From Candidatus Babeliales bacterium (lineage in GTDB: Bacteria; Babelota; Babeliae; Babelales; JANWKD01): DNA of 64,000 nt. The stretch covers positions 192,001 to 256,000 of the forward strand of contig CAVXJH010000003.1 of the NCBI GenBank assembly GCA_963762115.1, in the 5' to 3' direction. Shown piece by piece: positions 1 to 64,000 of the stretch (positions within the stretch are counted from its first letter, which is position 1; each line of letters begins with the position of its first letter). The notes under the pieces were generated by a model that was given only the letters and a program-made list of their open reading frames with translations, did no database searches and had not been told where the DNA came from. Position numbers and translations under genes: made by a program.

Positions 1-339
1 GGTGTTGTTGGCTATCATACAAATCAACAATTTTCACCACAACATGTAATTTGGGATGATCCAGATCTTTTTACGGCACATATGAAACAAGTTAATTTCA
101 ATAATGAAGTAAGAAAATTGGCATGTTCGAGTCCTAAAAAAGGTTCGGTATGTGAAAAAGCATTTGTTCAGGAAGTTGCACAGGAATTAAAGTTTAATGA
201 TCCATCCTATTTTTGTTGGAAAATGAAACATGATAACCACGGTTTAGTAATTTTTGAACATGGAAATGGTCATACTCATTGGGATCAAAAAGATTTGGCA
301 AATGGCGTAAATCTTTTGAGTTTGTGCCCTATTTTTTAA
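1..339 (+). CDS. Hypothetical protein, 5'-truncated by the window edge
   Basis: Frame is open from base 1 (GVVGYHTNQQFSPQHVIWDDPDLFTAHMKQ...) to TAA at 337-339; no family recognised. Confidence 0.7.
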   Translation, partial: GVVGYHTNQQFSPQHVIWDDPDLFTAHMKQVNFNNEVRKLACSSPKKGSVCEKAFVQEVAQELKFNDPSYFCWKMKHDNHGLVIFEHGNGHTHWDQKDLANGVNLLSLCPIF

Positions 340-356
340 TGAATGTAAGGGGACAT

Positions 357-1535
357 TTATTTTTGCATGGCAATGAGTCCAGGCATTATTTCGCCACTTA
401 AATAGGCTAATGTTGAACCGCCTCCGGTTGAGAGGAAATTTATTTTTTCTGCTAGGCCAAATTTTCTGACGGCACTTACAGAATCACCACCGCCAACAAC
501 GGTGAAAGCTGGTGATTGAGCAACTAACTCTAAAAGTTTCTGTAATTCTTGCATAGTTTCTGGTTGATTTGCAAATCCCATTGCAGCATTAAAAAAAATA
601 GTTTTTGCTTGTTTAATTGTTTTAGAAAATTGAATAAGAGTTTTAGGTCCAATCGATATACCCATGCTTGATTTTGGTAGAGCATTGGCATCAACGGTAA
701 TGAGTTTTTTTTCTTTCCCTTGCAGCATAACACGATAATCTTCAGGGAAAACGAGCGTTACTTCTTTGTTTTTTGCTTCTTCTAGCAAGGCTAATGATTT
801 TGCAAGAGCAGGAGTATCAACAAGAGAATTACCAACTTCAAATCCTAATGCTTTCATAAAGGTGAACACTAAAGCAGGGCAGAGCAAAATAGTGTTAGCA
901 ACATTAATAATATGATGAAGCATTGGTAACTTGGTGGTAACTTTGCCGCCGCCCATGATAACAACAAAGGGGTGTTCTGGGTGAATGAGTTTATCTAAAG
1001 CGTTGAGTTCATGTCCAATAAGTAACCCTATGGTGCAATGCTGTGCATCAAATAATGTGGGAACCAAGGTTATTGAAGTGTCATTTCGGTGAAGAAGGCC
1101 AAATGCATCGTTAACATAAAAATCTGCTAATGAAGCTAACTCTTGAGCAAAAGAAGGATCTTGATTTTGTTCGCCAGGAAAAAATCTGAGATTTTCGAGT
1201 AAAATAATCGGTGAATCTAGTAACCTTGCGTCAGCAAAAGTAGGGCTAAATTGTATTTGATATGTATGTTTTTGAAACCATGGTAATAAAATTTTTGTTG
1301 ATAGTTTTTGATTATATTTCCCTTCAGGTCTTCCCAGATGTGTTGCCAAAATAATCTGACCACCTTTTTTTAAAATGAGATTAATCGTTGGTAAAATCGC
1401 CAGCAAGCGATAATCATCAAGAATTTTTTCATTGCTTAAAGGAACATTGAGATCTGCTCTGAGTAGAATTTTTTTATCTTTTAGATTGAATTCAGATAAT
1501 AAACTTTTGTAGCTATATTTTTTTTCATTGCGCAT
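357..1535 (-). CDS. pgk: Phosphoglycerate kinase
   Basis: RADLNVP, THLGRP, LLENLRF, VNDAFG, GGGDS, STGGG motifs. Confidence 0.97.
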   Translation of the reverse strand: MRNEKKYSYKSLLSEFNLKDKKILLRADLNVPLSNEKILDDYRLLAILPTINLILKKGGQIILATHLGRPEGKYNQKLSTKILLPWFQKHTYQIQFSPTFADARLLDSPIILLENLRFFPGEQNQDPSFAQELASLADFYVNDAFGLLHRNDTSITLVPTLFDAQHCTIGLLIGHELNALDKLIHPEHPFVVIMGGGKVTTKLPMLHHIINVANTILLCPALVFTFMKALGFEVGNSLVDTPALAKSLALLEEAKNKEVTLVFPEDYRVMLQGKEKKLITVDANALPKSSMGISIGPKTLIQFSKTIKQAKTIFFNAAMGFANQPETMQELQKLLELVAQSPAFTVVGGGDSVSAVRKFGLAEKINFLSTGGGSTLAYLSGEIMPGLIAMQK

Positions 1536-1723
1536 ACAGGATTTCTTTCTTGTTTATCTATTAAAAACAGTGTAACTATAGTTTGCATTTTTTTTGTTGT
1601 AAATGGCATAAAAGATGTATGCATTGTGTTAATAATTTGAAAAAATATATAAAAAGGGTATGTTGTGAAAACTTATTGTATAAGTCTAATGTTTAATTAT
1701 TTTTAACGATGAAAGGAATCGTT

Positions 1724-2161
1724 ATGTTTCGAAAAAAATTATTAATAGTGGCGTTATGTGTGACAGCGCAATCTTTTGCTTTACCGTCAAAATTCGAAGG
1801 TGAACAGAACTCACGGCATGAAAAACATAGATGTTTTAAGGGTTTCAAGAAAGGTGACATATGTCAATTTGTGGAAGGTGCCGATGGCAAGCTAACTCCA
1901 CAAAAAGTTGATAATTCAAGAACCGAACAAGTAAATTCTGGTATTCGTGCGTTTACTGTATCAATGCTTATTGGATTTATTGCTCAAGGCTACTCAAGGA
2001 GTAATGGTGATATGACACCACATCTTCTAGGTTTAGTTACCAATCTTGCTGCGAATCTTTTTATTGGCGGGTTAGTATGCCAAGATCGTAAATTTATGAC
2101 CCAGTTTGGTGGGGGTTTAACAGGTTATATTCTTGGATCAGTTGGAAGAAATTCTTTTTAG
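1724..2161 (+). CDS. Secreted/membrane hypothetical protein with Gly-rich hydrophobic segments
   Basis: Signal peptide MFRKKLLIVALCVTAQSFA after an AAGGAA RBS; three hydrophobic stretches; start could instead be 1709. Confidence 0.75.
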   Translation: MFRKKLLIVALCVTAQSFALPSKFEGEQNSRHEKHRCFKGFKKGDICQFVEGADGKLTPQKVDNSRTEQVNSGIRAFTVSMLIGFIAQGYSRSNGDMTPHLLGLVTNLAANLFIGGLVCQDRKFMTQFGGGLTGYILGSVGRNSF

Positions 2162-2253
2162 TAATTTATTGCTAATTTTATTAATTTTTTGTTAAAGTAG
2201 GGTTCGTATGTACATATGTCTCTCTTAAATTTTTTCAATAAAAAGGATCTCTT

Positions 2254-2691
2254 ATGATACTACATAAACAATTAATTCTTACTTTGTCATTCGCTTTGTT
2301 AACAACATCTTTGTGTAATGCTAACGACATACCGTTATATAAGGAAAAAACAACTCAACAAAAAGCAGCTGGAATTGTCAAAGAAGGATCTATTTCTGCG
2401 GTCTGTTTTTTTGTTGCGTCATTTATTATGAAAGGCTTAGTTCCTCAAGAATGGGAACAAGCAGCAGCATTGCTTCTAGGTATATCGGCAACAGGTCTTG
2501 CAAATCATAAAACGGTAAAACAAGTAGTAAAACATCCAATGGTCAGTGCAAAAGATCCAGAAACTGCTGGTAAAGTTTTAGCAATGGTTGTTGGTGGTGT
2601 TGCAGGTAATTATGGTTCAGGATATACTTCTGGTGCAAAAAGAACTTTTGAAAACTTAAGAAGTGACTCTAAGAGTAATCCTACAATCTAA
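2254..2691 (+). CDS. Secreted/membrane hypothetical protein with Gly/Ala-rich hydrophobic segments
   Basis: AAGGA RBS; signal peptide ending LCNA; hydrophobic helices; terminator follows. Confidence 0.75.
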   Translation: MILHKQLILTLSFALLTTSLCNANDIPLYKEKTTQQKAAGIVKEGSISAVCFFVASFIMKGLVPQEWEQAAALLLGISATGLANHKTVKQVVKHPMVSAKDPETAGKVLAMVVGGVAGNYGSGYTSGAKRTFENLRSDSKSNPTI

Positions 2692-2712
2692 TTCGATGTC
2701 GTAATAAAGTTA

Positions 2713-2752
2713 AAAAAACAAGCGGATGTAAAAGAGCATCCGCTTGTTTTTT
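2713..2752. terminator. Bidirectional intrinsic terminator
   Basis: AAAAAACAAGCGGATG / CATCCGCTTGTTTTTT inverted repeat between convergent genes. Confidence 0.85.
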
Positions 2753-2753
2753 A

Positions 2754-3971
2754 TTAATTTTTTAATGAATGCGCAATAAGCATATCATCGATTTTTCTTA
2801 TCGATATAAAAGCGGCAATACTGCTGAGTAGCATCACTACACAAAAGACTATCAAAAAAATTTCTGGATCCAAAGCAATGGGCAGATGCGTAGCAAAATA
2901 AGCATCAGGCAGTTCAATATGCACATAACGTTGTAAAATGAGTCCAACTAAAAGTGCACACAATAAGCCGGTGATGCAAGCCAAAAGTGCAATGCTCATA
3001 CCCATAATAAAAAATATTTTTTTTATATCACTAAACGATGTGCCTAATGTTTGCAAAATGGCAATGTCAGTTTTTTTTTGTATAATTTGCATGAATAATA
3101 ATGAAACAATGCTCATACTCGCCACTAAAATAATTAAAGTGAGAATGAAAAAACTGGCATATTTTTCTAGTCTGAGTGCTGCTAACAATGCTGGATATAA
3201 TTCTTTCCATGAATAACAATCCAACTCAAATCGTTTTTTTAATTTTTTTATAAGTATTGATTCATCGGTTTTATTTTTCAATTTTAATTGAACGCTGGTG
3301 ATGCCCGCATCGGGAAAAAGTTCTTGTGCTTGTTCAAGTGTGCAAAGAATAAGTGACGAATCAAATTCTTCAATACCAGTTTTAAAAACGCCACCAACCG
3401 TGAGATTGGCAGAATCTAACTGAATTGTTTTTGACCAATCTTGTGTTGCCGGTGCAAATAACAGTTGAAATTGATTGTTGATGCTGGTGTGTAATTTAGC
3501 AGCAAGTTTTTCGCCGATTGCAACGCGATTAGTATGCACACTTTTTTTTAAAGATTCTTTATTGAGTAGTTTTGTTTCAATTGAAGTTGTTTGTGATTCA
3601 GCGATTGGATCGATGGCCTTGAGGGTGATCAACATGCTTAATTGGCCGCTACCATCTTGAATTATTCCATAATGCTGATTGGTGGGGGAAATGCCAACAA
3701 CTTCCGGAAATTCATTTTTTAAAACGCGTTGTATTGCATCAAAATCTAATTGTTCATTGCCATATGCTTGCATAATAATGTGTGCATGGATGCCTTGCAT
3801 ATGCTCATGGGTAGCTTGTTCAAAGCCACGCATGATGGAAACAACCAATGCTAAACTGAAAGAGCCAAGGGCAATACCAAGAAAACAAATTTTGATCATT
3901 GTATTGATAGATCGTTCTTGTTTTGTTTTTACTAAATAACGCCACGAAAGGAGTAAAGAAAGAGAATTCAT
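2754..3971 (-). CDS. LolC/LolE (FtsX/MacB-type) lipoprotein-release ABC permease
   Basis: SWRYL N-terminus, GIALG..VSIMRGF, periplasmic domain, GVFKTG..EFD, DIAILQTLG, LP..Y...LP; start moved to MNSLS. Confidence 0.88.
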   Translation of the reverse strand: MNSLSLLLSWRYLVKTKQERSINTMIKICFLGIALGSFSLALVVSIMRGFEQATHEHMQGIHAHIIMQAYGNEQLDFDAIQRVLKNEFPEVVGISPTNQHYGIIQDGSGQLSMLITLKAIDPIAESQTTSIETKLLNKESLKKSVHTNRVAIGEKLAAKLHTSINNQFQLLFAPATQDWSKTIQLDSANLTVGGVFKTGIEEFDSSLILCTLEQAQELFPDAGITSVQLKLKNKTDESILIKKLKKRFELDCYSWKELYPALLAALRLEKYASFFILTLIILVASMSIVSLLFMQIIQKKTDIAILQTLGTSFSDIKKIFFIMGMSIALLACITGLLCALLVGLILQRYVHIELPDAYFATHLPIALDPEIFLIVFCVVMLLSSIAAFISIRKIDDMLIAHSLKN

Positions 3972-4055
3972 AAGTAACCTTACATGCTTGTCAATTTGTT
4001 TCGTTTTAATTAGGATACTAGTAACGTTTTTTGATTGCAAAACAAAAGGTATAGT

Positions 4056-4760
4056 ATGAAGCAAATAGTATATGCTGCATTGTTAGTTTTTCTTGTTTTA
4101 TCGTTCTCGAGCTGTTCTCGATACATTTCTTGGGGCAAAGAAGTTTTTAATCAAGGAGAGAAACTTGATACCTATGCCGAAAATGTAAAACCTTACATTC
4201 GATCAGGAAGAGTGTACGATCAATTTACTACCTTAGGTAATTTTGATGCGATGTGGTTGGCTGATCCTGTGCGTCGTGCTTATGCACAATCATATTCACA
4301 TAAGCGTGGTTATTCAAAAGAACAATACGTTAATTTTTTACAAAATCAATTGGAAGAGAATGATCATTTTATTTCATTCTATCTTTTAGCGATTGTTGGT
4401 GGGCCAGGCGTTATTGAGCTTAATAACAAAAATTCGCTCTGGGCTATTCAACTAAAAATTGGTGATGATTATTTTACGCCCGTGAAAATAGAAGTTGTTG
4501 AACAATTACCTGCTGAATATCAATATTTCTTTGGTAAATATTGGACGGTATTTAAAGCGCAATATCTTATTTCATTTAATGCTATTGATGAAGATGATGA
4601 TCCTTTACTCTATTCTTCATTGCGATCAATCTCATTGGTGTTTAGACGTGTTGGTCATCAAATTGAATTAGTGTGGCCGCTTGATGGTCAAACGCATATA
4701 ATTCCTCGCTGTGGTCTTAATACTGATGTGCTTGCCTATGATCTTTATGATAACATTTAA
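4056..4760 (+). CDS. Putative lipoprotein
   Basis: MKQIVYAALLVFLVLSFSSC lipobox-like signal; divergent from the lolC/E-like gene. Confidence 0.75.
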   Translation: MKQIVYAALLVFLVLSFSSCSRYISWGKEVFNQGEKLDTYAENVKPYIRSGRVYDQFTTLGNFDAMWLADPVRRAYAQSYSHKRGYSKEQYVNFLQNQLEENDHFISFYLLAIVGGPGVIELNNKNSLWAIQLKIGDDYFTPVKIEVVEQLPAEYQYFFGKYWTVFKAQYLISFNAIDEDDDPLLYSSLRSISLVFRRVGHQIELVWPLDGQTHIIPRCGLNTDVLAYDLYDNI

Positions 4761-4818
4761 GGTGGATTTGATGAATAAGGGTATTTTTTTATAAGCAAAA
4801 TTAATAATTTAATCACCA

Positions 4819-4931
4819 TGTCATCATGAGGAGCTTTGCGACGTAGTGATCCAGTCTATAAAATAAAAAAAACTTAAATCATGGATTCCTACGCCGTGCT
4901 TCGCCAAGGCTACGCAGGGCTCAGAATGACA
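4819..4931. repeat. REP/RPE-like palindromic doublet, copy A
   Basis: TGTCATCATGAGG...GCTCAGAATGACA terminal arms; matches the other copies in the window. Confidence 0.75.
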
Positions 4932-4963
4932 AGCGGGAATATTTAGAAGTATGAAAGTCATAT

Positions 4964-5419
4964 ATGAAAAAAAAGTATACCATTGTCATCGGCGCTGATC
5001 ATCGTGGTTTTGCGCTTAAACAATTTTTAATGGCGCATGATTATGAGCATGTTGCTATCACTTGGATTGATGTTGGTGCATTTTCTGATGAGCGTTCTGA
5101 TTATCCAGAATTTGCGCTGGAAGCTACAAAAGCGATTGTAGAAAAAAAAGCTGAATGTGGTGTTTTGCTCTGCGCTTCTGGTGTTGGCATGGCTGTTGTT
5201 GCAAATAGATTTCCTGGCATTTATGCAGGAGTCGCTTGGAATGCAGAGATTGCTGCAAGTGCAAAAGAAGATGATAACATTAATATGTTAGTGATGCCTT
5301 CTGATTATGTTACGCATGAAGAGAGTGTGCGCATCCTGATTGCTTGGTTGTCAGCTGAATTCAAGCATGGGCGCTATGAAAAGCGCATTGCTTTAATTGA
5401 TGCAATTTCAGTGAAATAG
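4964..5419 (+). CDS. rpiB: Ribose-5-phosphate isomerase B (RpiB/LacAB family)
   Basis: GADHRG, DYP, CASGVG, ANRFPGI, GRYEKRI motifs. Confidence 0.93.
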   Translation: MKKKYTIVIGADHRGFALKQFLMAHDYEHVAITWIDVGAFSDERSDYPEFALEATKAIVEKKAECGVLLCASGVGMAVVANRFPGIYAGVAWNAEIAASAKEDDNINMLVMPSDYVTHEESVRILIAWLSAEFKHGRYEKRIALIDAISVK

Positions 5420-5476
5420 ATTTAAATACTTTGTAAAAAAATAATTTTGCTTTTGCACATGTGTATTATCGCCCAA

Positions 5477-5634
5477 TGTCATTCCGAGGCACATTGTGCC
5501 GTGGGAACCCAGCTTATAAAATTCTTTTTATTTTCCTATTAGTTGGACCTACCAATTCAATAAGTTTTAGTTTTGTGTATTGATTTATTAGAACATTATA
5601 ATCTGGGTTGCCACGGCACAATGTGCCTCGCAAT
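5477..5634. repeat. REP/RPE-like palindromic doublet, copy B (right arm split by the IS; remainder at 6811-6819)
   Basis: TGTCATTCCGAGGCACATTGTGCCGTGGGAACCCAG ... CTGGGTTGCCACGGCACAATGTGCCTCGCAAT|IS|GCAATGACA. Confidence 0.88.
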
Positions 5635-6810
5635 TGTAAAAGTTCATAATTTCGGTGAATAAAAAATACCCACAAAAGTAAATCAGAGTTAGAATTGAAT
5701 ACGCAATATTAACAATTTTAACGCAGGAGTTCTTTTGTGAGTATAAATACATCGTATCCTACTTTGGTTAGCAATTCAATAAAGTACATGCTAAAATATG
5801 TAGAAGAATATGAGCTTGTTAAGGCAAAGAAGCACCCACAATTTAGGTTTGTTCGAGAATTTTTTGAAGCCAGGGAACTCTGTTTCCAGAATTTTTATAA
5901 ACTTTATGGGCGTTATAAAGCAGCCCAGGGAATTCCCGAACTTCTACTGCCTATAAGGCGCGGCCCTAAACCAAAATTTGAAGAATTGCCACTTGCAGAT
6001 GATAGCCTTGTAAAAAAAATTTTAGAATACCGAAAATCAGGTTTAAATAGGTATGTTATCGCTGCAGCTCTCAAGAAAAATCCTTCGATCAAAAAAGGTA
6101 TTTCTGCAAGTTCAGTGTACCGAACTTTACGAAAATATGGTGTGTCAAAATTAACCAAGTTAGCGCAAGAGGAAAAAAGAAAGATTGTGAGAACATTTGC
6201 AGGATCATTAGCTCATATAGATTGCCATTACCTACCTAAGGGAATTGTACAATCTGAACCTAAAAAGAAATATTTTGTATTGGGTGTAATTGATGATTTT
6301 TCGAGAATAGTTTGGGTCGAAGTAATTGAATCTTTAAAGGCAATTGATGTTGCCTTTGCTATGATGGATATTATTTTACATATGAACCAACGATATAGTA
6401 TCACCTTTGATGAAGCTCTGACAGATAATGGTGCTGAGTTTTGTTCAACGCCAGAAAAATTAAAAAATCATCCTTTTGAACGATTGCTACTTCATTTTGC
6501 GATTAAACATCGAAGAACTTTGCCTTATCGACCACAAACAAATGGAAAAATTGAAAGATTTTGGCGTTCTTTTGATGATGAAGTTATTGAAGGATCCATC
6601 TTTAACACAATCGATGAATTAAAAGATGCTGTTCTTGGATATAATTTCTATCACAATGAACATCGGCCGCATCAAGGTTTGAATGGCAAAGTACCATTCG
6701 AATTGTTGAAAGAAACCGGCATACCCGTTTAAGGAATTAAAAAACTTACAATTCAACTTTGATTGCCACTTTGTGCAAAAAATTATTCACCGAAACTCTG
6801 AACACATACA
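5635..6810 (+). mobile_element. IS481-family insertion sequence (1176 bp) with 5-bp target duplication GCAAT
   Basis: IRL TGTAAAAGTTCATAATTTCGGTGAATAA (5635-5662) and IRR (6783-6810) match at 23/28; TGT...ACA ends; GCAAT at 5630-5634 and 6811-6815. Confidence 0.92.
5737..6732 (+). CDS. DDE transposase, rve integrase core (IS481 family)
   Basis: HID..., IDDFSR, TDNGAEF, PQTNGKIERF, YHNEHRPHQGL. Confidence 0.93.
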   Translation: MSINTSYPTLVSNSIKYMLKYVEEYELVKAKKHPQFRFVREFFEARELCFQNFYKLYGRYKAAQGIPELLLPIRRGPKPKFEELPLADDSLVKKILEYRKSGLNRYVIAAALKKNPSIKKGISASSVYRTLRKYGVSKLTKLAQEEKRKIVRTFAGSLAHIDCHYLPKGIVQSEPKKKYFVLGVIDDFSRIVWVEVIESLKAIDVAFAMMDIILHMNQRYSITFDEALTDNGAEFCSTPEKLKNHPFERLLLHFAIKHRRTLPYRPQTNGKIERFWRSFDDEVIEGSIFNTIDELKDAVLGYNFYHNEHRPHQGLNGKVPFELLKETGIPV

Positions 6811-6872
6811 GCAATGACAATTCGAGTGATTTGTTTTTGTTTAAATTTGTTTATCTTGTATTTGGTATTTCA

Positions 6873-6919
6873 AAAAAAACTGGCGATGAAAGTATTAAAT
6901 TTTCATCGCCAGTTTTTTT
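6873..6919. terminator. Bidirectional intrinsic terminator
   Basis: AAAAAAACTGGCGATGAAA / TTTCATCGCCAGTTTTTTT. Confidence 0.85.
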
Positions 6920-6934
6920 ATTTAAACAGGTTTT

Positions 6935-9685
6935 TTATGCAGCAGCAATTGCTTGATCTGCATCAGAAGATTGTACTTCTTCTGGTTTATTTCCTTTTGC
7001 TTTTTCAGTAACAACAAAATTCATGATGTGCATGATTTGCTCTGCTGTTAACAATTCTTCTTTAAGAAGAACAAGAGCAACGAATGCCAATTCTTCTTTA
7101 TGTTCAGCAAGAAGATTATACGCAATCTCTTTATGCTTAGTAATTAAAGCATGAGCTTCAGTTAATTTGCGTTCTTTCAATTCTTTAGGTGCGTCTTTTT
7201 CGCGCATACCTTCGAACACAATGCGTTTTGCAATACTCATTGCTTGCTCATTATCTTCAGCGTGATAACTATAACTTGTGTTACCATATAATAGTTTCTC
7301 AGCAGCATGACCAGCAAGGCAGATTGTCAATTCATCAAGAAGATCTTGATGTGAATCAAACTTCAAGGTGTGTGGTTTATGCATCGTGAAGGTGCTACCA
7401 TACACAACGGTTGTACGTGCTTTCCTTTGTTCTTCATCTTTTTCTTCTTTGTCTTTCCAGCCATTAAAGAGAAGATCTTCTTCAGGAATTCTCACGCCTG
7501 TTGGTCGTGTGGTAACTTTGGTCAACTGCAAGTTTGCATCAAGCAAGATGCGCGCCATAGCATGACCAGATTGGTGAATAGAAACAAGTTCTTGTTCAGC
7601 CAAAGGTAGCGGTGATTTATCCGAAAGAATCAGATTGATGTCTTCATCAAATGCGCGTTCAAAATCTTCTGCACGAGGCAACTTACCTTGAATTTTACCA
7701 TCGATTAACGCAGTGCGTAACATTTCAGATAACGCATCAAAAGGATAGCCTTCGCTTTCTTGAGCAAGTTTATCAATAAGTTCTTCTTCGATAAATATTG
7801 CACGTTTTTCAAGTTCTTTTTGTAAGAATATCTTACGTTCATCCAATGTTGGATAGACAAAGTGTAAGTGTTTACCAAATCTTCCTGATGCACGCAATGA
7901 ATCATCAAGTTGTTCAGGTTTATTGGTTGCTGCAATAATGATAACCTTATTTTTATTTTTTCTATTTAAGGTACTCATTGCTGTTAACATTTCACCAAAA
8001 CGCTTACTATCACGCAGTCTGTGAAGCCCGATTGTATCCAATTCGTCGATGAATATAATAAGAGGAGCATAATTTTGTGCTTCATCAAAGAATTGGGTAA
8101 TACCAACTTCAACAAGTTCTGCAGCTTTGATTTCAACATAGTGCAAGGTATCTTTCTTGCCCATTTCTTTATCGATTTGTTTAATCGTTCCTGCTGTTGC
8201 TTCTGCCATGAAACTCTTACCAGTTCGTGTTGGACCTTCAAGTAAAATACCTGTTGGTGGCACGATGCCTGGACGATCAAAGAATTCATTGTTCGTTACA
8301 TAGGCAACAATTCTGAGCATCTCTTGTTTTGCATGATCGTTACCGATAACGTCATCAAGAGTTACTGAAACTTCTTTTTCATATTGACTGATTAAACCAG
8401 CTTTTTTAACCGGCCCACCAGCTAAGTAATCATCGATTTGGTTGATATTACCGTTAAATAAATTACTCATATATTTAGCAGAACTTTTAAGCACTGGTGC
8501 AATATAATCAGGGAAAATTGCAATACCGGGACATGCAAAGCTAAGTAAGCTTAATCCAAATTCACCTAAAGTATCCTCTGCATAGGTTAAGAATCCAATA
8601 GTGGTTGGATTCATCCTATCAATGCCACCTAATTCGCGAGCAGGAGGTCGGAACCCAATAGCTTTTTTTATAGGCATAAGCCATTTTTTTATTGTTGATT
8701 GTGGTGTTAACAAATTATCGTCAATATATCCTGATGAGTCGTTATTTTTATGATTATTTATTTTTCGTTGGGTCTTTGCCAATATATCTTTTTCAGTTGC
8801 AGAAAGTCTTTCTTTTGAATTATAAATTCTTTTTTCTTCAGGAGAACCATTTTCTTCGAGTTTCCATTTTTGTGGTTTATCTATAAAGAGTCTGCCATGC
8901 AACCTATAAATTACCCAGGTCAAAAGAGCGGCTCCGCCTACAACATAAAGAGACTTTTTAGCAATGCCATAATCGTGATTTAATTTTTTTAGTTTGCGAT
9001 ACATAATATTAAACGTCGATAACCCAACGGTAGGAGCTTTTTTGCCCAAAGCAGTAATACGATCAGTATTTCCCGTTAAGCTTTCTTCTAATTGCCCTAA
9101 ATCAACGTCATCAGTTGGATTTGCGCGGGTATTAAGATCATATTCAGTATGAGGAAATGTTTTAAGGCCACTTTTGATCGCGGTCGTAAGATTTTCATGA
9201 ACCGTGTTAATAAGAGTAACAAGGCTGGGGAAATTTTCTTTTTGGGCGAGTAAGAAGGCGCTATACCTGATTTTTCCAATCATGGTACCCAAGCTTGTCA
9301 GTTCTTTTTTTGCAGCAGATTTTTCAGCAGGGGTAAGGCGTACCTGGTTATTGTTAAGGATTTGCGCCACGTCGCTGGTGATTTCCGCAAGCATATCAAG
9401 CTGCTTGAGAATTTCTTGTGCAACCATTTCTGCTTGTTGAGCTTGCGTTGCTTGCGCCATCAAAGCATTTAAATTTTGTTCTTGATCATTATGAGAATCT
9501 TGTGATTCTTCTTGTTCAAGCATATCGAGTTGAATAGGTTCTTCTGTTTGTGCTTGATCGATGATTTGTTCTTGTTCCGGGGTGTTTTCGCTGTTATCTG
9601 CATAGATTAAAGGTGCAGAACCCATAAGAATGCCAAAAAGCATTGAAAGAATCAGTGGTTTGAAAAAACGAGTTTTCGATTTCAT
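6935..9685 (-). CDS. Divergent FtsH-like AAA+ ATPase with M41-like domain; probably protease-inactive
   Basis: Signal peptide, long N-terminal region with TM segments, Walker A GPTRTGKS, Walker B IIFIDE, SRH AATNKPEQLDDSLRASGRF, HQSGH in place of HEXGH, LAGHAAE. Confidence 0.85.
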   Translation of the reverse strand: MKSKTRFFKPLILSMLFGILMGSAPLIYADNSENTPEQEQIIDQAQTEEPIQLDMLEQEESQDSHNDQEQNLNALMAQATQAQQAEMVAQEILKQLDMLAEITSDVAQILNNNQVRLTPAEKSAAKKELTSLGTMIGKIRYSAFLLAQKENFPSLVTLINTVHENLTTAIKSGLKTFPHTEYDLNTRANPTDDVDLGQLEESLTGNTDRITALGKKAPTVGLSTFNIMYRKLKKLNHDYGIAKKSLYVVGGAALLTWVIYRLHGRLFIDKPQKWKLEENGSPEEKRIYNSKERLSATEKDILAKTQRKINNHKNNDSSGYIDDNLLTPQSTIKKWLMPIKKAIGFRPPARELGGIDRMNPTTIGFLTYAEDTLGEFGLSLLSFACPGIAIFPDYIAPVLKSSAKYMSNLFNGNINQIDDYLAGGPVKKAGLISQYEKEVSVTLDDVIGNDHAKQEMLRIVAYVTNNEFFDRPGIVPPTGILLEGPTRTGKSFMAEATAGTIKQIDKEMGKKDTLHYVEIKAAELVEVGITQFFDEAQNYAPLIIFIDELDTIGLHRLRDSKRFGEMLTAMSTLNRKNKNKVIIIAATNKPEQLDDSLRASGRFGKHLHFVYPTLDERKIFLQKELEKRAIFIEEELIDKLAQESEGYPFDALSEMLRTALIDGKIQGKLPRAEDFERAFDEDINLILSDKSPLPLAEQELVSIHQSGHAMARILLDANLQLTKVTTRPTGVRIPEEDLLFNGWKDKEEKDEEQRKARTTVVYGSTFTMHKPHTLKFDSHQDLLDELTICLAGHAAEKLLYGNTSYSYHAEDNEQAMSIAKRIVFEGMREKDAPKELKERKLTEAHALITKHKEIAYNLLAEHKEELAFVALVLLKEELLTAEQIMHIMNFVVTEKAKGNKPEEVQSSDADQAIAAA

Positions 9686-9730
9686 AATAATAAGCCTCCA
9701 TCAAAAATAAATACATTTATCTGTATTTTC

Positions 9731-9759
9731 ATAATATCCTCTATTAAAACAGTTGTCAA
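9731..9759 (-). promoter_or_regulatory. Sigma70-type promoter for the FtsH-like gene
   Basis: TTGACA-17 nt-TATTAT on the minus strand; GGAGG RBS before the start. Confidence 0.7.
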
Positions 9760-9804
9760 ACAGTAAAATTCAGTTAAGAATTATTTTTTGTTAAAAAACG
9801 GTTA

Positions 9805-9838
9805 GGAAAAAACCCGGTCAAAAATACCGGGTTTTTCC
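9805..9838 (-). terminator. Intrinsic terminator
   Basis: GGAAAAAACCCGGT / ACCGGGTTTTTCC hairpin after the 9869-10486 gene. Confidence 0.7.
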
Positions 9839-9868
9839 ATATTTTAGTTTATCTTTTTTGAGAGGAAG

Positions 9869-10486
9869 TTATGCAGCTGCAATAACCGCTTCTGTTTCTT
9901 CTTTTGTTTCTTCTGGCGCATTATAACCAAAGAGATTGTTGATATAGTTATCAAATGAATCTCTGTAATATTCATAATAAGGCTTGGTGTGATCTTTGAA
10001 TGGTTCTGTTAATAACCATGTTACCGCCGATAATTTCATTATTTCGCCGAAAGCATCATTTTTCCAATTCTCTTTGAAGTGCGTCGCGCAATGTCGGTAA
10101 TAGAGATAAATTAAAGGTGTGCGTACTATTATAGAAAATACAAAGGCAGGTGTTAAATTAGGTAATTTTTTTGCTTCTTTTTTATCTGTTTTACTTTCTT
10201 TTGCTGCTTCTGTAATAAGCGTTTGAAATGCAGCAACTAATTGAGCATGATCTTTTTGAGATAATTTAAATTCTGTTTTAGCTTCTTTTTCAGTGTATTC
10301 ATCAGAGATGTTTGTATCCAATTGTTCATCAGGCTTTTCAACTAGTTCAGCACAGATGTTTATATCAGATTCAGCAAATGAAGTTGTAATCGAATCTTGT
10401 GAAAAAAGAGGCGATACGGTAATACTACTAACTAATAGAAACAACGATGCTTGTGCATAAAGGGATATTTTTCTTGTGTGCGACAT
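9869..10486 (-). CDS. Secreted/membrane hypothetical protein with C-terminal VIAAA tail
   Basis: Signal peptide, acidic region, hydrophobic segment; ends EETEAVIAAA. Confidence 0.8.
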   Translation of the reverse strand: MSHTRKISLYAQASLFLLVSSITVSPLFSQDSITTSFAESDINICAELVEKPDEQLDTNISDEYTEKEAKTEFKLSQKDHAQLVAAFQTLITEAAKESKTDKKEAKKLPNLTPAFVFSIIVRTPLIYLYYRHCATHFKENWKNDAFGEIMKLSAVTWLLTEPFKDHTKPYYEYYRDSFDNYINNLFGYNAPEETKEETEAVIAAA

Positions 10487-10540
10487 GAATTTTTACCTTT
10501 TTATAATAAGGGTTATACTAAACGGGTGAATTATGCTTAT

Positions 10541-10569
10541 AGTATGTGTTTCTTCAAGGTTTTTGTCAA
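10541..10569 (-). promoter_or_regulatory. Sigma70-type promoter
   Basis: TTGACA-17 nt-CATACT upstream of the 10486 start. Confidence 0.55.
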
Positions 10570-10638
10570 ACGGTTTTAGGAAAAAAAAGCCGTAAATTAT
10601 TCCAATTGTAACATTTTTTTATTAAAGGAATCTTAATT

Positions 10639-12102
10639 ATGCAAATGAAAAATTATGTCGGCTACTTGGCGGGTGCAGCAGTAATCTTGGCGGGGTTATT
10701 GGCTTATTTTGTAGTAAAACAGCATTACGTTGATTTTTCTTCACTGTATGTGCCTGCGCAACAAAAGATTGCTATGAAAGCTGCGCTAGAATATGAGAAT
10801 ATTGTACCCTTATTGATTGTTGGTTCAGGGTGTGCAGGGTATAGCGCCGCCATATATGGTTCGCGAGGAAAGATCAAAACGGTGTTATTTACCGGCAATA
10901 AGCCCGGAGGTCAATTAAGTGGTACATCAAAAGTTGAAAATTGGCCTGGGTTGTTTCAGGAGCTTGGCCCTGATATTATGCAAAAATTAAGGAAACAGGC
11001 TGAAAGTTTTGGCGCGCAGGTGGTTAATGACACTATTTTTGGGATTGATTTTAAACAATGGCCTTATGAAGTCACCACGGAAGATGGTAAAAAGATACAT
11101 GCCTTATCAATAGTGTTAGCAACAGGCGCTTCACCAGCAATGCTTACTATTCCCGGTGAACAAGAATATTGGGGCAAAGGGGTGACCACGTGTGCCATTT
11201 GTGATGCACCATTCCATAAAGATAAAGAGGTGATTGTTGTTGGTGGTGGTGATTCAGCAGCTGAAGAGGCATTACAGCTTTCTGCATATGCAAAAAAAGT
11301 GACCATTGCTGTGCGCAAGGGCGAGATGCGTGCTTCACCATCGATGCAAGATCGTTTGCGTGATGTTCCCTCAATTAGTGTTGTTTATAATACCGAAGTA
11401 AAAAGTATCGTTGGTAACGAGAACGAAGTTACTGGTGTGCAGTTATTTAATAATGCGACCCAGGAAACAGAATATAAAGTGGTGAGTGGTGTGTTCTTGG
11501 CTATTGGGCATACACCAAATACTGGGTTGGTAAAAAATCAAATTGATACTGATAAAGAAGGATATATTCTTGTGCAGGGTAGAACGCAACAAACAAATGT
11601 TCCCGGTGTTTTTGCCGCAGGAGATGTTGAAGATAAGCTTTATCGTCAAGCGGGAGTAGCTTCGGGCAGTGGTATTCGTGCTGCACTTGATGCGCTCAAT
11701 TTCTTGCAAAATAATGGGTTTACTCCTGAACTGGCTAAAAAGATGAAATCTCGTTATTTCAAGCCTGAAGCGGTTCGTGCATCTTCGGTGATTAAGCTTA
11801 CTTCTATGCAAGAATTTGAAGAAATACGTAAAAGCAAACGAATATTTGTTCTTGATTTCTATACTAATTTCTGCCCAAGTTGTATGCAGATGATGCCTGC
11901 GCTTGAATCAGTTGCCTATAAATATATTGATCAAGTTGCTTTCTGCAAAGTTGATGCAAGTCAATTGCTCGATTTAGCTCAAATGTTCCATGTTTCTTCA
12001 GTGCCAGCTATTTTGGTCTTTAAGGATGGTTCATTAGTTGGTCGTTATAATCAGGCGATGACTAAAAAGCAGTTGTATGAATTTGTAGAACGATTTTTGT
12101 AA
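10639..12102 (+). CDS. trxB: Thioredoxin reductase-thioredoxin fusion with N-terminal membrane anchor
   Basis: GSGCAG, CAICD, GGGDSA, FAAGD motifs plus C-terminal Trx domain DFYTNFCPSC. Confidence 0.92.
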   Translation: MQMKNYVGYLAGAAVILAGLLAYFVVKQHYVDFSSLYVPAQQKIAMKAALEYENIVPLLIVGSGCAGYSAAIYGSRGKIKTVLFTGNKPGGQLSGTSKVENWPGLFQELGPDIMQKLRKQAESFGAQVVNDTIFGIDFKQWPYEVTTEDGKKIHALSIVLATGASPAMLTIPGEQEYWGKGVTTCAICDAPFHKDKEVIVVGGGDSAAEEALQLSAYAKKVTIAVRKGEMRASPSMQDRLRDVPSISVVYNTEVKSIVGNENEVTGVQLFNNATQETEYKVVSGVFLAIGHTPNTGLVKNQIDTDKEGYILVQGRTQQTNVPGVFAAGDVEDKLYRQAGVASGSGIRAALDALNFLQNNGFTPELAKKMKSRYFKPEAVRASSVIKLTSMQEFEEIRKSKRIFVLDFYTNFCPSCMQMMPALESVAYKYIDQVAFCKVDASQLLDLAQMFHVSSVPAILVFKDGSLVGRYNQAMTKKQLYEFVERFL

Positions 12103-12122
12103 ATTAAATTTAATACTAGATT

Positions 12123-12192
12123 AAGCCTCGAAAAATAAATATTTGAATATTTTTCAATAATTTCAAATCATTGATTTTTCGGGGCTTTTTTT
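12123..12192 (+). terminator. Long hairpin terminator
   Basis: AAGCCTCGAAAAAT ... ATTTTTCGGGGCTT followed by a T-run. Confidence 0.55.
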
Positions 12193-12282
12193 GTTACCCT
12201 GATACTAAGAACGAGCTTATTTGAGGCAAATCTTGCCTATAAAATATGGTTCAGAATGAAATAGGTAAAAAAAGGAAAGAAT

Positions 12283-12405
12283 ATGAAAAAAATGATTTCT
12301 TTAATGGCCTTGATAATCGTTGGTTTTATGGTTGCGGGAACTTCAGTCAAACATACTATTGAAACAACCAAAACTACCTATAAAACTATTGGTTATCAAA
12401 AATAG
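12283..12405 (+). CDS. Small secreted/membrane peptide (40 aa), not in the ORF track
   Basis: AAGGA RBS; MKKMISLMALIIVGFMVAGTSVKHTIETTKTTYKTIGYQK*. Confidence 0.55.
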   Translation: MKKMISLMALIIVGFMVAGTSVKHTIETTKTTYKTIGYQK

Positions 12406-12500
12406 TCAGTAAAAAAACAGATTTTTTATAGTTTCATTTTAAAAAAAAATTATTTGTAACCCAGTGCAATACAAAAAATGTGCAAAAAGGAGTATCGATT

Positions 12501-13943
12501 GTGAAGATTAATGCACGTTATAGGTATGCCATTATTGGTAGTATTATTTGTAGTATTGCTTTTGGGTTATATTATCTTACTTCTAAGCCTTCAAAACAAT
12601 CATCATTTTCTGTTTCATCACTTCTCAAGGAAAAAAATCTTGTTCCTGTTGTTGTCATTGGTTCCGGGCCAGCCGGTTTGAGTGCTGCGTTATTTACTGC
12701 GCGTGCTAATTTCAAAACAATCGTGATTGCTGGACAACAAGAAGGTGGACAATTAATGGAAGCGGCTTATGTAGAAAATTGGCCTTCAAAGAAAAAAATG
12801 AGTGGTAGTGATATGATGCGTGATTTAAAAGAACAAGCAGAGCAATTTGGCGCAAAAGTTATTACTGCCTATGTTGATTATGTAGATTTTTCAACATTTC
12901 CCTTTACTCTTCATCTTAATACAGGCGAAATTCTTAAAGCATTATCAGTTATTGTTGCAACAGGTGGTTCGCAACGTACGTTGCCAATTCCCGGTGTAAA
13001 AGAATATTGGGGTAAAGGTATTGGTGTGTGTACTATTTGTGATGCGCCTTTTGATAAAGGTAAAGAGGTGGTTGTCATTGGCGGTGGCGATGCTGCTTGT
13101 GATAAAGCGTTACAGCTTGCTGCTTTTGCCAAACAAGTCACCATGTTGGTGCGTGATAAAGAAATGCGTGCGGCTGATATTGTGCAAGGATATGTAAAAA
13201 ATACAAAAAATATTGCGGTGCGCTGCGATGTTGCGGTTGAAAAAATTATTGGTGCAAATGGTAGAGTTTCTGCTCTTGAATTGCGTGATGCGCAATCAGG
13301 AAAAAATGAGACAATGCCGATTCAATCAGTTTATTTTGCTCTCGGTTTTGATCCTAATTCTCAATTATTTAAAGGATTGTTGCAACTTAACAAAAATGGT
13401 TACGTCGTGTTGCATGAAAATATCCAAAAAACATCAGTTGATGGCGTATTCGCTGCTGGCAACATAGAAGATCCCTTGTATCAAAAAGCGAGCGTCGCTG
13501 CAGGTGCCGGTGCGAGGGCAGGTCTAGATGCAATCCAATTTTTACAAGAAAAAGGTTTCACGCCAACGGTGGCAGAAGCGCTCAAGAATGTTTTGTATGT
13601 TGAACATAAGAATTGTAAAAATGGCATTCTTACCCCTTCAACGCAAGAAGAATTACAAAAAATCTTTGCCGAGCATGATACTCTTATTATTGATTTTTAT
13701 GCTCGCACGTGTCCTGTTTGTAAAATGCTTGCTCCTTATTTTCAACAAGCATGTGCGCAGATGGGTGAAAGTGTTACCTTTGCTTCATTTGATATTCAAA
13801 ATTCATCTGAGATTGTCAAACAATTTAACATTGAATCGACACCAACGCTGATTTTCTTAAAATCAGGAAAAGAGGTTGCACGTTCAATTGCTTTGCGTTC
13901 GCTTAAAGATATCGTTGATTTTGTTCAGAAAAACAAAAAATAA
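12501..13943 (+). CDS. trxB: Second thioredoxin reductase-thioredoxin fusion with N-terminal membrane anchor
   Basis: GTG start after AAGGAG; GSGPAG, CTICD, GGGDAA motifs; C-terminal Trx DFYARTCPVC. Confidence 0.9.
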   Translation: MKINARYRYAIIGSIICSIAFGLYYLTSKPSKQSSFSVSSLLKEKNLVPVVVIGSGPAGLSAALFTARANFKTIVIAGQQEGGQLMEAAYVENWPSKKKMSGSDMMRDLKEQAEQFGAKVITAYVDYVDFSTFPFTLHLNTGEILKALSVIVATGGSQRTLPIPGVKEYWGKGIGVCTICDAPFDKGKEVVVIGGGDAACDKALQLAAFAKQVTMLVRDKEMRAADIVQGYVKNTKNIAVRCDVAVEKIIGANGRVSALELRDAQSGKNETMPIQSVYFALGFDPNSQLFKGLLQLNKNGYVVLHENIQKTSVDGVFAAGNIEDPLYQKASVAAGAGARAGLDAIQFLQEKGFTPTVAEALKNVLYVEHKNCKNGILTPSTQEELQKIFAEHDTLIIDFYARTCPVCKMLAPYFQQACAQMGESVTFASFDIQNSSEIVKQFNIESTPTLIFLKSGKEVARSIALRSLKDIVDFVQKNKK

Positions 13944-13957
13944 AACTCAAATTTATT

Positions 13958-13995
13958 GACTGGATCACTACGGAACTTCGTTCCTCATGATGACA
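13958..13995. repeat. Solo arm of the REP/RPE-like family (inverted relative to the copy A left arm)
   Basis: GACTGGATCACTACG...CCTCATGATGACA is the reverse complement of 4819-4856; similarity extends into the flank. Confidence 0.7.
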
Positions 13996-14112
13996 TTCTG
14001 TTAAAATTGTTAATTTTGCTTGTAGAAATCTATATTGCTTCGTCGAGTTCGCGTTAATTAACATTAGTTCGATAAAAAATTATTGATTGATTAATGAGTA
14101 AAATATCTCCCA

Positions 14113-14372
14113 TGTCTTCCCGAGGAGCATTGCGACGTGGGGATCCAGCCTATAAAATTCTTTTTCTTTTTTCCTATTTCCTAATTAGGTTGCTTTTATT
14201 GATTCAATAAATTTTAATTTTAGGAATTTTATTTATAGAACATTATAAGCTGGGTTCCCACGGTCCGCCTTCGTTAAAACTATGGCGAACAGGCACAATT
14301 GGTGGATTCGCCGAAGCTTGCCAAGCCGGAAGGCGTGGATAAGCATAGGCTGGACTGTGCCTCGGAATGACA
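14113..14372. repeat. REP/RPE-like palindromic doublet, copy C, with two nested mini-repeats
   Basis: TGTCTTCCCGAGG...GTGCCTCGGAATGACA; inserts at 14264-14293 and about 14300-14356. Confidence 0.85.
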
Positions 14373-14539
14373 TTTCGGGGTTTGATATCTTTTTGTTGAG
14401 GCCAAATTTTCTTAATAACTCTCCCAAGATAAATGTATTTATAAAAAATAAAATGCAAAATATTGCAAATTGAAAAATAAAAATGCTACACTCAGGTACA
14501 GATAAAATGTTACGATAAAATTAGCTGAGAGGATGTGTT

Positions 14540-15556
14540 GTGAGTGTTAGGAATAATCGGTTATTGATGCTCATATGGTTATGTGTAATGAGCCAAATTA
14601 CTAAAACTGAAGATGAAAAATATTTAGTTAAAAGTAAGTTAGAGCCGGTTGTTTTCACGTCTAATTCACCCTTTTATGATGAAAATGGTTTAATTACTAT
14701 TACACGCAAAGGTTTTCTTCTTAAAAAACCAAAGGCGCAAGCAACAGTGCTCGTGTGTCATGGTTTTATGTGTGATAAATTTGATTCTGCTTTCTTGCGT
14801 ATGATATTTCCTACGTGTTGTAATGTTATGACATTTGATTTCAGAGCGCATGGTGAAAATGTGAGCGAACATCAATATTGTACCTTTGGTCGCGATGAAG
14901 CGAATGACGTTATTGCGGCAGTTAACTATTTGAAATCTCGTCCTGATATTGGTCACATGCCTATTATTGCTTATGGTTTTTCAATGGGTGCCGTTGCATC
15001 AATTCAAGCACAGGCAGCATATCCTAATCTTTTTTGTGCCATGATTTTAGATTGTCCTTATGACCACAGTAAAAATGTTATTAAAAAAGGTCTTGAGAAT
15101 TTAAAGTTTTCATTTTTTGGCTATCAATTTTCCTTGCCTGGAAAAGAGCTGCTTGAACAATATGCTTTTCATCCGTATGTGCAATCATTTCTCAAAGCAG
15201 TGTTAAAAACGGTTGCTAATATGGATGCAACGGCAACAAACACGTATATTTATCCGGTAAGTCCTATGGATTCTATTAAAAATGTTATGGTTCCTTGTTT
15301 CTTTATTCATTGTTTGAATGATGAAAAAGTGCCGGTAAGTGCGGCAAGAAATTTATTTAATGGTGCGCGTGGGTATAAACGATTATGGCTTACTTCTGGC
15401 CGCCGCCATTTTGATTCATTTTTCTATAACCCAGAAAAATATGTGTATAGAATAAATCGTTTTATTCAAAAAGTTCTTGAATCGTCACTTGAAGGAAAAG
15501 AACAACAAAAAATTAAGCAGGATGCGATCGTCGATCAAGCAATTGCTGCTGCATAA
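14540..15556 (+). CDS. Alpha/beta hydrolase with N-terminal hydrophobic segment
   Basis: CHGF oxyanion loop, FDFRAHG, GFSMG nucleophile elbow, DEKVP, RHFD; ends DQAIAAA. Confidence 0.9.
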   Translation: MSVRNNRLLMLIWLCVMSQITKTEDEKYLVKSKLEPVVFTSNSPFYDENGLITITRKGFLLKKPKAQATVLVCHGFMCDKFDSAFLRMIFPTCCNVMTFDFRAHGENVSEHQYCTFGRDEANDVIAAVNYLKSRPDIGHMPIIAYGFSMGAVASIQAQAAYPNLFCAMILDCPYDHSKNVIKKGLENLKFSFFGYQFSLPGKELLEQYAFHPYVQSFLKAVLKTVANMDATATNTYIYPVSPMDSIKNVMVPCFFIHCLNDEKVPVSAARNLFNGARGYKRLWLTSGRRHFDSFFYNPEKYVYRINRFIQKVLESSLEGKEQQKIKQDAIVDQAIAAA

Positions 15557-15674
15557 ATTTGATGAGAGTAAAGCAATGTATTGAAATTCAATTAGAATTT
15601 ATTATACACTTGATGCTAGTGATTTGTTAAAAAAATTAAAAGTGGTAGTTAGAAAGCTTTGGGGAGTTGGCATA

Positions 15675-18600
15675 ATGAAATTTTTAAACTGTTCTTGGTT
15701 AAAAATAATGTTTGTCGGTGCGCTACTTGCAGTGCCTTTTTTTGGTGTTGAAGATAATTTTGCTATGGAAGGTGAAATTATTGGTCGATTGGTTTCAGAA
15801 GGTTTAGAAGAAGGTGTTGCGCAGGGAATTGGTCGTGCTGCACAAGAAGGATTTGCCTTTGGCGCAGAAGAATTTGCGCAAAAAGGCTTAAGTGAAGGTG
15901 TTGAGGGCGCTTTGAATTCCAGTATCAAAGAAGGTCTTCAAGCTTTAGAGGGAGATATTGCGAAATTTAAAGCGGGTACAATTTCGATTGAAGAATTAAA
16001 ACAATCAGCAGCTACTGTTTTTGGTGAACAGAAAGGGAATTTTCTTAAAAATGCATCTAATGCTTTAGAAAAACAAGGAAGTTTTACTCAATTTGATAAG
16101 GCGCTTTTGGAAGGTAAACTTCCTGAGGGTTCATTTGCCAAATTTGGCGAACTGAAGCCACGTGCACTTGCCGAACAAGGAAATGTGTTAAAAGTAGAAA
16201 TAGTAAAAGGTACTCCTGATGCGCAAATTAGTGAATCTTTGGTGAAAGAAGATGCTGTTGACGTTGCGCAAAATGAGGTAACGGCGGCTAAAAATGCTGG
16301 TGGGTCATCCGAAGAAATTGCAGCAAAAGAAGGTGACTTAAAAACAGCAAAAAATGATTTGGCTGCAGATCAAAAAGTGCGAGCAAATGAAAGAGAAACA
16401 AAAGTAACTAAGGCAAAATCAGACCTAGATGCAGCGCAGAAAGAATTTGATGAAGCAACCTCGATAAAAGGAAAAAAAGAAGCTGGTGATAAATTAACTA
16501 AAGCTAATGAAAAACTTAATAAAACTAAAATTGAATATGAAGAATCATTAAAAGAAAAAGTAGCTGATGAAAAGTTAACGTATAAGCAAGAGCATGATAT
16601 TGCAAAAGAAGAGTATAAAAATGCTAAAACGGCAAAGGATACAGCAGACACTGAACTTAAACAAGCTAAACAAGAGTTAAAAGATGCCAATAACATACAA
16701 CCAAAAGATCAAGCAAAAATTGATGAAGCCCAAGCAAAAGTGAAAGAAAAGACGGCTGATTATGAACAATCGGGCAGAAATGTTGAAGAGGCACAAAAGA
16801 ATCTTATTGAAAAAGAAAATCAAGTATTAGAAAAATCTGATATTTTTAAAAATAAATGGGAAAAAACAAAGATCTTTGGCACAAAAGGTAAACGTGGTGC
16901 TTGGGAAATGGTGAAGGGAATTCCAGCATCGTTATACAATAAAGCACTCTTTATGGTTGATCAAATGTGGATAAGTATTCTTTTTGGTGCGCCAAATATG
17001 CTTATTGAGGGTTATAACTCTGCTATGGCCAAGAAAAAATTATTAGAAACAAAAGAAAGTTTTCAAAGATGGGGATATACGTGGCTTAAAATTCCAGGTT
17101 TTTGGATTAACAAAGAAGATCCGGCTAACTCACTGAATATCTATGTTGGTGTGCCAAATGATGGGTTCCCTATTACTGATACTTTCTTGCAGACTGCAAA
17201 TTACTATGTGGTGAAAAGTGATTATACCCCTTGGGGTAGTTCTTCTATTTTTGATAATATTTCCGATATGGTTCATTTAAACACCGGTTTTGTTTTTGTG
17301 AGCGATGGTCAGGCTGCAGATCTAAATGCTCCTACAATGCCTTTTATAGATGAAAAAAAACCTGAAAATGGTTTAATCTATCAATTGGATGCATTGGCTG
17401 GAAAAGCTTCTGCGGGTGTAAAAACTCAAGGTATTGAATATTATGTTGATGATTATGAGGCTGGTTACCAAGGTAATTTTAAAGTAGCTAATTTATTTAA
17501 AACGGTTGGTGTGCCATCTATAACTAATTTTCCTCCATTGCTTATGCCAACAGTTAAAGCATTACAAGATGGTTTAAGCTTTGGTATTGATAAAACAGGA
17601 AAAGCGCTTTATTTGGTACAAGGTTTTAGAGGATTTAATAAATCAGAACAAAACAATGGTAAAAACATTATGGCGGCATTAAGAGGTGACTCTACTATTG
17701 AGAGTGCGCCTGAAGCGGCTAGAGATGAAAACTATGTTATACAAGGTGTTTATATTTATCAAACAAAAGATACACCAATTGTTGATTTGGTCAAAAAGCA
17801 AATTGCTGCTGATGATGCTGAAAAACAGTTGTTATTGGATGCGATTACTGATTATGTGGTGATGCTTGATAGCAGCAATAATATTGTTCCTTTGATGACG
17901 CCTCAGCCGATGGTGTTGCCTGCTGGTTCAAAAGATTCTGCGTTTGTACATTATGCACTTAATCCGCAAATTGATAAAATGAAAAGTCTTGTTGATGGCA
18001 GCAGTAGTGCTTATGATGCTCATGGTGGCATTGAAAATAATGTAGCACTTCCTGCAGATCTTTCTGCGCCAAAAGCGGTTGCTGATCAAATTCAAGCAAT
18101 GCAAACATTCTTTAACACAAAAATCAAATATGGGCCATTCAAATATAACGGTACCATTTTAACGATTGATAAAACGCTTGCTGATGCAAATATTTTTGCG
18201 TATAAAGCTGCAGGATTCTTGGAAGGTGGCTTTGATGATTATTTTGTCGCCTTAGAAGCAATGAAAGATGAGAAAACCGGCAAAACAGTATTAGTTGCTG
18301 CTTCATTGCCTTCAAATGGCATTGTTTATTTTGTTAGTTTAGTAACATCGCGTTTTTATGATAAAAATTTGCAACCATATGCACCGCCGGTTGCACCGAA
18401 TTTAAGAGATTATTATATAAAAGATAACAATGTTGCAACAGGAAAACCTGATGATGCTACTTTACCACAAGCAAAAGCGGCGTTATATACCTTATTTGTT
18501 CAGGGCGAATATAACCCAAGTCCAAAACCGGCAAATTTTGTGGGTTCTTTACCCGTGAAGCCTTATTGGGCGCTTGATTCATCGATGTTTAATCTGCAAG

Positions 18601-21600
18601 GTATTAGTCCAATCAGTAAGGCATTAACAGATTTAAAACAGACAACATTACTTGCAGCAATTAAAACGGCACATGAAAATTGGATTACTGTGCTTGATGT
18701 TTCTGATCCTGGCGCTTTATCCAAAAAAATGGGGCCTTTTGATTTCACCACAGGGGCTATTGAGAATGTTCGTTTGCGAGCGTTGAATGCATCGGCTCTT
18801 AAACTTGGGTATTATATCTATACTTCAGGTCGTTATCCGGATGAGTTTTTAGTGGTTTCAAAAAATGAAACGGGAACTGATGGCGTTGGTGAAGAATTTG
18901 GTGATCAACAATATTTGATTAGCCTTTCAAATGGTAATGTGTATGATGCACAAGCAAATGGTAATGCTCGTACGCCAATTAAGAATATTGATTCGTTAAT
19001 GAAAACATTAGCATTAAATAATGCTGGTGTTGATAGTCGTATTGCTCATGAGCAAACAACATTGAATACTCTTAAGAGGACCACACAAGCGGATACAAAA
19101 ATCAAAGCGGCTGATAAACAAGCAAAAATTAAAACTATTGATGCGCAAATTGCTTCTATACCAACACAAAAAGCTGCATTGTATGCTATGGTGAATACCA
19201 TTGAGCAATCGCAAGTTGGTTATAATCGTTCAATGATGAATAATCTGTATAGTGATGATCTGACTTTTGGTGGTAGACAATTATATCTGTCAAAAGAATC
19301 ATATCTTGCTGGTCAATATATTTATGCTGATGTAACGGGTCTTGGTGATCCTTTAGATGCAAATGGAAAAGAAATAAAGGCGGTGACTGATCAAATTAAA
19401 GATTATTATGTTACGTATGAAGAAGGTCCAATAAATGTCGATACGGGTAAGCCTGATCCAGAAAATATTATTGCAAATCAACTCAATAAAAATACTACAC
19501 GAATAATAAGTCTTATTTCTGGTGGTGAATTTGATCGTGGTGGTGCCTTTGTTAGATCATATCAAACGATTACAATTGCTGATAAAACTACTTCTGATTT
19601 AATGGATTTTGTTAAAAAGATATTTGATATTATTAAAGCGCGCATGGATAAAGAAGGACGGCCACAAACGATTATATTACTAGGCAAAATACAACCATTG
19701 CTTGATGTGCAATATGCTGCAGTGAAAAAAGAATTGGATGCCATAGCAGAAGCTAAGAAAAATGCACTTGATCAGTACCCATCAGAATCTAATCTTGCAT
19801 CGAATCTTTTTGCAAGAAAAGATCCGTCAGATTTTTCTTCCAAAGATGTTGTACCGTATGTTGAGCAAAGTCCGGCATTATTACCACGGTATTTAAAACA
19901 AGTAACCAAAGGGAGCAAATATTATTTTGTTGCGCCTCCTGCATCAGATCCTGAGAGTGATTCTGGTAAAAAATATGAAGCAAGTCGTGCATTTATCGAT
20001 TACGATATTGATGCAAAAGATCATATCGGTCCAAATGCAAAAGGTATGATGTATGATCGTAGTGGTAAACCGCTGCAATTATTGACTGGTTGGATGTTAA
20101 ATAGTATGCGTGCTTATGCAGGACTTCTTATTGATGCAAGTGGAAAACAAAGTCTCGGCATTGGCGTTGAACATCCTTCATTGCCATTAACGGTGGTAAG
20201 AAACGGAAAAACAGAAAATGTTATGATTGATACGGGTATTAAAATCCCTGCTGATAAAGGAGCAACATTTACCGCTTATTATAATACACAAATTGATAAT
20301 TACTTTGTGCAAATTACCACAAAGCTATCAAATTACTTCATTGATTTAACAGCCGGTTATGGTTACAACCTTGATGGAACGCCGCGTTGGTATGAAGCAC
20401 CACTATTTACTGATGATAAAGGTGAAGTGTTGTTGGTTGGTACTGATAGTTTTGGGCTTAAAAAAGTTGCTTTCAAAAAACAAGGAGCAACAAAATATCT
20501 TATTTATAATCAAATGGTGAGCTTTGGTGATCTTGCTTCCTATCAAACAACTGATGAGTTGGGAAATCCAATTACTAAAAACTATATTGCTACTTCAGGC
20601 AGTGTTAAATTTCCAGAATATGGTAATGCGCAAGGTTCTTATTTCACTATGTTGAGTGACAGTTTTGGTGATCAAGGTGCGGCACCTGTTTCAACAGCAG
20701 GAGGAGAGCCAACATTGCAAGAATTACGTATAGGGTATGCTTATTTAGATCAAACAGGCAATCAATTGACGGCACCATTTTATGTTGTATGGGATCAAGT
20801 GCAAGTGGATAATCCTGGCTATGATACCTCCAAAGACGAAGGTTTTCAAAATCCTAAATATTTGGTGAAAACAAAATTGGTTGGTAAATTTATTCAAAGT
20901 CCAACAATGAAATTCTCATTGTTAAATTATGTGCAAACGCGTAATTCAGCTGGAAGTTTAGCAGGAACTTATAAGCCCGAAGATTTTTATAATTTCCCCC
21001 GTGGTGCGTGCGATCCAACTGATAGTGCTTGTATCAAAACACCAAAAGTTGTTGGGATTCTTTTCACCGTTGAATCAATAACTGGTAAGCAAGTAATCAA
21101 AGAACTTTTCTATGAAAATCAACGATGTGCGCTTACGCTTAAATCAAAAGATGCGTATTCAAGTTCCTATCAAGATGCAACAGGAAAAATTAAACCAATT
21201 ACGGTTAAACTTGAAAGTTCGCAACAAAAAGATTCACCGCTATCTGCTCATTGGCTAAGCATTACTGATGGCGCAAAAATTCTTGATTTTGCCCATGAAT
21301 CAATGGTTTGGGATACTTCACCGATGCGCTCTGATATGCCAGAAACAACAAATCTTGATTATAGAAAACGAAGAACATGGCAATTAAATGTGAGTAATTT
21401 TATAACCAATGCTGCTCTTTCGGCGAATTTTCCTGGTATTCACACCAATGCATTAGCAACAAGTCTTAATGCGGGAGTTCAAGGAGTTAATTTTGAGAGT
21501 CTTGTTGGTTGTAAGGTTTCTGATAGTATCAAAGCAGAAATTAATTTTGGCTTGAAAGCAATATCTGTTGATATGGCAGGTAACCTTTATCTCCCTCATG

Positions 21601-21935
21601 TGCCAAGTGCAAAAAAAGAAAGTCCTGTGGTGAAACGATACGTGTATACTTTTGGCAAAAATGTGCTTGAGAAAAATCTTTCATTCTATGATCCAGGCTT
21701 GGATGGTTGGTCGGTAGATTTAAATAATGGTATTTTATATGAACCGGCAACACCAAGATTTGGTTCGTATCCTATTGGAGTTGCTTTACATCCAGATGCG
21801 CTTGCTGAATTACTTGGTTCATTGCGATTATATGTTGATCGTGATTTACAAGGTAATCCAAAAGGATTGGGTATTGCAAATTGTCGTGATGAGTTAAAAC
21901 CAGCACCAACAACGAAGTCAGCTTTAAAACGTTAG
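15675..21935 (+). CDS. Very large secreted hypothetical protein (about 2086 aa): coiled coil plus repeated beta-like motif
   Basis: GGGAG RBS; signal peptide ending NFA-MEG; long A/K/E coiled coil; repeated hhSL.xG.hY/F motif. Confidence 0.85.
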   Translation: MKFLNCSWLKIMFVGALLAVPFFGVEDNFAMEGEIIGRLVSEGLEEGVAQGIGRAAQEGFAFGAEEFAQKGLSEGVEGALNSSIKEGLQALEGDIAKFKAGTISIEELKQSAATVFGEQKGNFLKNASNALEKQGSFTQFDKALLEGKLPEGSFAKFGELKPRALAEQGNVLKVEIVKGTPDAQISESLVKEDAVDVAQNEVTAAKNAGGSSEEIAAKEGDLKTAKNDLAADQKVRANERETKVTKAKSDLDAAQKEFDEATSIKGKKEAGDKLTKANEKLNKTKIEYEESLKEKVADEKLTYKQEHDIAKEEYKNAKTAKDTADTELKQAKQELKDANNIQPKDQAKIDEAQAKVKEKTADYEQSGRNVEEAQKNLIEKENQVLEKSDIFKNKWEKTKIFGTKGKRGAWEMVKGIPASLYNKALFMVDQMWISILFGAPNMLIEGYNSAMAKKKLLETKESFQRWGYTWLKIPGFWINKEDPANSLNIYVGVPNDGFPITDTFLQTANYYVVKSDYTPWGSSSIFDNISDMVHLNTGFVFVSDGQAADLNAPTMPFIDEKKPENGLIYQLDALAGKASAGVKTQGIEYYVDDYEAGYQGNFKVANLFKTVGVPSITNFPPLLMPTVKALQDGLSFGIDKTGKALYLVQGFRGFNKSEQNNGKNIMAALRGDSTIESAPEAARDENYVIQGVYIYQTKDTPIVDLVKKQIAADDAEKQLLLDAITDYVVMLDSSNNIVPLMTPQPMVLPAGSKDSAFVHYALNPQIDKMKSLVDGSSSAYDAHGGIENNVALPADLSAPKAVADQIQAMQTFFNTKIKYGPFKYNGTILTIDKTLADANIFAYKAAGFLEGGFDDYFVALEAMKDEKTGKTVLVAASLPSNGIVYFVSLVTSRFYDKNLQPYAPPVAPNLRDYYIKDNNVATGKPDDATLPQAKAALYTLFVQGEYNPSPKPANFVGSLPVKPYWALDSSMFNLQGISPISKALTDLKQTTLLAAIKTAHENWITVLDVSDPGALSKKMGPFDFTTGAIENVRLRALNASALKLGYYIYTSGRYPDEFLVVSKNETGTDGVGEEFGDQQYLISLSNGNVYDAQANGNARTPIKNIDSLMKTLALNNAGVDSRIAHEQTTLNTLKRTTQADTKIKAADKQAKIKTIDAQIASIPTQKAALYAMVNTIEQSQVGYNRSMMNNLYSDDLTFGGRQLYLSKESYLAGQYIYADVTGLGDPLDANGKEIKAVTDQIKDYYVTYEEGPINVDTGKPDPENIIANQLNKNTTRIISLISGGEFDRGGAFVRSYQTITIADKTTSDLMDFVKKIFDIIKARMDKEGRPQTIILLGKIQPLLDVQYAAVKKELDAIAEAKKNALDQYPSESNLASNLFARKDPSDFSSKDVVPYVEQSPALLPRYLKQVTKGSKYYFVAPPASDPESDSGKKYEASRAFIDYDIDAKDHIGPNAKGMMYDRSGKPLQLLTGWMLNSMRAYAGLLIDASGKQSLGIGVEHPSLPLTVVRNGKTENVMIDTGIKIPADKGATFTAYYNTQIDNYFVQITTKLSNYFIDLTAGYGYNLDGTPRWYEAPLFTDDKGEVLLVGTDSFGLKKVAFKKQGATKYLIYNQMVSFGDLASYQTTDELGNPITKNYIATSGSVKFPEYGNAQGSYFTMLSDSFGDQGAAPVSTAGGEPTLQELRIGYAYLDQTGNQLTAPFYVVWDQVQVDNPGYDTSKDEGFQNPKYLVKTKLVGKFIQSPTMKFSLLNYVQTRNSAGSLAGTYKPEDFYNFPRGACDPTDSACIKTPKVVGILFTVESITGKQVIKELFYENQRCALTLKSKDAYSSSYQDATGKIKPITVKLESSQQKDSPLSAHWLSITDGAKILDFAHESMVWDTSPMRSDMPETTNLDYRKRRTWQLNVSNFITNAALSANFPGIHTNALATSLNAGVQGVNFESLVGCKVSDSIKAEINFGLKAISVDMAGNLYLPHVPSAKKESPVVKRYVYTFGKNVLEKNLSFYDPGLDGWSVDLNNGILYEPATPRFGSYPIGVALHPDALAELLGSLRLYVDRDLQGNPKGLGIANCRDELKPAPTTKSALKR

Positions 21936-21940
21936 AACAG

Positions 21941-21978
21941 TGTGGGGAGATGGAAATTATTATTTCTGTCTCCCCACA
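21941..21978 (+). terminator. Hairpin terminator
   Basis: TGTGGGGAGATGGAAAT / ATTTCTGTCTCCCCACA. Confidence 0.7.
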
Positions 21979-22097
21979 GAATATCATAGTTCTTTTTACC
22001 ATAAGTTCCGTTATACTAGAACGCGATAAGTTAAAATAATGTAACGTGAATTCGATGTATCAAATTAGTGATTTGCAAATGACTAAAATAACCAAAG

Positions 22098-22325
22098 TGT
22101 CATTGCGAGGAGCAATTGCGACGTGGCAACCCAGATTATAATGTTCTAATAAATAAGACTGCTTAATCTGTTGTGAAAAATTTTCAGCACAAAAATAATA
22201 AGAAAAATAAATAGAATTTTATATGCTGGATCCTCCTACGTCAAGACTTCGGAGGACAGGTCCCCACTAGACCCTTCGTAGCTTTAGCGTAGTAGGGCCA
22301 CGGCACAATGTGCCTCGGGAAGACA
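22098..22325. repeat. REP/RPE-like palindromic doublet, copy D (inverted orientation), with two nested mini-repeats
   Basis: TGTCATTGCGAGG...GTGCCTCGGGAAGACA; 30-nt insert at 22231-22260. Confidence 0.85.
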
Positions 22326-22399
22326 TTTGTGTTTATCTTAGTTGCGGTAAAATTATTTATTGGTATATCGAATTTGGTTCATCACCATAAGGACATGTC

Positions 22400-23911
22400 A
22401 TGGTAAAAATACAACTTACTGATACGCCTTTGTTAGAAACAAAGACATCAGCAACCATTTTCTTTTTAGAACAAGATTTTAATGCACAGGTGCTTGAGAA
22501 GATAGCACAAAAATATTTTCCTGATTTAACAGAATATATGCAAGAATCAGAATTTACTGGCAAAGCAACGAATCTTTTAGCCGTGCCGAGTTCGGTTAAT
22601 AAAAAAGTCCATACACTTTTTTTTGCGGGCTTAGGGAAGCAACACGATACTAAGGCAATTGATATTGAAGTATATCGACGCTCACTAGGGCGCGTTATCA
22701 AAGCATTGCAAAGTAAAAAAATTGCAAAAGCGGCGATGAGTTTACCGTCGGCAGCATTATTTGGTGTTTCAGATGACTATTTAGCACGAGAAACCATTAT
22801 TATTGCCAATATGGCAGCATATCGTTTTGATGAATTTATTACCGATCCAGAGCGCAAAGTAAATCAAAATATTGATCTTGAATGTACTATTGATGCACAT
22901 GATAAAAAAGCAGTTGAACGCGGTTTGAAAACAGGCGCAATTATTGCACACTCAGTTAATCGTGCGCGTCATTGGATTGATTTGCCACCCATTGCATTAC
23001 CACCAATTGCCTTAGCCGATAAAGCAGTTGCCATTGCAAAAGAACATAATCTTGCCATTACGGTGTTTGGTGAACAAGAAATCATAAAAATGGGCATGGG
23101 CGGCCTCGCAGCAGTTTCGGCTGGATCTGAACAAGATTGTAAGTTGGTTGTTATGAAATATACAACAGACAAAAAAGATGCTCCAACTATCGCCTTTGTT
23201 GGTAAAGGAATTACGTTTGATTCTGGCGGGTTAAGTTTAAAACCAGCAGCTTCCATGGAAACAATGAAAGAAGATATGTCCGGCGCGGCAGCAGTCATTA
23301 GCGCAATGGAATCATTGGCACAATTAAAACCGGAAGTAAATATTATTGCCTTAACACCACTTTCAGAAAATTTACCAAGTGGTAAGGCAACAAAACCGGG
23401 TGATATTATACGTTTTTATAACGGTAAAACAGCTGAAGTACGCAATACTGATGCTGAAGGTCGTTTGATTTTAGCAGATGCGCTTTCATATGCAGTCAAG
23501 CAGTATAAGCCTGATGCAATTATTGATCTTGCAACGTTAACGGGTGCTTGCGCTTATGCTTTAGGGCCTTTTTTTAGTGGTATGATGTCACAGCATGAAG
23601 ATTTTGCACAAAAAGTAGAAAAAGCATCACACACTTCTGGTGACCGCGTGTGGGCATTGCCTTTTAATAATGATTATAAAGTAGCAATCAAGTCAGACGT
23701 TGCTGATATTTGTAACATTGGTAGCGGTAAATATAAAGCTGGCGCTATCACAGCAGGATTCTTCTTACAAAATTTTGTTGAAAATACGCCGTGGGTTCAC
23801 TTAGATATTGCAGGAACAGCCTTTGATGTACCTGACATTAGTTATTATTCAACGGGTGCCACTGGTGTTGGTGTGAGATTGCTTGTTGATCTTGCGATGG
23901 CATGGCAATAA
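22400..23911 (+). CDS. pepA: Leucyl aminopeptidase (M17)
   Basis: VGKGITFDSGG, MKEDMSGAA, NTDAEGRL, ATLTGA, WVHLDIAG. Confidence 0.96.
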   Translation: MVKIQLTDTPLLETKTSATIFFLEQDFNAQVLEKIAQKYFPDLTEYMQESEFTGKATNLLAVPSSVNKKVHTLFFAGLGKQHDTKAIDIEVYRRSLGRVIKALQSKKIAKAAMSLPSAALFGVSDDYLARETIIIANMAAYRFDEFITDPERKVNQNIDLECTIDAHDKKAVERGLKTGAIIAHSVNRARHWIDLPPIALPPIALADKAVAIAKEHNLAITVFGEQEIIKMGMGGLAAVSAGSEQDCKLVVMKYTTDKKDAPTIAFVGKGITFDSGGLSLKPAASMETMKEDMSGAAAVISAMESLAQLKPEVNIIALTPLSENLPSGKATKPGDIIRFYNGKTAEVRNTDAEGRLILADALSYAVKQYKPDAIIDLATLTGACAYALGPFFSGMMSQHEDFAQKVEKASHTSGDRVWALPFNNDYKVAIKSDVADICNIGSGKYKAGAITAGFFLQNFVENTPWVHLDIAGTAFDVPDISYYSTGATGVGVRLLVDLAMAWQ

Positions 23912-23934
23912 AGAGAAATTAATTATTATTGTTA

Positions 23935-23973
23935 AGGCGCGAAAGAAAATAATTTTTCTTTCGCGCCTCTTTT
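23935..23973 (+). terminator. Intrinsic terminator
   Basis: AGGCGCGAAAGAAAA / TTTTCTTTCGCGCCT plus T-rich tail. Confidence 0.8.
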
Positions 23974-24094
23974 CTTGCATCACCTATTTCTCTTTATGTA
24001 TAGTCATATAACAAAAGGGAAAATAATCATGAATAAAAATTATATTTTTGTATTAGTTCTTTGTTTGGGTGTGTTTCTTGTGGAGGGAATCAGG

Positions 24095-24703
24095 ATGCCG
24101 ACTAAAAAAAAATCTTTAGCAACCTATACAAAAAAGCGCGATTTTACTCTTACGCCAGAACCTTCAGGAAAAAAAACAAAAAAATCAAAAGAACCAATCT
24201 TTGTGATGCAAAAGCATGATGCTTCACATTTGCATTATGATTTTCGTTTAGAAATTGATGGTGTGTTGGTTTCTTGGGCAATTCCAAAAGGTCCTTCAAC
24301 TGATCCTGAAGTAAAGCATTTAGCCGTTATGACGGAAGATCATCCTCTTGATTATGCAACGTTTGAGGGAACAATTCCTGCAGGTCAATATGGTGGAGGA
24401 ACCGTTATGGTATGGGATATTGGCACGTATGTGAATTTAAAACAAGAATATGGCATTTCGATGGAGCAAGCAGTTAAAAATGGCAAAATTGAAATTGAAT
24501 TGCACGGAAAAAAATTACAAGGTCCTTATGCACTCATTCGCACCAAACTTCATAATGACAAACGTAATTGGCTCTTTTTTAAAATGAAAGATAATGTTGT
24601 GCAAAAAAAGGTTATAAAAAATAAAGAAAAATCAGTTTTGACTAATCGCACTATGAAACAAATTGCGCAAGAAAAAACTAAAAAAAAGAGCGCCAATGAA
24701 TAA
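24095..24703 (+). CDS. LigD 3'-phosphoesterase domain, stand-alone
   Basis: KRDF..TPEP, QKHDASHLHYDFRLE, SWAIPKGP, EDHPLDY..FEG, YGGGTVMVWD; GGAGG RBS; alternative start at 24029 would add a hydrophobic leader. Confidence 0.92.
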   Translation: MPTKKKSLATYTKKRDFTLTPEPSGKKTKKSKEPIFVMQKHDASHLHYDFRLEIDGVLVSWAIPKGPSTDPEVKHLAVMTEDHPLDYATFEGTIPAGQYGGGTVMVWDIGTYVNLKQEYGISMEQAVKNGKIEIELHGKKLQGPYALIRTKLHNDKRNWLFFKMKDNVVQKKVIKNKEKSVLTNRTMKQIAQEKTKKKSANE

Positions 24704-25613
24704 AGAGAATGCCGTTATCAAGGTTGATGGTTATTCAATTCAGGTCAGCTCTATTGAAAAAATATTATTTCCTGGCGAGGGAATCACTAAAGGTGATCTT
24801 ATTAACTATTATTATTCAATTGCACCGATTATGTTACCGTATGTCAATAAGCGACCAATCTCAATGCATCGTTATCCAAATGGTATTGATCATGAGGGTT
24901 TTTATCAAAAAAATGCGAGTGATTATTTCCCGGCATGGGTTACCAGAAAATCATTGAAAACAGAGCAGGGTGAAGTGGTGAACTATGTGGTGATTGATAA
25001 AAGAGCTACATTAGTCTATTTAGCTAATCAAGGATGCATTACGCCGCATAGTTGGTTGAGCAAAATTGATAAATTAGATTATCCCGATCGTATGATTTTT
25101 GATCTTGATCCTTCAGGAGAAAAGTTTGATTTTTCTCACATTCGTGCAACAGCTTTATCAATAAAAACAGTACTTGAAGAGTTGTCGTTAATACCTTTTG
25201 TTATGACCACCGGTTCGCGAGGCTTGCACGTTGTGGTGCCATTAAAACGCACGGAAGATTTTGATGATGTGCGTTCTTTTGCACGATCTATTGCTGAATA
25301 TTTAGTAAAGAATGATCCTAAAAATCTTACGATTGAAATAAATAAAAAAAAGCGCGGCAAAAAAATTTTTGTAGATTATTTACGTAATGCTTATAGTGCT
25401 ACCGGCGTTGCGCCATACGCAATCCGTGCACGGGCGCATGCTCCCGTGGCAACGCCACTTGATTGGGATGAAATTCATGATAGTACATTACGATCAGATC
25501 GTTATACTCTTGACACTGTTTTTGATCGATTGAATAAGCATGGTGATCCGTGGCATGGTATAACACGTTCTGCCCGATCGCTTAAAGCAGCGATGAAAAA
25601 ATTTCAGTGTTGA
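24696..25613 (+). CDS. ligD: LigD primase-polymerase domain, stand-alone
   Basis: RYPNGI..FYQK, FDLDP, TTGSRGLH, FVDYLRNA, APYAIRAR. Confidence 0.93.
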   Translation: MNKENAVIKVDGYSIQVSSIEKILFPGEGITKGDLINYYYSIAPIMLPYVNKRPISMHRYPNGIDHEGFYQKNASDYFPAWVTRKSLKTEQGEVVNYVVIDKRATLVYLANQGCITPHSWLSKIDKLDYPDRMIFDLDPSGEKFDFSHIRATALSIKTVLEELSLIPFVMTTGSRGLHVVVPLKRTEDFDDVRSFARSIAEYLVKNDPKNLTIEINKKKRGKKIFVDYLRNAYSATGVAPYAIRARAHAPVATPLDWDEIHDSTLRSDRYTLDTVFDRLNKHGDPWHGITRSARSLKAAMKKFQC

Positions 25614-26713
25614 CTGTCATTATGCACAATATTCATAATTAATCCCACCATGAACATGCCACAAATGAGTGATGATTTTCCATAACTGACAAAGGGTAAT
25701 CCAATTCCTTTTGTGGGAGCCAATCCGGTGGTAACTGCAAGATTAATGATGGTTTGCAGCGAGGTGAGTATGACAAATCCTGTGCAGGTGAGCATGCCAA
25801 AATCATCTTTAAGTTGCCAGGCAATGCGCATACCGCAATATAAAAAAATCATATATAAAGTAATGAGTAATAATGAGCCAATAAAGCCGGTTTCTTCGGC
25901 AATAATGGAAAAAATAAAATCAGTATGTTGCATGGGCAAATAGAAAAATTTTTGTTTTGAATTTGAAACGCCGATGCCAAGCCAGCTGCCAGAACCAATG
26001 GCAATTAATGATTGAATAATTTGAAATCCAGCTCCTTGAGGATCATGCCAAGGATTTAAGAAGGTAATAATTCTTTTCCAGCGATACGGGCGAATATAAA
26101 TTAAGGTCATTAAAGTAGGAATGAGGGTTGCAAGGGTAATGATGATATATTTAATTTTAAATTGTACTAAGAAAAAAAGAATGCATGCTGTGGTGATCAT
26201 GGTGACCGTCATGCCAAAATCAGGTTGCTTGAGCAAGACAAGAGCTACGAGACTCATGATGCATATGAATGGTATATATTTACTTTTGAAGCTACTTTGT
26301 ATGCCATCTTTGGTAAGCCAATAAGCGAGATATATTATTAAGGTGATTTTGAGCAGTTCGCTCGGTTGGAAGGTGAGGCCAAAGAGTTTTAACCATCTGC
26401 TTGAACCATGAATGTGTTCTCCCCATCGTGGTATGAGTGTCATGCTTGTTAGGATAAGAGAACTAAAAAAAACATAGGGGCTCATTGTTTTGATGATATC
26501 AAGTGGCACCAGTCGTGCAAAAATAAGGGCACATAAACCAAGCAGAATACCCATTGATTGTTTTTTAACAAAAAAATTTGCGGCACCGAATTTTTCCAAA
26601 GCAAATACAGAACTTGATGAATAGATAAAGAGTAAGCCAATAATGATGAGGGTGACAATGACACCAATAAAAATTTTTAGATCGGTGTAAAGACGTTTTT
26701 GTTGAATAAACAT
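25604..26713 (-). CDS. ftsW: SEDS peptidoglycan polymerase FtsW
   Basis: GSSRWL, FQPSELLK, QPDFG, GFQIIQS..AIGSG, LPMQHTDFIF, GLPFVSYG. Confidence 0.93.
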   Translation of the reverse strand: MFIQQKRLYTDLKIFIGVIVTLIIIGLLFIYSSSSVFALEKFGAANFFVKKQSMGILLGLCALIFARLVPLDIIKTMSPYVFFSSLILTSMTLIPRWGEHIHGSSRWLKLFGLTFQPSELLKITLIIYLAYWLTKDGIQSSFKSKYIPFICIMSLVALVLLKQPDFGMTVTMITTACILFFLVQFKIKYIIITLATLIPTLMTLIYIRPYRWKRIITFLNPWHDPQGAGFQIIQSLIAIGSGSWLGIGVSNSKQKFFYLPMQHTDFIFSIIAEETGFIGSLLLITLYMIFLYCGMRIAWQLKDDFGMLTCTGFVILTSLQTIINLAVTTGLAPTKGIGLPFVSYGKSSLICGMFMVGLIMNIVHNDSQH

Positions 26714-26783
26714 ACGTTTTGTCTTTGCTTAAAAAATTTTAAAAATTAACTTGAGTTTGATAAATAAACATTAAAATCGCGAG

Positions 26784-26972
26784 TGTCATTGCGAGCCAAC
26801 ATTGTTGGCGTGGCAACCCAGCATATAAAATTCTTGATAATAAGAAGTCATATATAAAAAACGCAATTTTATTTAATTTGTCATAATGCGGGCAGTAGAT
26901 GCCTTTGGGGAATTTTATTTATTAGAACATTATAATCTGGGTTGCCACGGCACAATGTGCCTCGCAATGACA
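26784..26972. repeat. REP/RPE-like palindromic doublet, copy E (uninterrupted)
   Basis: TGTCATTGCGAG...GTGGCAACCCAG / CTGGGTTGCCACGGCACAATGTGCCTCGCAATGACA. Confidence 0.88.
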
Positions 26973-27024
26973 TTTGTAGAATAAATTGTTTATTTCTTTA
27001 TATATCAAATTCATGTTCAAACTA

Positions 27025-28698
27025 CTATGGTGCACTATTGCTGTCAATGAATCGTTTAAATTCTGGTAATGGTGGATAGAGACATGCTGATGGTGCATTA
27101 ACAGAAAAAAATTGTGCCAATGTTGGTGCAAGTTGTGTCATTTCTACTGATTTTTCAACAATTTTTTGTTGCGTGAAATTTTTTTGATATAACACCAGAG
27201 GTACATGCGTTGTATAATCATAGGGAGAAGAATGACCAGTTCCTAAAGCATGTTTTGTGACAAAGCAATATGGTTCCAATTGATATTGTATTTCGCCACT
27301 GCGTCCAGCAAAAAGGCTGTTTTTGAAATAATTTTTAACATCATGTTTTTGTACGGGAGATTTTTCTAATTCATGAAATGTCCAAGCATCTTTAAAGCCA
27401 GGTTGCTTTCTTAGATAATGTTTAATATCAGAAAGAATTTTTGTTTTTAGTTTAGGCTCTAACGTTACGAGTTTTTGTTTATCAAGAAAAAGTGACGGCG
27501 TATCCATGTGAGCAATAATATCAGGAATGCGATGTTTGTTCATGATAAAAGCATTAAGTTTTGTCCGTAATGCTTTTTGATCAATTCTTTGGGCTAAGTT
27601 AAATCCATCTTCTTGTAATAATTCGGGTATTGGTGCGCTACCATGATCAGCAGTTAAGGCAAAAATAATTTTTTTGTCTGAAAATGTTGTGTGAGCCCAT
27701 TGCATAAATTCTTCTAAATACGAGTCAATGTGGTAGATCGTATCAATATATTCAAAACTGTGCGGGCCATATATATGGCCAACTTTATCAAGACTGCTTA
27801 AGCAAACCCATACGAGAACTTTTGTGGGGTTGTTATTTTGTGCATCTAATAAGCATTCTTTTGAAGCATCTAATACCGCTTTATTTGACTCAGGTAATTT
27901 TGAAAAAGGCGCATAAGGATCATCGTTCATGGTGGAAAATTTATCAATACCAAGTGGTTTTCCGATCATGCTTGGTACTCTACAAAATTGATAATGATGC
28001 GTTGTAATGAAGCTATATGCTTTATCATTTTTTGGATAACGTAATTGCCATTCAAAATTGTTTTTTTCTGCTATGCCAATTTTTTTATTAAAAGAAATAA
28101 GCCATGAAGGCAGTTCAGAGTAATATGCTTTTCCTGTCGTAAAATGACCAGATTTTTCATCAAACCAAAAAGCTTTTCCCATTCTTCCGGCTGTGCAAAC
28201 AGCGGCACGTGGTTTGATTGAAATTGAGAATACAAGATGCTCAGAATTATTGTTGTTGGCAAGCACTAATTGATCTGAAATGCCATCAACTTTGATCTGT
28301 GCAGCTGATTTACCAAAATCATAGAAGCTACCATCGGGTTTGAAAACTGCTGATTGTGCAACGGGTCCAGAATCGCACGTGATTTTATTGTTGTTTATAT
28401 CAAACCATGAATTTTTAACGATTGCATTATCTTTGGGGGTAACGCCGGTATTTAAGCATGCATGCCCTGGTCCGGTGGAAGTTCCTGCATAAGGATAATG
28501 AGCATTTTCATAAATAATACCATTATCAATCATAGTGCGCATGCCACCGCGCAAATAGGGTCTAACTTTTTGGAATGCGTGATAAGCAAATTGGTCGACA
28601 ACAAAGATGATAGCAAGTTCGTTAGTAGAATAAATATTTTGATAACATATGAGAATAAAAATCGTTGATATATAATATCTGAAGCGATTTTTGTGCAT
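27025..28698 (-). CDS. Alkaline phosphatase superfamily protein (PafA-like)
   Basis: VVDQF, STGPGHA (Thr nucleophile), DKVGHIYGP, TADHG, GHSSPYDY; signal peptide. Confidence 0.88.
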   Translation of the reverse strand: MHKNRFRYYISTIFILICYQNIYSTNELAIIFVVDQFAYHAFQKVRPYLRGGMRTMIDNGIIYENAHYPYAGTSTGPGHACLNTGVTPKDNAIVKNSWFDINNNKITCDSGPVAQSAVFKPDGSFYDFGKSAAQIKVDGISDQLVLANNNNSEHLVFSISIKPRAAVCTAGRMGKAFWFDEKSGHFTTGKAYYSELPSWLISFNKKIGIAEKNNFEWQLRYPKNDKAYSFITTHHYQFCRVPSMIGKPLGIDKFSTMNDDPYAPFSKLPESNKAVLDASKECLLDAQNNNPTKVLVWVCLSSLDKVGHIYGPHSFEYIDTIYHIDSYLEEFMQWAHTTFSDKKIIFALTADHGSAPIPELLQEDGFNLAQRIDQKALRTKLNAFIMNKHRIPDIIAHMDTPSLFLDKQKLVTLEPKLKTKILSDIKHYLRKQPGFKDAWTFHELEKSPVQKHDVKNYFKNSLFAGRSGEIQYQLEPYCFVTKHALGTGHSSPYDYTTHVPLVLYQKNFTQQKIVEKSVEMTQLAPTLAQFFSVNAPSACLYPPLPEFKRFIDSNSAP

Positions 28699-28807
28699 GG
28701 AATTTTCCTTTTATTAAACTATTTTTTTATGTAGATGTAAAAGTAGTTTAATAAAAAGTGTTTTTTAAACTCAATAAAAAGATTTTTTTATTAAAAGCTT
28801 CTGATAA

Positions 28808-29305
28808 TTAATTATTATGTAAGAAATCAAGTTGCTCATTTTCGTGTTCTATTATTGTTCGATTGAGAATATTAAATAAAGCATCAGTTGTTTTTCTTTT
28901 AAATTTAGCTTTTTTAATTTTAAATTTAGCTTTTATTTCATCGATTTCATCGATCTTTTTTTGTTTATTAATGAATGTATCAACATTAAAACAAAGCAAC
29001 CCAACGATAGAACATCCAACAGGAAATAAGAATCGAGTCGCATTTTGTGTAAGAAGGGGGGTTAGTGATTTGGCTATTTGTATATCTTCAAAAGTATTTT
29101 TGGCAATAATTGTTGTTGTAATGGCAGCCGTTAGCAAACAAGATGTTCCGGCAATACGCCAGGCATTATTAACTAAACATGAGCTTGCTAATGCTATTTT
29201 TTGCTGAGTAGCCTGTAAAAATTGTTTTCCTGGAAAATCTGCTTGTGTAGTGGCATAAGAACCAAGACAAAAAATGACTAAAAAAGTAAAAAATATTTTT
29301 TTCAT
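28808..29305 (-). CDS. Secreted/membrane hypothetical protein
   Basis: Signal peptide MKKIFF..., two hydrophobic segments, Lys-rich coiled-coil tail. Confidence 0.7.
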   Translation of the reverse strand: MKKIFFTFLVIFCLGSYATTQADFPGKQFLQATQQKIALASSCLVNNAWRIAGTSCLLTAAITTTIIAKNTFEDIQIAKSLTPLLTQNATRFLFPVGCSIVGLLCFNVDTFINKQKKIDEIDEIKAKFKIKKAKFKRKTTDALFNILNRTIIEHENEQLDFLHNN

Positions 29306-29463
29306 AATAACCCATAATAACACTTCAATCAGCATTAAATACACTAATTGTATATTATTAGGTTACCATACATTAAAAAAAGGTCAATTATTGACAATTT
29401 GTGCATAGCTTTTTGATCGAATCATTAGGCGTGTTACAAATAGAAAATCAATACAGGTGATTT

Positions 29464-30501
29464 TTATCGCTGCCAAAGTCCTTGGTCATCAATCTTCATG
29501 GTGCCCAATTCTTGTGATAATTTTTGCATTTTCTGTATGAGTCTTAGTGCATCTTTGCCTTCGGCTTTATTGACTTGCATATTTGAAATGATAGCAGGTA
29601 TTAATTGCAATTTTTGTATCCCCTGCGTGTCTACCGTTACCACAAATAAAAAAGTTTCATCATTTCTTAATACTTTATCAATTGCATAATCATCTAAGAA
29701 GTCACCACAACTATAGAAAATAAGTTTGTTTTTATAGAGTTCAATGCCTTGAAAAATATGAGGACTATGTCCATGAATGATATCAACACCAGCATCAATC
29801 AGGGTATGCGCAAAATCCCTGAAATCTTTGTTGGGTTTCTCTTCCCAATTTGGTCCCCAATGAAGACTAACAATGAGAACATCGGAATTTTTTTTGGTAT
29901 TTTTAATTAAATCTTTAAGTGAATCAGCAGTTTTTTGATGTATGGTAATATAATTAATGCCGGGTTTTTTATCCGTTGCAGCCCAAAGTGCTTCGTTGTC
30001 AGTAAAGCCAAGAACAGCAAAACGAATGCCATTTTTTGTAAAAAATACAGGTCGTTGTGCTTGTTGTAAATTCATACCGGCACCAACATGATAAATATTG
30101 GTCTTATTTAAAGCAATAAGAGTTTCTTCCATGCCTTTGATACCAAAATCAAGGATGTGGTTATTTGCATTGTTTACGATTTGGATATTAGCTTCTTTTA
30201 AAGCGAGAGCATGTTCTGGTTTTGATTTGAAATTGAAGGCCTTTGGGACTTTTTTTTTGTTTGTTGTTAAAGTTGTCTCGAGATTTACCATATTAAAATT
30301 ATTTTTTTTTAATAATGGCAACATAGTTCCCCAAGGATATAGGATGTCTTTTTTTAACATCATTTTATTAACTAATCTGCCAAGCATAACATCTCCTGCA
30401 AGGCCAAAAGTTATATTTTTTTTTGTTGGGACAATAGAAAATGATAAAGAAAGAGTAGATATAAGAATAAAAAGTAATCGAAATGATTTTTTGTGCAACA
30501 T
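29464..30501 (-). CDS. CapA/PgsA-family metallophosphoesterase
   Basis: GDVMLGR, NLET, ANNHILDFG, HWG, GHSPH, GDFLDDY. Confidence 0.9.
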   Translation of the reverse strand: MLHKKSFRLLFILISTLSLSFSIVPTKKNITFGLAGDVMLGRLVNKMMLKKDILYPWGTMLPLLKKNNFNMVNLETTLTTNKKKVPKAFNFKSKPEHALALKEANIQIVNNANNHILDFGIKGMEETLIALNKTNIYHVGAGMNLQQAQRPVFFTKNGIRFAVLGFTDNEALWAATDKKPGINYITIHQKTADSLKDLIKNTKKNSDVLIVSLHWGPNWEEKPNKDFRDFAHTLIDAGVDIIHGHSPHIFQGIELYKNKLIFYSCGDFLDDYAIDKVLRNDETFLFVVTVDTQGIQKLQLIPAIISNMQVNKAEGKDALRLIQKMQKLSQELGTMKIDDQGLWQR

Positions 30502-30649
30502 ATAGTTTTTCCTCTTAAAATATACTCAGTATGTTCTTAAGAAGTATAAAAAAAACAATGCTGAGCACACAAGAGTAGCTCCTTTTGTTTGCTGCCTAAT
30601 GACGCATAATTGATTGTTATGTAAAAAAATTAAAAAATGTGCCTCGTGA

Positions 30650-32014
30650 CTATGAATATTGATTTTTATATTCTTCAACTAATTTTTTAAAACAATTGCC
30701 ACGTTCTTCATAATGAGCAAAAAGATCATAACTTGCGCCGCTTGGTGAAAATAAAATTTGATCTCCTGCTTTTGCTTGCGATAAAGCACCTTTAAATGCT
30801 TCTTCAAGAGTGGCAAATGCAAAGCAGGGAATAGCGTGTAATTCGGCGTGTTTTTTTAAAAAATCAGCTTCTGTGCCAAAGCAAAAAATAGTAGAAACGT
30901 TATTTTTTAATTCTTTGAAAGCAGTTGTTCGATCAACGCCTTTACTGATGCCGCCCATAAAGAGTACAATTGGTTTTCCTTGTAATTTTTTAACGGCGGC
31001 CAGTGTTGCTTCGATAATGGTACCTTTGGAATCATTATAAAAATCAAGGTGATTTATTGTTGCTACTTTTTCGATGCGATGAGAAGGTAAGGTGAGCGAT
31101 GGCAGTGATTGTAATATATCTTGAGGAATATCAAGAAGAGTCAAAGCCGCGCTTATGATGAGCCAATTTTGTGCAAAAGTAATATCTGGCAATAGTGTTA
31201 GATTTATTACAGCGGTTGTTTGATGAGTATGTAACCGCATAATGCTCTTGTTTTTAAGCCAAAAAAAGTTTGCATGAGGAAACTGTTTTTGCTGATCTTT
31301 TGTCGGTGCTTGATCACAAAAAAAATGAAATTGTTGAATATAGTTTTTGAGCGATCGAGTAATCATGGGTGCAAGATTTAGGGGAACTAATGCTTGTTGG
31401 TTTTTTTTTTGTTGAGCAAGAAGCATACATTTTGCTTTAAAATAATTTTCTAATGAGCCGTGCCTATCAAGATGATTAGGAAAAAAATTTGTCCAAATTG
31501 CTAAATCCGGCGCAAATGAGGAGCATGATTCAAGTTGAAAGCTAGAAAGTTCTAGTAATGCATAGTCAACAGTTTTTTGTTGCCCTATCAATGAAAGCAT
31601 GCCGGTGCCGATGTTGCCACCCGTTGCTACTTTTTTTTGAGTGCCAAGAATAGAAGATAAAAGGTGCGTTATACTTGTTTTGCCAATGGTACCAGTTATG
31701 GCGATGATTGGTTTTTTGAATTCATGATAAAAAAGATCAAGTTCGGTAATAAATTTATGTTTGTAGCTTTCATAGGGGCGTAGATCAATGCCAGGACTTG
31801 CCAAAATGAGATCATGTTCTTCTAAAAAAAAAGTACATTTTTCTTGAGGTATAAACGTACTTTTCGATTCTTGAATTAACAAATATTCTTCTTGGGTTAA
31901 TTGTTTTGCATCCATAACATTTGTTACAAAACCATGCTTTGCAAAATATGCTAATGCAGTTTTTCCAACAACGCCGAAACCCCAAATGCCGATTTTTTTA
32001 GTAGATAGATTCAT
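30650..32014 (-). CDS. murD: UDP-MurNAc-L-Ala:D-Glu ligase
   Basis: SPGI, ITGTIGKT, GGNIG, LELSSFQL, HLDRH, NDSKGT, SPSGASYD..YEERG. Confidence 0.93.
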   Translation of the reverse strand: MNLSTKKIGIWGFGVVGKTALAYFAKHGFVTNVMDAKQLTQEEYLLIQESKSTFIPQEKCTFFLEEHDLILASPGIDLRPYESYKHKFITELDLFYHEFKKPIIAITGTIGKTSITHLLSSILGTQKKVATGGNIGTGMLSLIGQQKTVDYALLELSSFQLESCSSFAPDLAIWTNFFPNHLDRHGSLENYFKAKCMLLAQQKKNQQALVPLNLAPMITRSLKNYIQQFHFFCDQAPTKDQQKQFPHANFFWLKNKSIMRLHTHQTTAVINLTLLPDITFAQNWLIISAALTLLDIPQDILQSLPSLTLPSHRIEKVATINHLDFYNDSKGTIIEATLAAVKKLQGKPIVLFMGGISKGVDRTTAFKELKNNVSTIFCFGTEADFLKKHAELHAIPCFAFATLEEAFKGALSQAKAGDQILFSPSGASYDLFAHYEERGNCFKKLVEEYKNQYS

Positions 32015-32151
32015 TTTTTTGTACTTTTATAAAAAACAAATATTTTTCCTCTATAATAACATTTTTTTTATAATTTTCATTGCTTTACGTGTTAAAATAA
32101 ATACAGTAAAATTTCCTTACATTTTTAAACATATATTCTTAAGGGTTTTTC

Positions 32152-32469
32152 ATGAATATTTTGCATACATTGTTTTTTGTATCTTTGACATACTGTTCAT
32201 CGTATGCGATGCAACATGATGGTATTTTATCAAAAGGAATATTAGAAGGTCCTGTTGGTGTCATTGAGACGTATGGCAGAACAACCAATGCCATTAGAAT
32301 GTGGGTTAGTTGTCATACTCAAGCAAAAAATCTTTATTTTTCAGGATATATTTATGATATTTTTCAGAGTGACATGAGTGTTACCTTATACAATACGAAA
32401 GAAACAAAAGCATTGTGGGATGCATTAAAGAGTGAGTATAAAAAATTAGACGATGAATTAAAAAATTGA
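32152..32469 (+). CDS. Small secreted protein, paralog family member 1
   Basis: Signal ending SYA-MQ; YFSGY...TKALWDALKSEY. Confidence 0.8.
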   Translation: MNILHTLFFVSLTYCSSYAMQHDGILSKGILEGPVGVIETYGRTTNAIRMWVSCHTQAKNLYFSGYIYDIFQSDMSVTLYNTKETKALWDALKSEYKKLDDELKN

Positions 32470-32483
32470 GTAAAGGAGTAAGT

Positions 32484-32804
32484 ATGAAAATTTTATTGGT
32501 AATTTTTTCTGTTTCTTTGTTTTGTGCTAAAACAGTGGCAATGCATAGTAATGATTGCGGTACGTTAAAAAAAGAACTACATAAAGGTGTTGAAGCTTAT
32601 ATTAGAACAACTGATTTAGGAAAGAGAATATATGTTCAGCGCCAAGAAAAAGATGGCATAGAATGTTTTGCGGGGTATGAGGGAGATATTTTTGGTAGGG
32701 TTCCGATGACTAAATTACCTAATGATACATCAACGGCAAAATTATGGTATGAATTGCATAATGATTTTCAAGAACTAAATAAAATAAATGATATAAAGGA
32801 GTAA
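32484..32804 (+). CDS. Small secreted protein, paralog family member 2
   Basis: AAGGAG RBS; TVA-MH; CFAGY...TAKLWYELHNDF. Confidence 0.8.
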   Translation: MKILLVIFSVSLFCAKTVAMHSNDCGTLKKELHKGVEAYIRTTDLGKRIYVQRQEKDGIECFAGYEGDIFGRVPMTKLPNDTSTAKLWYELHNDFQELNKINDIKE

Positions 32805-32806
32805 GT

Positions 32807-33178
32807 ATGAAATTTTTGAATGCAATGTTCGCTATTTGTTTATTTAGCGGTGTTGCCCAGGGTATGCAAGATGGTGGGAAAATAGAAAAAAGAGAGCCCG
32901 ATTTTGGGAGTGGGCCTGTAGTTGCTTATGTTCAAAAATCTGAGACGGCCATGCTTTATGTTCAAAGGCGAGTTGAAAATGATGGTCAAGAATATTTTTT
33001 AGGACATATAAGTGCTTTACCGCTCTATTTGGGTGGTACAACTGAACTTGATAATGGCGAATTTACTAAGAAGTTGTGGTTTGGTTTAAATTATGAATAT
33101 GCTAAAAGTAATCAAAAATCGAAATCACCTAAAGATATTATTGGTCATTTTGAACAATTAATAATAAAAAATAAATAA
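32807..33178 (+). CDS. Small secreted protein, paralog family member 3
   Basis: AAGGAG RBS; AQG-MQ; YFLGH...TKKLWFGLNYEY. Confidence 0.8.
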   Translation: MKFLNAMFAICLFSGVAQGMQDGGKIEKREPDFGSGPVVAYVQKSETAMLYVQRRVENDGQEYFLGHISALPLYLGGTTELDNGEFTKKLWFGLNYEYAKSNQKSKSPKDIIGHFEQLIIKNK

Positions 33179-33183
33179 TTAAT

Positions 33184-33208
33184 AGAGGGAAGCTAAAAAC
33201 TTCCCTCT
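33184..33208 (+). terminator. Hairpin terminator
   Basis: AGAGGGAAG / CTTCCCTCT. Confidence 0.65.
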
Positions 33209-33315
33209 TGTGCTTCTTGAAATTCTATTTGAATAAAAGCTTGTAAAATTAAAAATATATGTTAAGATATGAGTAATGATTATCTTATTTTTATATTTTT
33301 AACAGAGGTATTATC

Positions 33316-33459
33316 ATGTCAGTCGATATGAGTGCTTATTCGTTTTTTCCCGTTTTTTCAGAAGTAATATTCTGCCCACATTCTTTTTATAATCATTTTT
33401 CTCTCATTATTACCATTTCTATTATTATTACCTCAATTATTCTGCCTCTAGCGCAGTAA
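33316..33459 (+). CDS. Possible 47-aa small ORF with Ile-rich end
   Basis: AGAGGT RBS; MSVDMSAYSFFPVFSEVIFCPHSFYNHFSLIITISIIITSIILPLAQ*. Confidence 0.3.
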   Translation: MSVDMSAYSFFPVFSEVIFCPHSFYNHFSLIITISIIITSIILPLAQ

Positions 33460-33596
33460 GAGGATCTTTTTCACCCCTATTTTTTTGTTATGTAGGTACT
33501 TTTTTTAGGTACAGTTTTTATGAGTTTTATAGTTTGATCTAGCATTGTTTTTTATTACTTTTGCTTTATTAACTATTATTTTTAAGGAATTTTAAT

Positions 33597-34514
33597 ATGT
33601 TGAAACATATATTTTTACTTTTTATGTTGTTTGGCAGTTTGTTTTGTGCTTTTTTTGGGTATGGTATGGATCAACAAACTAAACAAGAAATTGAACAAAC
33701 AAATGCGAGATATCTTGCTTGTGTTGGGACAGAAGATGTTCCGCAAAAAATACAGGATCGTACCGATGCACTTTGTATAACTTTTCAAAAAAAGGGTTTA
33801 TTGAATAAAGATACTAAGGTGCTTGTTAAATATTTAAGTAATACTATGGTAGATTATTTACGCAAGTCGGGGACTATCACTTGGAACAATCGTCTTAATA
33901 ATGGTCAAGATTTAATGCATATATCTTGTGAACATGATGAATTAACAGATGAAGAGATTGATTCGGCTTTTGGTCATGAACTTGCGCATATTGTCTTGGA
34001 TCAGAATAAACATTTAAATCCTCATTATTATATGAAAAATCTTCATTTATTTTTATTGGCTTATTCTTCAGCGTGGCCAGTTACATCGTTGTGTACGATA
34101 ATGGCATTAACGAAATTGGGAAGAAAAAAACTTCCTATTTCTTCATTTAAACAAATAAAATATGAAATTGGTGGTACTGCTTTGGCAATTGTTGGGGCGC
34201 ATGAAGCTACCACATATTTATTTAGTCAGGTAAAAGAACATCATGATCGTCCTGTGCATAGTGCATCTCGTATGACCTATCGTTTTTTGCATACATTTCA
34301 AGAAGTAGAATGTGATGTTATTGCTGCATTAAGTATACCAAACGGTGGTCGGGCTGGTAAATCATTGTATGAAAAATTCTTACAGCATTGTGGCGATCAA
34401 GATGGCGCTCTCCATAATTATCCGTGGCTCTCAACACGTGTTTGGTATCATGATAAAATTGAGCAAATGCAAAATTTGTTTACAACAAAGAAAGAAGGAC
34501 CAACGCTTAAATAA
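33597..34514 (+). CDS. Secreted zinc metallopeptidase (M48-like)
   Basis: GHELAH, two hydrophobic helices, EVECD, YP....R; signal ending GYG-MD. Confidence 0.75.
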   Translation: MLKHIFLLFMLFGSLFCAFFGYGMDQQTKQEIEQTNARYLACVGTEDVPQKIQDRTDALCITFQKKGLLNKDTKVLVKYLSNTMVDYLRKSGTITWNNRLNNGQDLMHISCEHDELTDEEIDSAFGHELAHIVLDQNKHLNPHYYMKNLHLFLLAYSSAWPVTSLCTIMALTKLGRKKLPISSFKQIKYEIGGTALAIVGAHEATTYLFSQVKEHHDRPVHSASRMTYRFLHTFQEVECDVIAALSIPNGGRAGKSLYEKFLQHCGDQDGALHNYPWLSTRVWYHDKIEQMQNLFTTKKEGPTLK

Positions 34515-34586
34515 TTCAGACAAGAGGCTTTATTTTTGCTAGAATTTTTTAATATAAAGAAATTAAAATATGAAAGAATATAAACC

Positions 34587-37526
34587 ATGACTCAAGAAAA
34601 AAATACAACACATGAAGTAAGTGCGGGAAGTTTTAAAGATACATTAAATTTACCGCATACAGATTTTCCTATTCGTCCAAATTTGAAAGTTGAAGATAAG
34701 GAAATGATTGAACGGTGGGAACGTGAAAATCTTTTTTTTAAATCATTCATGCATAATGAAGGTGAAAAAAAATATATTTTGCACGATGGTCCACCGTATG
34801 CAAATGGCTTTATTCATCTTGGTACAGCCTACAATAAAATTTTAAAAGATATTATTGGAAAATCACATCGTATGACTGGTTTGCATGTTCCCATAACGCC
34901 TGGATGGGATTGTCATGGATTGCCTATTGAAAAGAAAGTTACCACAGAGTTTCCTGATTTAAAAGCTGAAGATCTTAAAAAAGAATGTCGTGCCTATGCT
35001 GCTAAATGGGTTGAAGAACAGAAGACTCAGTTTAAAGGTCTCGGGGTACTTATGGATTGGGAGCATCCTTATTTAACAATGAATTTTGGCTATGAAGCTT
35101 CAATTGTGCGTGCTTTTGGTAAACTTGTTGAAAAAAATTATATAGAAAAGAAGAAAAAAACAGTTGCGTGGTGTTTTCATGATCAAACCGTGTTAGCAGC
35201 GGCCGAAATTGAATATAAAGAGCGTAAAGATCCTTCAATTTATGTTTCATTTAAACTTTCTGAACAAGCAATAGAAAAAATTGTCCCTTCGCTCAAAAAT
35301 GAATCAGTGAGTGTTTTGGTCTGGACAACAACGCCATGGACGTTGCCATTAAATCGTGCGGTGTTGCTTAAACCTGATACTGATTATCAAATTTTACGGG
35401 TGAATGAACACTATTATAGTGTTGCCGCTGCATTAGCAGATAAGGTATGTGCTTTATTACATGTTACAAAAAATGTTGTGGCAACGGTGAAATCTGAAGT
35501 ATTGGCTGATTACACCGTGCATCATCCTTTTATTGATGATTTAGAAGTGCCACTTTTACTTGATCATTCTGTTTCAACTGATGATGGAACTGCCGCGGTG
35601 CATTGTGCGCCAGGATGTGGTCCGATCGATTATGAAGTTGCTTTAAAAAATAATCTTGAAATATTTTCACCTATTAGTGCTGATGGCAAATATGTTATTG
35701 GTATTGAACCAGCAGAATTAATTGGCATGTCGATCACTGATGGGCAAATATGGGTACTCAAAAAGTTAACGGAAAAAAATGCCTTAGTATATAAAACATC
35801 AATTCGTCATTCATATCCTCATTGTTGGCGCTGTAGCGAGGGGCTTATTTTCCGAGCAACAAATCAATGGTTTTGTAGTTTAGAGCATGATAATTTAAAG
35901 CAACGAGCTTTAGAGGCAATTGAAGAAATAACTTTTATGCCGGCAAAATCAATTAATTATTTAAAAGCAACAGTAAGCGGACGTTTGGAATGGTGCCTAT
36001 CACGCCAACGAGTGTGGGGTGTGCCCATTCCTGCATTGCTGTGTACCAATTGTGATTATGTACACACGAATGTCGATTTAATTAATGCTGTTGCTGATGG
36101 CGTTGAACAACATGGTGTTGAATATTGGGATACCGTTTCATTGCATGAGCTTGGTCATAATATAGATCAATGTCCGCAATGTTCATCAACGAAATTAGTT
36201 AAAGAAAAAGATATTTTAGATGTTTGGTTTGATTCTGGCGTGAGTCACTATGCCGTGTTGGAACAAAATCCACATTTGGCATTTCCTGCTGATATATATT
36301 CAGAAGGCGTTGATCAACATAGAGGGTGGTTCCAAAGTTCTTTGCTGACAAGTATGGTTTTAGAAAAAACAGCTTGTACAAAATCTTTTTTGACTCACGG
36401 TTTTATTGTTGATGAGCGCGGTCAAAAAATGTCAAAATCACTTGGTAATGTTGTTTCTCCTGAAGAAGTCATTACAGCATTAGGAGTTGATGGTTTGCGC
36501 TTATGGGCATCAAGCATTGATTATGGCGGTGATATTGTTGTTTCAAAGGTGGTGTTACAAAATGTTGCGCAAGTGTATAGAAAAATTCGTAATACCTGCC
36601 GATTTTTACTTTCTAATTTGTATGATTTTGAGTATGAAAAAGATGCATTGCCTTTGCATGACTTTGCCGTGTTGGAACAGTTTGCTTTTGAAGAATTATT
36701 TGAATTAAATAGTGCCGTTTTGCAAAAATATGCAGCGTATGATTTTACCGCAGTGTTTCATATGCTTAATGATTATTGTTCAGTTGCTTTAAGTTCACGT
36801 TATCTTGATATTATCAAAGACCGGTTATACACCGAAAAAGCAAATGGCAACGAGCGGCGTGGTGCGCAAACAATGTGTTGGTTGATTTTGGATACCTTAA
36901 CGAAATTGATGGCACCAGTTTTATCATTAACGGCGGAACAAGTTTCAGATTTTTATCAAAAAGATAAAAAACATTCAATTCATTTACAAAATTTTAATAT
37001 ATTAGAATCAATATGGGCTTTAGTTGCACAACAAAAAAATCTTGTGCGATGGGCGCCAGTTCCTTTACATCACCAAGCAGCATTAGAAAAAATTACACAA
37101 CAAGGACAAGATTTTGCCGTTGTAGCAAAACGCAAAAAACAAGAGGTATTATTATTGTCATTGCGTTCAGCGTTATTAAAAGCTATTGAAGGGCAACGGG
37201 AAAAAGGGCTGATTAAGCATTCTTTGGAAGCGCAACTTTTGGTATATTTTGATTTGACTGATGATCAAAAAGAACTTTTGGCTGATTTTGTGCAATTGTT
37301 AAAAGAAAAAAATCAATCATTAGAAGCTTTCTTAAAAGAATTTCTTATTGTTTCACAGGTTACCATACAAAAGTCGGCAGACAGTTTATCGGTGACAGAA
37401 TTACCAGGATTATCTGCACGTGTTGAACAAGCACAAGGTGTAAAATGTCCTCGCTGTTGGAACTGGGATATCACTGATCATAAAGATGGTTTGTGTCATC
37501 GTTGTCAACGGGTATTAGGTAATTAG
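34587..37526 (+). CDS. ileS: Isoleucine-tRNA ligase (type 1)
   Basis: LHDGPPYANG.IHLG, GWDCHGLPIE, WTTTPWTLP, KMSKS, C-terminal CPRCW zinc finger. Confidence 0.97.
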   Translation: MTQEKNTTHEVSAGSFKDTLNLPHTDFPIRPNLKVEDKEMIERWERENLFFKSFMHNEGEKKYILHDGPPYANGFIHLGTAYNKILKDIIGKSHRMTGLHVPITPGWDCHGLPIEKKVTTEFPDLKAEDLKKECRAYAAKWVEEQKTQFKGLGVLMDWEHPYLTMNFGYEASIVRAFGKLVEKNYIEKKKKTVAWCFHDQTVLAAAEIEYKERKDPSIYVSFKLSEQAIEKIVPSLKNESVSVLVWTTTPWTLPLNRAVLLKPDTDYQILRVNEHYYSVAAALADKVCALLHVTKNVVATVKSEVLADYTVHHPFIDDLEVPLLLDHSVSTDDGTAAVHCAPGCGPIDYEVALKNNLEIFSPISADGKYVIGIEPAELIGMSITDGQIWVLKKLTEKNALVYKTSIRHSYPHCWRCSEGLIFRATNQWFCSLEHDNLKQRALEAIEEITFMPAKSINYLKATVSGRLEWCLSRQRVWGVPIPALLCTNCDYVHTNVDLINAVADGVEQHGVEYWDTVSLHELGHNIDQCPQCSSTKLVKEKDILDVWFDSGVSHYAVLEQNPHLAFPADIYSEGVDQHRGWFQSSLLTSMVLEKTACTKSFLTHGFIVDERGQKMSKSLGNVVSPEEVITALGVDGLRLWASSIDYGGDIVVSKVVLQNVAQVYRKIRNTCRFLLSNLYDFEYEKDALPLHDFAVLEQFAFEELFELNSAVLQKYAAYDFTAVFHMLNDYCSVALSSRYLDIIKDRLYTEKANGNERRGAQTMCWLILDTLTKLMAPVLSLTAEQVSDFYQKDKKHSIHLQNFNILESIWALVAQQKNLVRWAPVPLHHQAALEKITQQGQDFAVVAKRKKQEVLLLSLRSALLKAIEGQREKGLIKHSLEAQLLVYFDLTDDQKELLADFVQLLKEKNQSLEAFLKEFLIVSQVTIQKSADSLSVTELPGLSARVEQAQGVKCPRCWNWDITDHKDGLCHRCQRVLGN

Positions 37527-37571
37527 TTAACATTATTCTTTTTTATAGCGCTCATAGATTTAAAAGCAGTA

Positions 37572-37919
37572 TCATTTGATAACCAAATGATACTGCTTTT
37601 TTTTGATTATTTCATATAAATAAGCATTTTTTAAGTCTAACCAACATTTTTTTGTCTCTTCTGAATCAGTAAGAATAATTGGTCGTGAAAAGTTATGATT
37701 GCGTGCCAAAACACCTGAATAATTGACTTCTTTAGTTTTGTTATTTGTTGTTTGTTTGATTTCGATAAGATGGAATTCATATGATTTAGAAAAAGAAATT
37801 TCTTTATGCAATCTTGTTGTGCGTTCGTATTTTTTTATAGCAGGTGTCTTTTCCATGCCAGAGAGAGTAAAGGCAACAGTGCTGATTACGAGCATTAGAA
37901 TAGAGTGCAATAATTTCAT
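37572..37919 (-). CDS. Small secreted protein, paralog family member 4
   Basis: GGAG RBS; LSG-ME; YSGV...TKKCWLDLKNAY. Confidence 0.78.
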   Translation of the reverse strand: MKLLHSILMLVISTVAFTLSGMEKTPAIKKYERTTRLHKEISFSKSYEFHLIEIKQTTNNKTKEVNYSGVLARNHNFSRPIILTDSEETKKCWLDLKNAYLYEIIKKKQYHLVIK

Positions 37920-37998
37920 AAGAACTCCTAAGGTGCGTTTTTTATTATATTTTGTGATTATCCTAATGCAAACAAAGATAAAAAACAATATATGCAGA

Positions 37999-38238
37999 TT
38001 AAGTATTAATTATAGGGAGATTTGCGTTATCATTAACTAACTTGGCTCTTTTTGCTTCATTTTCAAGGTATAATAGCATGCACATATGATGCGTTTTGAA
38101 TTTGGCAGTATTAGATTTGAGAGGTCTGGGACTTAAAAAAATCGGTTTTTTATTATTCGTAGGATTTTTTCTCACCATACAAAATAAAGCAGCGTTATTA
38201 CCTATAAGTATACATACAAAATATATTCTTAATTTCAT
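37999..38238 (-). CDS. Small secreted basic protein
   Basis: AGGAGG RBS; signal peptide ending LFC-MV. Confidence 0.6.
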   Translation of the reverse strand: MKLRIYFVCILIGNNAALFCMVRKNPTNNKKPIFLSPRPLKSNTAKFKTHHMCMLLYLENEAKRAKLVNDNANLPIINT

Positions 38239-38295
38239 AGAAATCCTCCTTTTAATAGTTATTTTATAGATACTACTAAAAGGAGGATTAATTTT

Positions 38296-40335
38296 TTAAG
38301 ATTTTTTCTTTTTTTCTTCGTCTATTTGATCTTTTGCTTCTTCGTAAGCATTTTTTAATAGTTGTAAGTAATTTTTGCGACGCGGTTCTTTTACGGTTTT
38401 AGTTTTTCCAGGTGTTGTAGGATCTGGAACCTCAACATCAATTTCTTCTTTAGGATTTAATTGACTTAATTTTTGTGCTTCAACATCAGTTGCATCGTCA
38501 ACATTAAGGACAGTGCCAACAGGGACTGCTCCGGTTAAAACAAAAACTTTTGCACGGTCAACAGGAAGTGGTGTTGCTTCCAATTTTGGCTGTAAGAGTA
38601 ATTTTTCATCAAACTTTAATAATGGTTCAATGAGTTGATATGGTGTTGATTGGCCAGGTTTTTTTTGTTTTTGTTTTTCAAAATTTTCAAATTCTTGTCC
38701 GACAACTTTTTTATAGGTAGCCAAATTTGCTTTATCATCTTTAAACTCTTTGATCCCATCTTTTATTTTTCGTGGAATTGGTAACAATATGGCACTTAAT
38801 TCATTAATAAAATTCTTGAGCTCAGCAATTTTTTTTAATGCGTCTTCATCATAAGGTTTAGGCATAGGTGTTGTTATAAGTTCTTTGAACTTCCAACCTA
38901 ACAAATCTTTTTTGTCTTCTATCTTTTTACTAAATTCTTTTATTCTATCTTTTATAATGGCGACTTGTGCATTTACTTTTGATGGTAGTTTTTCTGCACC
39001 ACCCTTGCCTTTTTCAGCCGCATTTTCAGCTTCTTCTTTCTTTTTCTTCTTCTTTTTCTTCCCGCCATCTTTTTTGACACCACCAGCTTTTCCTGCACCT
39101 TTTTCACCGCCACCGCGTGCTTTTATGCCAGCTGAGGGAGGAGGGGTTAATGATTCTCCGCCAAAACTTGGTCCGCCAAAATAATCACCGCCTGGCACGC
39201 TTGGCTCATATGTTGAGTAGGAAGGTTGTGGGGGAGGCATGGAAAATACCATGCGTCCTGGCGCGGCACGTTTTCTTAGCGCGTCTTCTTGTAGTTTGCG
39301 TGCATCGGCTTCCACTTTTTCACGTTCTTGTTGCACCTTAAGTGCTTCAGGTTCATGTTTCTTGAATAATTTTTTTATTTCTTCAAGGATCAATTGTTTA
39401 TCTGTTGCTTCAGTAAGTGCTGCTAGAATTTGATCAAAAATATAGTTTGATTCTTCTTGATTTCGTAATTCAGTGTATGCCTCATTGATAGCAGCAAATT
39501 TAGTGTTGACTTCAGCTAATGCTTTATCTATTTCTGTTTTTTCTTTTCCTTGGCGAATAAGGCGAACCTCAAGTGTTTGTGGGTTTGTTGCAGCAATTTT
39601 TTGTTGATACGCTTGTACAATATCGTCCTGTGTTGCTGTGCGAGGGAGATCTAAAATTTCATACAAGTTTTTTCCCTCTAAGCTGAATTCCGCAATATTC
39701 AATTGTGGCTCTAGCTCAGCTAAATGAGTGTGTAATTGTTTTAAATTAGCCAAAAGTGGTTCAAATTCTTTTTCTGCAAGGTATTTGGTTAGTTTTTCAT
39801 TGGTTAAAAGATTTAAATAATAAATGAGATCATCAAGCCTATATTTAAAAGGAATAAGTTGATTTGCATACTCTTTATCATGAGCAGCTTTTTGGCGAAT
39901 ATCACCAATTAACCGAATAAGATTTTTTAACATTTCAATGGTGTTAACATCAGCAATAGGTGTAGATTTTTTCTCCGGTTCAAGAGGTTTTCCTGGTTGA
40001 GGCGGCGTTGGCTTTATAGGCTTTTCCAATTCTTTAAGTTCTTCTGTTTGCATATCAAGATAATCAAAAGGATCCATGCCAAGTTCTTCTGCTTCTTTAA
40101 TAATTCCTTCTCCGAGGGCGGTTAAAAAGTCGATTTGTTCTTCATCTAAACTATCAATTAATTCGGTGATCATTTTCATGTCTTCGTCACTCATATTGAA
40201 ATCTGGCATTGCGGGTTTTTGAGCTGCGTTATTAGCAGCATTTGGTCTTGGTGCCGGAGCCATTGCAGAATATAAGAACATGTCATTTGAAAAGGCGATT
40301 GTACAAAGAAAAAAAATGATTGATTTGGTTTTCAT
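38296..40335 (-). CDS. Secreted protein with degenerate J-domain, Pro/Gly-rich linker and poly-Lys tract
   Basis: NLYEILDLPRTATQDDIVQAY...NPQ...FAAINEAY; K8 run; signal ending YSA-MA. Confidence 0.82.
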   Translation of the reverse strand: MKTKSIIFFLCTIAFSNDMFLYSAMAPAPRPNAANNAAQKPAMPDFNMSDEDMKMITELIDSLDEEQIDFLTALGEGIIKEAEELGMDPFDYLDMQTEELKELEKPIKPTPPQPGKPLEPEKKSTPIADVNTIEMLKNLIRLIGDIRQKAAHDKEYANQLIPFKYRLDDLIYYLNLLTNEKLTKYLAEKEFEPLLANLKQLHTHLAELEPQLNIAEFSLEGKNLYEILDLPRTATQDDIVQAYQQKIAATNPQTLEVRLIRQGKEKTEIDKALAEVNTKFAAINEAYTELRNQEESNYIFDQILAALTEATDKQLILEEIKKLFKKHEPEALKVQQEREKVEADARKLQEDALRKRAAPGRMVFSMPPPQPSYSTYEPSVPGGDYFGGPSFGGESLTPPPSAGIKARGGGEKGAGKAGGVKKDGGKKKKKKKKEEAENAAEKGKGGAEKLPSKVNAQVAIIKDRIKEFSKKIEDKKDLLGWKFKELITTPMPKPYDEDALKKIAELKNFINELSAILLPIPRKIKDGIKEFKDDKANLATYKKVVGQEFENFEKQKQKKPGQSTPYQLIEPLLKFDEKLLLQPKLEATPLPVDRAKVFVLTGAVPVGTVLNVDDATDVEAQKLSQLNPKEEIDVEVPDPTTPGKTKTVKEPRRKNYLQLLKNAYEEAKDQIDEEKKKKS

Positions 40336-40404
40336 AAAAATCTCATACTTGTTGTATGGGTTAAAACAATACGTAATTCTAGTTCAGTTTTTGATTTTAG
40401 TGAT

Positions 40405-40806
40405 ATGGTTATGCAAAGTCAATCAAAGAAGCTTCAAGCGCAGAGTGGATTTTTGCTCATAGAGTTGTTGATAGTATTATTATTGCTTGCCGTATTTACG
40501 TATATTATTGCGTATTATCAGAGTATGAGTATTCAGACAGGCTATGAAGCAATACAGCGTTGGAAAGCGGTGAATGTAGCAAGTTCATTTTTGGCTAAAG
40601 CAACTGTTGATCAAGCTTTACTCCAAAAAAAAACGTATGAAGAAGATGGGTATGTGGTAACGTGGGAAAAGGTGCCAATGAAAATTTCCTTGCCGTCTTG
40701 CTTTACTACTTTTAAAAAAAATTCCTATCTTAATGTTACGGTAACATGGAGTGGGTATTATAATAAACAGTATTCATATCAATGCATTGGTGGAGTTAGT
40801 TCGTGA
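40405..40806 (+). CDS. Prepilin-type protein (PilV/GspI-like)
   Basis: Class III signal QSG^FLLIELLIVL. Confidence 0.8.
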   Translation: MVMQSQSKKLQAQSGFLLIELLIVLLLLAVFTYIIAYYQSMSIQTGYEAIQRWKAVNVASSFLAKATVDQALLQKKTYEEDGYVVTWEKVPMKISLPSCFTTFKKNSYLNVTVTWSGYYNKQYSYQCIGGVSS

Positions 40807-41333
40807 ATACTCATAAGTCAGGATTTTTGATTATGGAATTTCTTGTGTATTTTTTTTTGTTTTCTTGCCTTTCATATGGAATAATGCATTTTATTGTTAC
40901 TTCTTCATTGCATTTGAGAGAAGAAAGTCGGCGACTCGTTGCTATGACAGAATTATTGACGGCATTAGATTATCTAGGCCATGCACTCCAAGCGGCACCT
41001 TCAAATATGAAATTGTGGAAAAAAAAAGAAAGCAATCTTCTCATTTGGCATGATAATGATCAAAATTGCGATGTTGGCATTTGCCAGATAAAAAATAAGA
41101 TTTGGCGTATTAGCGGCACGTATTCACTTTTCAAACAAGCATGGAGTAGCAAGAAAAAAAGCTTGCTTGCAAAAAATATTAAAGAACTTTCTTTTGTTTT
41201 TAATGAAGCAACTATTCATGCTATGCCGCACATTTGCTCTATCACGTGTTCATTGACAAGTGAATCAGATTCAATTGCTTTATCCAATTCAGTTAAGAAA
41301 ACAATGTTGTTAGAAAATAGGGCTCTATCGTGA
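40803..41333 (+). CDS. Prepilin-type protein (PilW/GspJ-like)
   Basis: KSG^FLIMEFLVY; overlaps the upstream gene by 4 nt. Confidence 0.75.
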   Translation: MNTHKSGFLIMEFLVYFFLFSCLSYGIMHFIVTSSLHLREESRRLVAMTELLTALDYLGHALQAAPSNMKLWKKKESNLLIWHDNDQNCDVGICQIKNKIWRISGTYSLFKQAWSSKKKSLLAKNIKELSFVFNEATIHAMPHICSITCSLTSESDSIALSNSVKKTMLLENRALS

Positions 41334-41815
41334 AATCATCGTCTCAAGGATCAGCCCTGTTAACAATATTTCTTATTTTAAGTTCATTAACGTTGTTGTG
41401 TTGTGTAGTATGGCGAACGGCAACATTAACATTTGATGTTGCAATAACAAAACAGGAATTTGAAGCATATTATCAAAAAACAGCGGCATTTCTTAAGCAT
41501 GGTTCAGAGCTTTGTAAAAATAATTTTAAATCAGTACAAACCTATTTAAAAAAACATCGAGATTTAGTCTTGGCATTACCGGCATCAGGAAATTCTGATC
41601 GTGAAAAAAAGCAACAATGCATAGTAAAGATACAGAGTATTAATGAAGATACTCTTGCTCTTATGGCAAAATTGCAAGAAGATGGACGGCAGCTCTATGT
41701 TCTTTCTTGCATAGTTGCTCATACTAAAATTTCGAATGCAGATGCGCATGATGCATCAACAGATTATTTTGCGGTGGCTTCATGGAAAAAAAATGGCTGT
41801 ATACACAATGGTTGA
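41330..41815 (+). CDS. Prepilin-type protein lacking Glu5 (PilX/GspK-like)
   Basis: SQG^SALLTIFLIL; third gene of an overlapping triad. Confidence 0.7.
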   Translation: MKSSSQGSALLTIFLILSSLTLLCCVVWRTATLTFDVAITKQEFEAYYQKTAAFLKHGSELCKNNFKSVQTYLKKHRDLVLALPASGNSDREKKQQCIVKIQSINEDTLALMAKLQEDGRQLYVLSCIVAHTKISNADAHDASTDYFAVASWKKNGCIHNG

Positions 41816-43176
41816 TGATCATACTATCAGCATTTTTAGGAGCATTGCCATTTATAGGTACCACTATTTTTGCTGAATGCGTTTTTATTTTTTTAATACC
41901 ACTTTATTATCTTGTAGCGCAACAAGATGTTGAGCTTGGTTTGAAAGAAGGTTTTTTGTGGGGAGTCGTTTTTTATTGTTTTTATTTTCAAGGCATTGTT
42001 GTGCTCATAATGCAGCATGGTGTTGGTTCGTATCGATTGCTTGCTGGTATAATCTTAATTATATATGGAGCCTTAGGTTCCGGTTTTTGGTTTTTTTTAT
42101 CTTCTGGGTTGGTTTCTATTTTTTCAAAATACTCACGGTATATATCAATAACAAAACTTGCTTGCTGGGTTGTTGGTAGTTGGTTTTATTTTTGGTTAGT
42201 CGATACAGCATTTTTTTCTGTTTTTGGTTTTTATGAGGGTGATCAATTGAGGTTTCTTTTGTTGCCTCTTGCGATTCGGCCACATTGGCTATTTGTTGGA
42301 AGGCATTTCACCCGTTTTGGTGGCTTGCTAATACTTCTTTTATTTTCTGCATCCTGCGCTTGTTTTTTAACTAGGTATAAAAAAAAAGTGTTTTTATTGT
42401 TTGCTCTGCTTTGTTTTTTACCTTTTGCAGCAGGGTGGTTATTTAAAACTGCAGAAAATAAAAAATCAGAATTTTTATCAACTATTGCCTGCATTATACC
42501 ATCAATTGAACAAAAAGATCCGTGGTTAGTACATGAACATATTTGTGATTTGTTACGTATATGTGCGCAGAATAAAAGCATACAATGCATTTTTTTCCCT
42601 GAATCGTCATTCCAATTTCCTTTACATGATTGGTCGCGCTATATAGGTTCTTGGTATGATTGCCTTGGTAAGAATGATATGTATATAGTTCTTGGTTCTC
42701 ATCGCCAAAATAGGCAAAAACTTTTTAATACATTATATGTTCTGCATAATCGTCGCATAATTAATCATTATGACAAAATTCACACCATGTTCTTTACCGA
42801 ACGAATGCCAATCTATTGGTCATATTTCAAAGAAATAAAAAACCTTTTTTTGAAAAATAAATCCCCATTTTGCCAAGGAAAAAAAAAGAGGGCACCGTTA
42901 TTTTTGCCATTTTATACTTCTCTTTACCCTTATATGTGCTCGGACCTTTTTTTTGAACCTATTACCACCACTTCTGTTACTACTGATAAAGGAACCTTAC
43001 TTTGCCTTGTTAATGATTCGTGGTTTTCAGTTTCCTATATACCCCAATTAATGTTTTTACATGCAATGTGCAAGTCACTCTATGAAAAACGTGACATTTT
43101 TTATGTGAGTTACACAAAGAATGAATATATCTCTTATCATGGATATTCAAGCAAACTTTTAACAATACGTGGGTAG
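41782..43176 (+). CDS. lnt: Apolipoprotein N-acyltransferase
   Basis: Multi-TM N-terminal half plus nitrilase-fold triad FPES / YDK / CSD; NDSWF. Confidence 0.8.
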   Translation: MEKKWLYTQWLMIILSAFLGALPFIGTTIFAECVFIFLIPLYYLVAQQDVELGLKEGFLWGVVFYCFYFQGIVVLIMQHGVGSYRLLAGIILIIYGALGSGFWFFLSSGLVSIFSKYSRYISITKLACWVVGSWFYFWLVDTAFFSVFGFYEGDQLRFLLLPLAIRPHWLFVGRHFTRFGGLLILLLFSASCACFLTRYKKKVFLLFALLCFLPFAAGWLFKTAENKKSEFLSTIACIIPSIEQKDPWLVHEHICDLLRICAQNKSIQCIFFPESSFQFPLHDWSRYIGSWYDCLGKNDMYIVLGSHRQNRQKLFNTLYVLHNRRIINHYDKIHTMFFTERMPIYWSYFKEIKNLFLKNKSPFCQGKKKRAPLFLPFYTSLYPYMCSDLFFEPITTTSVTTDKGTLLCLVNDSWFSVSYIPQLMFLHAMCKSLYEKRDIFYVSYTKNEYISYHGYSSKLLTIRG

Positions 43177-43246
43177 TTCTCAAAGGTGAGCTTTTCATGT
43201 ATGCTATTGTCATCTAATAAAGTTTTTTTTGATTGAAAGGTGTGTT

Positions 43247-43699
43247 ATGAAAGTTTTTTTAACAAAAAATGTAGAAAAGATTGGTCTTGAAGGTCAAATA
43301 TTAAAAGTTGCTGATGGATTTGCGCAAAACTATTTGTTTCCAAAAAAATTAGCAGTGCAAGTTACTCCTGAAAATGAGGCTTTTTATACAGCAAAAATTA
43401 AACATGCGGTTCATAAAAAAGAAGCCGTTGCAACAGAAACATCTATGCTTGCTGAAACGATAAAATCTACGGTGATTACGGCAAAAATTGCAAAAGACAA
43501 AATCCATCATGATGGCAAACTCTATGGCTCAATTTCTGCGCAAGATATCGTAAATTTACTTGCAGAAAAAAGAATTTCAATTACTAAAAGCCAAGTTGAA
43601 TTTGATAAGTCAATTAAGGCAAAAGGTACTTATGAAGTTACCATAAAGCTTTCTTCTCGGTTAAAACCAAAAGTGACCTTAAAAGTTATCTCAGAATAA
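43247..43699 (+). CDS. rplI: 50S ribosomal protein L9
   Basis: MKVFL, VADGFAQNYLFP, GKLYGSI. Confidence 0.95.
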   Translation: MKVFLTKNVEKIGLEGQILKVADGFAQNYLFPKKLAVQVTPENEAFYTAKIKHAVHKKEAVATETSMLAETIKSTVITAKIAKDKIHHDGKLYGSISAQDIVNLLAEKRISITKSQVEFDKSIKAKGTYEVTIKLSSRLKPKVTLKVISE

Positions 43700-43735
43700 G
43701 TTATATCATCATAGAATTTTAACTAGAATGTATCC

Positions 43736-45124
43736 ATGCGCAAAGAACAATTAGGATTGGCTTCTCTTGATGGGGCACAAAAAAATAGATCTGCCGAGCA
43801 GCTGTTAGGGCAACGTTTGCCCTTTAGCGAACAAGCCGAAAGAGCTGTTTTGAGTGCTTTATTACTAAATGATCAACAGGTGAATGAAGTTGCTGAGTTG
43901 TTATTGCCAAATGATTTTTATCAACCTGCTCATAAAATCATTTATCAAACGTTACTTGATTTAACACATCAATTAAAGCGCATAGATATTGTCACCTTAC
44001 AAGATGAACTTGAAAAACATGAGCAGCTTGCTGCGGTTGGTGGGATTGTAAATCTTCTTGCTTTGCAAGAAGATATTCCTGCTGTTGGTATGTTGTCGCA
44101 TCATGCCCGTATCATTAAAGAGAAAGCAGTATTGCGAGATCTTATTGGTTCTGCAACAGAAATTATCACCAATTGTTATTCTCAAAATGATCAAGAAATT
44201 GATGCTGTTTTAGATGCTGCTGAAAAGACAATTTTTAATATTTCAAATAAGCGATCGCAGCAAAGTTTTGTTCAACTCAATATTTGGCTAAAAAAAACAT
44301 TTCAGCATCTTTCTGATATTAAAGGTCACAGTAAGGGTATTACCGGTGTTGCAAGTGGATATAAAAAACTCGATCAATTCACTTCAGGATTTCAAGGCAG
44401 CGATCTTGTTGTTTTGGCTGCACGACCTTCAATGGGTAAAACGGCATTTGCTTTAAATCTTGCTATAAATGCTGCCAATAATGGTCAGTCAGTTGGTTTT
44501 TTCTCATTAGAAATGTCTGCAGAGCAGTTAACATTACGACTATTAGCTATGCAATCTGGTATTGCTCATCATAATATTAGGAATGCAACAATAACTTCTG
44601 ATGAATGGCTTGAACTCACTCGAGTAGCAGGTCATTTGGCTAATTTAAAGTTCTTTATTGATGATACAGCGATGGTGAGTATCATGGATTTACGGGCCAA
44701 AGCGCGTAAGTTGAAAGCAGAACATAACTTACAATTTTTGGTTATTGATTATCTACAATTATTGCACAGCACCAAAAAGCATGAAAATCGCCATCAAGAA
44801 GTTTCTGATATTTCACGTTCACTCAAAGCTCTTGCAAAAGAATTAAGTATCCCTATCATTGCCTTGTCTCAGTTATCACGTGCTGTTGATAGTAGAACTG
44901 ATAAACGTCCAATGTTGTCAGATTTACGTGAATCGGGTGCCATTGAGCAAGATGCTGATGTCATTATGTTTTTATACCGTGACATTGTGTATAACCAAGA
45001 TACAGAACATCCCTTATTGGCCGAATTAATCATTGGCAAACAACGTAATGGCCCAACAGGAACTGTTTTTCTTAATTGGATACGAGAGATGACCTCTTTT
45101 GAAGATGCTGAGTATGAAGAGTAA
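43736..45124 (+). CDS. dnaB: Replicative DNA helicase
   Basis: AARPSMGKT, FFSLEM, IDYLQL, LSQLSR, SDLRESGAIEQDAD, KQRNGP. Confidence 0.97.
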   Translation: MRKEQLGLASLDGAQKNRSAEQLLGQRLPFSEQAERAVLSALLLNDQQVNEVAELLLPNDFYQPAHKIIYQTLLDLTHQLKRIDIVTLQDELEKHEQLAAVGGIVNLLALQEDIPAVGMLSHHARIIKEKAVLRDLIGSATEIITNCYSQNDQEIDAVLDAAEKTIFNISNKRSQQSFVQLNIWLKKTFQHLSDIKGHSKGITGVASGYKKLDQFTSGFQGSDLVVLAARPSMGKTAFALNLAINAANNGQSVGFFSLEMSAEQLTLRLLAMQSGIAHHNIRNATITSDEWLELTRVAGHLANLKFFIDDTAMVSIMDLRAKARKLKAEHNLQFLVIDYLQLLHSTKKHENRHQEVSDISRSLKALAKELSIPIIALSQLSRAVDSRTDKRPMLSDLRESGAIEQDADVIMFLYRDIVYNQDTEHPLLAELIIGKQRNGPTGTVFLNWIREMTSFEDAEYEE

Positions 45125-45233
45125 GATAATAGTTTCTATAAGAATAATAATTTTTTTTGATGTTTTATTAATAATACCGTAAGATAGTTTACTATTGTTG
45201 ACATTAGTATTGTTTTTTTAGGGGTATTATATC

Positions 45234-45965
45234 ATGAATAAAAAGTATTTTTTTCTTTTCTCGGCTATTTTTGTTTTTTCAATGATATCTTTAGATGCAA
45301 TGCAAGAAGAACATGAAGAAAACAATCATACACAATCGAAGCAATCATTTTTTAAAGACCAGGTAATTCCTTATGGTTTAGGTATTACCATAGGGGCTGC
45401 GGCGGTTTTAGCAACAGTTGGTATATATAACGCGGATTTTTTCCAAGAAAGTCGTGAATATATTGAAGTAGTACCAAATCCTGTGAAGTTATTTTTTGCG
45501 GCTATAGCCAGCGGCTTGGTCATTAGTAACCTTTGGCTTCTCATTCGGGTACAAAAGCAAGAAGGATTATTAAATATTTATGCGGATTTGGCTCGTCTTC
45601 GTTGCGATCATTCTATGAGGTGTATTGATTTGTTATCTAAAGAAGTACAAAAAAAATCCGATGAATTACAGGAACATAAAGTAGCTCTTAATAAGATTAT
45701 TGTTCATCATTTCTTGTTTCAGGCGCAATCTACCAATAACCACGAAGCATTAAGCATTGATCTGCAAGCAGTGAAAAATATGTATAGTGATATGCAGGAT
45801 GAAGTGAAAATTATTAAAGAAAAACAGGAAATGGCTTCTTTCTTGACCAATATCTTTGATGAATTACGGGGAGATATACGTTATAGAGAGGCATTGGTAA
45901 GGTCAGAAGTAATAGAACAACAACGAATTCATGGTAATCGTTTGAATCTTGGTGGCGTTGAATAA
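45234..45965 (+). CDS. Secreted/membrane protein with bilobed hydrophobic region and coiled-coil tail
   Basis: Signal ending LDA-MQ; two hydrophobic helices; heptad-rich C-terminus. Confidence 0.78.
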   Translation: MNKKYFFLFSAIFVFSMISLDAMQEEHEENNHTQSKQSFFKDQVIPYGLGITIGAAAVLATVGIYNADFFQESREYIEVVPNPVKLFFAAIASGLVISNLWLLIRVQKQEGLLNIYADLARLRCDHSMRCIDLLSKEVQKKSDELQEHKVALNKIIVHHFLFQAQSTNNHEALSIDLQAVKNMYSDMQDEVKIIKEKQEMASFLTNIFDELRGDIRYREALVRSEVIEQQRIHGNRLNLGGVE

Positions 45966-46074
45966 ATTATTTATGTTATTTTCTTATTTTTTATTCTTGA
46001 CCTATTTTTATATATAACTCTATACTAACCTTATTTTTGTATGCAAATTCAAGAGTTGGAATAGAAAGTTACGC

Positions 46075-46569
46075 ATGATCATTTTAGGCATTGATCCAGG
46101 ATTTAGTTTTACTGGTTTTGGTATTTTAAAAAAGGAAGGGCATAAATCATATTTGCTTGATTGCGGTTACTTAAAAATGTCGTCAGCAAAAACATTGTCT
46201 CAACGCATTGGCATATTCCATGCTTTTTTTACTGAAAAAATTACCAAATATCAAGTAACAACCGTTGCTATCGAAACCCCATTTTTGGGTAAAAATGCTC
46301 AAAATTTTTTAAAGCTCGGTTATTTGCGCGGCATTATCTATCTTTTAGCTGAAACACATGCATTAGCATTACATGAATTTGCGCCACGAGAAATTAAATT
46401 ATCGGTAACAGGGTTTGGTGGTGCTGATAAGGAGCAGGTTGCGCGTATTATTTTGCGTCTTTTTCCTACACTTGTTGCGCCTGATAAAGCTGATGTGACC
46501 GATGCACTTGCAGTGACCTTGTGCTGTTTGTGGAAAAGTAATAGTATGCAAATAAAATCATTATCTTAA
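46075..46569 (+). CDS. ruvC: Holliday junction resolvase
   Basis: ILGIDPG, IETPF, GFGGADKEQV, DVTDALAV. Confidence 0.95.
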   Translation: MIILGIDPGFSFTGFGILKKEGHKSYLLDCGYLKMSSAKTLSQRIGIFHAFFTEKITKYQVTTVAIETPFLGKNAQNFLKLGYLRGIIYLLAETHALALHEFAPREIKLSVTGFGGADKEQVARIILRLFPTLVAPDKADVTDALAVTLCCLWKSNSMQIKSLS

Positions 46570-46582
46570 AAAAGGAGTTTTT

Positions 46583-46867
46583 ATGAAATTTCTATCATTA
46601 CTATCTCTTTTAACTATTTTATCAATTTGTGCAATGGATAAAGTTGTTGAAATTAAATTTAAAGAAGTTTCATATGGATGCTTTAAGTCAAAACAATTTG
46701 AACAAGTATGTAAGGGTGATGACTATAAAATATATACAGTTTCACAATTGACCAATGCTAAAACAGGAAAAAGTTCTTGGACAGGTAATCAAATGACTGA
46801 AGAAGAAGCAAAGAAAAAGTATGCAGAATTAGAAACACTATTTAAAGAACAAAATCAAGGACAGTAA
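46583..46867 (+). CDS. Small secreted protein, possible distant member of the 32 kb paralog family
   Basis: AAGGAG RBS; ICA-MD; WTG...AKKKYAELETLF. Confidence 0.75.
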   Translation: MKFLSLLSLLTILSICAMDKVVEIKFKEVSYGCFKSKQFEQVCKGDDYKIYTVSQLTNAKTGKSSWTGNQMTEEEAKKKYAELETLFKEQNQGQ

Positions 46868-46883
46868 AAATATTCAATTAAAT

Positions 46884-46917
46884 AAAGGTTGTTACAAAAA
46901 ATGTGTAGCAACCTTTT
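46884..46917. terminator. Bidirectional terminator
   Basis: AAAGGTTGTTACA / TGTAGCAACCTTT between convergent genes. Confidence 0.75.
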
Positions 46918-46920
46918 ATA

Positions 46921-47880
46921 TTATGAACGAGGCCTTAAAAGGCCACTTGCTTCTTGATAAAATGCTTTTGTTTGTTCATTGGCATCTGCATCAATAATTT
47001 TTCCAGATTGCTTGTCTTGATATTCTTGTTTAAATAGAGACGCTATTTTATATTGAAGATAATGATAGGGAGTTGGAAATGATTCTATATATATTCGTTT
47101 GCCTATAGCTTTTATTGATTCAAATACTTCATTATAAAGTGGCGCTTGTGCATCAATCAATAAGGATAATTTTTCTAATGCGTGTGTACGCAATTTTTGA
47201 TCATGTATATCTTCAAAAGTTTTAACAAAGTTACCAACAAGTTCGCTAGTATCATGTGGTAATCCATGTTTTAACAATAATTGTATCATTTTTGAGGGTA
47301 CATGTTTATTATTAAGAGAATAATGAAAGAGCATTGTCGTCGAGTGAATCGATGGAGCATTGTGAAAGTCTTTAAGCTGTTGGCTAAATGCCTTTCGCAA
47401 TGTATTTAAAATTTTCTTTGTTTCTATAGTAGTTAATTTAGATTCTTTATCGCGGTTTTTCTCTTGAATTTCTCTTAATATACAAAAAATATGTAGTTTA
47501 TCTTCTATGGGCAAATAGAAGTTTTTTGTTGAATAGGCAATGTCGACAGCGATATCAGCATAATCATCTAAAGGTAAAACTTTAAATAATGTAATAAGGG
47601 TTCTTTTATTTTGCTTTGATGCAAAAGCTCGGTTTAAGAGGGGGTTTATTAATTCTTCTGGCAAAGGATTTTGATTAAGTTGTACAGTTAGATTTTTAGG
47701 TTTTTGATTAAAAAATGCTTGCATTGATATTTTTAATAAAGATTCTGGTTCAAATTTTACTGCTTGAGTTTGTTCTTCATTTTCTCTTTGTTTTTTTGAT
47801 GGTGGCGCTTCCATAGAATGTAGGGCGTTCCATGAAAAACAAATAAGAGATAATGCTAGGACAAGATTTTTCATATTCAT
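46921..47880 (-). CDS. Secreted hypothetical protein, tandem paralog B (SOCS-box-like N-terminal motif)
   Basis: Signal ending LHS-ME; shares blocks with 47877-48902. Confidence 0.82.
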   Translation of the reverse strand: MNMKNLVLALSLICFSWNALHSMEAPPSKKQRENEEQTQAVKFEPESLLKISMQAFFNQKPKNLTVQLNQNPLPEELINPLLNRAFASKQNKRTLITLFKVLPLDDYADIAVDIAYSTKNFYLPIEDKLHIFCILREIQEKNRDKESKLTTIETKKILNTLRKAFSQQLKDFHNAPSIHSTTMLFHYSLNNKHVPSKMIQLLLKHGLPHDTSELVGNFVKTFEDIHDQKLRTHALEKLSLLIDAQAPLYNEVFESIKAIGKRIYIESFPTPYHYLQYKIASLFKQEYQDKQSGKIIDADANEQTKAFYQEASGLLRPRS

Positions 47881-48902
47881 AAATTTGTGCTTTCTAGAGT
47901 GTATTCAGGTTTTAATAAACTATATGCTTGCATATAAAATTCTTTTTTTTTGTTATTGGCATCTACATCAATAGCTTTCCCTAAAGAAATATTGTTAGAT
48001 TCTTGCTTAAATATACTTGTCACTTTATGTTGAAGGTAATCGTAGGGGGTAGGAAAGCAAGAAGTTCTTCTATTAAAGACTTTGCCACTGGGTGTATGTA
48101 TGAGAGCCGTGTTATGATAAAGGACTTTACCGCTTGATTCGCATACTTCATTATAAAGTGGCGCTTGTGCATCAACCAATAAGGATAATTTTCTTAACGC
48201 GTCTGCACGCAATTTTTGATCATGTATATCTTCAAAAGTTTTAACAAAATTGCCAACAAGTTGGTTAGTATCATGTGGTAATCCATGTTTTAAAAGTAAT
48301 GCAATTGCTTCAGAAGGGGCTTGTGTTTCATTAAGACAATATTGAAATATCAAGGATTGCGAATCAATTGTCGTATACTCACAGAGTTCCAAATTTTTTT
48401 TAAAGGATTGTTGAAAGGCTTTTTTGAAAACATCTAAAATTATTATTGTTTTTTTGTTATGATTATTATCGTGTTCTAAATTGCTTTGCATAGCAGAAAT
48501 AACTTCTACTTTATCTTCTGATAACAAATGAATGTTCTTTGGCGAATAAACAATATCAGCAGCAACTTCTTCACAATTTTCTGGAGATAGATTTAAGTTT
48601 TTAATAAGAGTTATAAGAGTATTTTTTGGCTGATAAGATTCAAGAGCGCTTATAAAAAGAGGGTTGTTTAGTTCTTCTGGTAATGGGTATTGTGTAAGCT
48701 GCTCAGATAGATTTTCCTGTTCTTGCTTGAAAAATGCCAGCATCGTTGTCTTCAATAAGGATTTTGGTTCAAATTTTACTGCTTGGGTTTGCTCCGCACG
48801 CTTCTCATTTTCTCTTTGTTTCTTTGGCTTTGCATTATCACTTGCATAGAGAGGTAAAAAATATATATATGACAATAATACTAATAAATTTTTTCTGTTC
48901 AT
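47877..48902 (-). CDS. Secreted hypothetical protein, tandem paralog A (SOCS-box-like N-terminal motif)
   Basis: Signal MNRKNLLVLL...LYA; shared KHGLPHDT..LVGNFVKTFEDIHDQKLR block. Confidence 0.82.
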   Translation of the reverse strand: MNRKNLLVLLSYIYFLPLYASDNAKPKKQRENEKRAEQTQAVKFEPKSLLKTTMLAFFKQEQENLSEQLTQYPLPEELNNPLFISALESYQPKNTLITLIKNLNLSPENCEEVAADIVYSPKNIHLLSEDKVEVISAMQSNLEHDNNHNKKTIIILDVFKKAFQQSFKKNLELCEYTTIDSQSLIFQYCLNETQAPSEAIALLLKHGLPHDTNQLVGNFVKTFEDIHDQKLRADALRKLSLLVDAQAPLYNEVCESSGKVLYHNTALIHTPSGKVFNRRTSCFPTPYDYLQHKVTSIFKQESNNISLGKAIDVDANNKKKEFYMQAYSLLKPEYTLESTNL

Positions 48903-49005
48903 TATAATAACTTTCAGAACAATAAGAATCATTTGTAATTTTAAAAGGTGAATCTTATTGTATAGTAAAATTTTGGGAAAGAACAGTTAATGATTGTCAT
49001 CTTGA

Positions 49006-49033
49006 ATGTCTGATAATGTTTATTATGTAAAAA
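49006..49033 (+). other. Putative chromosomal dif site (XerCD target)
   Basis: ATGTCTGATAA-TGTTTA-TTATGTAAAAA versus E. coli dif GGTGCGCATAA-TGTATA-TTATGTTAAAT; intergenic; at an apparent GC-skew switch. Confidence 0.75.
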
Positions 49034-49168
49034 TTATTCTACTTGATTAACTTAAAATCTTTTAATAATGAATTATTAATTAATTACTTTTTGTCCCGAA
49101 CCAATAAACGTCATTCTCAATAATACAAAACAACTATACCAATACACGGCATATAAACAGAATGAATT

Positions 49169-50836
49169 TTATAAAACAGATTGTATTCGCCGCTGCGTAG
49201 CAAAAGATACTGACGAAAACAAATTTATAGATGATGAATTAACCTTATCAGTTTTTAATTGCAAAAACATCTTATCAACCACATACTCAACCGCATGTGA
49301 AAGATCTAAAAAATAAGGATGCACACTAGAATTATTACATAACCTATATACTATGCTATGCAATAACTCTAATAACCAATCAAAATCTTTCCCAAAATCA
49401 TAGGAAATATCCATTTTAATACTACCTAATTCCTTAAAACGATACAGGGCATGCAACATAAACAGCGCACAGCGCATATCTATTGTGCCTAGCAATGTTT
49501 TTGTATGCCATTCCTGTGTTGACTGCAATCTTACCGTTGCTTTATAACATACCTTTAATAATTGCTCTCGCGTAAAATTTTCACCAAATTCACTCAATAT
49601 TAAAGCAACAAATCCCGTGATAAGTGCTGTAGCAATTGATGTACCATGAAAAAAACCATATTCAATAGCAGGATCATCAGTCAATGTTGTACTTATAATA
49701 TTAAAACCTGGCGCTACAATTTTTGGACCTATAGAATGCTCATATTGAGAAAATGATGCAATTGAATATGTATTATTACCATCAAAGGAAAATGCTCCAA
49801 CGTCAAAGGCAACTGACGGTAACCGGGCTGGATATGCCTCATGCCTAACGGCATGAGCATCAGCGCAATTACCTGACGCAGCAACAACATAGGGGATTTT
49901 AGCAATAATCCTTTCAATTGCATGAGAAATCTGATCATCATGTTGCCAGCAATCTGAAATCTTAAGACTTACGTTTACTAAAGGTATTCCTAAAGTATGA
50001 ACTTTTTTTAATGCTTGTAATAAAGTTCCTTTATTACTGCAACCATAGTCATCAAAAGCTTTAATTATAATAATTTCAGCATTAGGTGCAAGGCCAAGAG
50101 GACCAAAAATGGGATGCTCACGTGCACCAATTACTCCACAAAGTGCCGTGCCATGTACTGCCATACCAAAAGTATTTTTGGTAATTGGTAATAATTCTAA
50201 AAGAGTATGTTTATCGTGAGTAGGTATTTTTATTGAAGTAAAAAATCGCTTTTTATCATAACTATCAAGAATTTTTATAAAGTCATTTATAAACTGAACA
50301 TTATAACACTCATGCTTTTTTAAAAAAATAATAAGTGAATCAATAGTTTTACAACAACAATATTCATGTAAGGAAATTATAATTACTTTTTCACATTCTG
50401 GTAATAATGCATGACTATGCTTACTTACCCTATCAGTAAGATTTGTTACAATTTCTTGCATAGCATAATTCATAAAATTCAAAAAATTTGGCACAAAAAA
50501 GAAATGATGATTTAGTTGAGGATGCAATTCATAATCTCCTGGACTTATTTTGCGTAAGGCGATGCCCGTATCGATGATTGCTATTTTTACCCCCTTCCCT
50601 TTCTTAGGGGCCAATTGCCACAAGCTAAAAAAATGAGGAATAAAAGAAGAAACAGGCACTTCATCTTTACGCAAACCAATCGTAGGAATTTTTTGATGCC
50701 AAAAAAAATACTTTTTTTCTGGATGTTCCTTAGTAGTTGTCATCAATGATGAAAGCTGCTTTGCCGTAAACACGGTAGCATTATTAAAAAAAATACTGAG
50801 CAATACGATACTCAATAAATACTTAATTTTATTCAT
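49169..50836 (-). CDS. Secreted subtilisin-like serine protease (S8)
   Basis: IAIIDTG, HGTALCGVIGA, AASGN, GTSIAT catalytic motifs; signal peptide. Confidence 0.88.
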   Translation of the reverse strand: MNKIKYLLSIVLLSIFFNNATVFTAKQLSSLMTTTKEHPEKKYFFWHQKIPTIGLRKDEVPVSSFIPHFFSLWQLAPKKGKGVKIAIIDTGIALRKISPGDYELHPQLNHHFFFVPNFLNFMNYAMQEIVTNLTDRVSKHSHALLPECEKVIIISLHEYCCCKTIDSLIIFLKKHECYNVQFINDFIKILDSYDKKRFFTSIKIPTHDKHTLLELLPITKNTFGMAVHGTALCGVIGAREHPIFGPLGLAPNAEIIIIKAFDDYGCSNKGTLLQALKKVHTLGIPLVNVSLKISDCWQHDDQISHAIERIIAKIPYVVAASGNCADAHAVRHEAYPARLPSVAFDVGAFSFDGNNTYSIASFSQYEHSIGPKIVAPGFNIISTTLTDDPAIEYGFFHGTSIATALITGFVALILSEFGENFTREQLLKVCYKATVRLQSTQEWHTKTLLGTIDMRCALFMLHALYRFKELGSIKMDISYDFGKDFDWLLELLHSIVYRLCNNSSVHPYFLDLSHAVEYVVDKMFLQLKTDKVNSSSINLFSSVSFATQRRIQSVL

Positions 50837-50964
50837 TTTAACCTCATTAGTTAATGTTACTAATGCCTTTGCTTGTAAGCAATATTTCACGCTATAAACA
50901 GTTTGTTGAAAATTTTATTGTCTAATTGTTAATATTTATAGAGAGTTTATAATACCTTGAAAGG

Positions 50965-51636
50965 ATGCTTATGCAAAAAAAAATGACTTTATACTTAATA
51001 ATAGCAGCAATTTTTATATTGCCTCACTGTAAAAACATACAAGAACCCACTATTAAGGAAACAATACAAGAACTTTATACGGGTATTTCAGGATTCGGCA
51101 TCTCACCAGAAGATAGTAAGGTTTTTGCATCATTAGAATGTGCTTCAACCTATGGGGAAATTACTTTTGAAGCAGTAAAAACGTTAACTGAAAAATTAAA
51201 TCTTAAAGATTCAGATGTTTTTTATGATCTTGGTTGCGGCGTTGGGAAAATGGTTATTCAAGTCTATTTAAGTTCCCCCGTAAAAAAAAGTATTGGTATT
51301 GAACTTTCTTCAGAACGGGCAGACAAAGCAATCAAAATCCAACAACAACTAAACCAAAGCAATAAGATTGCTAAAGAAAGAACATTGGCCTTTTATAAAG
51401 AAAGCTTTTTAGATGCCAATCTTGATGATGCCACCGTTGTTTATTTGGCTTCAACATGTTTTCCTGATGAACTTATGAAAAAGATAACTGAGAAGCTAGC
51501 CACCCTCAAAACGGGATTACGGGTGATAACCCTTAAAAAGTTGGCTGAAAATGCAAAATTTAAACTCGTTGATGAATTTATTCTACCGATGACTTGGTCA
51601 GATAGTACCAATGCCTACCTTTATGAGCTGATTTAA
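50965..51636 (+). CDS. DOT1-like SAM-dependent methyltransferase with export signal
   Basis: TYGEI, DVFYDLGCGVGK, GIEL, ATVVY..STCF, RVITLK, TWS; hydrophobic leader ending ILPHC. Confidence 0.8.
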   Translation: MLMQKKMTLYLIIAAIFILPHCKNIQEPTIKETIQELYTGISGFGISPEDSKVFASLECASTYGEITFEAVKTLTEKLNLKDSDVFYDLGCGVGKMVIQVYLSSPVKKSIGIELSSERADKAIKIQQQLNQSNKIAKERTLAFYKESFLDANLDDATVVYLASTCFPDELMKKITEKLATLKTGLRVITLKKLAENAKFKLVDEFILPMTWSDSTNAYLYELI

Positions 51637-51673
51637 AAAAAAACCACCGCATTGATCGAAATCAATGCGGTGG
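51635..51673 (-). terminator. Intrinsic terminator (minus strand)
   Basis: 13-bp stem CCACCGCATTGAT / ATCAATGCGGTGG with a U9 tail on the minus strand only. Confidence 0.85.
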
Positions 51674-51728
51674 AAAAAAGGAGAGTAGTAATGAAGCCTA
51701 ATTAAAATCAGTAAAAAGTTACTGATAG
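51635..51728 (-). ncRNA. Candidate small regulatory RNA (about 90 nt)
   Basis: TTGACA-16 nt-CATAAT promoter (51734-51761), 5' 8-bp hairpin, unpaired CUACUCUCCUU, terminator. Confidence 0.4.
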
Positions 51729-51887
51729 TTAGTATTATGAAGCGTATCATAATAATGTCAAATATTCTGAAAAATTTAATAGTGTTAAATCACTATAAAT
51801 AATGCACTTATTACTAGTAGGTTATATCCTTTTTTATTGTCTGTCAATAGTACCTAAAATGAAAAACATACTCATAGGGGAAACATT

Positions 51888-52961
51888 TCACATTGTCAAT
51901 TTTATATGCTGAGTATCATAGGTCAGCAAAAAATCCTCAAAAAGGCCTTTTGCTGATGGAGAAGTGAAAAAGAGTTGGTTTTTGAGGCTTTGTAAAATGC
52001 CAAGCAGAATTTTACTTTTCAGAGGGTCAAAATCGGTCATAAAATCATCTAATAAAAAAATTGCTGAACCATTATGTTGAAGTATGGTTTGCATTTGAGC
52101 AATTTTTAAAAGCATAAGAATAAGTTTTTGCTGTCCTCGTGAAGCAAAAGAACGAGACATCTTATGACAAAATTCTATGGAGATATCATCCAAATGAGCA
52201 CCGAACAGTGACCGTCTATAACGTTGCTCAAGAAGAAATAAATCATGGCTACCATCCATAAACAAATCGAATGATGTCGCTTTCGTTTTTTTCTGTTGAT
52301 AATCAAAATGTATAGTTATTGATTCATTAAACCAATCTGCCAATAAAGTATTAGTACGATTTTGTAATTCTTGTAACAATTCAATTCTATATTTTTGGAT
52401 AATACATGATTGTTCCCACAATTGTTGTGTCCAAATAATGAACACATCTCGTGCAAAAGAACCTTTATCCAGCAATGCATTTCTGCTATCAAGAATATGG
52501 CGATATCGTTTGAGATGCATAATAAATTCAGGAAATTGCAAGGAAACTGCTTGGTCAATAAATAAACGTCTGATTTCAGGGCCGCCCTTAATCATAGAAA
52601 GATCATCTTCGGTAATGGTAATTATTCGATATAAATGTGCTAAATCTTTATATGAAGTAATTACTTTTTCATCAATTTTAACCAATCGCTTTTTACCTGA
52701 AAAACCAATTTGCAGGTTATAGTCTAACTGATCACCCTGCATTTGCATTTTAATAAAGAAATTATCAGCTTCAAAATGAATAAGTTCTCGAGGAAGATGC
52801 GTGCGAAATGAACGTAAATAACAACCATAATGAATTGCTTCTAATAATGATGATTTTCCAGAGCCATTTTCTCCGGAAATTAACACAAGCGGTTTTTCAA
52901 TGTTCAAGGAGACATCTTCAAAGCAGCGAAAATTTTTTATCTGAATATGATTTATGCGCAC
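51888..52961 (-). CDS. recF: DNA replication and repair protein RecF
   Basis: NFRC, GENGSGKSS, GGPEIRR.FID, SRGQQK, LLDD. Confidence 0.94.
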   Translation of the reverse strand: MRINHIQIKNFRCFEDVSLNIEKPLVLISGENGSGKSSLLEAIHYGCYLRSFRTHLPRELIHFEADNFFIKMQMQGDQLDYNLQIGFSGKKRLVKIDEKVITSYKDLAHLYRIITITEDDLSMIKGGPEIRRLFIDQAVSLQFPEFIMHLKRYRHILDSRNALLDKGSFARDVFIIWTQQLWEQSCIIQKYRIELLQELQNRTNTLLADWFNESITIHFDYQQKKTKATSFDLFMDGSHDLFLLEQRYRRSLFGAHLDDISIEFCHKMSRSFASRGQQKLILMLLKIAQMQTILQHNGSAIFLLDDFMTDFDPLKSKILLGILQSLKNQLFFTSPSAKGLFEDFLLTYDTQHIKLTM

Positions 52962-52982
52962 AAAAATACCATCATAAAATAA

Positions 52983-54104
52983 TTAATTGTTGGTAGGAGA
53001 AACAGGCATCACCAAATATGTCATTGTATAAGTGTCCTGTACCGATTCAAAAATAATAGGTTTTGATGAGCTTTTTAAATAAAATTTAATTTGAACATCA
53101 GGAAAAGCTTGCAAACCATTTAATAAATAAGGTGCATAGAATCTAATATCAAGTTGCGAGCCAATAAAGCCATGCAATGGTAATGTTTCTTGTAATTTCC
53201 CTACTTCTTTGTTTTGCATAGCTACTTCTAAAAGCTCTTTATCAAAAGCAAATTTTGTTGCTAAAAACTGACCTGAAAGTAAACATGCTGAACGGCGCAA
53301 TGTTTTCACAAAATGTGTTCTATCAACAAGTGCCGGCATAAATTCATTTTTTTGCAGAATAGCTTGATAATGAGGAAATTGATCAACCAATAATTTGGTA
53401 AAGAAATTAAATGATTCACCAGAAAAAACTAGTTGATTACCGCAAATGCCAATAAAGATCATTTTGGTGGTATTATTTTCAAGAAGTTTTTTGATTTCGA
53501 AAATAGCGCGACGTGGCAACAACCATTTTTTTTCCACTTCCAAAGTAACCGTTGGTGTATGTACTTGAGCAAGACAATGGCCATCAGTTGTCGTCATGAT
53601 TAAGCCTTGTGATGAAATTTCTAATAATAAGCCATTAAGCGCAGGATTTGCATTATTTTGTGGAATTAAAAACGCAACCTTTTCAAGCATATCAACTAAA
53701 AACTGCGCATCAAGCTGCATAAGATTTTCAATCCGTTCAGGAAATGGTGGAAATGTTTCTGCATCTTTAATATTCAAAGAAAGTTGTACTTGATCAGATT
53801 GCAAAGAAAGTTGATTATCTTCAAAAGTGAAGGTTATTTGATCATATAATTCTTTCACTAAATCAAAAATACGTTTGCCTGAAACTAAAAAAGATTGTGG
53901 TTCAGCAATATCGCTGCTTTCAAGCATGCAATTCGATTGCAAACTAATTTCTAAATCAGTTGATTTCAAGATCAATTCACGATGTCCAATTTGAAATAAT
54001 ATTGATGCTGTTGTATCAAGCGTAGTACGTTTTGTGCATATTGGCTGCATAGAAGAAAGCATGCCGAGAATTGTTTTTTGATCAATAGTAAAAGTATGAG
54101 CCAT
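52983..54104 (-). CDS. dnaN: DNA polymerase III beta clamp
   Basis: STDLEI, TTDGHCL, FP.Y..I, YLVMPV; adjacent to recF. Confidence 0.93.
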   Translation of the reverse strand: MAHTFTIDQKTILGMLSSMQPICTKRTTLDTTASILFQIGHRELILKSTDLEISLQSNCMLESSDIAEPQSFLVSGKRIFDLVKELYDQITFTFEDNQLSLQSDQVQLSLNIKDAETFPPFPERIENLMQLDAQFLVDMLEKVAFLIPQNNANPALNGLLLEISSQGLIMTTTDGHCLAQVHTPTVTLEVEKKWLLPRRAIFEIKKLLENNTTKMIFIGICGNQLVFSGESFNFFTKLLVDQFPHYQAILQKNEFMPALVDRTHFVKTLRRSACLLSGQFLATKFAFDKELLEVAMQNKEVGKLQETLPLHGFIGSQLDIRFYAPYLLNGLQAFPDVQIKFYLKSSSKPIIFESVQDTYTMTYLVMPVSPTNN

Positions 54105-54209
54105 CGAAAATCCCTTGAATTTTTTTTATTCCTTATAAAGGAAATGAAGTATCTGCAGTATAAGTAATCAGTATACTAAACAAAAAGTTGCTGCGCAAAA
54201 TTATACTGA

Positions 54210-55214
54210 TTATATTTTAACATTAAAAGCACGAAGAATCCCCCAAGCATCACAAATCCCTATTCCTTTTTTATGTAATAACAAATATGAAGGGTTAATT
54301 ATTGGAGCAAATTTTTTCCAATATTGTTTTCTGCTATTCAAATGGAAGAGTCGTTTTGACATATTAAAAACATGTGGAGCTAAAAAAGTAGCTGCTTTTC
54401 CTAATCCTTCAATAGTTTTTAAATCGGAGGCAGGTAAAGTTCCAAATGAAAAATAAGGACATTTTTCTTGTCTTAACACCGAAAGAGTATGCAAAATAAT
54501 ATATTCAGAAGTATATTTTGGAGCATCTGAGGCATAAAAAAGTGCATTGATTGTCCAGCCATGAAAAAAATCCAAACGATTAAGAACAATAGCGCCTATG
54601 ATATGATCTTTCTCTTGCACATAAAAAAAACGTTTATTAGAGCGATGAGAAAAAATATCAACATTCATAAGTGATGTTTGCGGTCCTTTACGATCTTCTA
54701 ACCAATCATGACCCAACTTTTCCATAGAATGCTCAAGATGATTATTTTGACCACAATATTCATGGAAATGAAGATCAGTTTTTTTCAGAAGACCATATAT
54801 ATTACGCAATGCCGAAGCTTGCTTGCCACGCAATAATAAAGGGTCAACAAGTGGATCAACTATGATCTCATCGCCCATATTTAAAGCTGTTTTGATATAT
54901 CCTTGTGCGCAAGCCCATTGTTTAAAATTTTCTGAAGCAAACAAATAGATAATAGTTTTTTTCTGTTTAATAAAATGATTATGAAAAGTATCAACAAAGT
55001 GTGGTAAATCTTGTGAGCTGCATAAAGGATCACCAAAAACTAGAATGCAACCCGCTTCATCACGATAACCAATAATACCATCAACTTCTGATATATGAAA
55101 AATTTTACAAGCGGCATCCATTACCGCAATTGATGGCGCTCTGCCCCACTTTTCTATGTAAGGCGCTACTAAACGTTGCTCATTTTGTATACTAAAATAT
55201 TTTTCTTGTATCAT
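54210..55214 (-). CDS. Stand-alone MprF C-terminal-like (DUF2156) aminoacyl-transferase domain protein
   Basis: GDPL, GDEIIVD, LRN, W...RK, FSFG..P, L..RK.YWKKFAP...P.YL pattern. Confidence 0.7.
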   Translation of the reverse strand: MIQEKYFSIQNEQRLVAPYIEKWGRAPSIAVMDAACKIFHISEVDGIIGYRDEAGCILVFGDPLCSSQDLPHFVDTFHNHFIKQKKTIIYLFASENFKQWACAQGYIKTALNMGDEIIVDPLVDPLLLRGKQASALRNIYGLLKKTDLHFHEYCGQNNHLEHSMEKLGHDWLEDRKGPQTSLMNVDIFSHRSNKRFFYVQEKDHIIGAIVLNRLDFFHGWTINALFYASDAPKYTSEYIILHTLSVLRQEKCPYFSFGTLPASDLKTIEGLGKAATFLAPHVFNMSKRLFHLNSRKQYWKKFAPIINPSYLLLHKKGIGICDAWGILRAFNVKI

Positions 55215-55311
55215 GATTTATACCTTTACAAAATCTAACAGGTAATGATAAAGTAACCTTGATTGTAACAAAAAAAATTTAGAAAAAACTAGTAAAAAAA
55301 TAAGGAGCACT

Positions 55312-55887
55312 ATGAAATCACGTTTGTTTTTGTTGGCGTTACTGCCATTTTCTATTATTGCAATGGAAAAAAAAGAAAAAAACTTTGAAGCAATATATAA
55401 TACATTCAAAATGGATGCCATGAGACAACTATCAGCAGAAGAAAGAAATGCAATTAGCTTAGATGAATATAAAGCAAATAGAGAAGCAGGCGTTAAGGCA
55501 TTAGAAGTTTTTGCTCGGAATACAATAACTTTAGCATATAAAGATAAACCAATTAGCGAACAAAAATTTTTAAAAAAATCTAAAAAATATGCAGAGCAAG
55601 TCATTTATTTACGTGATGTTACTGTTGGACTTGCAAAAATTGATGTTGTTGATGAAATAACAGCCAAAGTTTATGCATTAAATTTATTGCCAACAGAAGA
55701 AAGAAAATATTTGCAATGTGAAGGCTATCGTTCCGATAAAGATAAAGCACTTCAAGCGATACAACATTATGCACAGCTAACTGGTGAAGAGCTTGAAAAA
55801 AAGAAATTATTAACAACTTCTAAAGAAGAATACGCACAAAAGTTTATTGAAGAAAAAGTAAAAGAACTTAATGCTTTATGGCTATAA
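55312..55887 (+). CDS. Secreted repeat protein, tandem paralog 1
   Basis: AGGAG RBS; LLALLPFSIIA-ME; repeat unit IDVVDE...GYRS...TSKEEY. Confidence 0.82.
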   Translation: MKSRLFLLALLPFSIIAMEKKEKNFEAIYNTFKMDAMRQLSAEERNAISLDEYKANREAGVKALEVFARNTITLAYKDKPISEQKFLKKSKKYAEQVIYLRDVTVGLAKIDVVDEITAKVYALNLLPTEERKYLQCEGYRSDKDKALQAIQHYAQLTGEELEKKKLLTTSKEEYAQKFIEEKVKELNALWL

Positions 55888-55901
55888 AATAAGAGAAGCT
55901 T

Positions 55902-56531
55902 ATGAAATTAAAATTCTGTCTTTTGGCGTTACTGCCATTTTCTATTATTGCGATGAAAAAAAAACATGCAATTCGTTTGATAAATAGAGGTGCAATAGAT
56001 TGGCATCAATGGGATGTACATAATGAGGAAAATTTAGCATATAACTTATTATCAAGTGAAGAAATACAATGCTTATCAAAAGAAAATTACCGTTCTGATA
56101 CAAATAAAGCAATGCAGGTAATACAAAAGTGGGCAAAACTTGCTGGCAATAGACTTAAAAAAGAATCCTTGTTAGCAACTTCAAAAAAAGAATATAAACA
56201 AATGTTCTTCAAAAAGAAAGTAAATGAATTTAATTGTCTTTATGGTTCATCAGCTATCAATTGGTTAGAACAACCCATTGATGTTGTTGATGAAAAATCA
56301 GCTAAAATACATGCAATGAGTGTATTGGCATACGAAGAAAGAAAATTATTACTTCACGACGGCTATCGTTCCAATAGAGATAACGCTTTTCTAGCGATAC
56401 AACATTATGCACAGCTAACTGGTGAAGAGCTTGAAAAAAAGAAATTATTAACAACTTCTAAAGAAGAATATGCACAAAAATTTATTGAAGAAAAAGTAAA
56501 AGAGCTTGATTCTTTATGGCTTTCAAAATAA
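55902..56531 (+). CDS. Secreted repeat protein, tandem paralog 2
   Basis: Same signal peptide core (IIA-MK); two copies of the approximately 95-aa unit. Confidence 0.82.
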   Translation: MKLKFCLLALLPFSIIAMKKKHAIRLINRGAIDWHQWDVHNEENLAYNLLSSEEIQCLSKENYRSDTNKAMQVIQKWAKLAGNRLKKESLLATSKKEYKQMFFKKKVNEFNCLYGSSAINWLEQPIDVVDEKSAKIHAMSVLAYEERKLLLHDGYRSNRDNAFLAIQHYAQLTGEELEKKKLLTTSKEEYAQKFIEEKVKELDSLWLSK

Positions 56532-56706
56532 TTTTAGCCTATACTTATTCTTAACATTTTTCACATACCTTTATTTAATAAAGTTTAAAACTATGAAATA
56601 TATCCTTTTTATTTTTGCACCACCTCATTTTCCCGCATAGGGTAGTATTTGTTGTATCAAAAACAGTTATTATGAGTAAGTTCAAAGATTAAAGAGGATT
56701 TTTTTT

Positions 56707-58149
56707 ATGTATATTCAATTTATCGTTTCATTTATTGTGTATCTTATCATTGTTTTAGCAATAGGCATTTTTGCAGCGCGTAGTCAAACACAAAAAAACA
56801 CCGAACAATCAAGCGATTTTTTATTAGGCGGACGATCAACACATTGGTTTTTAACGGCACTTTCTGCGCACGCGGCTGATATGAGCGATTGGTTATTCAT
56901 GGGTTTGCCAGCTGCCGTTTATGTGCAAGGTGGTTATGAAATTTGGATCCCCATCGGTCTTTTAGTTGGCATGTCTTGCGTGTGGCAGTTTATCGCTAAA
57001 CGATTACGTGTTGTCTCGGCACAGTATCATGGCGTTACTTTAGCTTCATATTTTAAAAATCGATTTGCTGACACTTCAGGAATACTCATTTCTGTGTGTG
57101 CATTAATTTCATTTTTCTTTTTTTCTATTTATCTTTCCGTTGGCTTAAAAGGCGTTGGCTATGTTTTGAAATCAGCTTTTCATCTTGATTATCATGTTGG
57201 CGCTTTTTTAGCAGTAATTGTTGTTATAACCTATACTGTTGTGGGCGGATTTGTTTCTGTTGCATGGATTGATCTATTTCAAGGTCTTTTTTTATTAGCA
57301 ATGCTTATGCTCGTTCCTCTTGTTGGTTTTTTTAAGATTGGTGGTTTTGCAGCAATTATTAAAGCAGCACTTCTAAAGAACATCTCATTATCGCTTGTGC
57401 CAGATTTTTCATTGCGCGGCATTCTTTCTATTCTCCTTAATCCCTTTGCTTGGTGTTTGGGCTATTTTGGTATGCCTCATGTGCTCACAAAGTTTATGGG
57501 CACCGATGATCCAGAACAATTGCATAAAGCAAAATATGTTGGTGTTACTTGGCAATTATTAGCAACAACATCTGCTGTTGCTGTTGGCCTTGTTGGCATT
57601 GCCTTTTTCATGAATGGTGTTCCTGGAAAGCCTGAGTTTATATTTATTGAGATGACTAAAGCACTTTTTGATCCTTGGTTTGCCGGTATTGTTTTATGCG
57701 CTATTTTGGCGGCAACAATTTCCACCGTTGACTCGCAACTTTTAGTACTTGCGAGTATTATTGCACAAGATTTTTATAAAAATATTTTTTGTAAACAGGC
57801 AACAACAAAGCAAATGCTCTTTGTGTATCGTTGCGCATTAGTTGGCGCAGCATTTACCGGCTATGCAATTGCATGGAATGAAGAAAGCACGATTATGTCG
57901 TTGGTAAAATATGCCTGGTCAGGATTGGGATCATCATTTGGACCGTTAATGATCCTTTCTCTCTATTCAACCACGGTGAACAAATATGGTGCAATTACCG
58001 GTATTCTTGCTGGCGCTTTTGTTTCTGCAACATGGGATATAATAAATCCCTCTATTACAATCATGCCAATCTATTCAATCGTACCTGGATTTGTTGTTGG
58101 CTTAATAACTATTTATGGCGTTTCATTGATAACTAAAAAGCTAAAATAA
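56707..58149 (+). CDS. putP: Sodium/proline symporter (SSS family)
   Basis: DFLLGGR, ALSA.AADMS.WLFMGLP, LGYFGMPH, YAWSGLGSSFGP. Confidence 0.92.
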   Translation: MYIQFIVSFIVYLIIVLAIGIFAARSQTQKNTEQSSDFLLGGRSTHWFLTALSAHAADMSDWLFMGLPAAVYVQGGYEIWIPIGLLVGMSCVWQFIAKRLRVVSAQYHGVTLASYFKNRFADTSGILISVCALISFFFFSIYLSVGLKGVGYVLKSAFHLDYHVGAFLAVIVVITYTVVGGFVSVAWIDLFQGLFLLAMLMLVPLVGFFKIGGFAAIIKAALLKNISLSLVPDFSLRGILSILLNPFAWCLGYFGMPHVLTKFMGTDDPEQLHKAKYVGVTWQLLATTSAVAVGLVGIAFFMNGVPGKPEFIFIEMTKALFDPWFAGIVLCAILAATISTVDSQLLVLASIIAQDFYKNIFCKQATTKQMLFVYRCALVGAAFTGYAIAWNEESTIMSLVKYAWSGLGSSFGPLMILSLYSTTVNKYGAITGILAGAFVSATWDIINPSITIMPIYSIVPGFVVGLITIYGVSLITKKLK

Positions 58150-58161
58150 GAGAAACATTCT

Positions 58162-58686
58162 TTATTCAAATCCCTTAAGAATTTGCATGGCATGATTAGC
58201 AACATCCACCTTATCAATGCGAGCAATAATAATTCCATGTTCATCGATCAGAAAGGTCTTTCGTGATGGCATCGGAAGACACCAACCGCCAAGACATTTA
58301 ACGGCACCATAAGCTTTGGCGCAATTTTTATTGGTATCGTGCAACAATGGGAAAGGGAGCTGATGATGTGATTTAAATTTTTTGTGTGATGTTGCATTAT
58401 CAAAATTAATCCCAAATACAACAATTCCCTTTTTTTGTAATAATGAAAAATTATCACGTAGTTGGCAGACTTGTTTTGTACACCCCGGCGTTTCATCCCT
58501 GGGATAAAAACAAAGAACAACTTTTTTCCCTCTATAATCCTCTAGCTTATGCAAAACGCCACTTTCATCAAAAAGTTGCCAAGATGGAGCCTTATCTCCT
58601 TTATTAAGTAGCTTTTTTCCCAGACTAATAGAAGGGATTAGTATTATTAGAAAAAACATACAAAGTAAAAAAAATTTTTGAATCAT
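58162..58686 (-). CDS. bcp: BCP/PrxQ peroxiredoxin with N-terminal signal
   Basis: FYPRDETPGCTKQVC, RKTFLID. Confidence 0.9.
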   Translation of the reverse strand: MIQKFFLLCMFFLIILIPSISLGKKLLNKGDKAPSWQLFDESGVLHKLEDYRGKKVVLCFYPRDETPGCTKQVCQLRDNFSLLQKKGIVVFGINFDNATSHKKFKSHHQLPFPLLHDTNKNCAKAYGAVKCLGGWCLPMPSRKTFLIDEHGIIIARIDKVDVANHAMQILKGFE

Positions 58687-58790
58687 TAATTCACCATACT
58701 ATAATGTATAACTTTCTTATTGAGAATAATAAAAGGATAGTAAAAGGTGACACCATTGTAAACATACAATACAGTTCAAAACATACCTTT

Positions 58791-59687
58791 TTATGATCGT
58801 GGGTGTTTTTTATCGTATATTTTTCGTAAATAACTTACTTCAACATGTGTATAAATTTGTACCGTTGAAATATTTTCATGACCTAATAAAAGTTGTAATG
58901 AACGTAAATTAGCACCATTTTTAAGTAAATGAGTGGCCAATGAATGGCGCAAAGTATGCGGCGAAATAGTTCTATTTATTGTCGTTTTTTTGCATAATTC
59001 TTTTAATATTGCCCAAAATGCTTGGCGAGAAATTGGTTTAAGTATGCCTGAATACAAAGTCGGAAAGAGACAATCAGTTTTTCCGTGAACTTTCATAAAA
59101 TTTTTATGATTTGTTTCTAAATAATTACGAAGCATGCTCATCACTGATTGTGGCAAAGGAATAATTCTCCCCTTACCTCCTTTTCCCATAACTTCAAGGT
59201 GCCCAGTATCAAAATGAATACTTGAACAGGTCAACGTAGTTAGTTCGGTGATACGTAATCCTGAAACATACAAAAGATAGAGCATAACCTTATTGCGTTG
59301 TGCCATCTGAGAAGTATCTTTATCGGCTACCATAAAAAGTTCTTGTATTTCACTTTCTGACAAATAATTAGGTAATTTTTTTCCAAGTTTAGGAAATGTT
59401 AAATCAACCGTATAATTTTTCCAATCGAATGTATCATGAGCCCATGCAAAAAAACTTTTTAATGATGAAATTTTGCGCGACATACTTTGCGCTGATAGTC
59501 GTTCTTTTTTTAATTGAGCTAAAAATGATTTTAAGTGATCAAATGTTGTATCGGACAAAGCGCTATTTTGGTTGTTCAAAAAAACGACAAACTGTCGAAT
59601 ATCATTCATATAAGCGTGAAAAGTATTAATCGCTATGCGTCGTTCGGTTAATAGATACGCTTCAAATTTATTAAGTATTGATTCCAT
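58791..59687 (-). CDS. xerD: Tyrosine recombinase of XerD/XerC type
   Basis: SGLRITEL, GKGGK.R, SPHTLRHSLATH, LLGH..ISTVQIYTHV, HPR; XerD versus XerC is tentative. Confidence 0.85.
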   Translation of the reverse strand: MESILNKFEAYLLTERRIAINTFHAYMNDIRQFVVFLNNQNSALSDTTFDHLKSFLAQLKKERLSAQSMSRKISSLKSFFAWAHDTFDWKNYTVDLTFPKLGKKLPNYLSESEIQELFMVADKDTSQMAQRNKVMLYLLYVSGLRITELTTLTCSSIHFDTGHLEVMGKGGKGRIIPLPQSVMSMLRNYLETNHKNFMKVHGKTDCLFPTLYSGILKPISRQAFWAILKELCKKTTINRTISPHTLRHSLATHLLKNGANLRSLQLLLGHENISTVQIYTHVEVSYLRKIYDKKHPRS

Positions 59688-59868
59688 AATTTAAAACTAC
59701 TTTTTTTTAAAAAAATAAAATTGCTATAAAGATCGTTGATATTCGATTGTACCAATACTATGTAAAAAGATCATCTGAAAGCAACTTTAAAAAATAGTAC
59801 TTGCAAAATAAGTATTTATGAAGTAAATAATTATCATTATAAAACATACCTCACTAAAAAAGGAACCC

Positions 59869-60357
59869 ATGAATAAAAATTACAAAATAGTACTTTTGAC
59901 TTCTTGCTTGTTGCTATCAATTTCATTACAAGCCATGAACAAAAAATCGGGGGGATTAAGTTTATCAACAAATGCGAGTGCAATAAGTGATGGCATTGGC
60001 AATATGCTATCAGATCCATCTACCCTGACTTCAAGTTTATGTACTATTGCTTGGCATAGCATCAACAACAATGCGAGATCAGGTTTTTTTGATAGCAACA
60101 CATTAAAGGATCCACATGTTATGTATTCGATTGCAGGTGGTATTATTGGCAAAACAATAAAATCAACGATAACTCATGAATCATTTAAAAAATTACCAAG
60201 TCCAATACAGGTAGTTATTGCAAATCCCTTTTTAAGTACCTATGTTGGTTTGCATTGTTATTTTAAATATAATGAAATAAAAAATAATCCTTTGCCCTAT
60301 CTTGGTGAAATAGGATTATTAGGCGTACATTTTCTCAGCAAGCAGTGGGGTTATTAG
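59869..60357 (+). CDS. Secreted/membrane hypothetical protein
   Basis: AAGGAA RBS; signal ending LQA-MN. Confidence 0.75.
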   Translation: MNKNYKIVLLTSCLLLSISLQAMNKKSGGLSLSTNASAISDGIGNMLSDPSTLTSSLCTIAWHSINNNARSGFFDSNTLKDPHVMYSIAGGIIGKTIKSTITHESFKKLPSPIQVVIANPFLSTYVGLHCYFKYNEIKNNPLPYLGEIGLLGVHFLSKQWGY

Positions 60358-60410
60358 TAAACAATAAATTATTAGTAAAAATATATATAGGGTTGTGCAT
60401 AACACGAAAA

Positions 60411-60498
60411 CGTCATTCTGAGGCACCTTGTGCCGTAGGAATCCAATATTTTTTAATTAAATCTGGATTACTATGTCGCTTCGCTCCTCATAATGACG
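60411..60498. repeat. REP/RPE-like palindromic doublet, copy F (short)
   Basis: CGTCATTCTGAGGCACCTTGTGCCGTAGGAATCCA ... TGGATTACTATGTCGCTTCGCTCCTCATAATGACG. Confidence 0.8.
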
Positions 60499-60562
60499 CT
60501 GTTTGCTTTGTTATTATTTTATTTACATGTGCATAGCTTAAAGATGGTTGCTATAAAAAACA

Positions 60563-60600
60563 AAAAAGCCCCCGATTATAAAAATAATCGAGGGCTTTTT
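60563..60600. terminator. Bidirectional terminator
   Basis: AAAAAGCCCCCGATTAT / ATAATCGAGGGCTTTTT. Confidence 0.8.
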
Positions 60601-60616
60601 AATGTTTAAAAAATTA

Positions 60617-62038
60617 TTAATATGCTTTTGCAATAAGAATATCTGAGATTGAAGATTCATCGCAAAAAAAACAAGATGAGAAAGTAATTTCATCAAGTAA
60701 GCAACGAATAGTCGCCTTATATTTCTTTACTTGTTCTTCACATGAAGCCTTGCGGCACCACCCTGTTTGATAAAAGCCGCCATCTTTTTCTAACATTGGC
60801 CCAAATTCAGCAATTTTTTCACCAGTATGCCACTGCTTTTTTAATCGTTCTTCTGCTCGTTTATATAATTCATGATGCAATAAAGCAAGACGCCCTTGCA
60901 CCGCTTCAATTACTTTCTCAAAAGGAATGGTCTCTTTTGCTAATCCCAAACGATCGGCAATTACCACGGTGCCATTGGCAATATCACGAGGACCAATTTC
61001 AATACGAACAGGTACACCTTTTAATTCCCAATGAAAAAATTTCTCACCTGGTCGCATATGTTCATTATCGTCAATTTTAATGCGGCAAGAATTTTTTAAT
61101 TGTTGTGCAATTGTTTGAACAACAGAAAGCAATGCTTGTTTATCTTCATCAGTTTTAAAAATAGGAATAATCACGACTTGAATCGGTGCAATTTTTGGCG
61201 GCAACACAAGACCTTTTTGATCACCATGTACCATAACAACAGCACCTATTGAGCGAGTCGTAAACCCCCAACTAGTTAGATAAGGATGCTCAAGGCCACC
61301 TTCGCGTGTTTGATAGGTGATTCCAAAAGCTTTTGAAAAATTGCGTGAGATAATATGAGAAGTACACATTTGTAATGCTTTGCCATCTTGCATTAATGCT
61401 TCAATGGTATAGGTTGTATCAGCACCAGCAAATTTTTCACTTTCAGATTTTTGTCCTGGAATGGCTGGAATGGCTAAATAATTTTTAATTACATCTAAAT
61501 ATTCATGAAACATCATACGCGCTTCATCTTCTGATTCTTGCGCCGTTTCGTGAGCAGTATGGCCTTCTTGCCACAAAAATTCTGTTGTGCGTAAAAATGG
61601 TCGTGTGCGCATTTCCCATCGCACAACATTACCCCATTGATTAATTTTCATCGGTAAGTCGCGCCACGATTTTATCCATTGCGCAAACATATAATGAATA
61701 ATTGTTTCAGATGTTGGTCGAACCACTAATGGTTCTTCAAGTTCTTTACCGCCACCATGAGTAACAATAGCAAGTTCCGGTGCAAAACCTTCAACATGTT
61801 TTGCTTCTTTTTCTAAAAATGATTTAGGAATAAAAATGGGAAAATAAGCATTTTCATGTCCGGTATCTTTTATTTTTTTATCTAAAATATCTCGAATATT
61901 TTCCCATATAGCATAACCATAAGGGCGTATTACCATACAACCACGCACAGGAGATTGATCTGCTAATTGCGCTTCATACACAACATCTTGGTACCATTCA
62001 GGAAACTGTTTTTGAATATCGGAAAGTTTTTTACTCAT
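60617..62038 (-). CDS. proS: Proline-tRNA ligase (archaeal/eukaryotic-like type)
   Basis: VRGCMVIRPYG, RPTSET, RWEMRTRPFLRTTEFLWQEGH, C-terminal AKAY; no INS editing domain. Confidence 0.96.
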   Translation of the reverse strand: MSKKLSDIQKQFPEWYQDVVYEAQLADQSPVRGCMVIRPYGYAIWENIRDILDKKIKDTGHENAYFPIFIPKSFLEKEAKHVEGFAPELAIVTHGGGKELEEPLVVRPTSETIIHYMFAQWIKSWRDLPMKINQWGNVVRWEMRTRPFLRTTEFLWQEGHTAHETAQESEDEARMMFHEYLDVIKNYLAIPAIPGQKSESEKFAGADTTYTIEALMQDGKALQMCTSHIISRNFSKAFGITYQTREGGLEHPYLTSWGFTTRSIGAVVMVHGDQKGLVLPPKIAPIQVVIIPIFKTDEDKQALLSVVQTIAQQLKNSCRIKIDDNEHMRPGEKFFHWELKGVPVRIEIGPRDIANGTVVIADRLGLAKETIPFEKVIEAVQGRLALLHHELYKRAEERLKKQWHTGEKIAEFGPMLEKDGGFYQTGWCRKASCEEQVKKYKATIRCLLDEITFSSCFFCDESSISDILIAKAY

Positions 62039-62121
62039 AGCACATATTATTTTAGCGTAGTATAAAAGATAACAACATGCTTAAAATACTGCATATTTGG
62101 AAGAAAGTAAAAAAACTTTAT

Positions 62122-63495
62122 TTATACAATCCTACAGTCTTTGCCCTTTGGAGTATTTTTTGGTTTATCTGCATAATAACGTTGCAATGCAACATCATGG
62201 TTTTCTTGGTCTCCAACAATAATAACTGGCGAGACTTCAGATTCCTCAAGTTGCGCCATACCAATAGGGGTAGTTGGCGCTTGCCAAGAAAATGGCACCT
62301 GTTCATTTTCTTCAGTTACTATGTAATCAGAAGGCTCTTCGATCAATTTTTCAACAAAGCGCTTATTAACCGGTTCTTCTAAAGAACGTGGTCTTATGCT
62401 TTGAGATTTTTTCTTTTTAGGAAGTACTACAGAAGAAGACATCTTTGACAATTTCTTTTCTGTTCTCTTAAGCGGTGAGCCAGAAGGAGGCGTTTTAGAG
62501 GATCTTAAATTATCACTACCCAATGCACGTGATAATGCTTTTTCATTATATGAAGTAGGTCGAGGACTTTTTTTGTATCCTTCATGATTACCCTCATCAT
62601 CAATTAAAGGTTCATAATCATGATCAGATTCAGAATCTGTGTTACGAATGACAATGCTATCCGATTCAAAACTTTTTCTCGGCGTCGAATCATCAGATGA
62701 TCGTGATAAGCTTTTTGGCGTTATTGTTGCTGGACTTCCATCATCATCATCCTCTTCTGAACTTGAACTTGATTCATCAGAAGCATCATTTGATCCACCT
62801 GAAGAAAAATAACCACGATTTGGAGATGTTGGAGAAGTAATACGTCTATGCAAGTCCTGAAAATTTATACGAGGTACCTGTTGAAGATTAAGGCCATGTT
62901 TTGGTTTTCTTCTTGCGAATTCTTCACTATCATCCTCTTCTGAACTTGAAGATGTTGAAATATCATTATTTTTATCCAAATGTTTTAGTATATTAGATAA
63001 TTTTTTATCAATACTATCCATTCGCACAGAACTTTTTTTATAACAATTACATAGCCGAATGAGACCATTAGAACAAACATCAAGATTCTTTTGCATCTGA
63101 ATCATTGATGGCAATTCTTCGGCATATTGTTTGCCTATCCATTCTTGAAATAATTTTTGTATTTCTTCTTCAGAAATTCTTGGTGATGGTTGTTGCGGAT
63201 TAAGCTGAGCTTTTAATGTATTAAGTTCATTAGTAACTTTTTCAACTTCAGTTTCTTCTTTGGGCATTCTAAAAATAAAACGAAATGTTTTTTTTGCCAA
63301 AGGGGCACATTTTTCAACGGCAAATAAACCTACAACAACACAACAGGCACCTTTCCAAAAATCAACATCGCTTACATTGCTTAAATATTCCTTACCCGAA
63401 TCATAAAGCCAAGATAAAGGATGTGCTTCTAATGAATCAGATGAAAACAATAAGACACAAAAGAAACTTATCGCAATAATAAATTTTTTTTTCAT
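62122..63495 (-). CDS. Secreted Ser-rich low-complexity protein with C-terminal CaaX-like motif
   Basis: GGAG RBS; signal ending LEA; coiled coil; S/D/E-rich tracts; ends KGKDCRIV. Confidence 0.82.
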   Translation of the reverse strand: MKKKFIIAISFFCVLLFSSDSLEAHPLSWLYDSGKEYLSNVSDVDFWKGACCVVVGLFAVEKCAPLAKKTFRFIFRMPKEETEVEKVTNELNTLKAQLNPQQPSPRISEEEIQKLFQEWIGKQYAEELPSMIQMQKNLDVCSNGLIRLCNCYKKSSVRMDSIDKKLSNILKHLDKNNDISTSSSSEEDDSEEFARRKPKHGLNLQQVPRINFQDLHRRITSPTSPNRGYFSSGGSNDASDESSSSSEEDDDDGSPATITPKSLSRSSDDSTPRKSFESDSIVIRNTDSESDHDYEPLIDDEGNHEGYKKSPRPTSYNEKALSRALGSDNLRSSKTPPSGSPLKRTEKKLSKMSSSVVLPKKKKSQSIRPRSLEEPVNKRFVEKLIEEPSDYIVTEENEQVPFSWQAPTTPIGMAQLEESEVSPVIIVGDQENHDVALQRYYADKPKNTPKGKDCRIV

Positions 63496-63589
63496 GATTT
63501 TTGCTCCAATATTTTTAAAACCTCTCATGAACATAGAGTACACTAGAAAAATATAATGAAGCAATAAAATGCATTAATTGGAGCATACT

Positions 63590-64000
63590 TCATTTTTTTA
63601 TTGCTTTTTTTAAGGTTTTTTTTGTTTTTGTTTTAGAATGATGACTTAGGCTAGCTTTAAGTGATTCCATGAGTGATTTATCACGTTTAATTTTTTTTGG
63701 CTTTTCCTCTAAAGAAATTTTTCTACGCCCTTTATTTTTTTTAATAGCAAGAGCAAGATTCTCAGCAAAAGTATCTTTAAGATGACTAATATCAAACTTT
63801 TTTTTTGTTCGCTGTGCAATTAATTGTAAGGCAAGTTTTAATTCATCATGTGGAATTGAGGGAATAACGTTTAATGTTTCTAAATATTCAAATTTTTTAA
63901 TTTCATAATCATAATTAAGTGTTGTAAGTAAGAGTCCATTTTGATAAGGCGAAATAACACATACATGTTCTTTATCTTTAATAACAAAAGTCCCAATTGC
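63590..64000 (-). CDS. ku: Ku (NHEJ end-binding protein), C-terminal part; truncated by the window edge and absent from the ORF track
   Basis: Manual translation: AIGTFVIKDKEHVCVISPYQNGLLLTTLNYDYEI...ELKLALQLI...FDISHLKDTF...SLMESLKASL plus basic tail; TGA at 63590-63592. Confidence 0.85.
   Translation of the reverse strand, partial: AIGTFVIKDKEHVCVISPYQNGLLLTTLNYDYEIKKFEYLETLNVIPSIPHDELKLALQLIAQRTKKKFDISHLKDTFAENLALAIKKNKGRRKISLEEKPKKIKRDKSLMESLKASLSHHSKTKTKKTLKKAIKK

Follow-up and report, generated by a model that had tools for sequence, protein, structure and literature searches.

Methionine at the first mature position of predicted exported proteins in a Candidatus Babeliales genome

A stretch of DNA from a Candidatus Babeliales (Dependentiae) genome encodes a series of secreted proteins in which Met appears directly behind the signal peptide, and the question arises whether this residue is a peculiarity of the locus or a rule of the genome, and what it would do. 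The Babeliales lineage consists of parasites of single-celled eukaryotes. The whole stretch that was analysed, 64,000 nt in length, is called the window. An original prediction listed 14 ORFs of the window with Met at the first position after the cut (+1), counted D/E/N/Q at +2 in 10 of them, and proposed a host-like N-terminus or a sorting signal that would define an effector class; it called for a genome-wide test of +1 and for a test of enrichment among eukaryote-like domains. All 14 ORFs were found where listed with the residues quoted for -3 to +2, and the count at +2 is correct. Cleavage sites reported here are predictions of our own signal-peptide model, in which Met was treated as missing data (Met-blind).

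Met at +1 in the window and in the genome

In the window, Met is at +1 in 11 of 28 signal-peptide proteins. The Met site was ranked first by the model in 11 of the 14 listed ORFs (Table 1), and the claim that Met directly follows the predicted cut held for 13 of the 14, supported by the model and/or by homologues. The G001 orthologue (56% identical) of the 2086-residue protein, for which a Pfam search gave no match, is cut HSYA/MEA, which supports the Met site. For the gene at 32484 the model preferred MHS/ND, and the Met site is backed by the paralogues and by an L031 homologue cut ELSA/MDS. An L031 neighbour of the ORFan at 45234 reads FLAC/MQEE. A Pfam search at 1e-4 with the HExxH protein found no match. 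The J-domain protein was rejected as a member, Met+1 being present in 0 of 13 homologues among the matches listed. The gene at 47877-48902 had been left out of the original list. The PafA-, CapA- and Bcp-like proteins of the window lack Met at +1, as had been stated.

Table 1. Genes of the window, with the predicted cut marked by a slash
Coordinates	Strand	Product	Met+1 codon	Cut	Model result and remarks
15675-21935	+	Exported protein, 2086 aa	15765-15767	NFA/ME	Rank 2
32152-32469	+	Small family, 105 aa	32209-32211	SYA/MQ	Posterior 0.98; paralogue of 32484
32484-32804	+	Small family, 106 aa	32541-32543	TVA/MH	Rank 2
32807-33178	+	Small family, 123 aa	32864-32866	AQG/MQ	Posterior 0.98; paralogue of 32484
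33597-34514	+	HExxH motif (read from sequence), 305 aa	33666-33668	GYG/MD	Posterior 0.71
37572-37919	-	ORFan, 115 aa	37854-37856	LSG/ME	Posterior 0.55
37999-38238	-	ORFan, 79 aa, strong SD	38176-38178	LFC/MV	Posterior 0.99; +2 atypical
38296-40335	-	Conserved J-domain protein, 679 aa, weak DnaJ match	40261-40263 (probably +2)	LYS/AM	Posterior 0.92; not a member
40405-41815	+	Three prepilin/pseudopilin-like genes			N-terminal prepilin-like stretch; weak PilV match below cut-off, first gene only
45234-45965	+	ORFan, 243 aa	45300-45302	LDA/MQ	Posterior 0.98
46583-46867	+	ORFan, 94 aa	46634-46636	ICA/MD	Posterior 0.90
46921-47880	-	319 aa	47812-47814	LHS/ME	Posterior 0.91; then NLS-like PSKKQR
47877-48902	-	341 aa, 50%-identical paralogue of 46921-47880	no Met	LYA/SD	Posterior 0.96; in-window counter-example
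55312-55887	+	191 aa	55363-55365	IIA/ME	Posterior 0.91; paralogue of 55902
55902-56531	+	209 aa	55953-55955	IIA/MK	Posterior 0.86
59869-60357	+	162 aa	59935-59937	LQA/MN	Posterior 0.99; G001 orthologue SSYG/MGK

The model predicts that 589 of the 1417 genes of the genome (42%) encode exported proteins. Met is at +1 in 239 of these (~40%), far above the 6-10 found at each of the positions +2 to +9, so it is not at background; with untrained priors in the model the count was 202 of 494. In a model-free count over the 657 genes whose product has a hydrophobic N-terminus, the pattern [AGSC]-M-[DENQ] falls within residues 15-32 in 201 and within residues 45-62 in 12. The same model gave Met+1 in 1 of 60 proteins of the E. 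coli control, and in a Bacteroidetes plasmid (32% GC) it recovered the Gln rule of that group, with 16 Gln and no Met at +1 among 24 proteins. AT-richness or model bias is excluded as the source of Met+1 by this Bacteroidetes control, by Met-poor Babeliales of 32-34% GC and by the model-free count. These results confirm that the Met+1 rule is real and genome-wide, neither due to chance nor specific to the window.

The +2 position is also constrained. Glu follows Met in 138 of the 239 proteins, Gln in 33, Asp in 20 and Asn in 16 (207 of 239), and Met followed by D, E, N or Q is the four-residue list of NatB. When one gene per family is counted, D/E/N/Q is at +2 in 135 of 163 Met+1 families versus 107 of 272 others (p 1e-19), and small residues (12 versus 81 families) and hydrophobic residues (3 versus 45) are avoided. 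The bias toward E/Q/K after Met extends to about +7. The signal peptides ahead of Met have a mean length of 21.7 and a basic n-region and hydrophobic h-region of the Sec/signal peptidase I type (17-30 residues). The residue preceding Met is A/G/S/C in 230 of 239 Met+1 proteins versus 1477 of 6617 internal Mets, and -3 is mostly L/S/A/I/V/T and thus neutral, in agreement with the -3/-1 rule of signal peptidase I. Gln is at +1 in 23 of the 589, and among the non-Met substrates any residue is accepted at +1. Cysteine parity in Met+1 proteins gave nothing, and enrichment of nuclear localization signals is weak (14/133 versus 9 in shuffles).

Met was retained in 16 of 20 orthologue pairs between genomes G000 and G001 (median 35% identity) versus 21 of 99 internal Mets (p 1e-6), and was gained in none of 42 non-Met pairs. 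In 106 of 156 homologue pairs with Met in both members, the Met and the common domain are out of register. One homologue search returned only the query gene itself. The excess of Met is patchy in the order, being found in 31 of 151 genomes when scored with a crude pattern test. For an outgroup comparison, plasmids were searched for protist symbionts, and none of use was found. Met-poor lineages still encode ankyrin proteins with signal peptides, and these have Met in 1 of 22 (G064) and 1 of 12 (G063) cases.

Proteins with and without the Met

The Pfam scan covered 169 of the 239 Met+1 and 268 of the 350 non-Met signal-peptide proteins, and 136 of the 169 gave no match. The enrichment that the original prediction had suggested was found, as 28 of 33 Pfam-matched Met+1 proteins belong to the WD40, ankyrin, C2H2, J, RING or TPR classes versus 11 of 96 non-Met proteins. 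BTB and zinc-finger proteins are also among the marked classes. Skp1_POZ was above cut-off in two Met+1 proteins, and the Skp1-type family is present in 21 of 151 Babeliales genomes and 0 of 14 controls. An ESM Atlas search with the Skp1-like region gave Skp1/Elongin-C clusters below 0.9, which serves as a lead only; a search with the signal peptide plus Met gave no match.

CaaX is a motif read by eukaryotic prenyltransferases. CaaX-like C-termini, mostly behind basic residues, occur in 15 of 239 Met+1 versus 2 of 350 non-Met proteins (by family, 10/163 versus 1/272, p 3e-4), and the pattern shifted away from the C-terminal end occurs 0-2 times. The link was not replicated in relatives (2/187 Met+1 versus 10/579 non-Met). 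A CaaX DNA-pattern search of 15 genomes yielded few complete genes, with Met+1 in 1 of 1 signal-peptide genes from Met-rich and 0 of 4 from Met-poor genomes; the latter proteins start with A, E, A and F.

Among 28 envelope and housekeeping exported proteins, a set picked by us from Pfam matches, one has Met at +1, a BamA whose G020 orthologue lacks it. Eukaryote-type enzymes (UCH, HDAC, PLA2B, DOT1 and MavL-like) also lack Met, with predicted destabilising starts in UCH (R), HDAC (Y), PLA2B (R) and DOT1 (K), and in an ankyrin-containing cluster 20 of 46 members are without it. Met+1 thus occurs mostly in orphans and in adaptor proteins of eukaryote type, and it marks effectors incompletely. 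The proposal that it defines an effector class fails on the Met-less UCH, HDAC, DOT1 and MavL-like enzymes and on the ankyrin and CaaX proteins of Met-poor relatives.

A host-type N-terminus and its alternatives

The explanation we favour, with a probability of roughly 0.5, is that a host-type N-terminus, Met and then usually Glu, Gln, Asp or Asn, has been selected because it lets the proteins escape the N-degron turnover of the host. Selection probably maintains the Met start because the protist cytosol is the likely destination of the proteins. A signal peptidase I cut would expose Met-E/Q/D/N, and the proteins would pass through Sec and then a type II-like system or outer-membrane vesicles. 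Genome G000 encodes two signal peptidases I (tandem lepB). It also has a GspE-like ATPase and two secretins of the GspD type, these three with matches below NCBIfam cut-offs; the prepilin-like genes of the window are possibly part of a type II-like system that may be able to carry Met+1 proteins across the outer membrane. In the host cytosol the N-terminus would look like an ordinary host one, with Met kept by the host Met-aminopeptidase, no Met-hydrophobic degron and no exposed Glu, Asp, Gln or Asn. Acetylation by host NatB would be possible and is not required. If the proteins are delivered into the host cell, the Met start thus likely gives them a host-style, degradation-resistant N-terminus.

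Met before an acidic or hydrophilic residue is described as normally left by Met-aminopeptidase and acetylatable by NatB (PMC3104970), and N-degron routes are fed by Met-hydrophobic and by bare Glu, Asp, Gln and Asn termini (PMC8037982). There is a precedent in the Sec-secreted Listeria proteins LLO and ActA, which are reportedly governed by the host N-end rule (studies cited in PMC6160973). The proposal of a host-like N-terminus is consistent with the choice at +2, the eukaryote-type domains, the CaaX tails and the near-absence from envelope proteins, but Met-poor relatives do without Met. Also counted against it are the Met-less eukaryote-type enzymes, the CaaX non-replication and the weak enrichment of nuclear localization signals. 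Additionally, Met-Asn and Met-Gln can lose Met unless acetylated (PMC8037982), and Nat complexes work mainly on ribosomes (PMC3104970), so the acetylation of an N-terminus made by cleavage is uncertain. N-degron evasion, acetylation and sorting are indistinguishable by sequence analysis alone.

The main rival of the host-type N-terminus is an export address, in which Met-E/Q/D/N and a short E/Q/K-rich, hydrophobe-poor stretch would be recognised in a further step of export, by a type II-like system, during vesicle loading or by a vacuole translocon. This is a possibility to which we give clearly less weight. It agrees with the E/Q/K bias, the secretin and ATPase genes and the Met-less envelope residents, and in Plasmodium the export of PEXEL proteins depends on the mature N-terminus and even on the residue at its start (10.1101/2023.07.12.548774). 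However, tandem secretins are present in Met-rich and Met-poor genomes alike (5/5), and this, together with the Met-less ankyrin and CaaX proteins with signal peptides in Met-poor lineages, implies that the export machine of the order does not need Met. Capping of Met by a bacterial enzyme, as in the Q-rule, appears improbable. The candidate is a single-copy, N-terminally membrane-anchored RimI-like GNAT (G000:C6:47313-47894) with a conserved basic N-terminus, hydrophobic anchor and acetyl-CoA motif, whose top NCBIfam match is RimI, below cut-off; the Bacteroidetes analogue is an inner-membrane glutaminyl cyclase (PMC10653852). Of 151 genomes, 106 have the GNAT; all sampled members of 13 families carry it and those of 8 families lack it, and 27 of the 31 Met-excess genomes belong to GNAT-bearing families, an association that reflects one deep split and hence a single comparison. 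Against it, families f6, f13 and f14 have the GNAT and little Met excess, four Met-excess genomes (f12, f7) have no GNAT match, and the acetyl-CoA transporter PF13000 was found in 0 of 151 genomes searched. A PEXEL-like code, in which signal peptidase I would expose Met-E/Q/D/N, the GNAT or host NatB would cap it and a type II-like machine would read the address that directs ~240 effectors to the protist cytosol, is unlikely, if somewhat less so than capping by itself.

A historical relic is about as improbable as capping: captured genes would have received signal peptides ahead of their start codons, family expansion would have spread these, and the Met would have little present function. J and Skp1 domains start 3-12 residues past Met, families are mostly all-Met or no-Met (57 of 712 homologue pairs are mixed), and Met+1 genes are younger or faster, with orthologues for 21 of 54 versus 52 of 82, as a relic would have it. 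On the other hand, Met outlasts its neighbouring residues in orthologues, and the genome's own starts have D/E/N/Q at the second residue in 142 of 626 cases. In a search with a profile built from Met+1 genes, whose matches include the queries' own clusters, Skp1-type homologues without a signal peptide start Met-small in 80 of 104 cases and Met-D/E/N/Q in 13 of 104, versus D/E/N/Q in 26 of 31 signal-peptide Met+1 homologues. Unrelated Met+1 genes share no common signal-peptide cassette (mean 38% identity; 2 of 27,870 pairs at least 68%), and a mobile cassette was rejected. The orthologue retention and the Skp1-type starts largely refute the relic as sole cause, and the neutral account of grafting in the original prediction is disfavoured by these together with the +2 bias and the missing cassette; grafting may be the origin of some families. 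The chance is very small that translation also begins at the inner ATG and yields a cytoplasmic isoform, or that it begins only there, which would make the upstream peptide an artefact. The public call of one Met+1 gene (P0001) does start at the inner Met, but an SD-like site precedes 1 of 239 inner Mets versus 54% of upstream starts, A/G/S/C precedes Met far more often than it precedes internal Mets, and codon use resembles internal junctions. A Kozak-like signal was rejected, the synonymous codons at -1 being like those of internal X-Met junctions; G at nucleotides -3 and +4 arises because Ala/Gly and Glu/Asp are encoded. Neutral grafting and internal initiation are therefore disfavoured because Met is retained and there is no ribosome-binding site and no donor-like start. 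The chance is likewise very small that a signal peptidase I paralogue prefers Met at P1': the tandem lepB genes of G000 would suit this, but G014 has one lepB match and Met+1 in 6 of 20, G064 and G007 have two matches and Met+1 in 1 of 21 and 0 of 10, and the non-Met substrates take any +1 residue.

Known systems and significance

Under the Q-rule of Bacteroidetes, substrates of signal peptidase I have Gln at +1, which is cyclised to pyroglutamate (PMC5837995, PMC10653852). Both rules are lineage-specific, fix one residue after the cut, cover a large share of exported proteins and are proposed to be stabilising. The Babeliales residue is instead Met, with an additional rule at +2. As described, the Q-rule spans all compartments, is near-universal in its lineage and has a glutaminyl cyclase, whereas the Met rule avoids envelope proteins, is patchy and has a candidate GNAT only. 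The mature N-terminus of Plasmodium PEXEL proteins is xE/Q/D, N-acetylated and needed for PTEX export (10.1101/2023.07.12.548774). There too, proteins of an intracellular parasite begin with x-E/Q/D once cut, as predicted for the Met+1 set with E > Q > D at +2, but PEXEL is processed in a eukaryotic ER by plasmepsin V (RxL) rather than by the predicted bacterial Sec/signal peptidase I, and in Babeliales +1 is fixed as Met and the residues at -3 and -1 (small) do not form RxL. NatB-type termini are similarly Met plus an acidic or hydrophilic residue, normally untrimmed, and avoid Met-hydrophobic and bare D/E/N/Q (PMC3104970, PMC8037982); they come from translation initiation and not from predicted signal-peptide cleavage. 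In Listeria, too, a Sec substrate's +1 residue reportedly matters in the host cytosol, for single proteins with regulated turnover rather than as a proteome-wide rule (studies cited in PMC6160973).

Beside the Q-rule, the Met rule is a second case of a lineage-wide +1 rule for the products of signal peptidase I, and of the two it is the one tied to likely host-targeted cargo instead of the envelope. It provides a one-residue predictor for ~240 candidate effectors per genome, mostly orphans, in a phylum of protist parasites that is for the most part uncultured, and makes the exit and host-cytosol survival of Sec-exported Babeliales proteins testable. If the host-type N-terminus is true, host protein-turnover rules would shape a bacterial secretome at the scale of the proteome. 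In annotation, gene callers can begin Met+1 genes at the inner ATG, as for P0001, and thereby lose the signal peptide.

No description of the Met+1 rule in Babeliales was found in the literature searched. The main text of the Chromulinavorax destructans paper does not contain the word "methionine" and describes no +1 rule (PMC6561590). The secretome reported there is similar in size, with signal peptides in ~44% of genes compared with 42% here, and is rich in ORFans and ankyrin proteins (PMC6561590). Among the loci examined, four that are oddly labelled carry the same TLC-like arrays as Babeliales.

Methionine behind the predicted cleavage site

Genes of G000 (1.53 Mb, 34% GC), the genome carrying the window at G000:C3:192001-256000, were called with a purpose-written gene caller (1422 genes), and signal peptides were predicted with a purpose-written model having n, h, c, -3/-2/-1 and mature states. 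Met was coded as missing data, so the model was unable to favour Met sites. At a posterior of 0.9, 589 of 1417 scored genes were predicted to encode signal peptidase I substrates, close to the 44% of genes reported for a relative's secretome in the sections of PMC6561590 used here, which describe the Ca. Babeliales/Dependentiae lineage as protist-infecting intracellular parasites. Met occupied +1, the residue directly after the predicted cut, in 239 of the 589 proteins and each of the positions +2 to +9 in 6-10, and the predicted excess over background is thus found genome-wide. With untrained priors the count was 202/494, and with a simple -3/-1 score in place of the model 114/452. Counting without any model gave the same picture: [AGSC]-M-[DENQ] falls at residues 15-32 in 201 of 657 genes with a hydrophobic start, compared with 12 at residues 45-62 and 23/765 in genes without such a start. 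Met+1 was seen in 1/60 (self-trained model) or 1/27 proteins from 400 kb of E. coli, and a Bacteroidetes plasmid (32% GC) gave Met in 0/24 and Gln in 16/24, recovering the known Q-rule.

The 14 window ORFs of the original prediction, named by start coordinate, are all present with the residues quoted. Met+1 was the top-ranked site in 11 of them and was supported in two more by homologues. The claim failed for 40335, which was rejected as a Met+1 protein as the 13 homologues listed all lack the Met. The paralogue of 47880, 48902, likewise lacks it.

The 589 proteins form 425 families, 163 of which have a Met+1 member, and most are either all-Met or no-Met. When one gene per family was counted, D/E/N/Q stood at +2 in 135/163 with Met+1 versus 107/272 without (p 1e-19), small residues in 12 versus 81 and hydrophobic residues in 3 versus 45. 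The E/Q/K bias behind the Met fades by about +7. An SD-like site precedes 1/239 inner ATGs versus 54% of upstream starts, which argues against the inner ATG as the real start; codon use ahead of it resembles that at internal junctions, and the signal therefore resides in the protein. The public entry P0001 (160 aa; fetched region L141:16525-17067 (-)) begins at the inner Met without a signal peptide, although the upstream start has a strong SD.

In 400 kb of G001, a genome of the same genus, Met+1 was found in 54/136 proteins. Met was kept in 16 of 20 reciprocal pairs having Met+1 in G000 (median identity 35%), compared with 21/99 internal Mets (p 1e-6), and was gained in 0/42 non-Met pairs; the signal peptides diverge although Met+1 stays. 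Aligning Met/Met homologue pairs on their common domain leaves the Mets out of register in 106/156, partly through local-alignment noise, and within the Skp1-like family the spacer ranges between 1 and about 12 residues, indicating that the Met tracks the cut and not the domain.

Cargo and distribution within Babeliales

Family representatives from 60 fetched regions and the window were scanned against Pfam, covering 169/239 Met+1 and 268/350 non-Met proteins. The suggested enrichment in eukaryote-like domains was borne out, as 28 of the 33 Met+1 matches were, by manual tally, WD40 (12), ankyrin (8), C2H2 (3), J (3), RING or TPR. By the same tally, 85 of the 96 non-Met matches were enzymes, transporters or envelope parts. 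Among 28 envelope/housekeeping exported proteins, hand-picked from Pfam matches, only BamA has Met+1, and it is not kept in the relative G020. Contrary to the proposal that it would define an effector class, Met+1 is no clean tag of one: UCH, RING-XB3, HDAC, DOT1, MavL-like, PLA2B, MutS, NCA2 and SIR2 proteins of G000 lack it, as do 20/46 members of an ankyrin-containing cluster.

Two Met+1 proteins passed the Skp1_POZ cut-off. This family was found in 21/151 Babeliales genomes and 0/14 controls; the 31 genomes with Met excess account for 13 of the 21. The exported Skp1/BTB-like and WD40 fusions are likely ubiquitin-ligase adaptor mimics. The CaaX motif is a C-terminal motif read by eukaryotic prenyltransferases. 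CaaX-like ends were found in 15/239 Met+1, 2/350 non-Met and 5/626 cytoplasmic proteins (shifted controls 0-2); this link with Met+1 was not repeated in samples from relatives (2/187 versus 10/579). Basic residues followed by CaaX (KRCIIS-like) end 17/589 signal-peptide proteins of G000 and are also seen in G063, G064, G131 and G039; such tails on exported proteins suggest host prenylation.

At 80 dnaB loci, Met+1 was found in 91/421 proteins (8-15 at neighbouring positions). In 80-kb samples the counts were 16/27 in G020, 6/20 in G014, 10/34 in G022, 3/14 in G068, 3/20 in G005, 2/21 in G063, 1/21 in G064, 1/27 in G016, 0/10 in G007 and 0/15 in G038. A crude DNA pattern over 151 genomes (MK...small-M-E against the codon-swap small-D-E) gave 3551 versus 2261 matches, with Met excess in 31 genomes at p<0.01, uncorrected and with kin not independent. 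The ratio is 2.5-3.5 in families f1, f10, f11 and f17 and about 1 in f4, f6, f8, f9, f16, f18, f20 and f21. G064 and G063 are Met-poor and ankyrin-rich, yet Met+1 occurs in 1/22 and 1/12 of their signal-peptide ankyrin proteins, and four signal-peptide CaaX proteins of Met-poor genomes have A, E, A and F at +1. The trait is lineage-specific within the Babeliales sampled. In an ankyrin paralogue array (L378, G063:C1:50001-70000) +1 varies (A, F, M), +2 stays Gln and several members end in CaaX; this may be an x-Q variant of the rule.

Readings of the rule

The sequence rule, its conservation, the cargo bias and the secretion genes are shown here, and their best reading, with a probability of about 0.5, is that export to the host cytosol would leave a host-type, N-degron-evading N-terminus. 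Signal peptidase I would cut directly before the Met, the proteins would pass beyond the outer membrane and reach the host cytosol, and the Met-E/Q/D/N start would protect them against N-degron turnover. N-degron routes are fed by bare Glu, Asp, Gln, Asn, Lys and Arg termini and by Met-hydrophobic starts, and Met-Asn and Met-Gln can lose Met if unacetylated (sections of PMC8037982). Met ahead of a large residue is normally untrimmed, and NatB, which acts mainly on ribosomes, can acetylate Met if the next residue is acidic or hydrophilic (sections of PMC3104970). Under the rules in these sections Met-E/Q/D/N is a spared start, the Met-Asn/Met-Gln caveat aside.

By analogy with PEXEL, as outlined in 10.1101/2023.07.12.548774, Met-E/Q/D/N might instead be an export address, which we regard as doubtful. 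Tandem secretins occur in 5/5 genomes tested, Met-rich and Met-poor alike, which argues against a secretin-read address; a GspE-like ATPase lies elsewhere in G000, below cut-off. Preference of one lepB paralogue is countered by copy number, which does not follow the trait in genomes sampled at 80 kb. A Q-rule-like cap set by a bacterial enzyme, on the analogy outlined in PMC5837995 and PMC10653852, is improbable. A membrane-anchored RimI-like GNAT, found in 106/151 genomes (all sampled members of 13 families, none of 8), is a candidate N-terminal writer, but it fits the Met excess loosely, and the PF13000 acetyl-CoA transporter was not found in the 151 Babeliales genomes searched. Both Peptidase_M24 matches are predicted cytoplasmic. 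Like the Q-rule, the Met+1 rule fixes one residue at the start of predicted signal peptidase I products; it belongs to neither the Q-rule nor the PEXEL family.

It is also unlikely that the Met is a relic of signal peptides grafted before captured start codons. No signal-peptide cassette common to unrelated Met+1 genes was found in G000. A Skp1-like profile that included signal peptides listed 150 matches, among them the queries' own clusters and with taxa not given; 43 have a signal peptide and 31 of these Met+1, with D/E/N/Q at +2 in 26. The 107 listed matches without a signal peptide start Met-small in 80/104 and Met-D/E/N/Q in 13, so donor-like starts leave the +2 preference unexplained. 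All remaining explanations, taken jointly, have very little probability. No description of the rule was found in the literature searched, mostly open-access and covered in part, and it is apparently undescribed there; supplementary SignalP tables could show one.

Coordinates of the features discussed (L, fetched DNA region; G000:C, contig of the genome carrying the window)
Feature	Position	Remarks
Unrelated exported proteins with near-identical tails	window 6935-9685 (-), 9869-10486 (-), 14540-15556 (+)	QAIAAA, AVIAAA, QAIAAA
Two tandem thioredoxin reductase-thioredoxin fusions	window 10639-13943 (+)	N-terminal membrane segment in each
Exported fusions of a Skp1/BTB-like domain and WD40 repeats	L124:8522-9811 (-), L113:14447-15019 (-), L159:5543-10039 (+), L117:31-3784 (+)	
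Signal-peptide CaaX examples	L124:8522-9811 (-), L131:8336-10915 (+), L127:31-1896 (+)	
Signal peptides on normally intracellular enzymes	L157:3735-4907 (-), L135:5669-6754 (-), window 50971-51636 (+), L136:12978-14450 (+), L159:3422-5413 (+), L149:9647-11035 (+)	UCH-type deubiquitinase, histone deacetylase, DOT1-like methyltransferase, MavL-like hydrolase, MutS domain V, glutamine synthetase; Met+1 in none
Tandem array of 14 Met+1 paralogues	L158:1903-14239 = G000:C6:349268-361600	near-identical signal peptides; C2H2 zinc-finger matches in some
Tandem lepB pair (signal peptidase I)	G000:C3:457976-459744	one or two copies across order
Two GspD-like secretins	G000:C6:205033-213979	5 kb apart; below cut-offs
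Pseudopilin-like genes	window 40405-41815	
RimI-like GNAT	G000:C6:47313-47894 = L145:9064-9642 (+)	single-copy; conserved N-terminal membrane anchor; predicted outward-facing

The tails of the first three window proteins listed resemble a tmRNA-tag-like alanine end.
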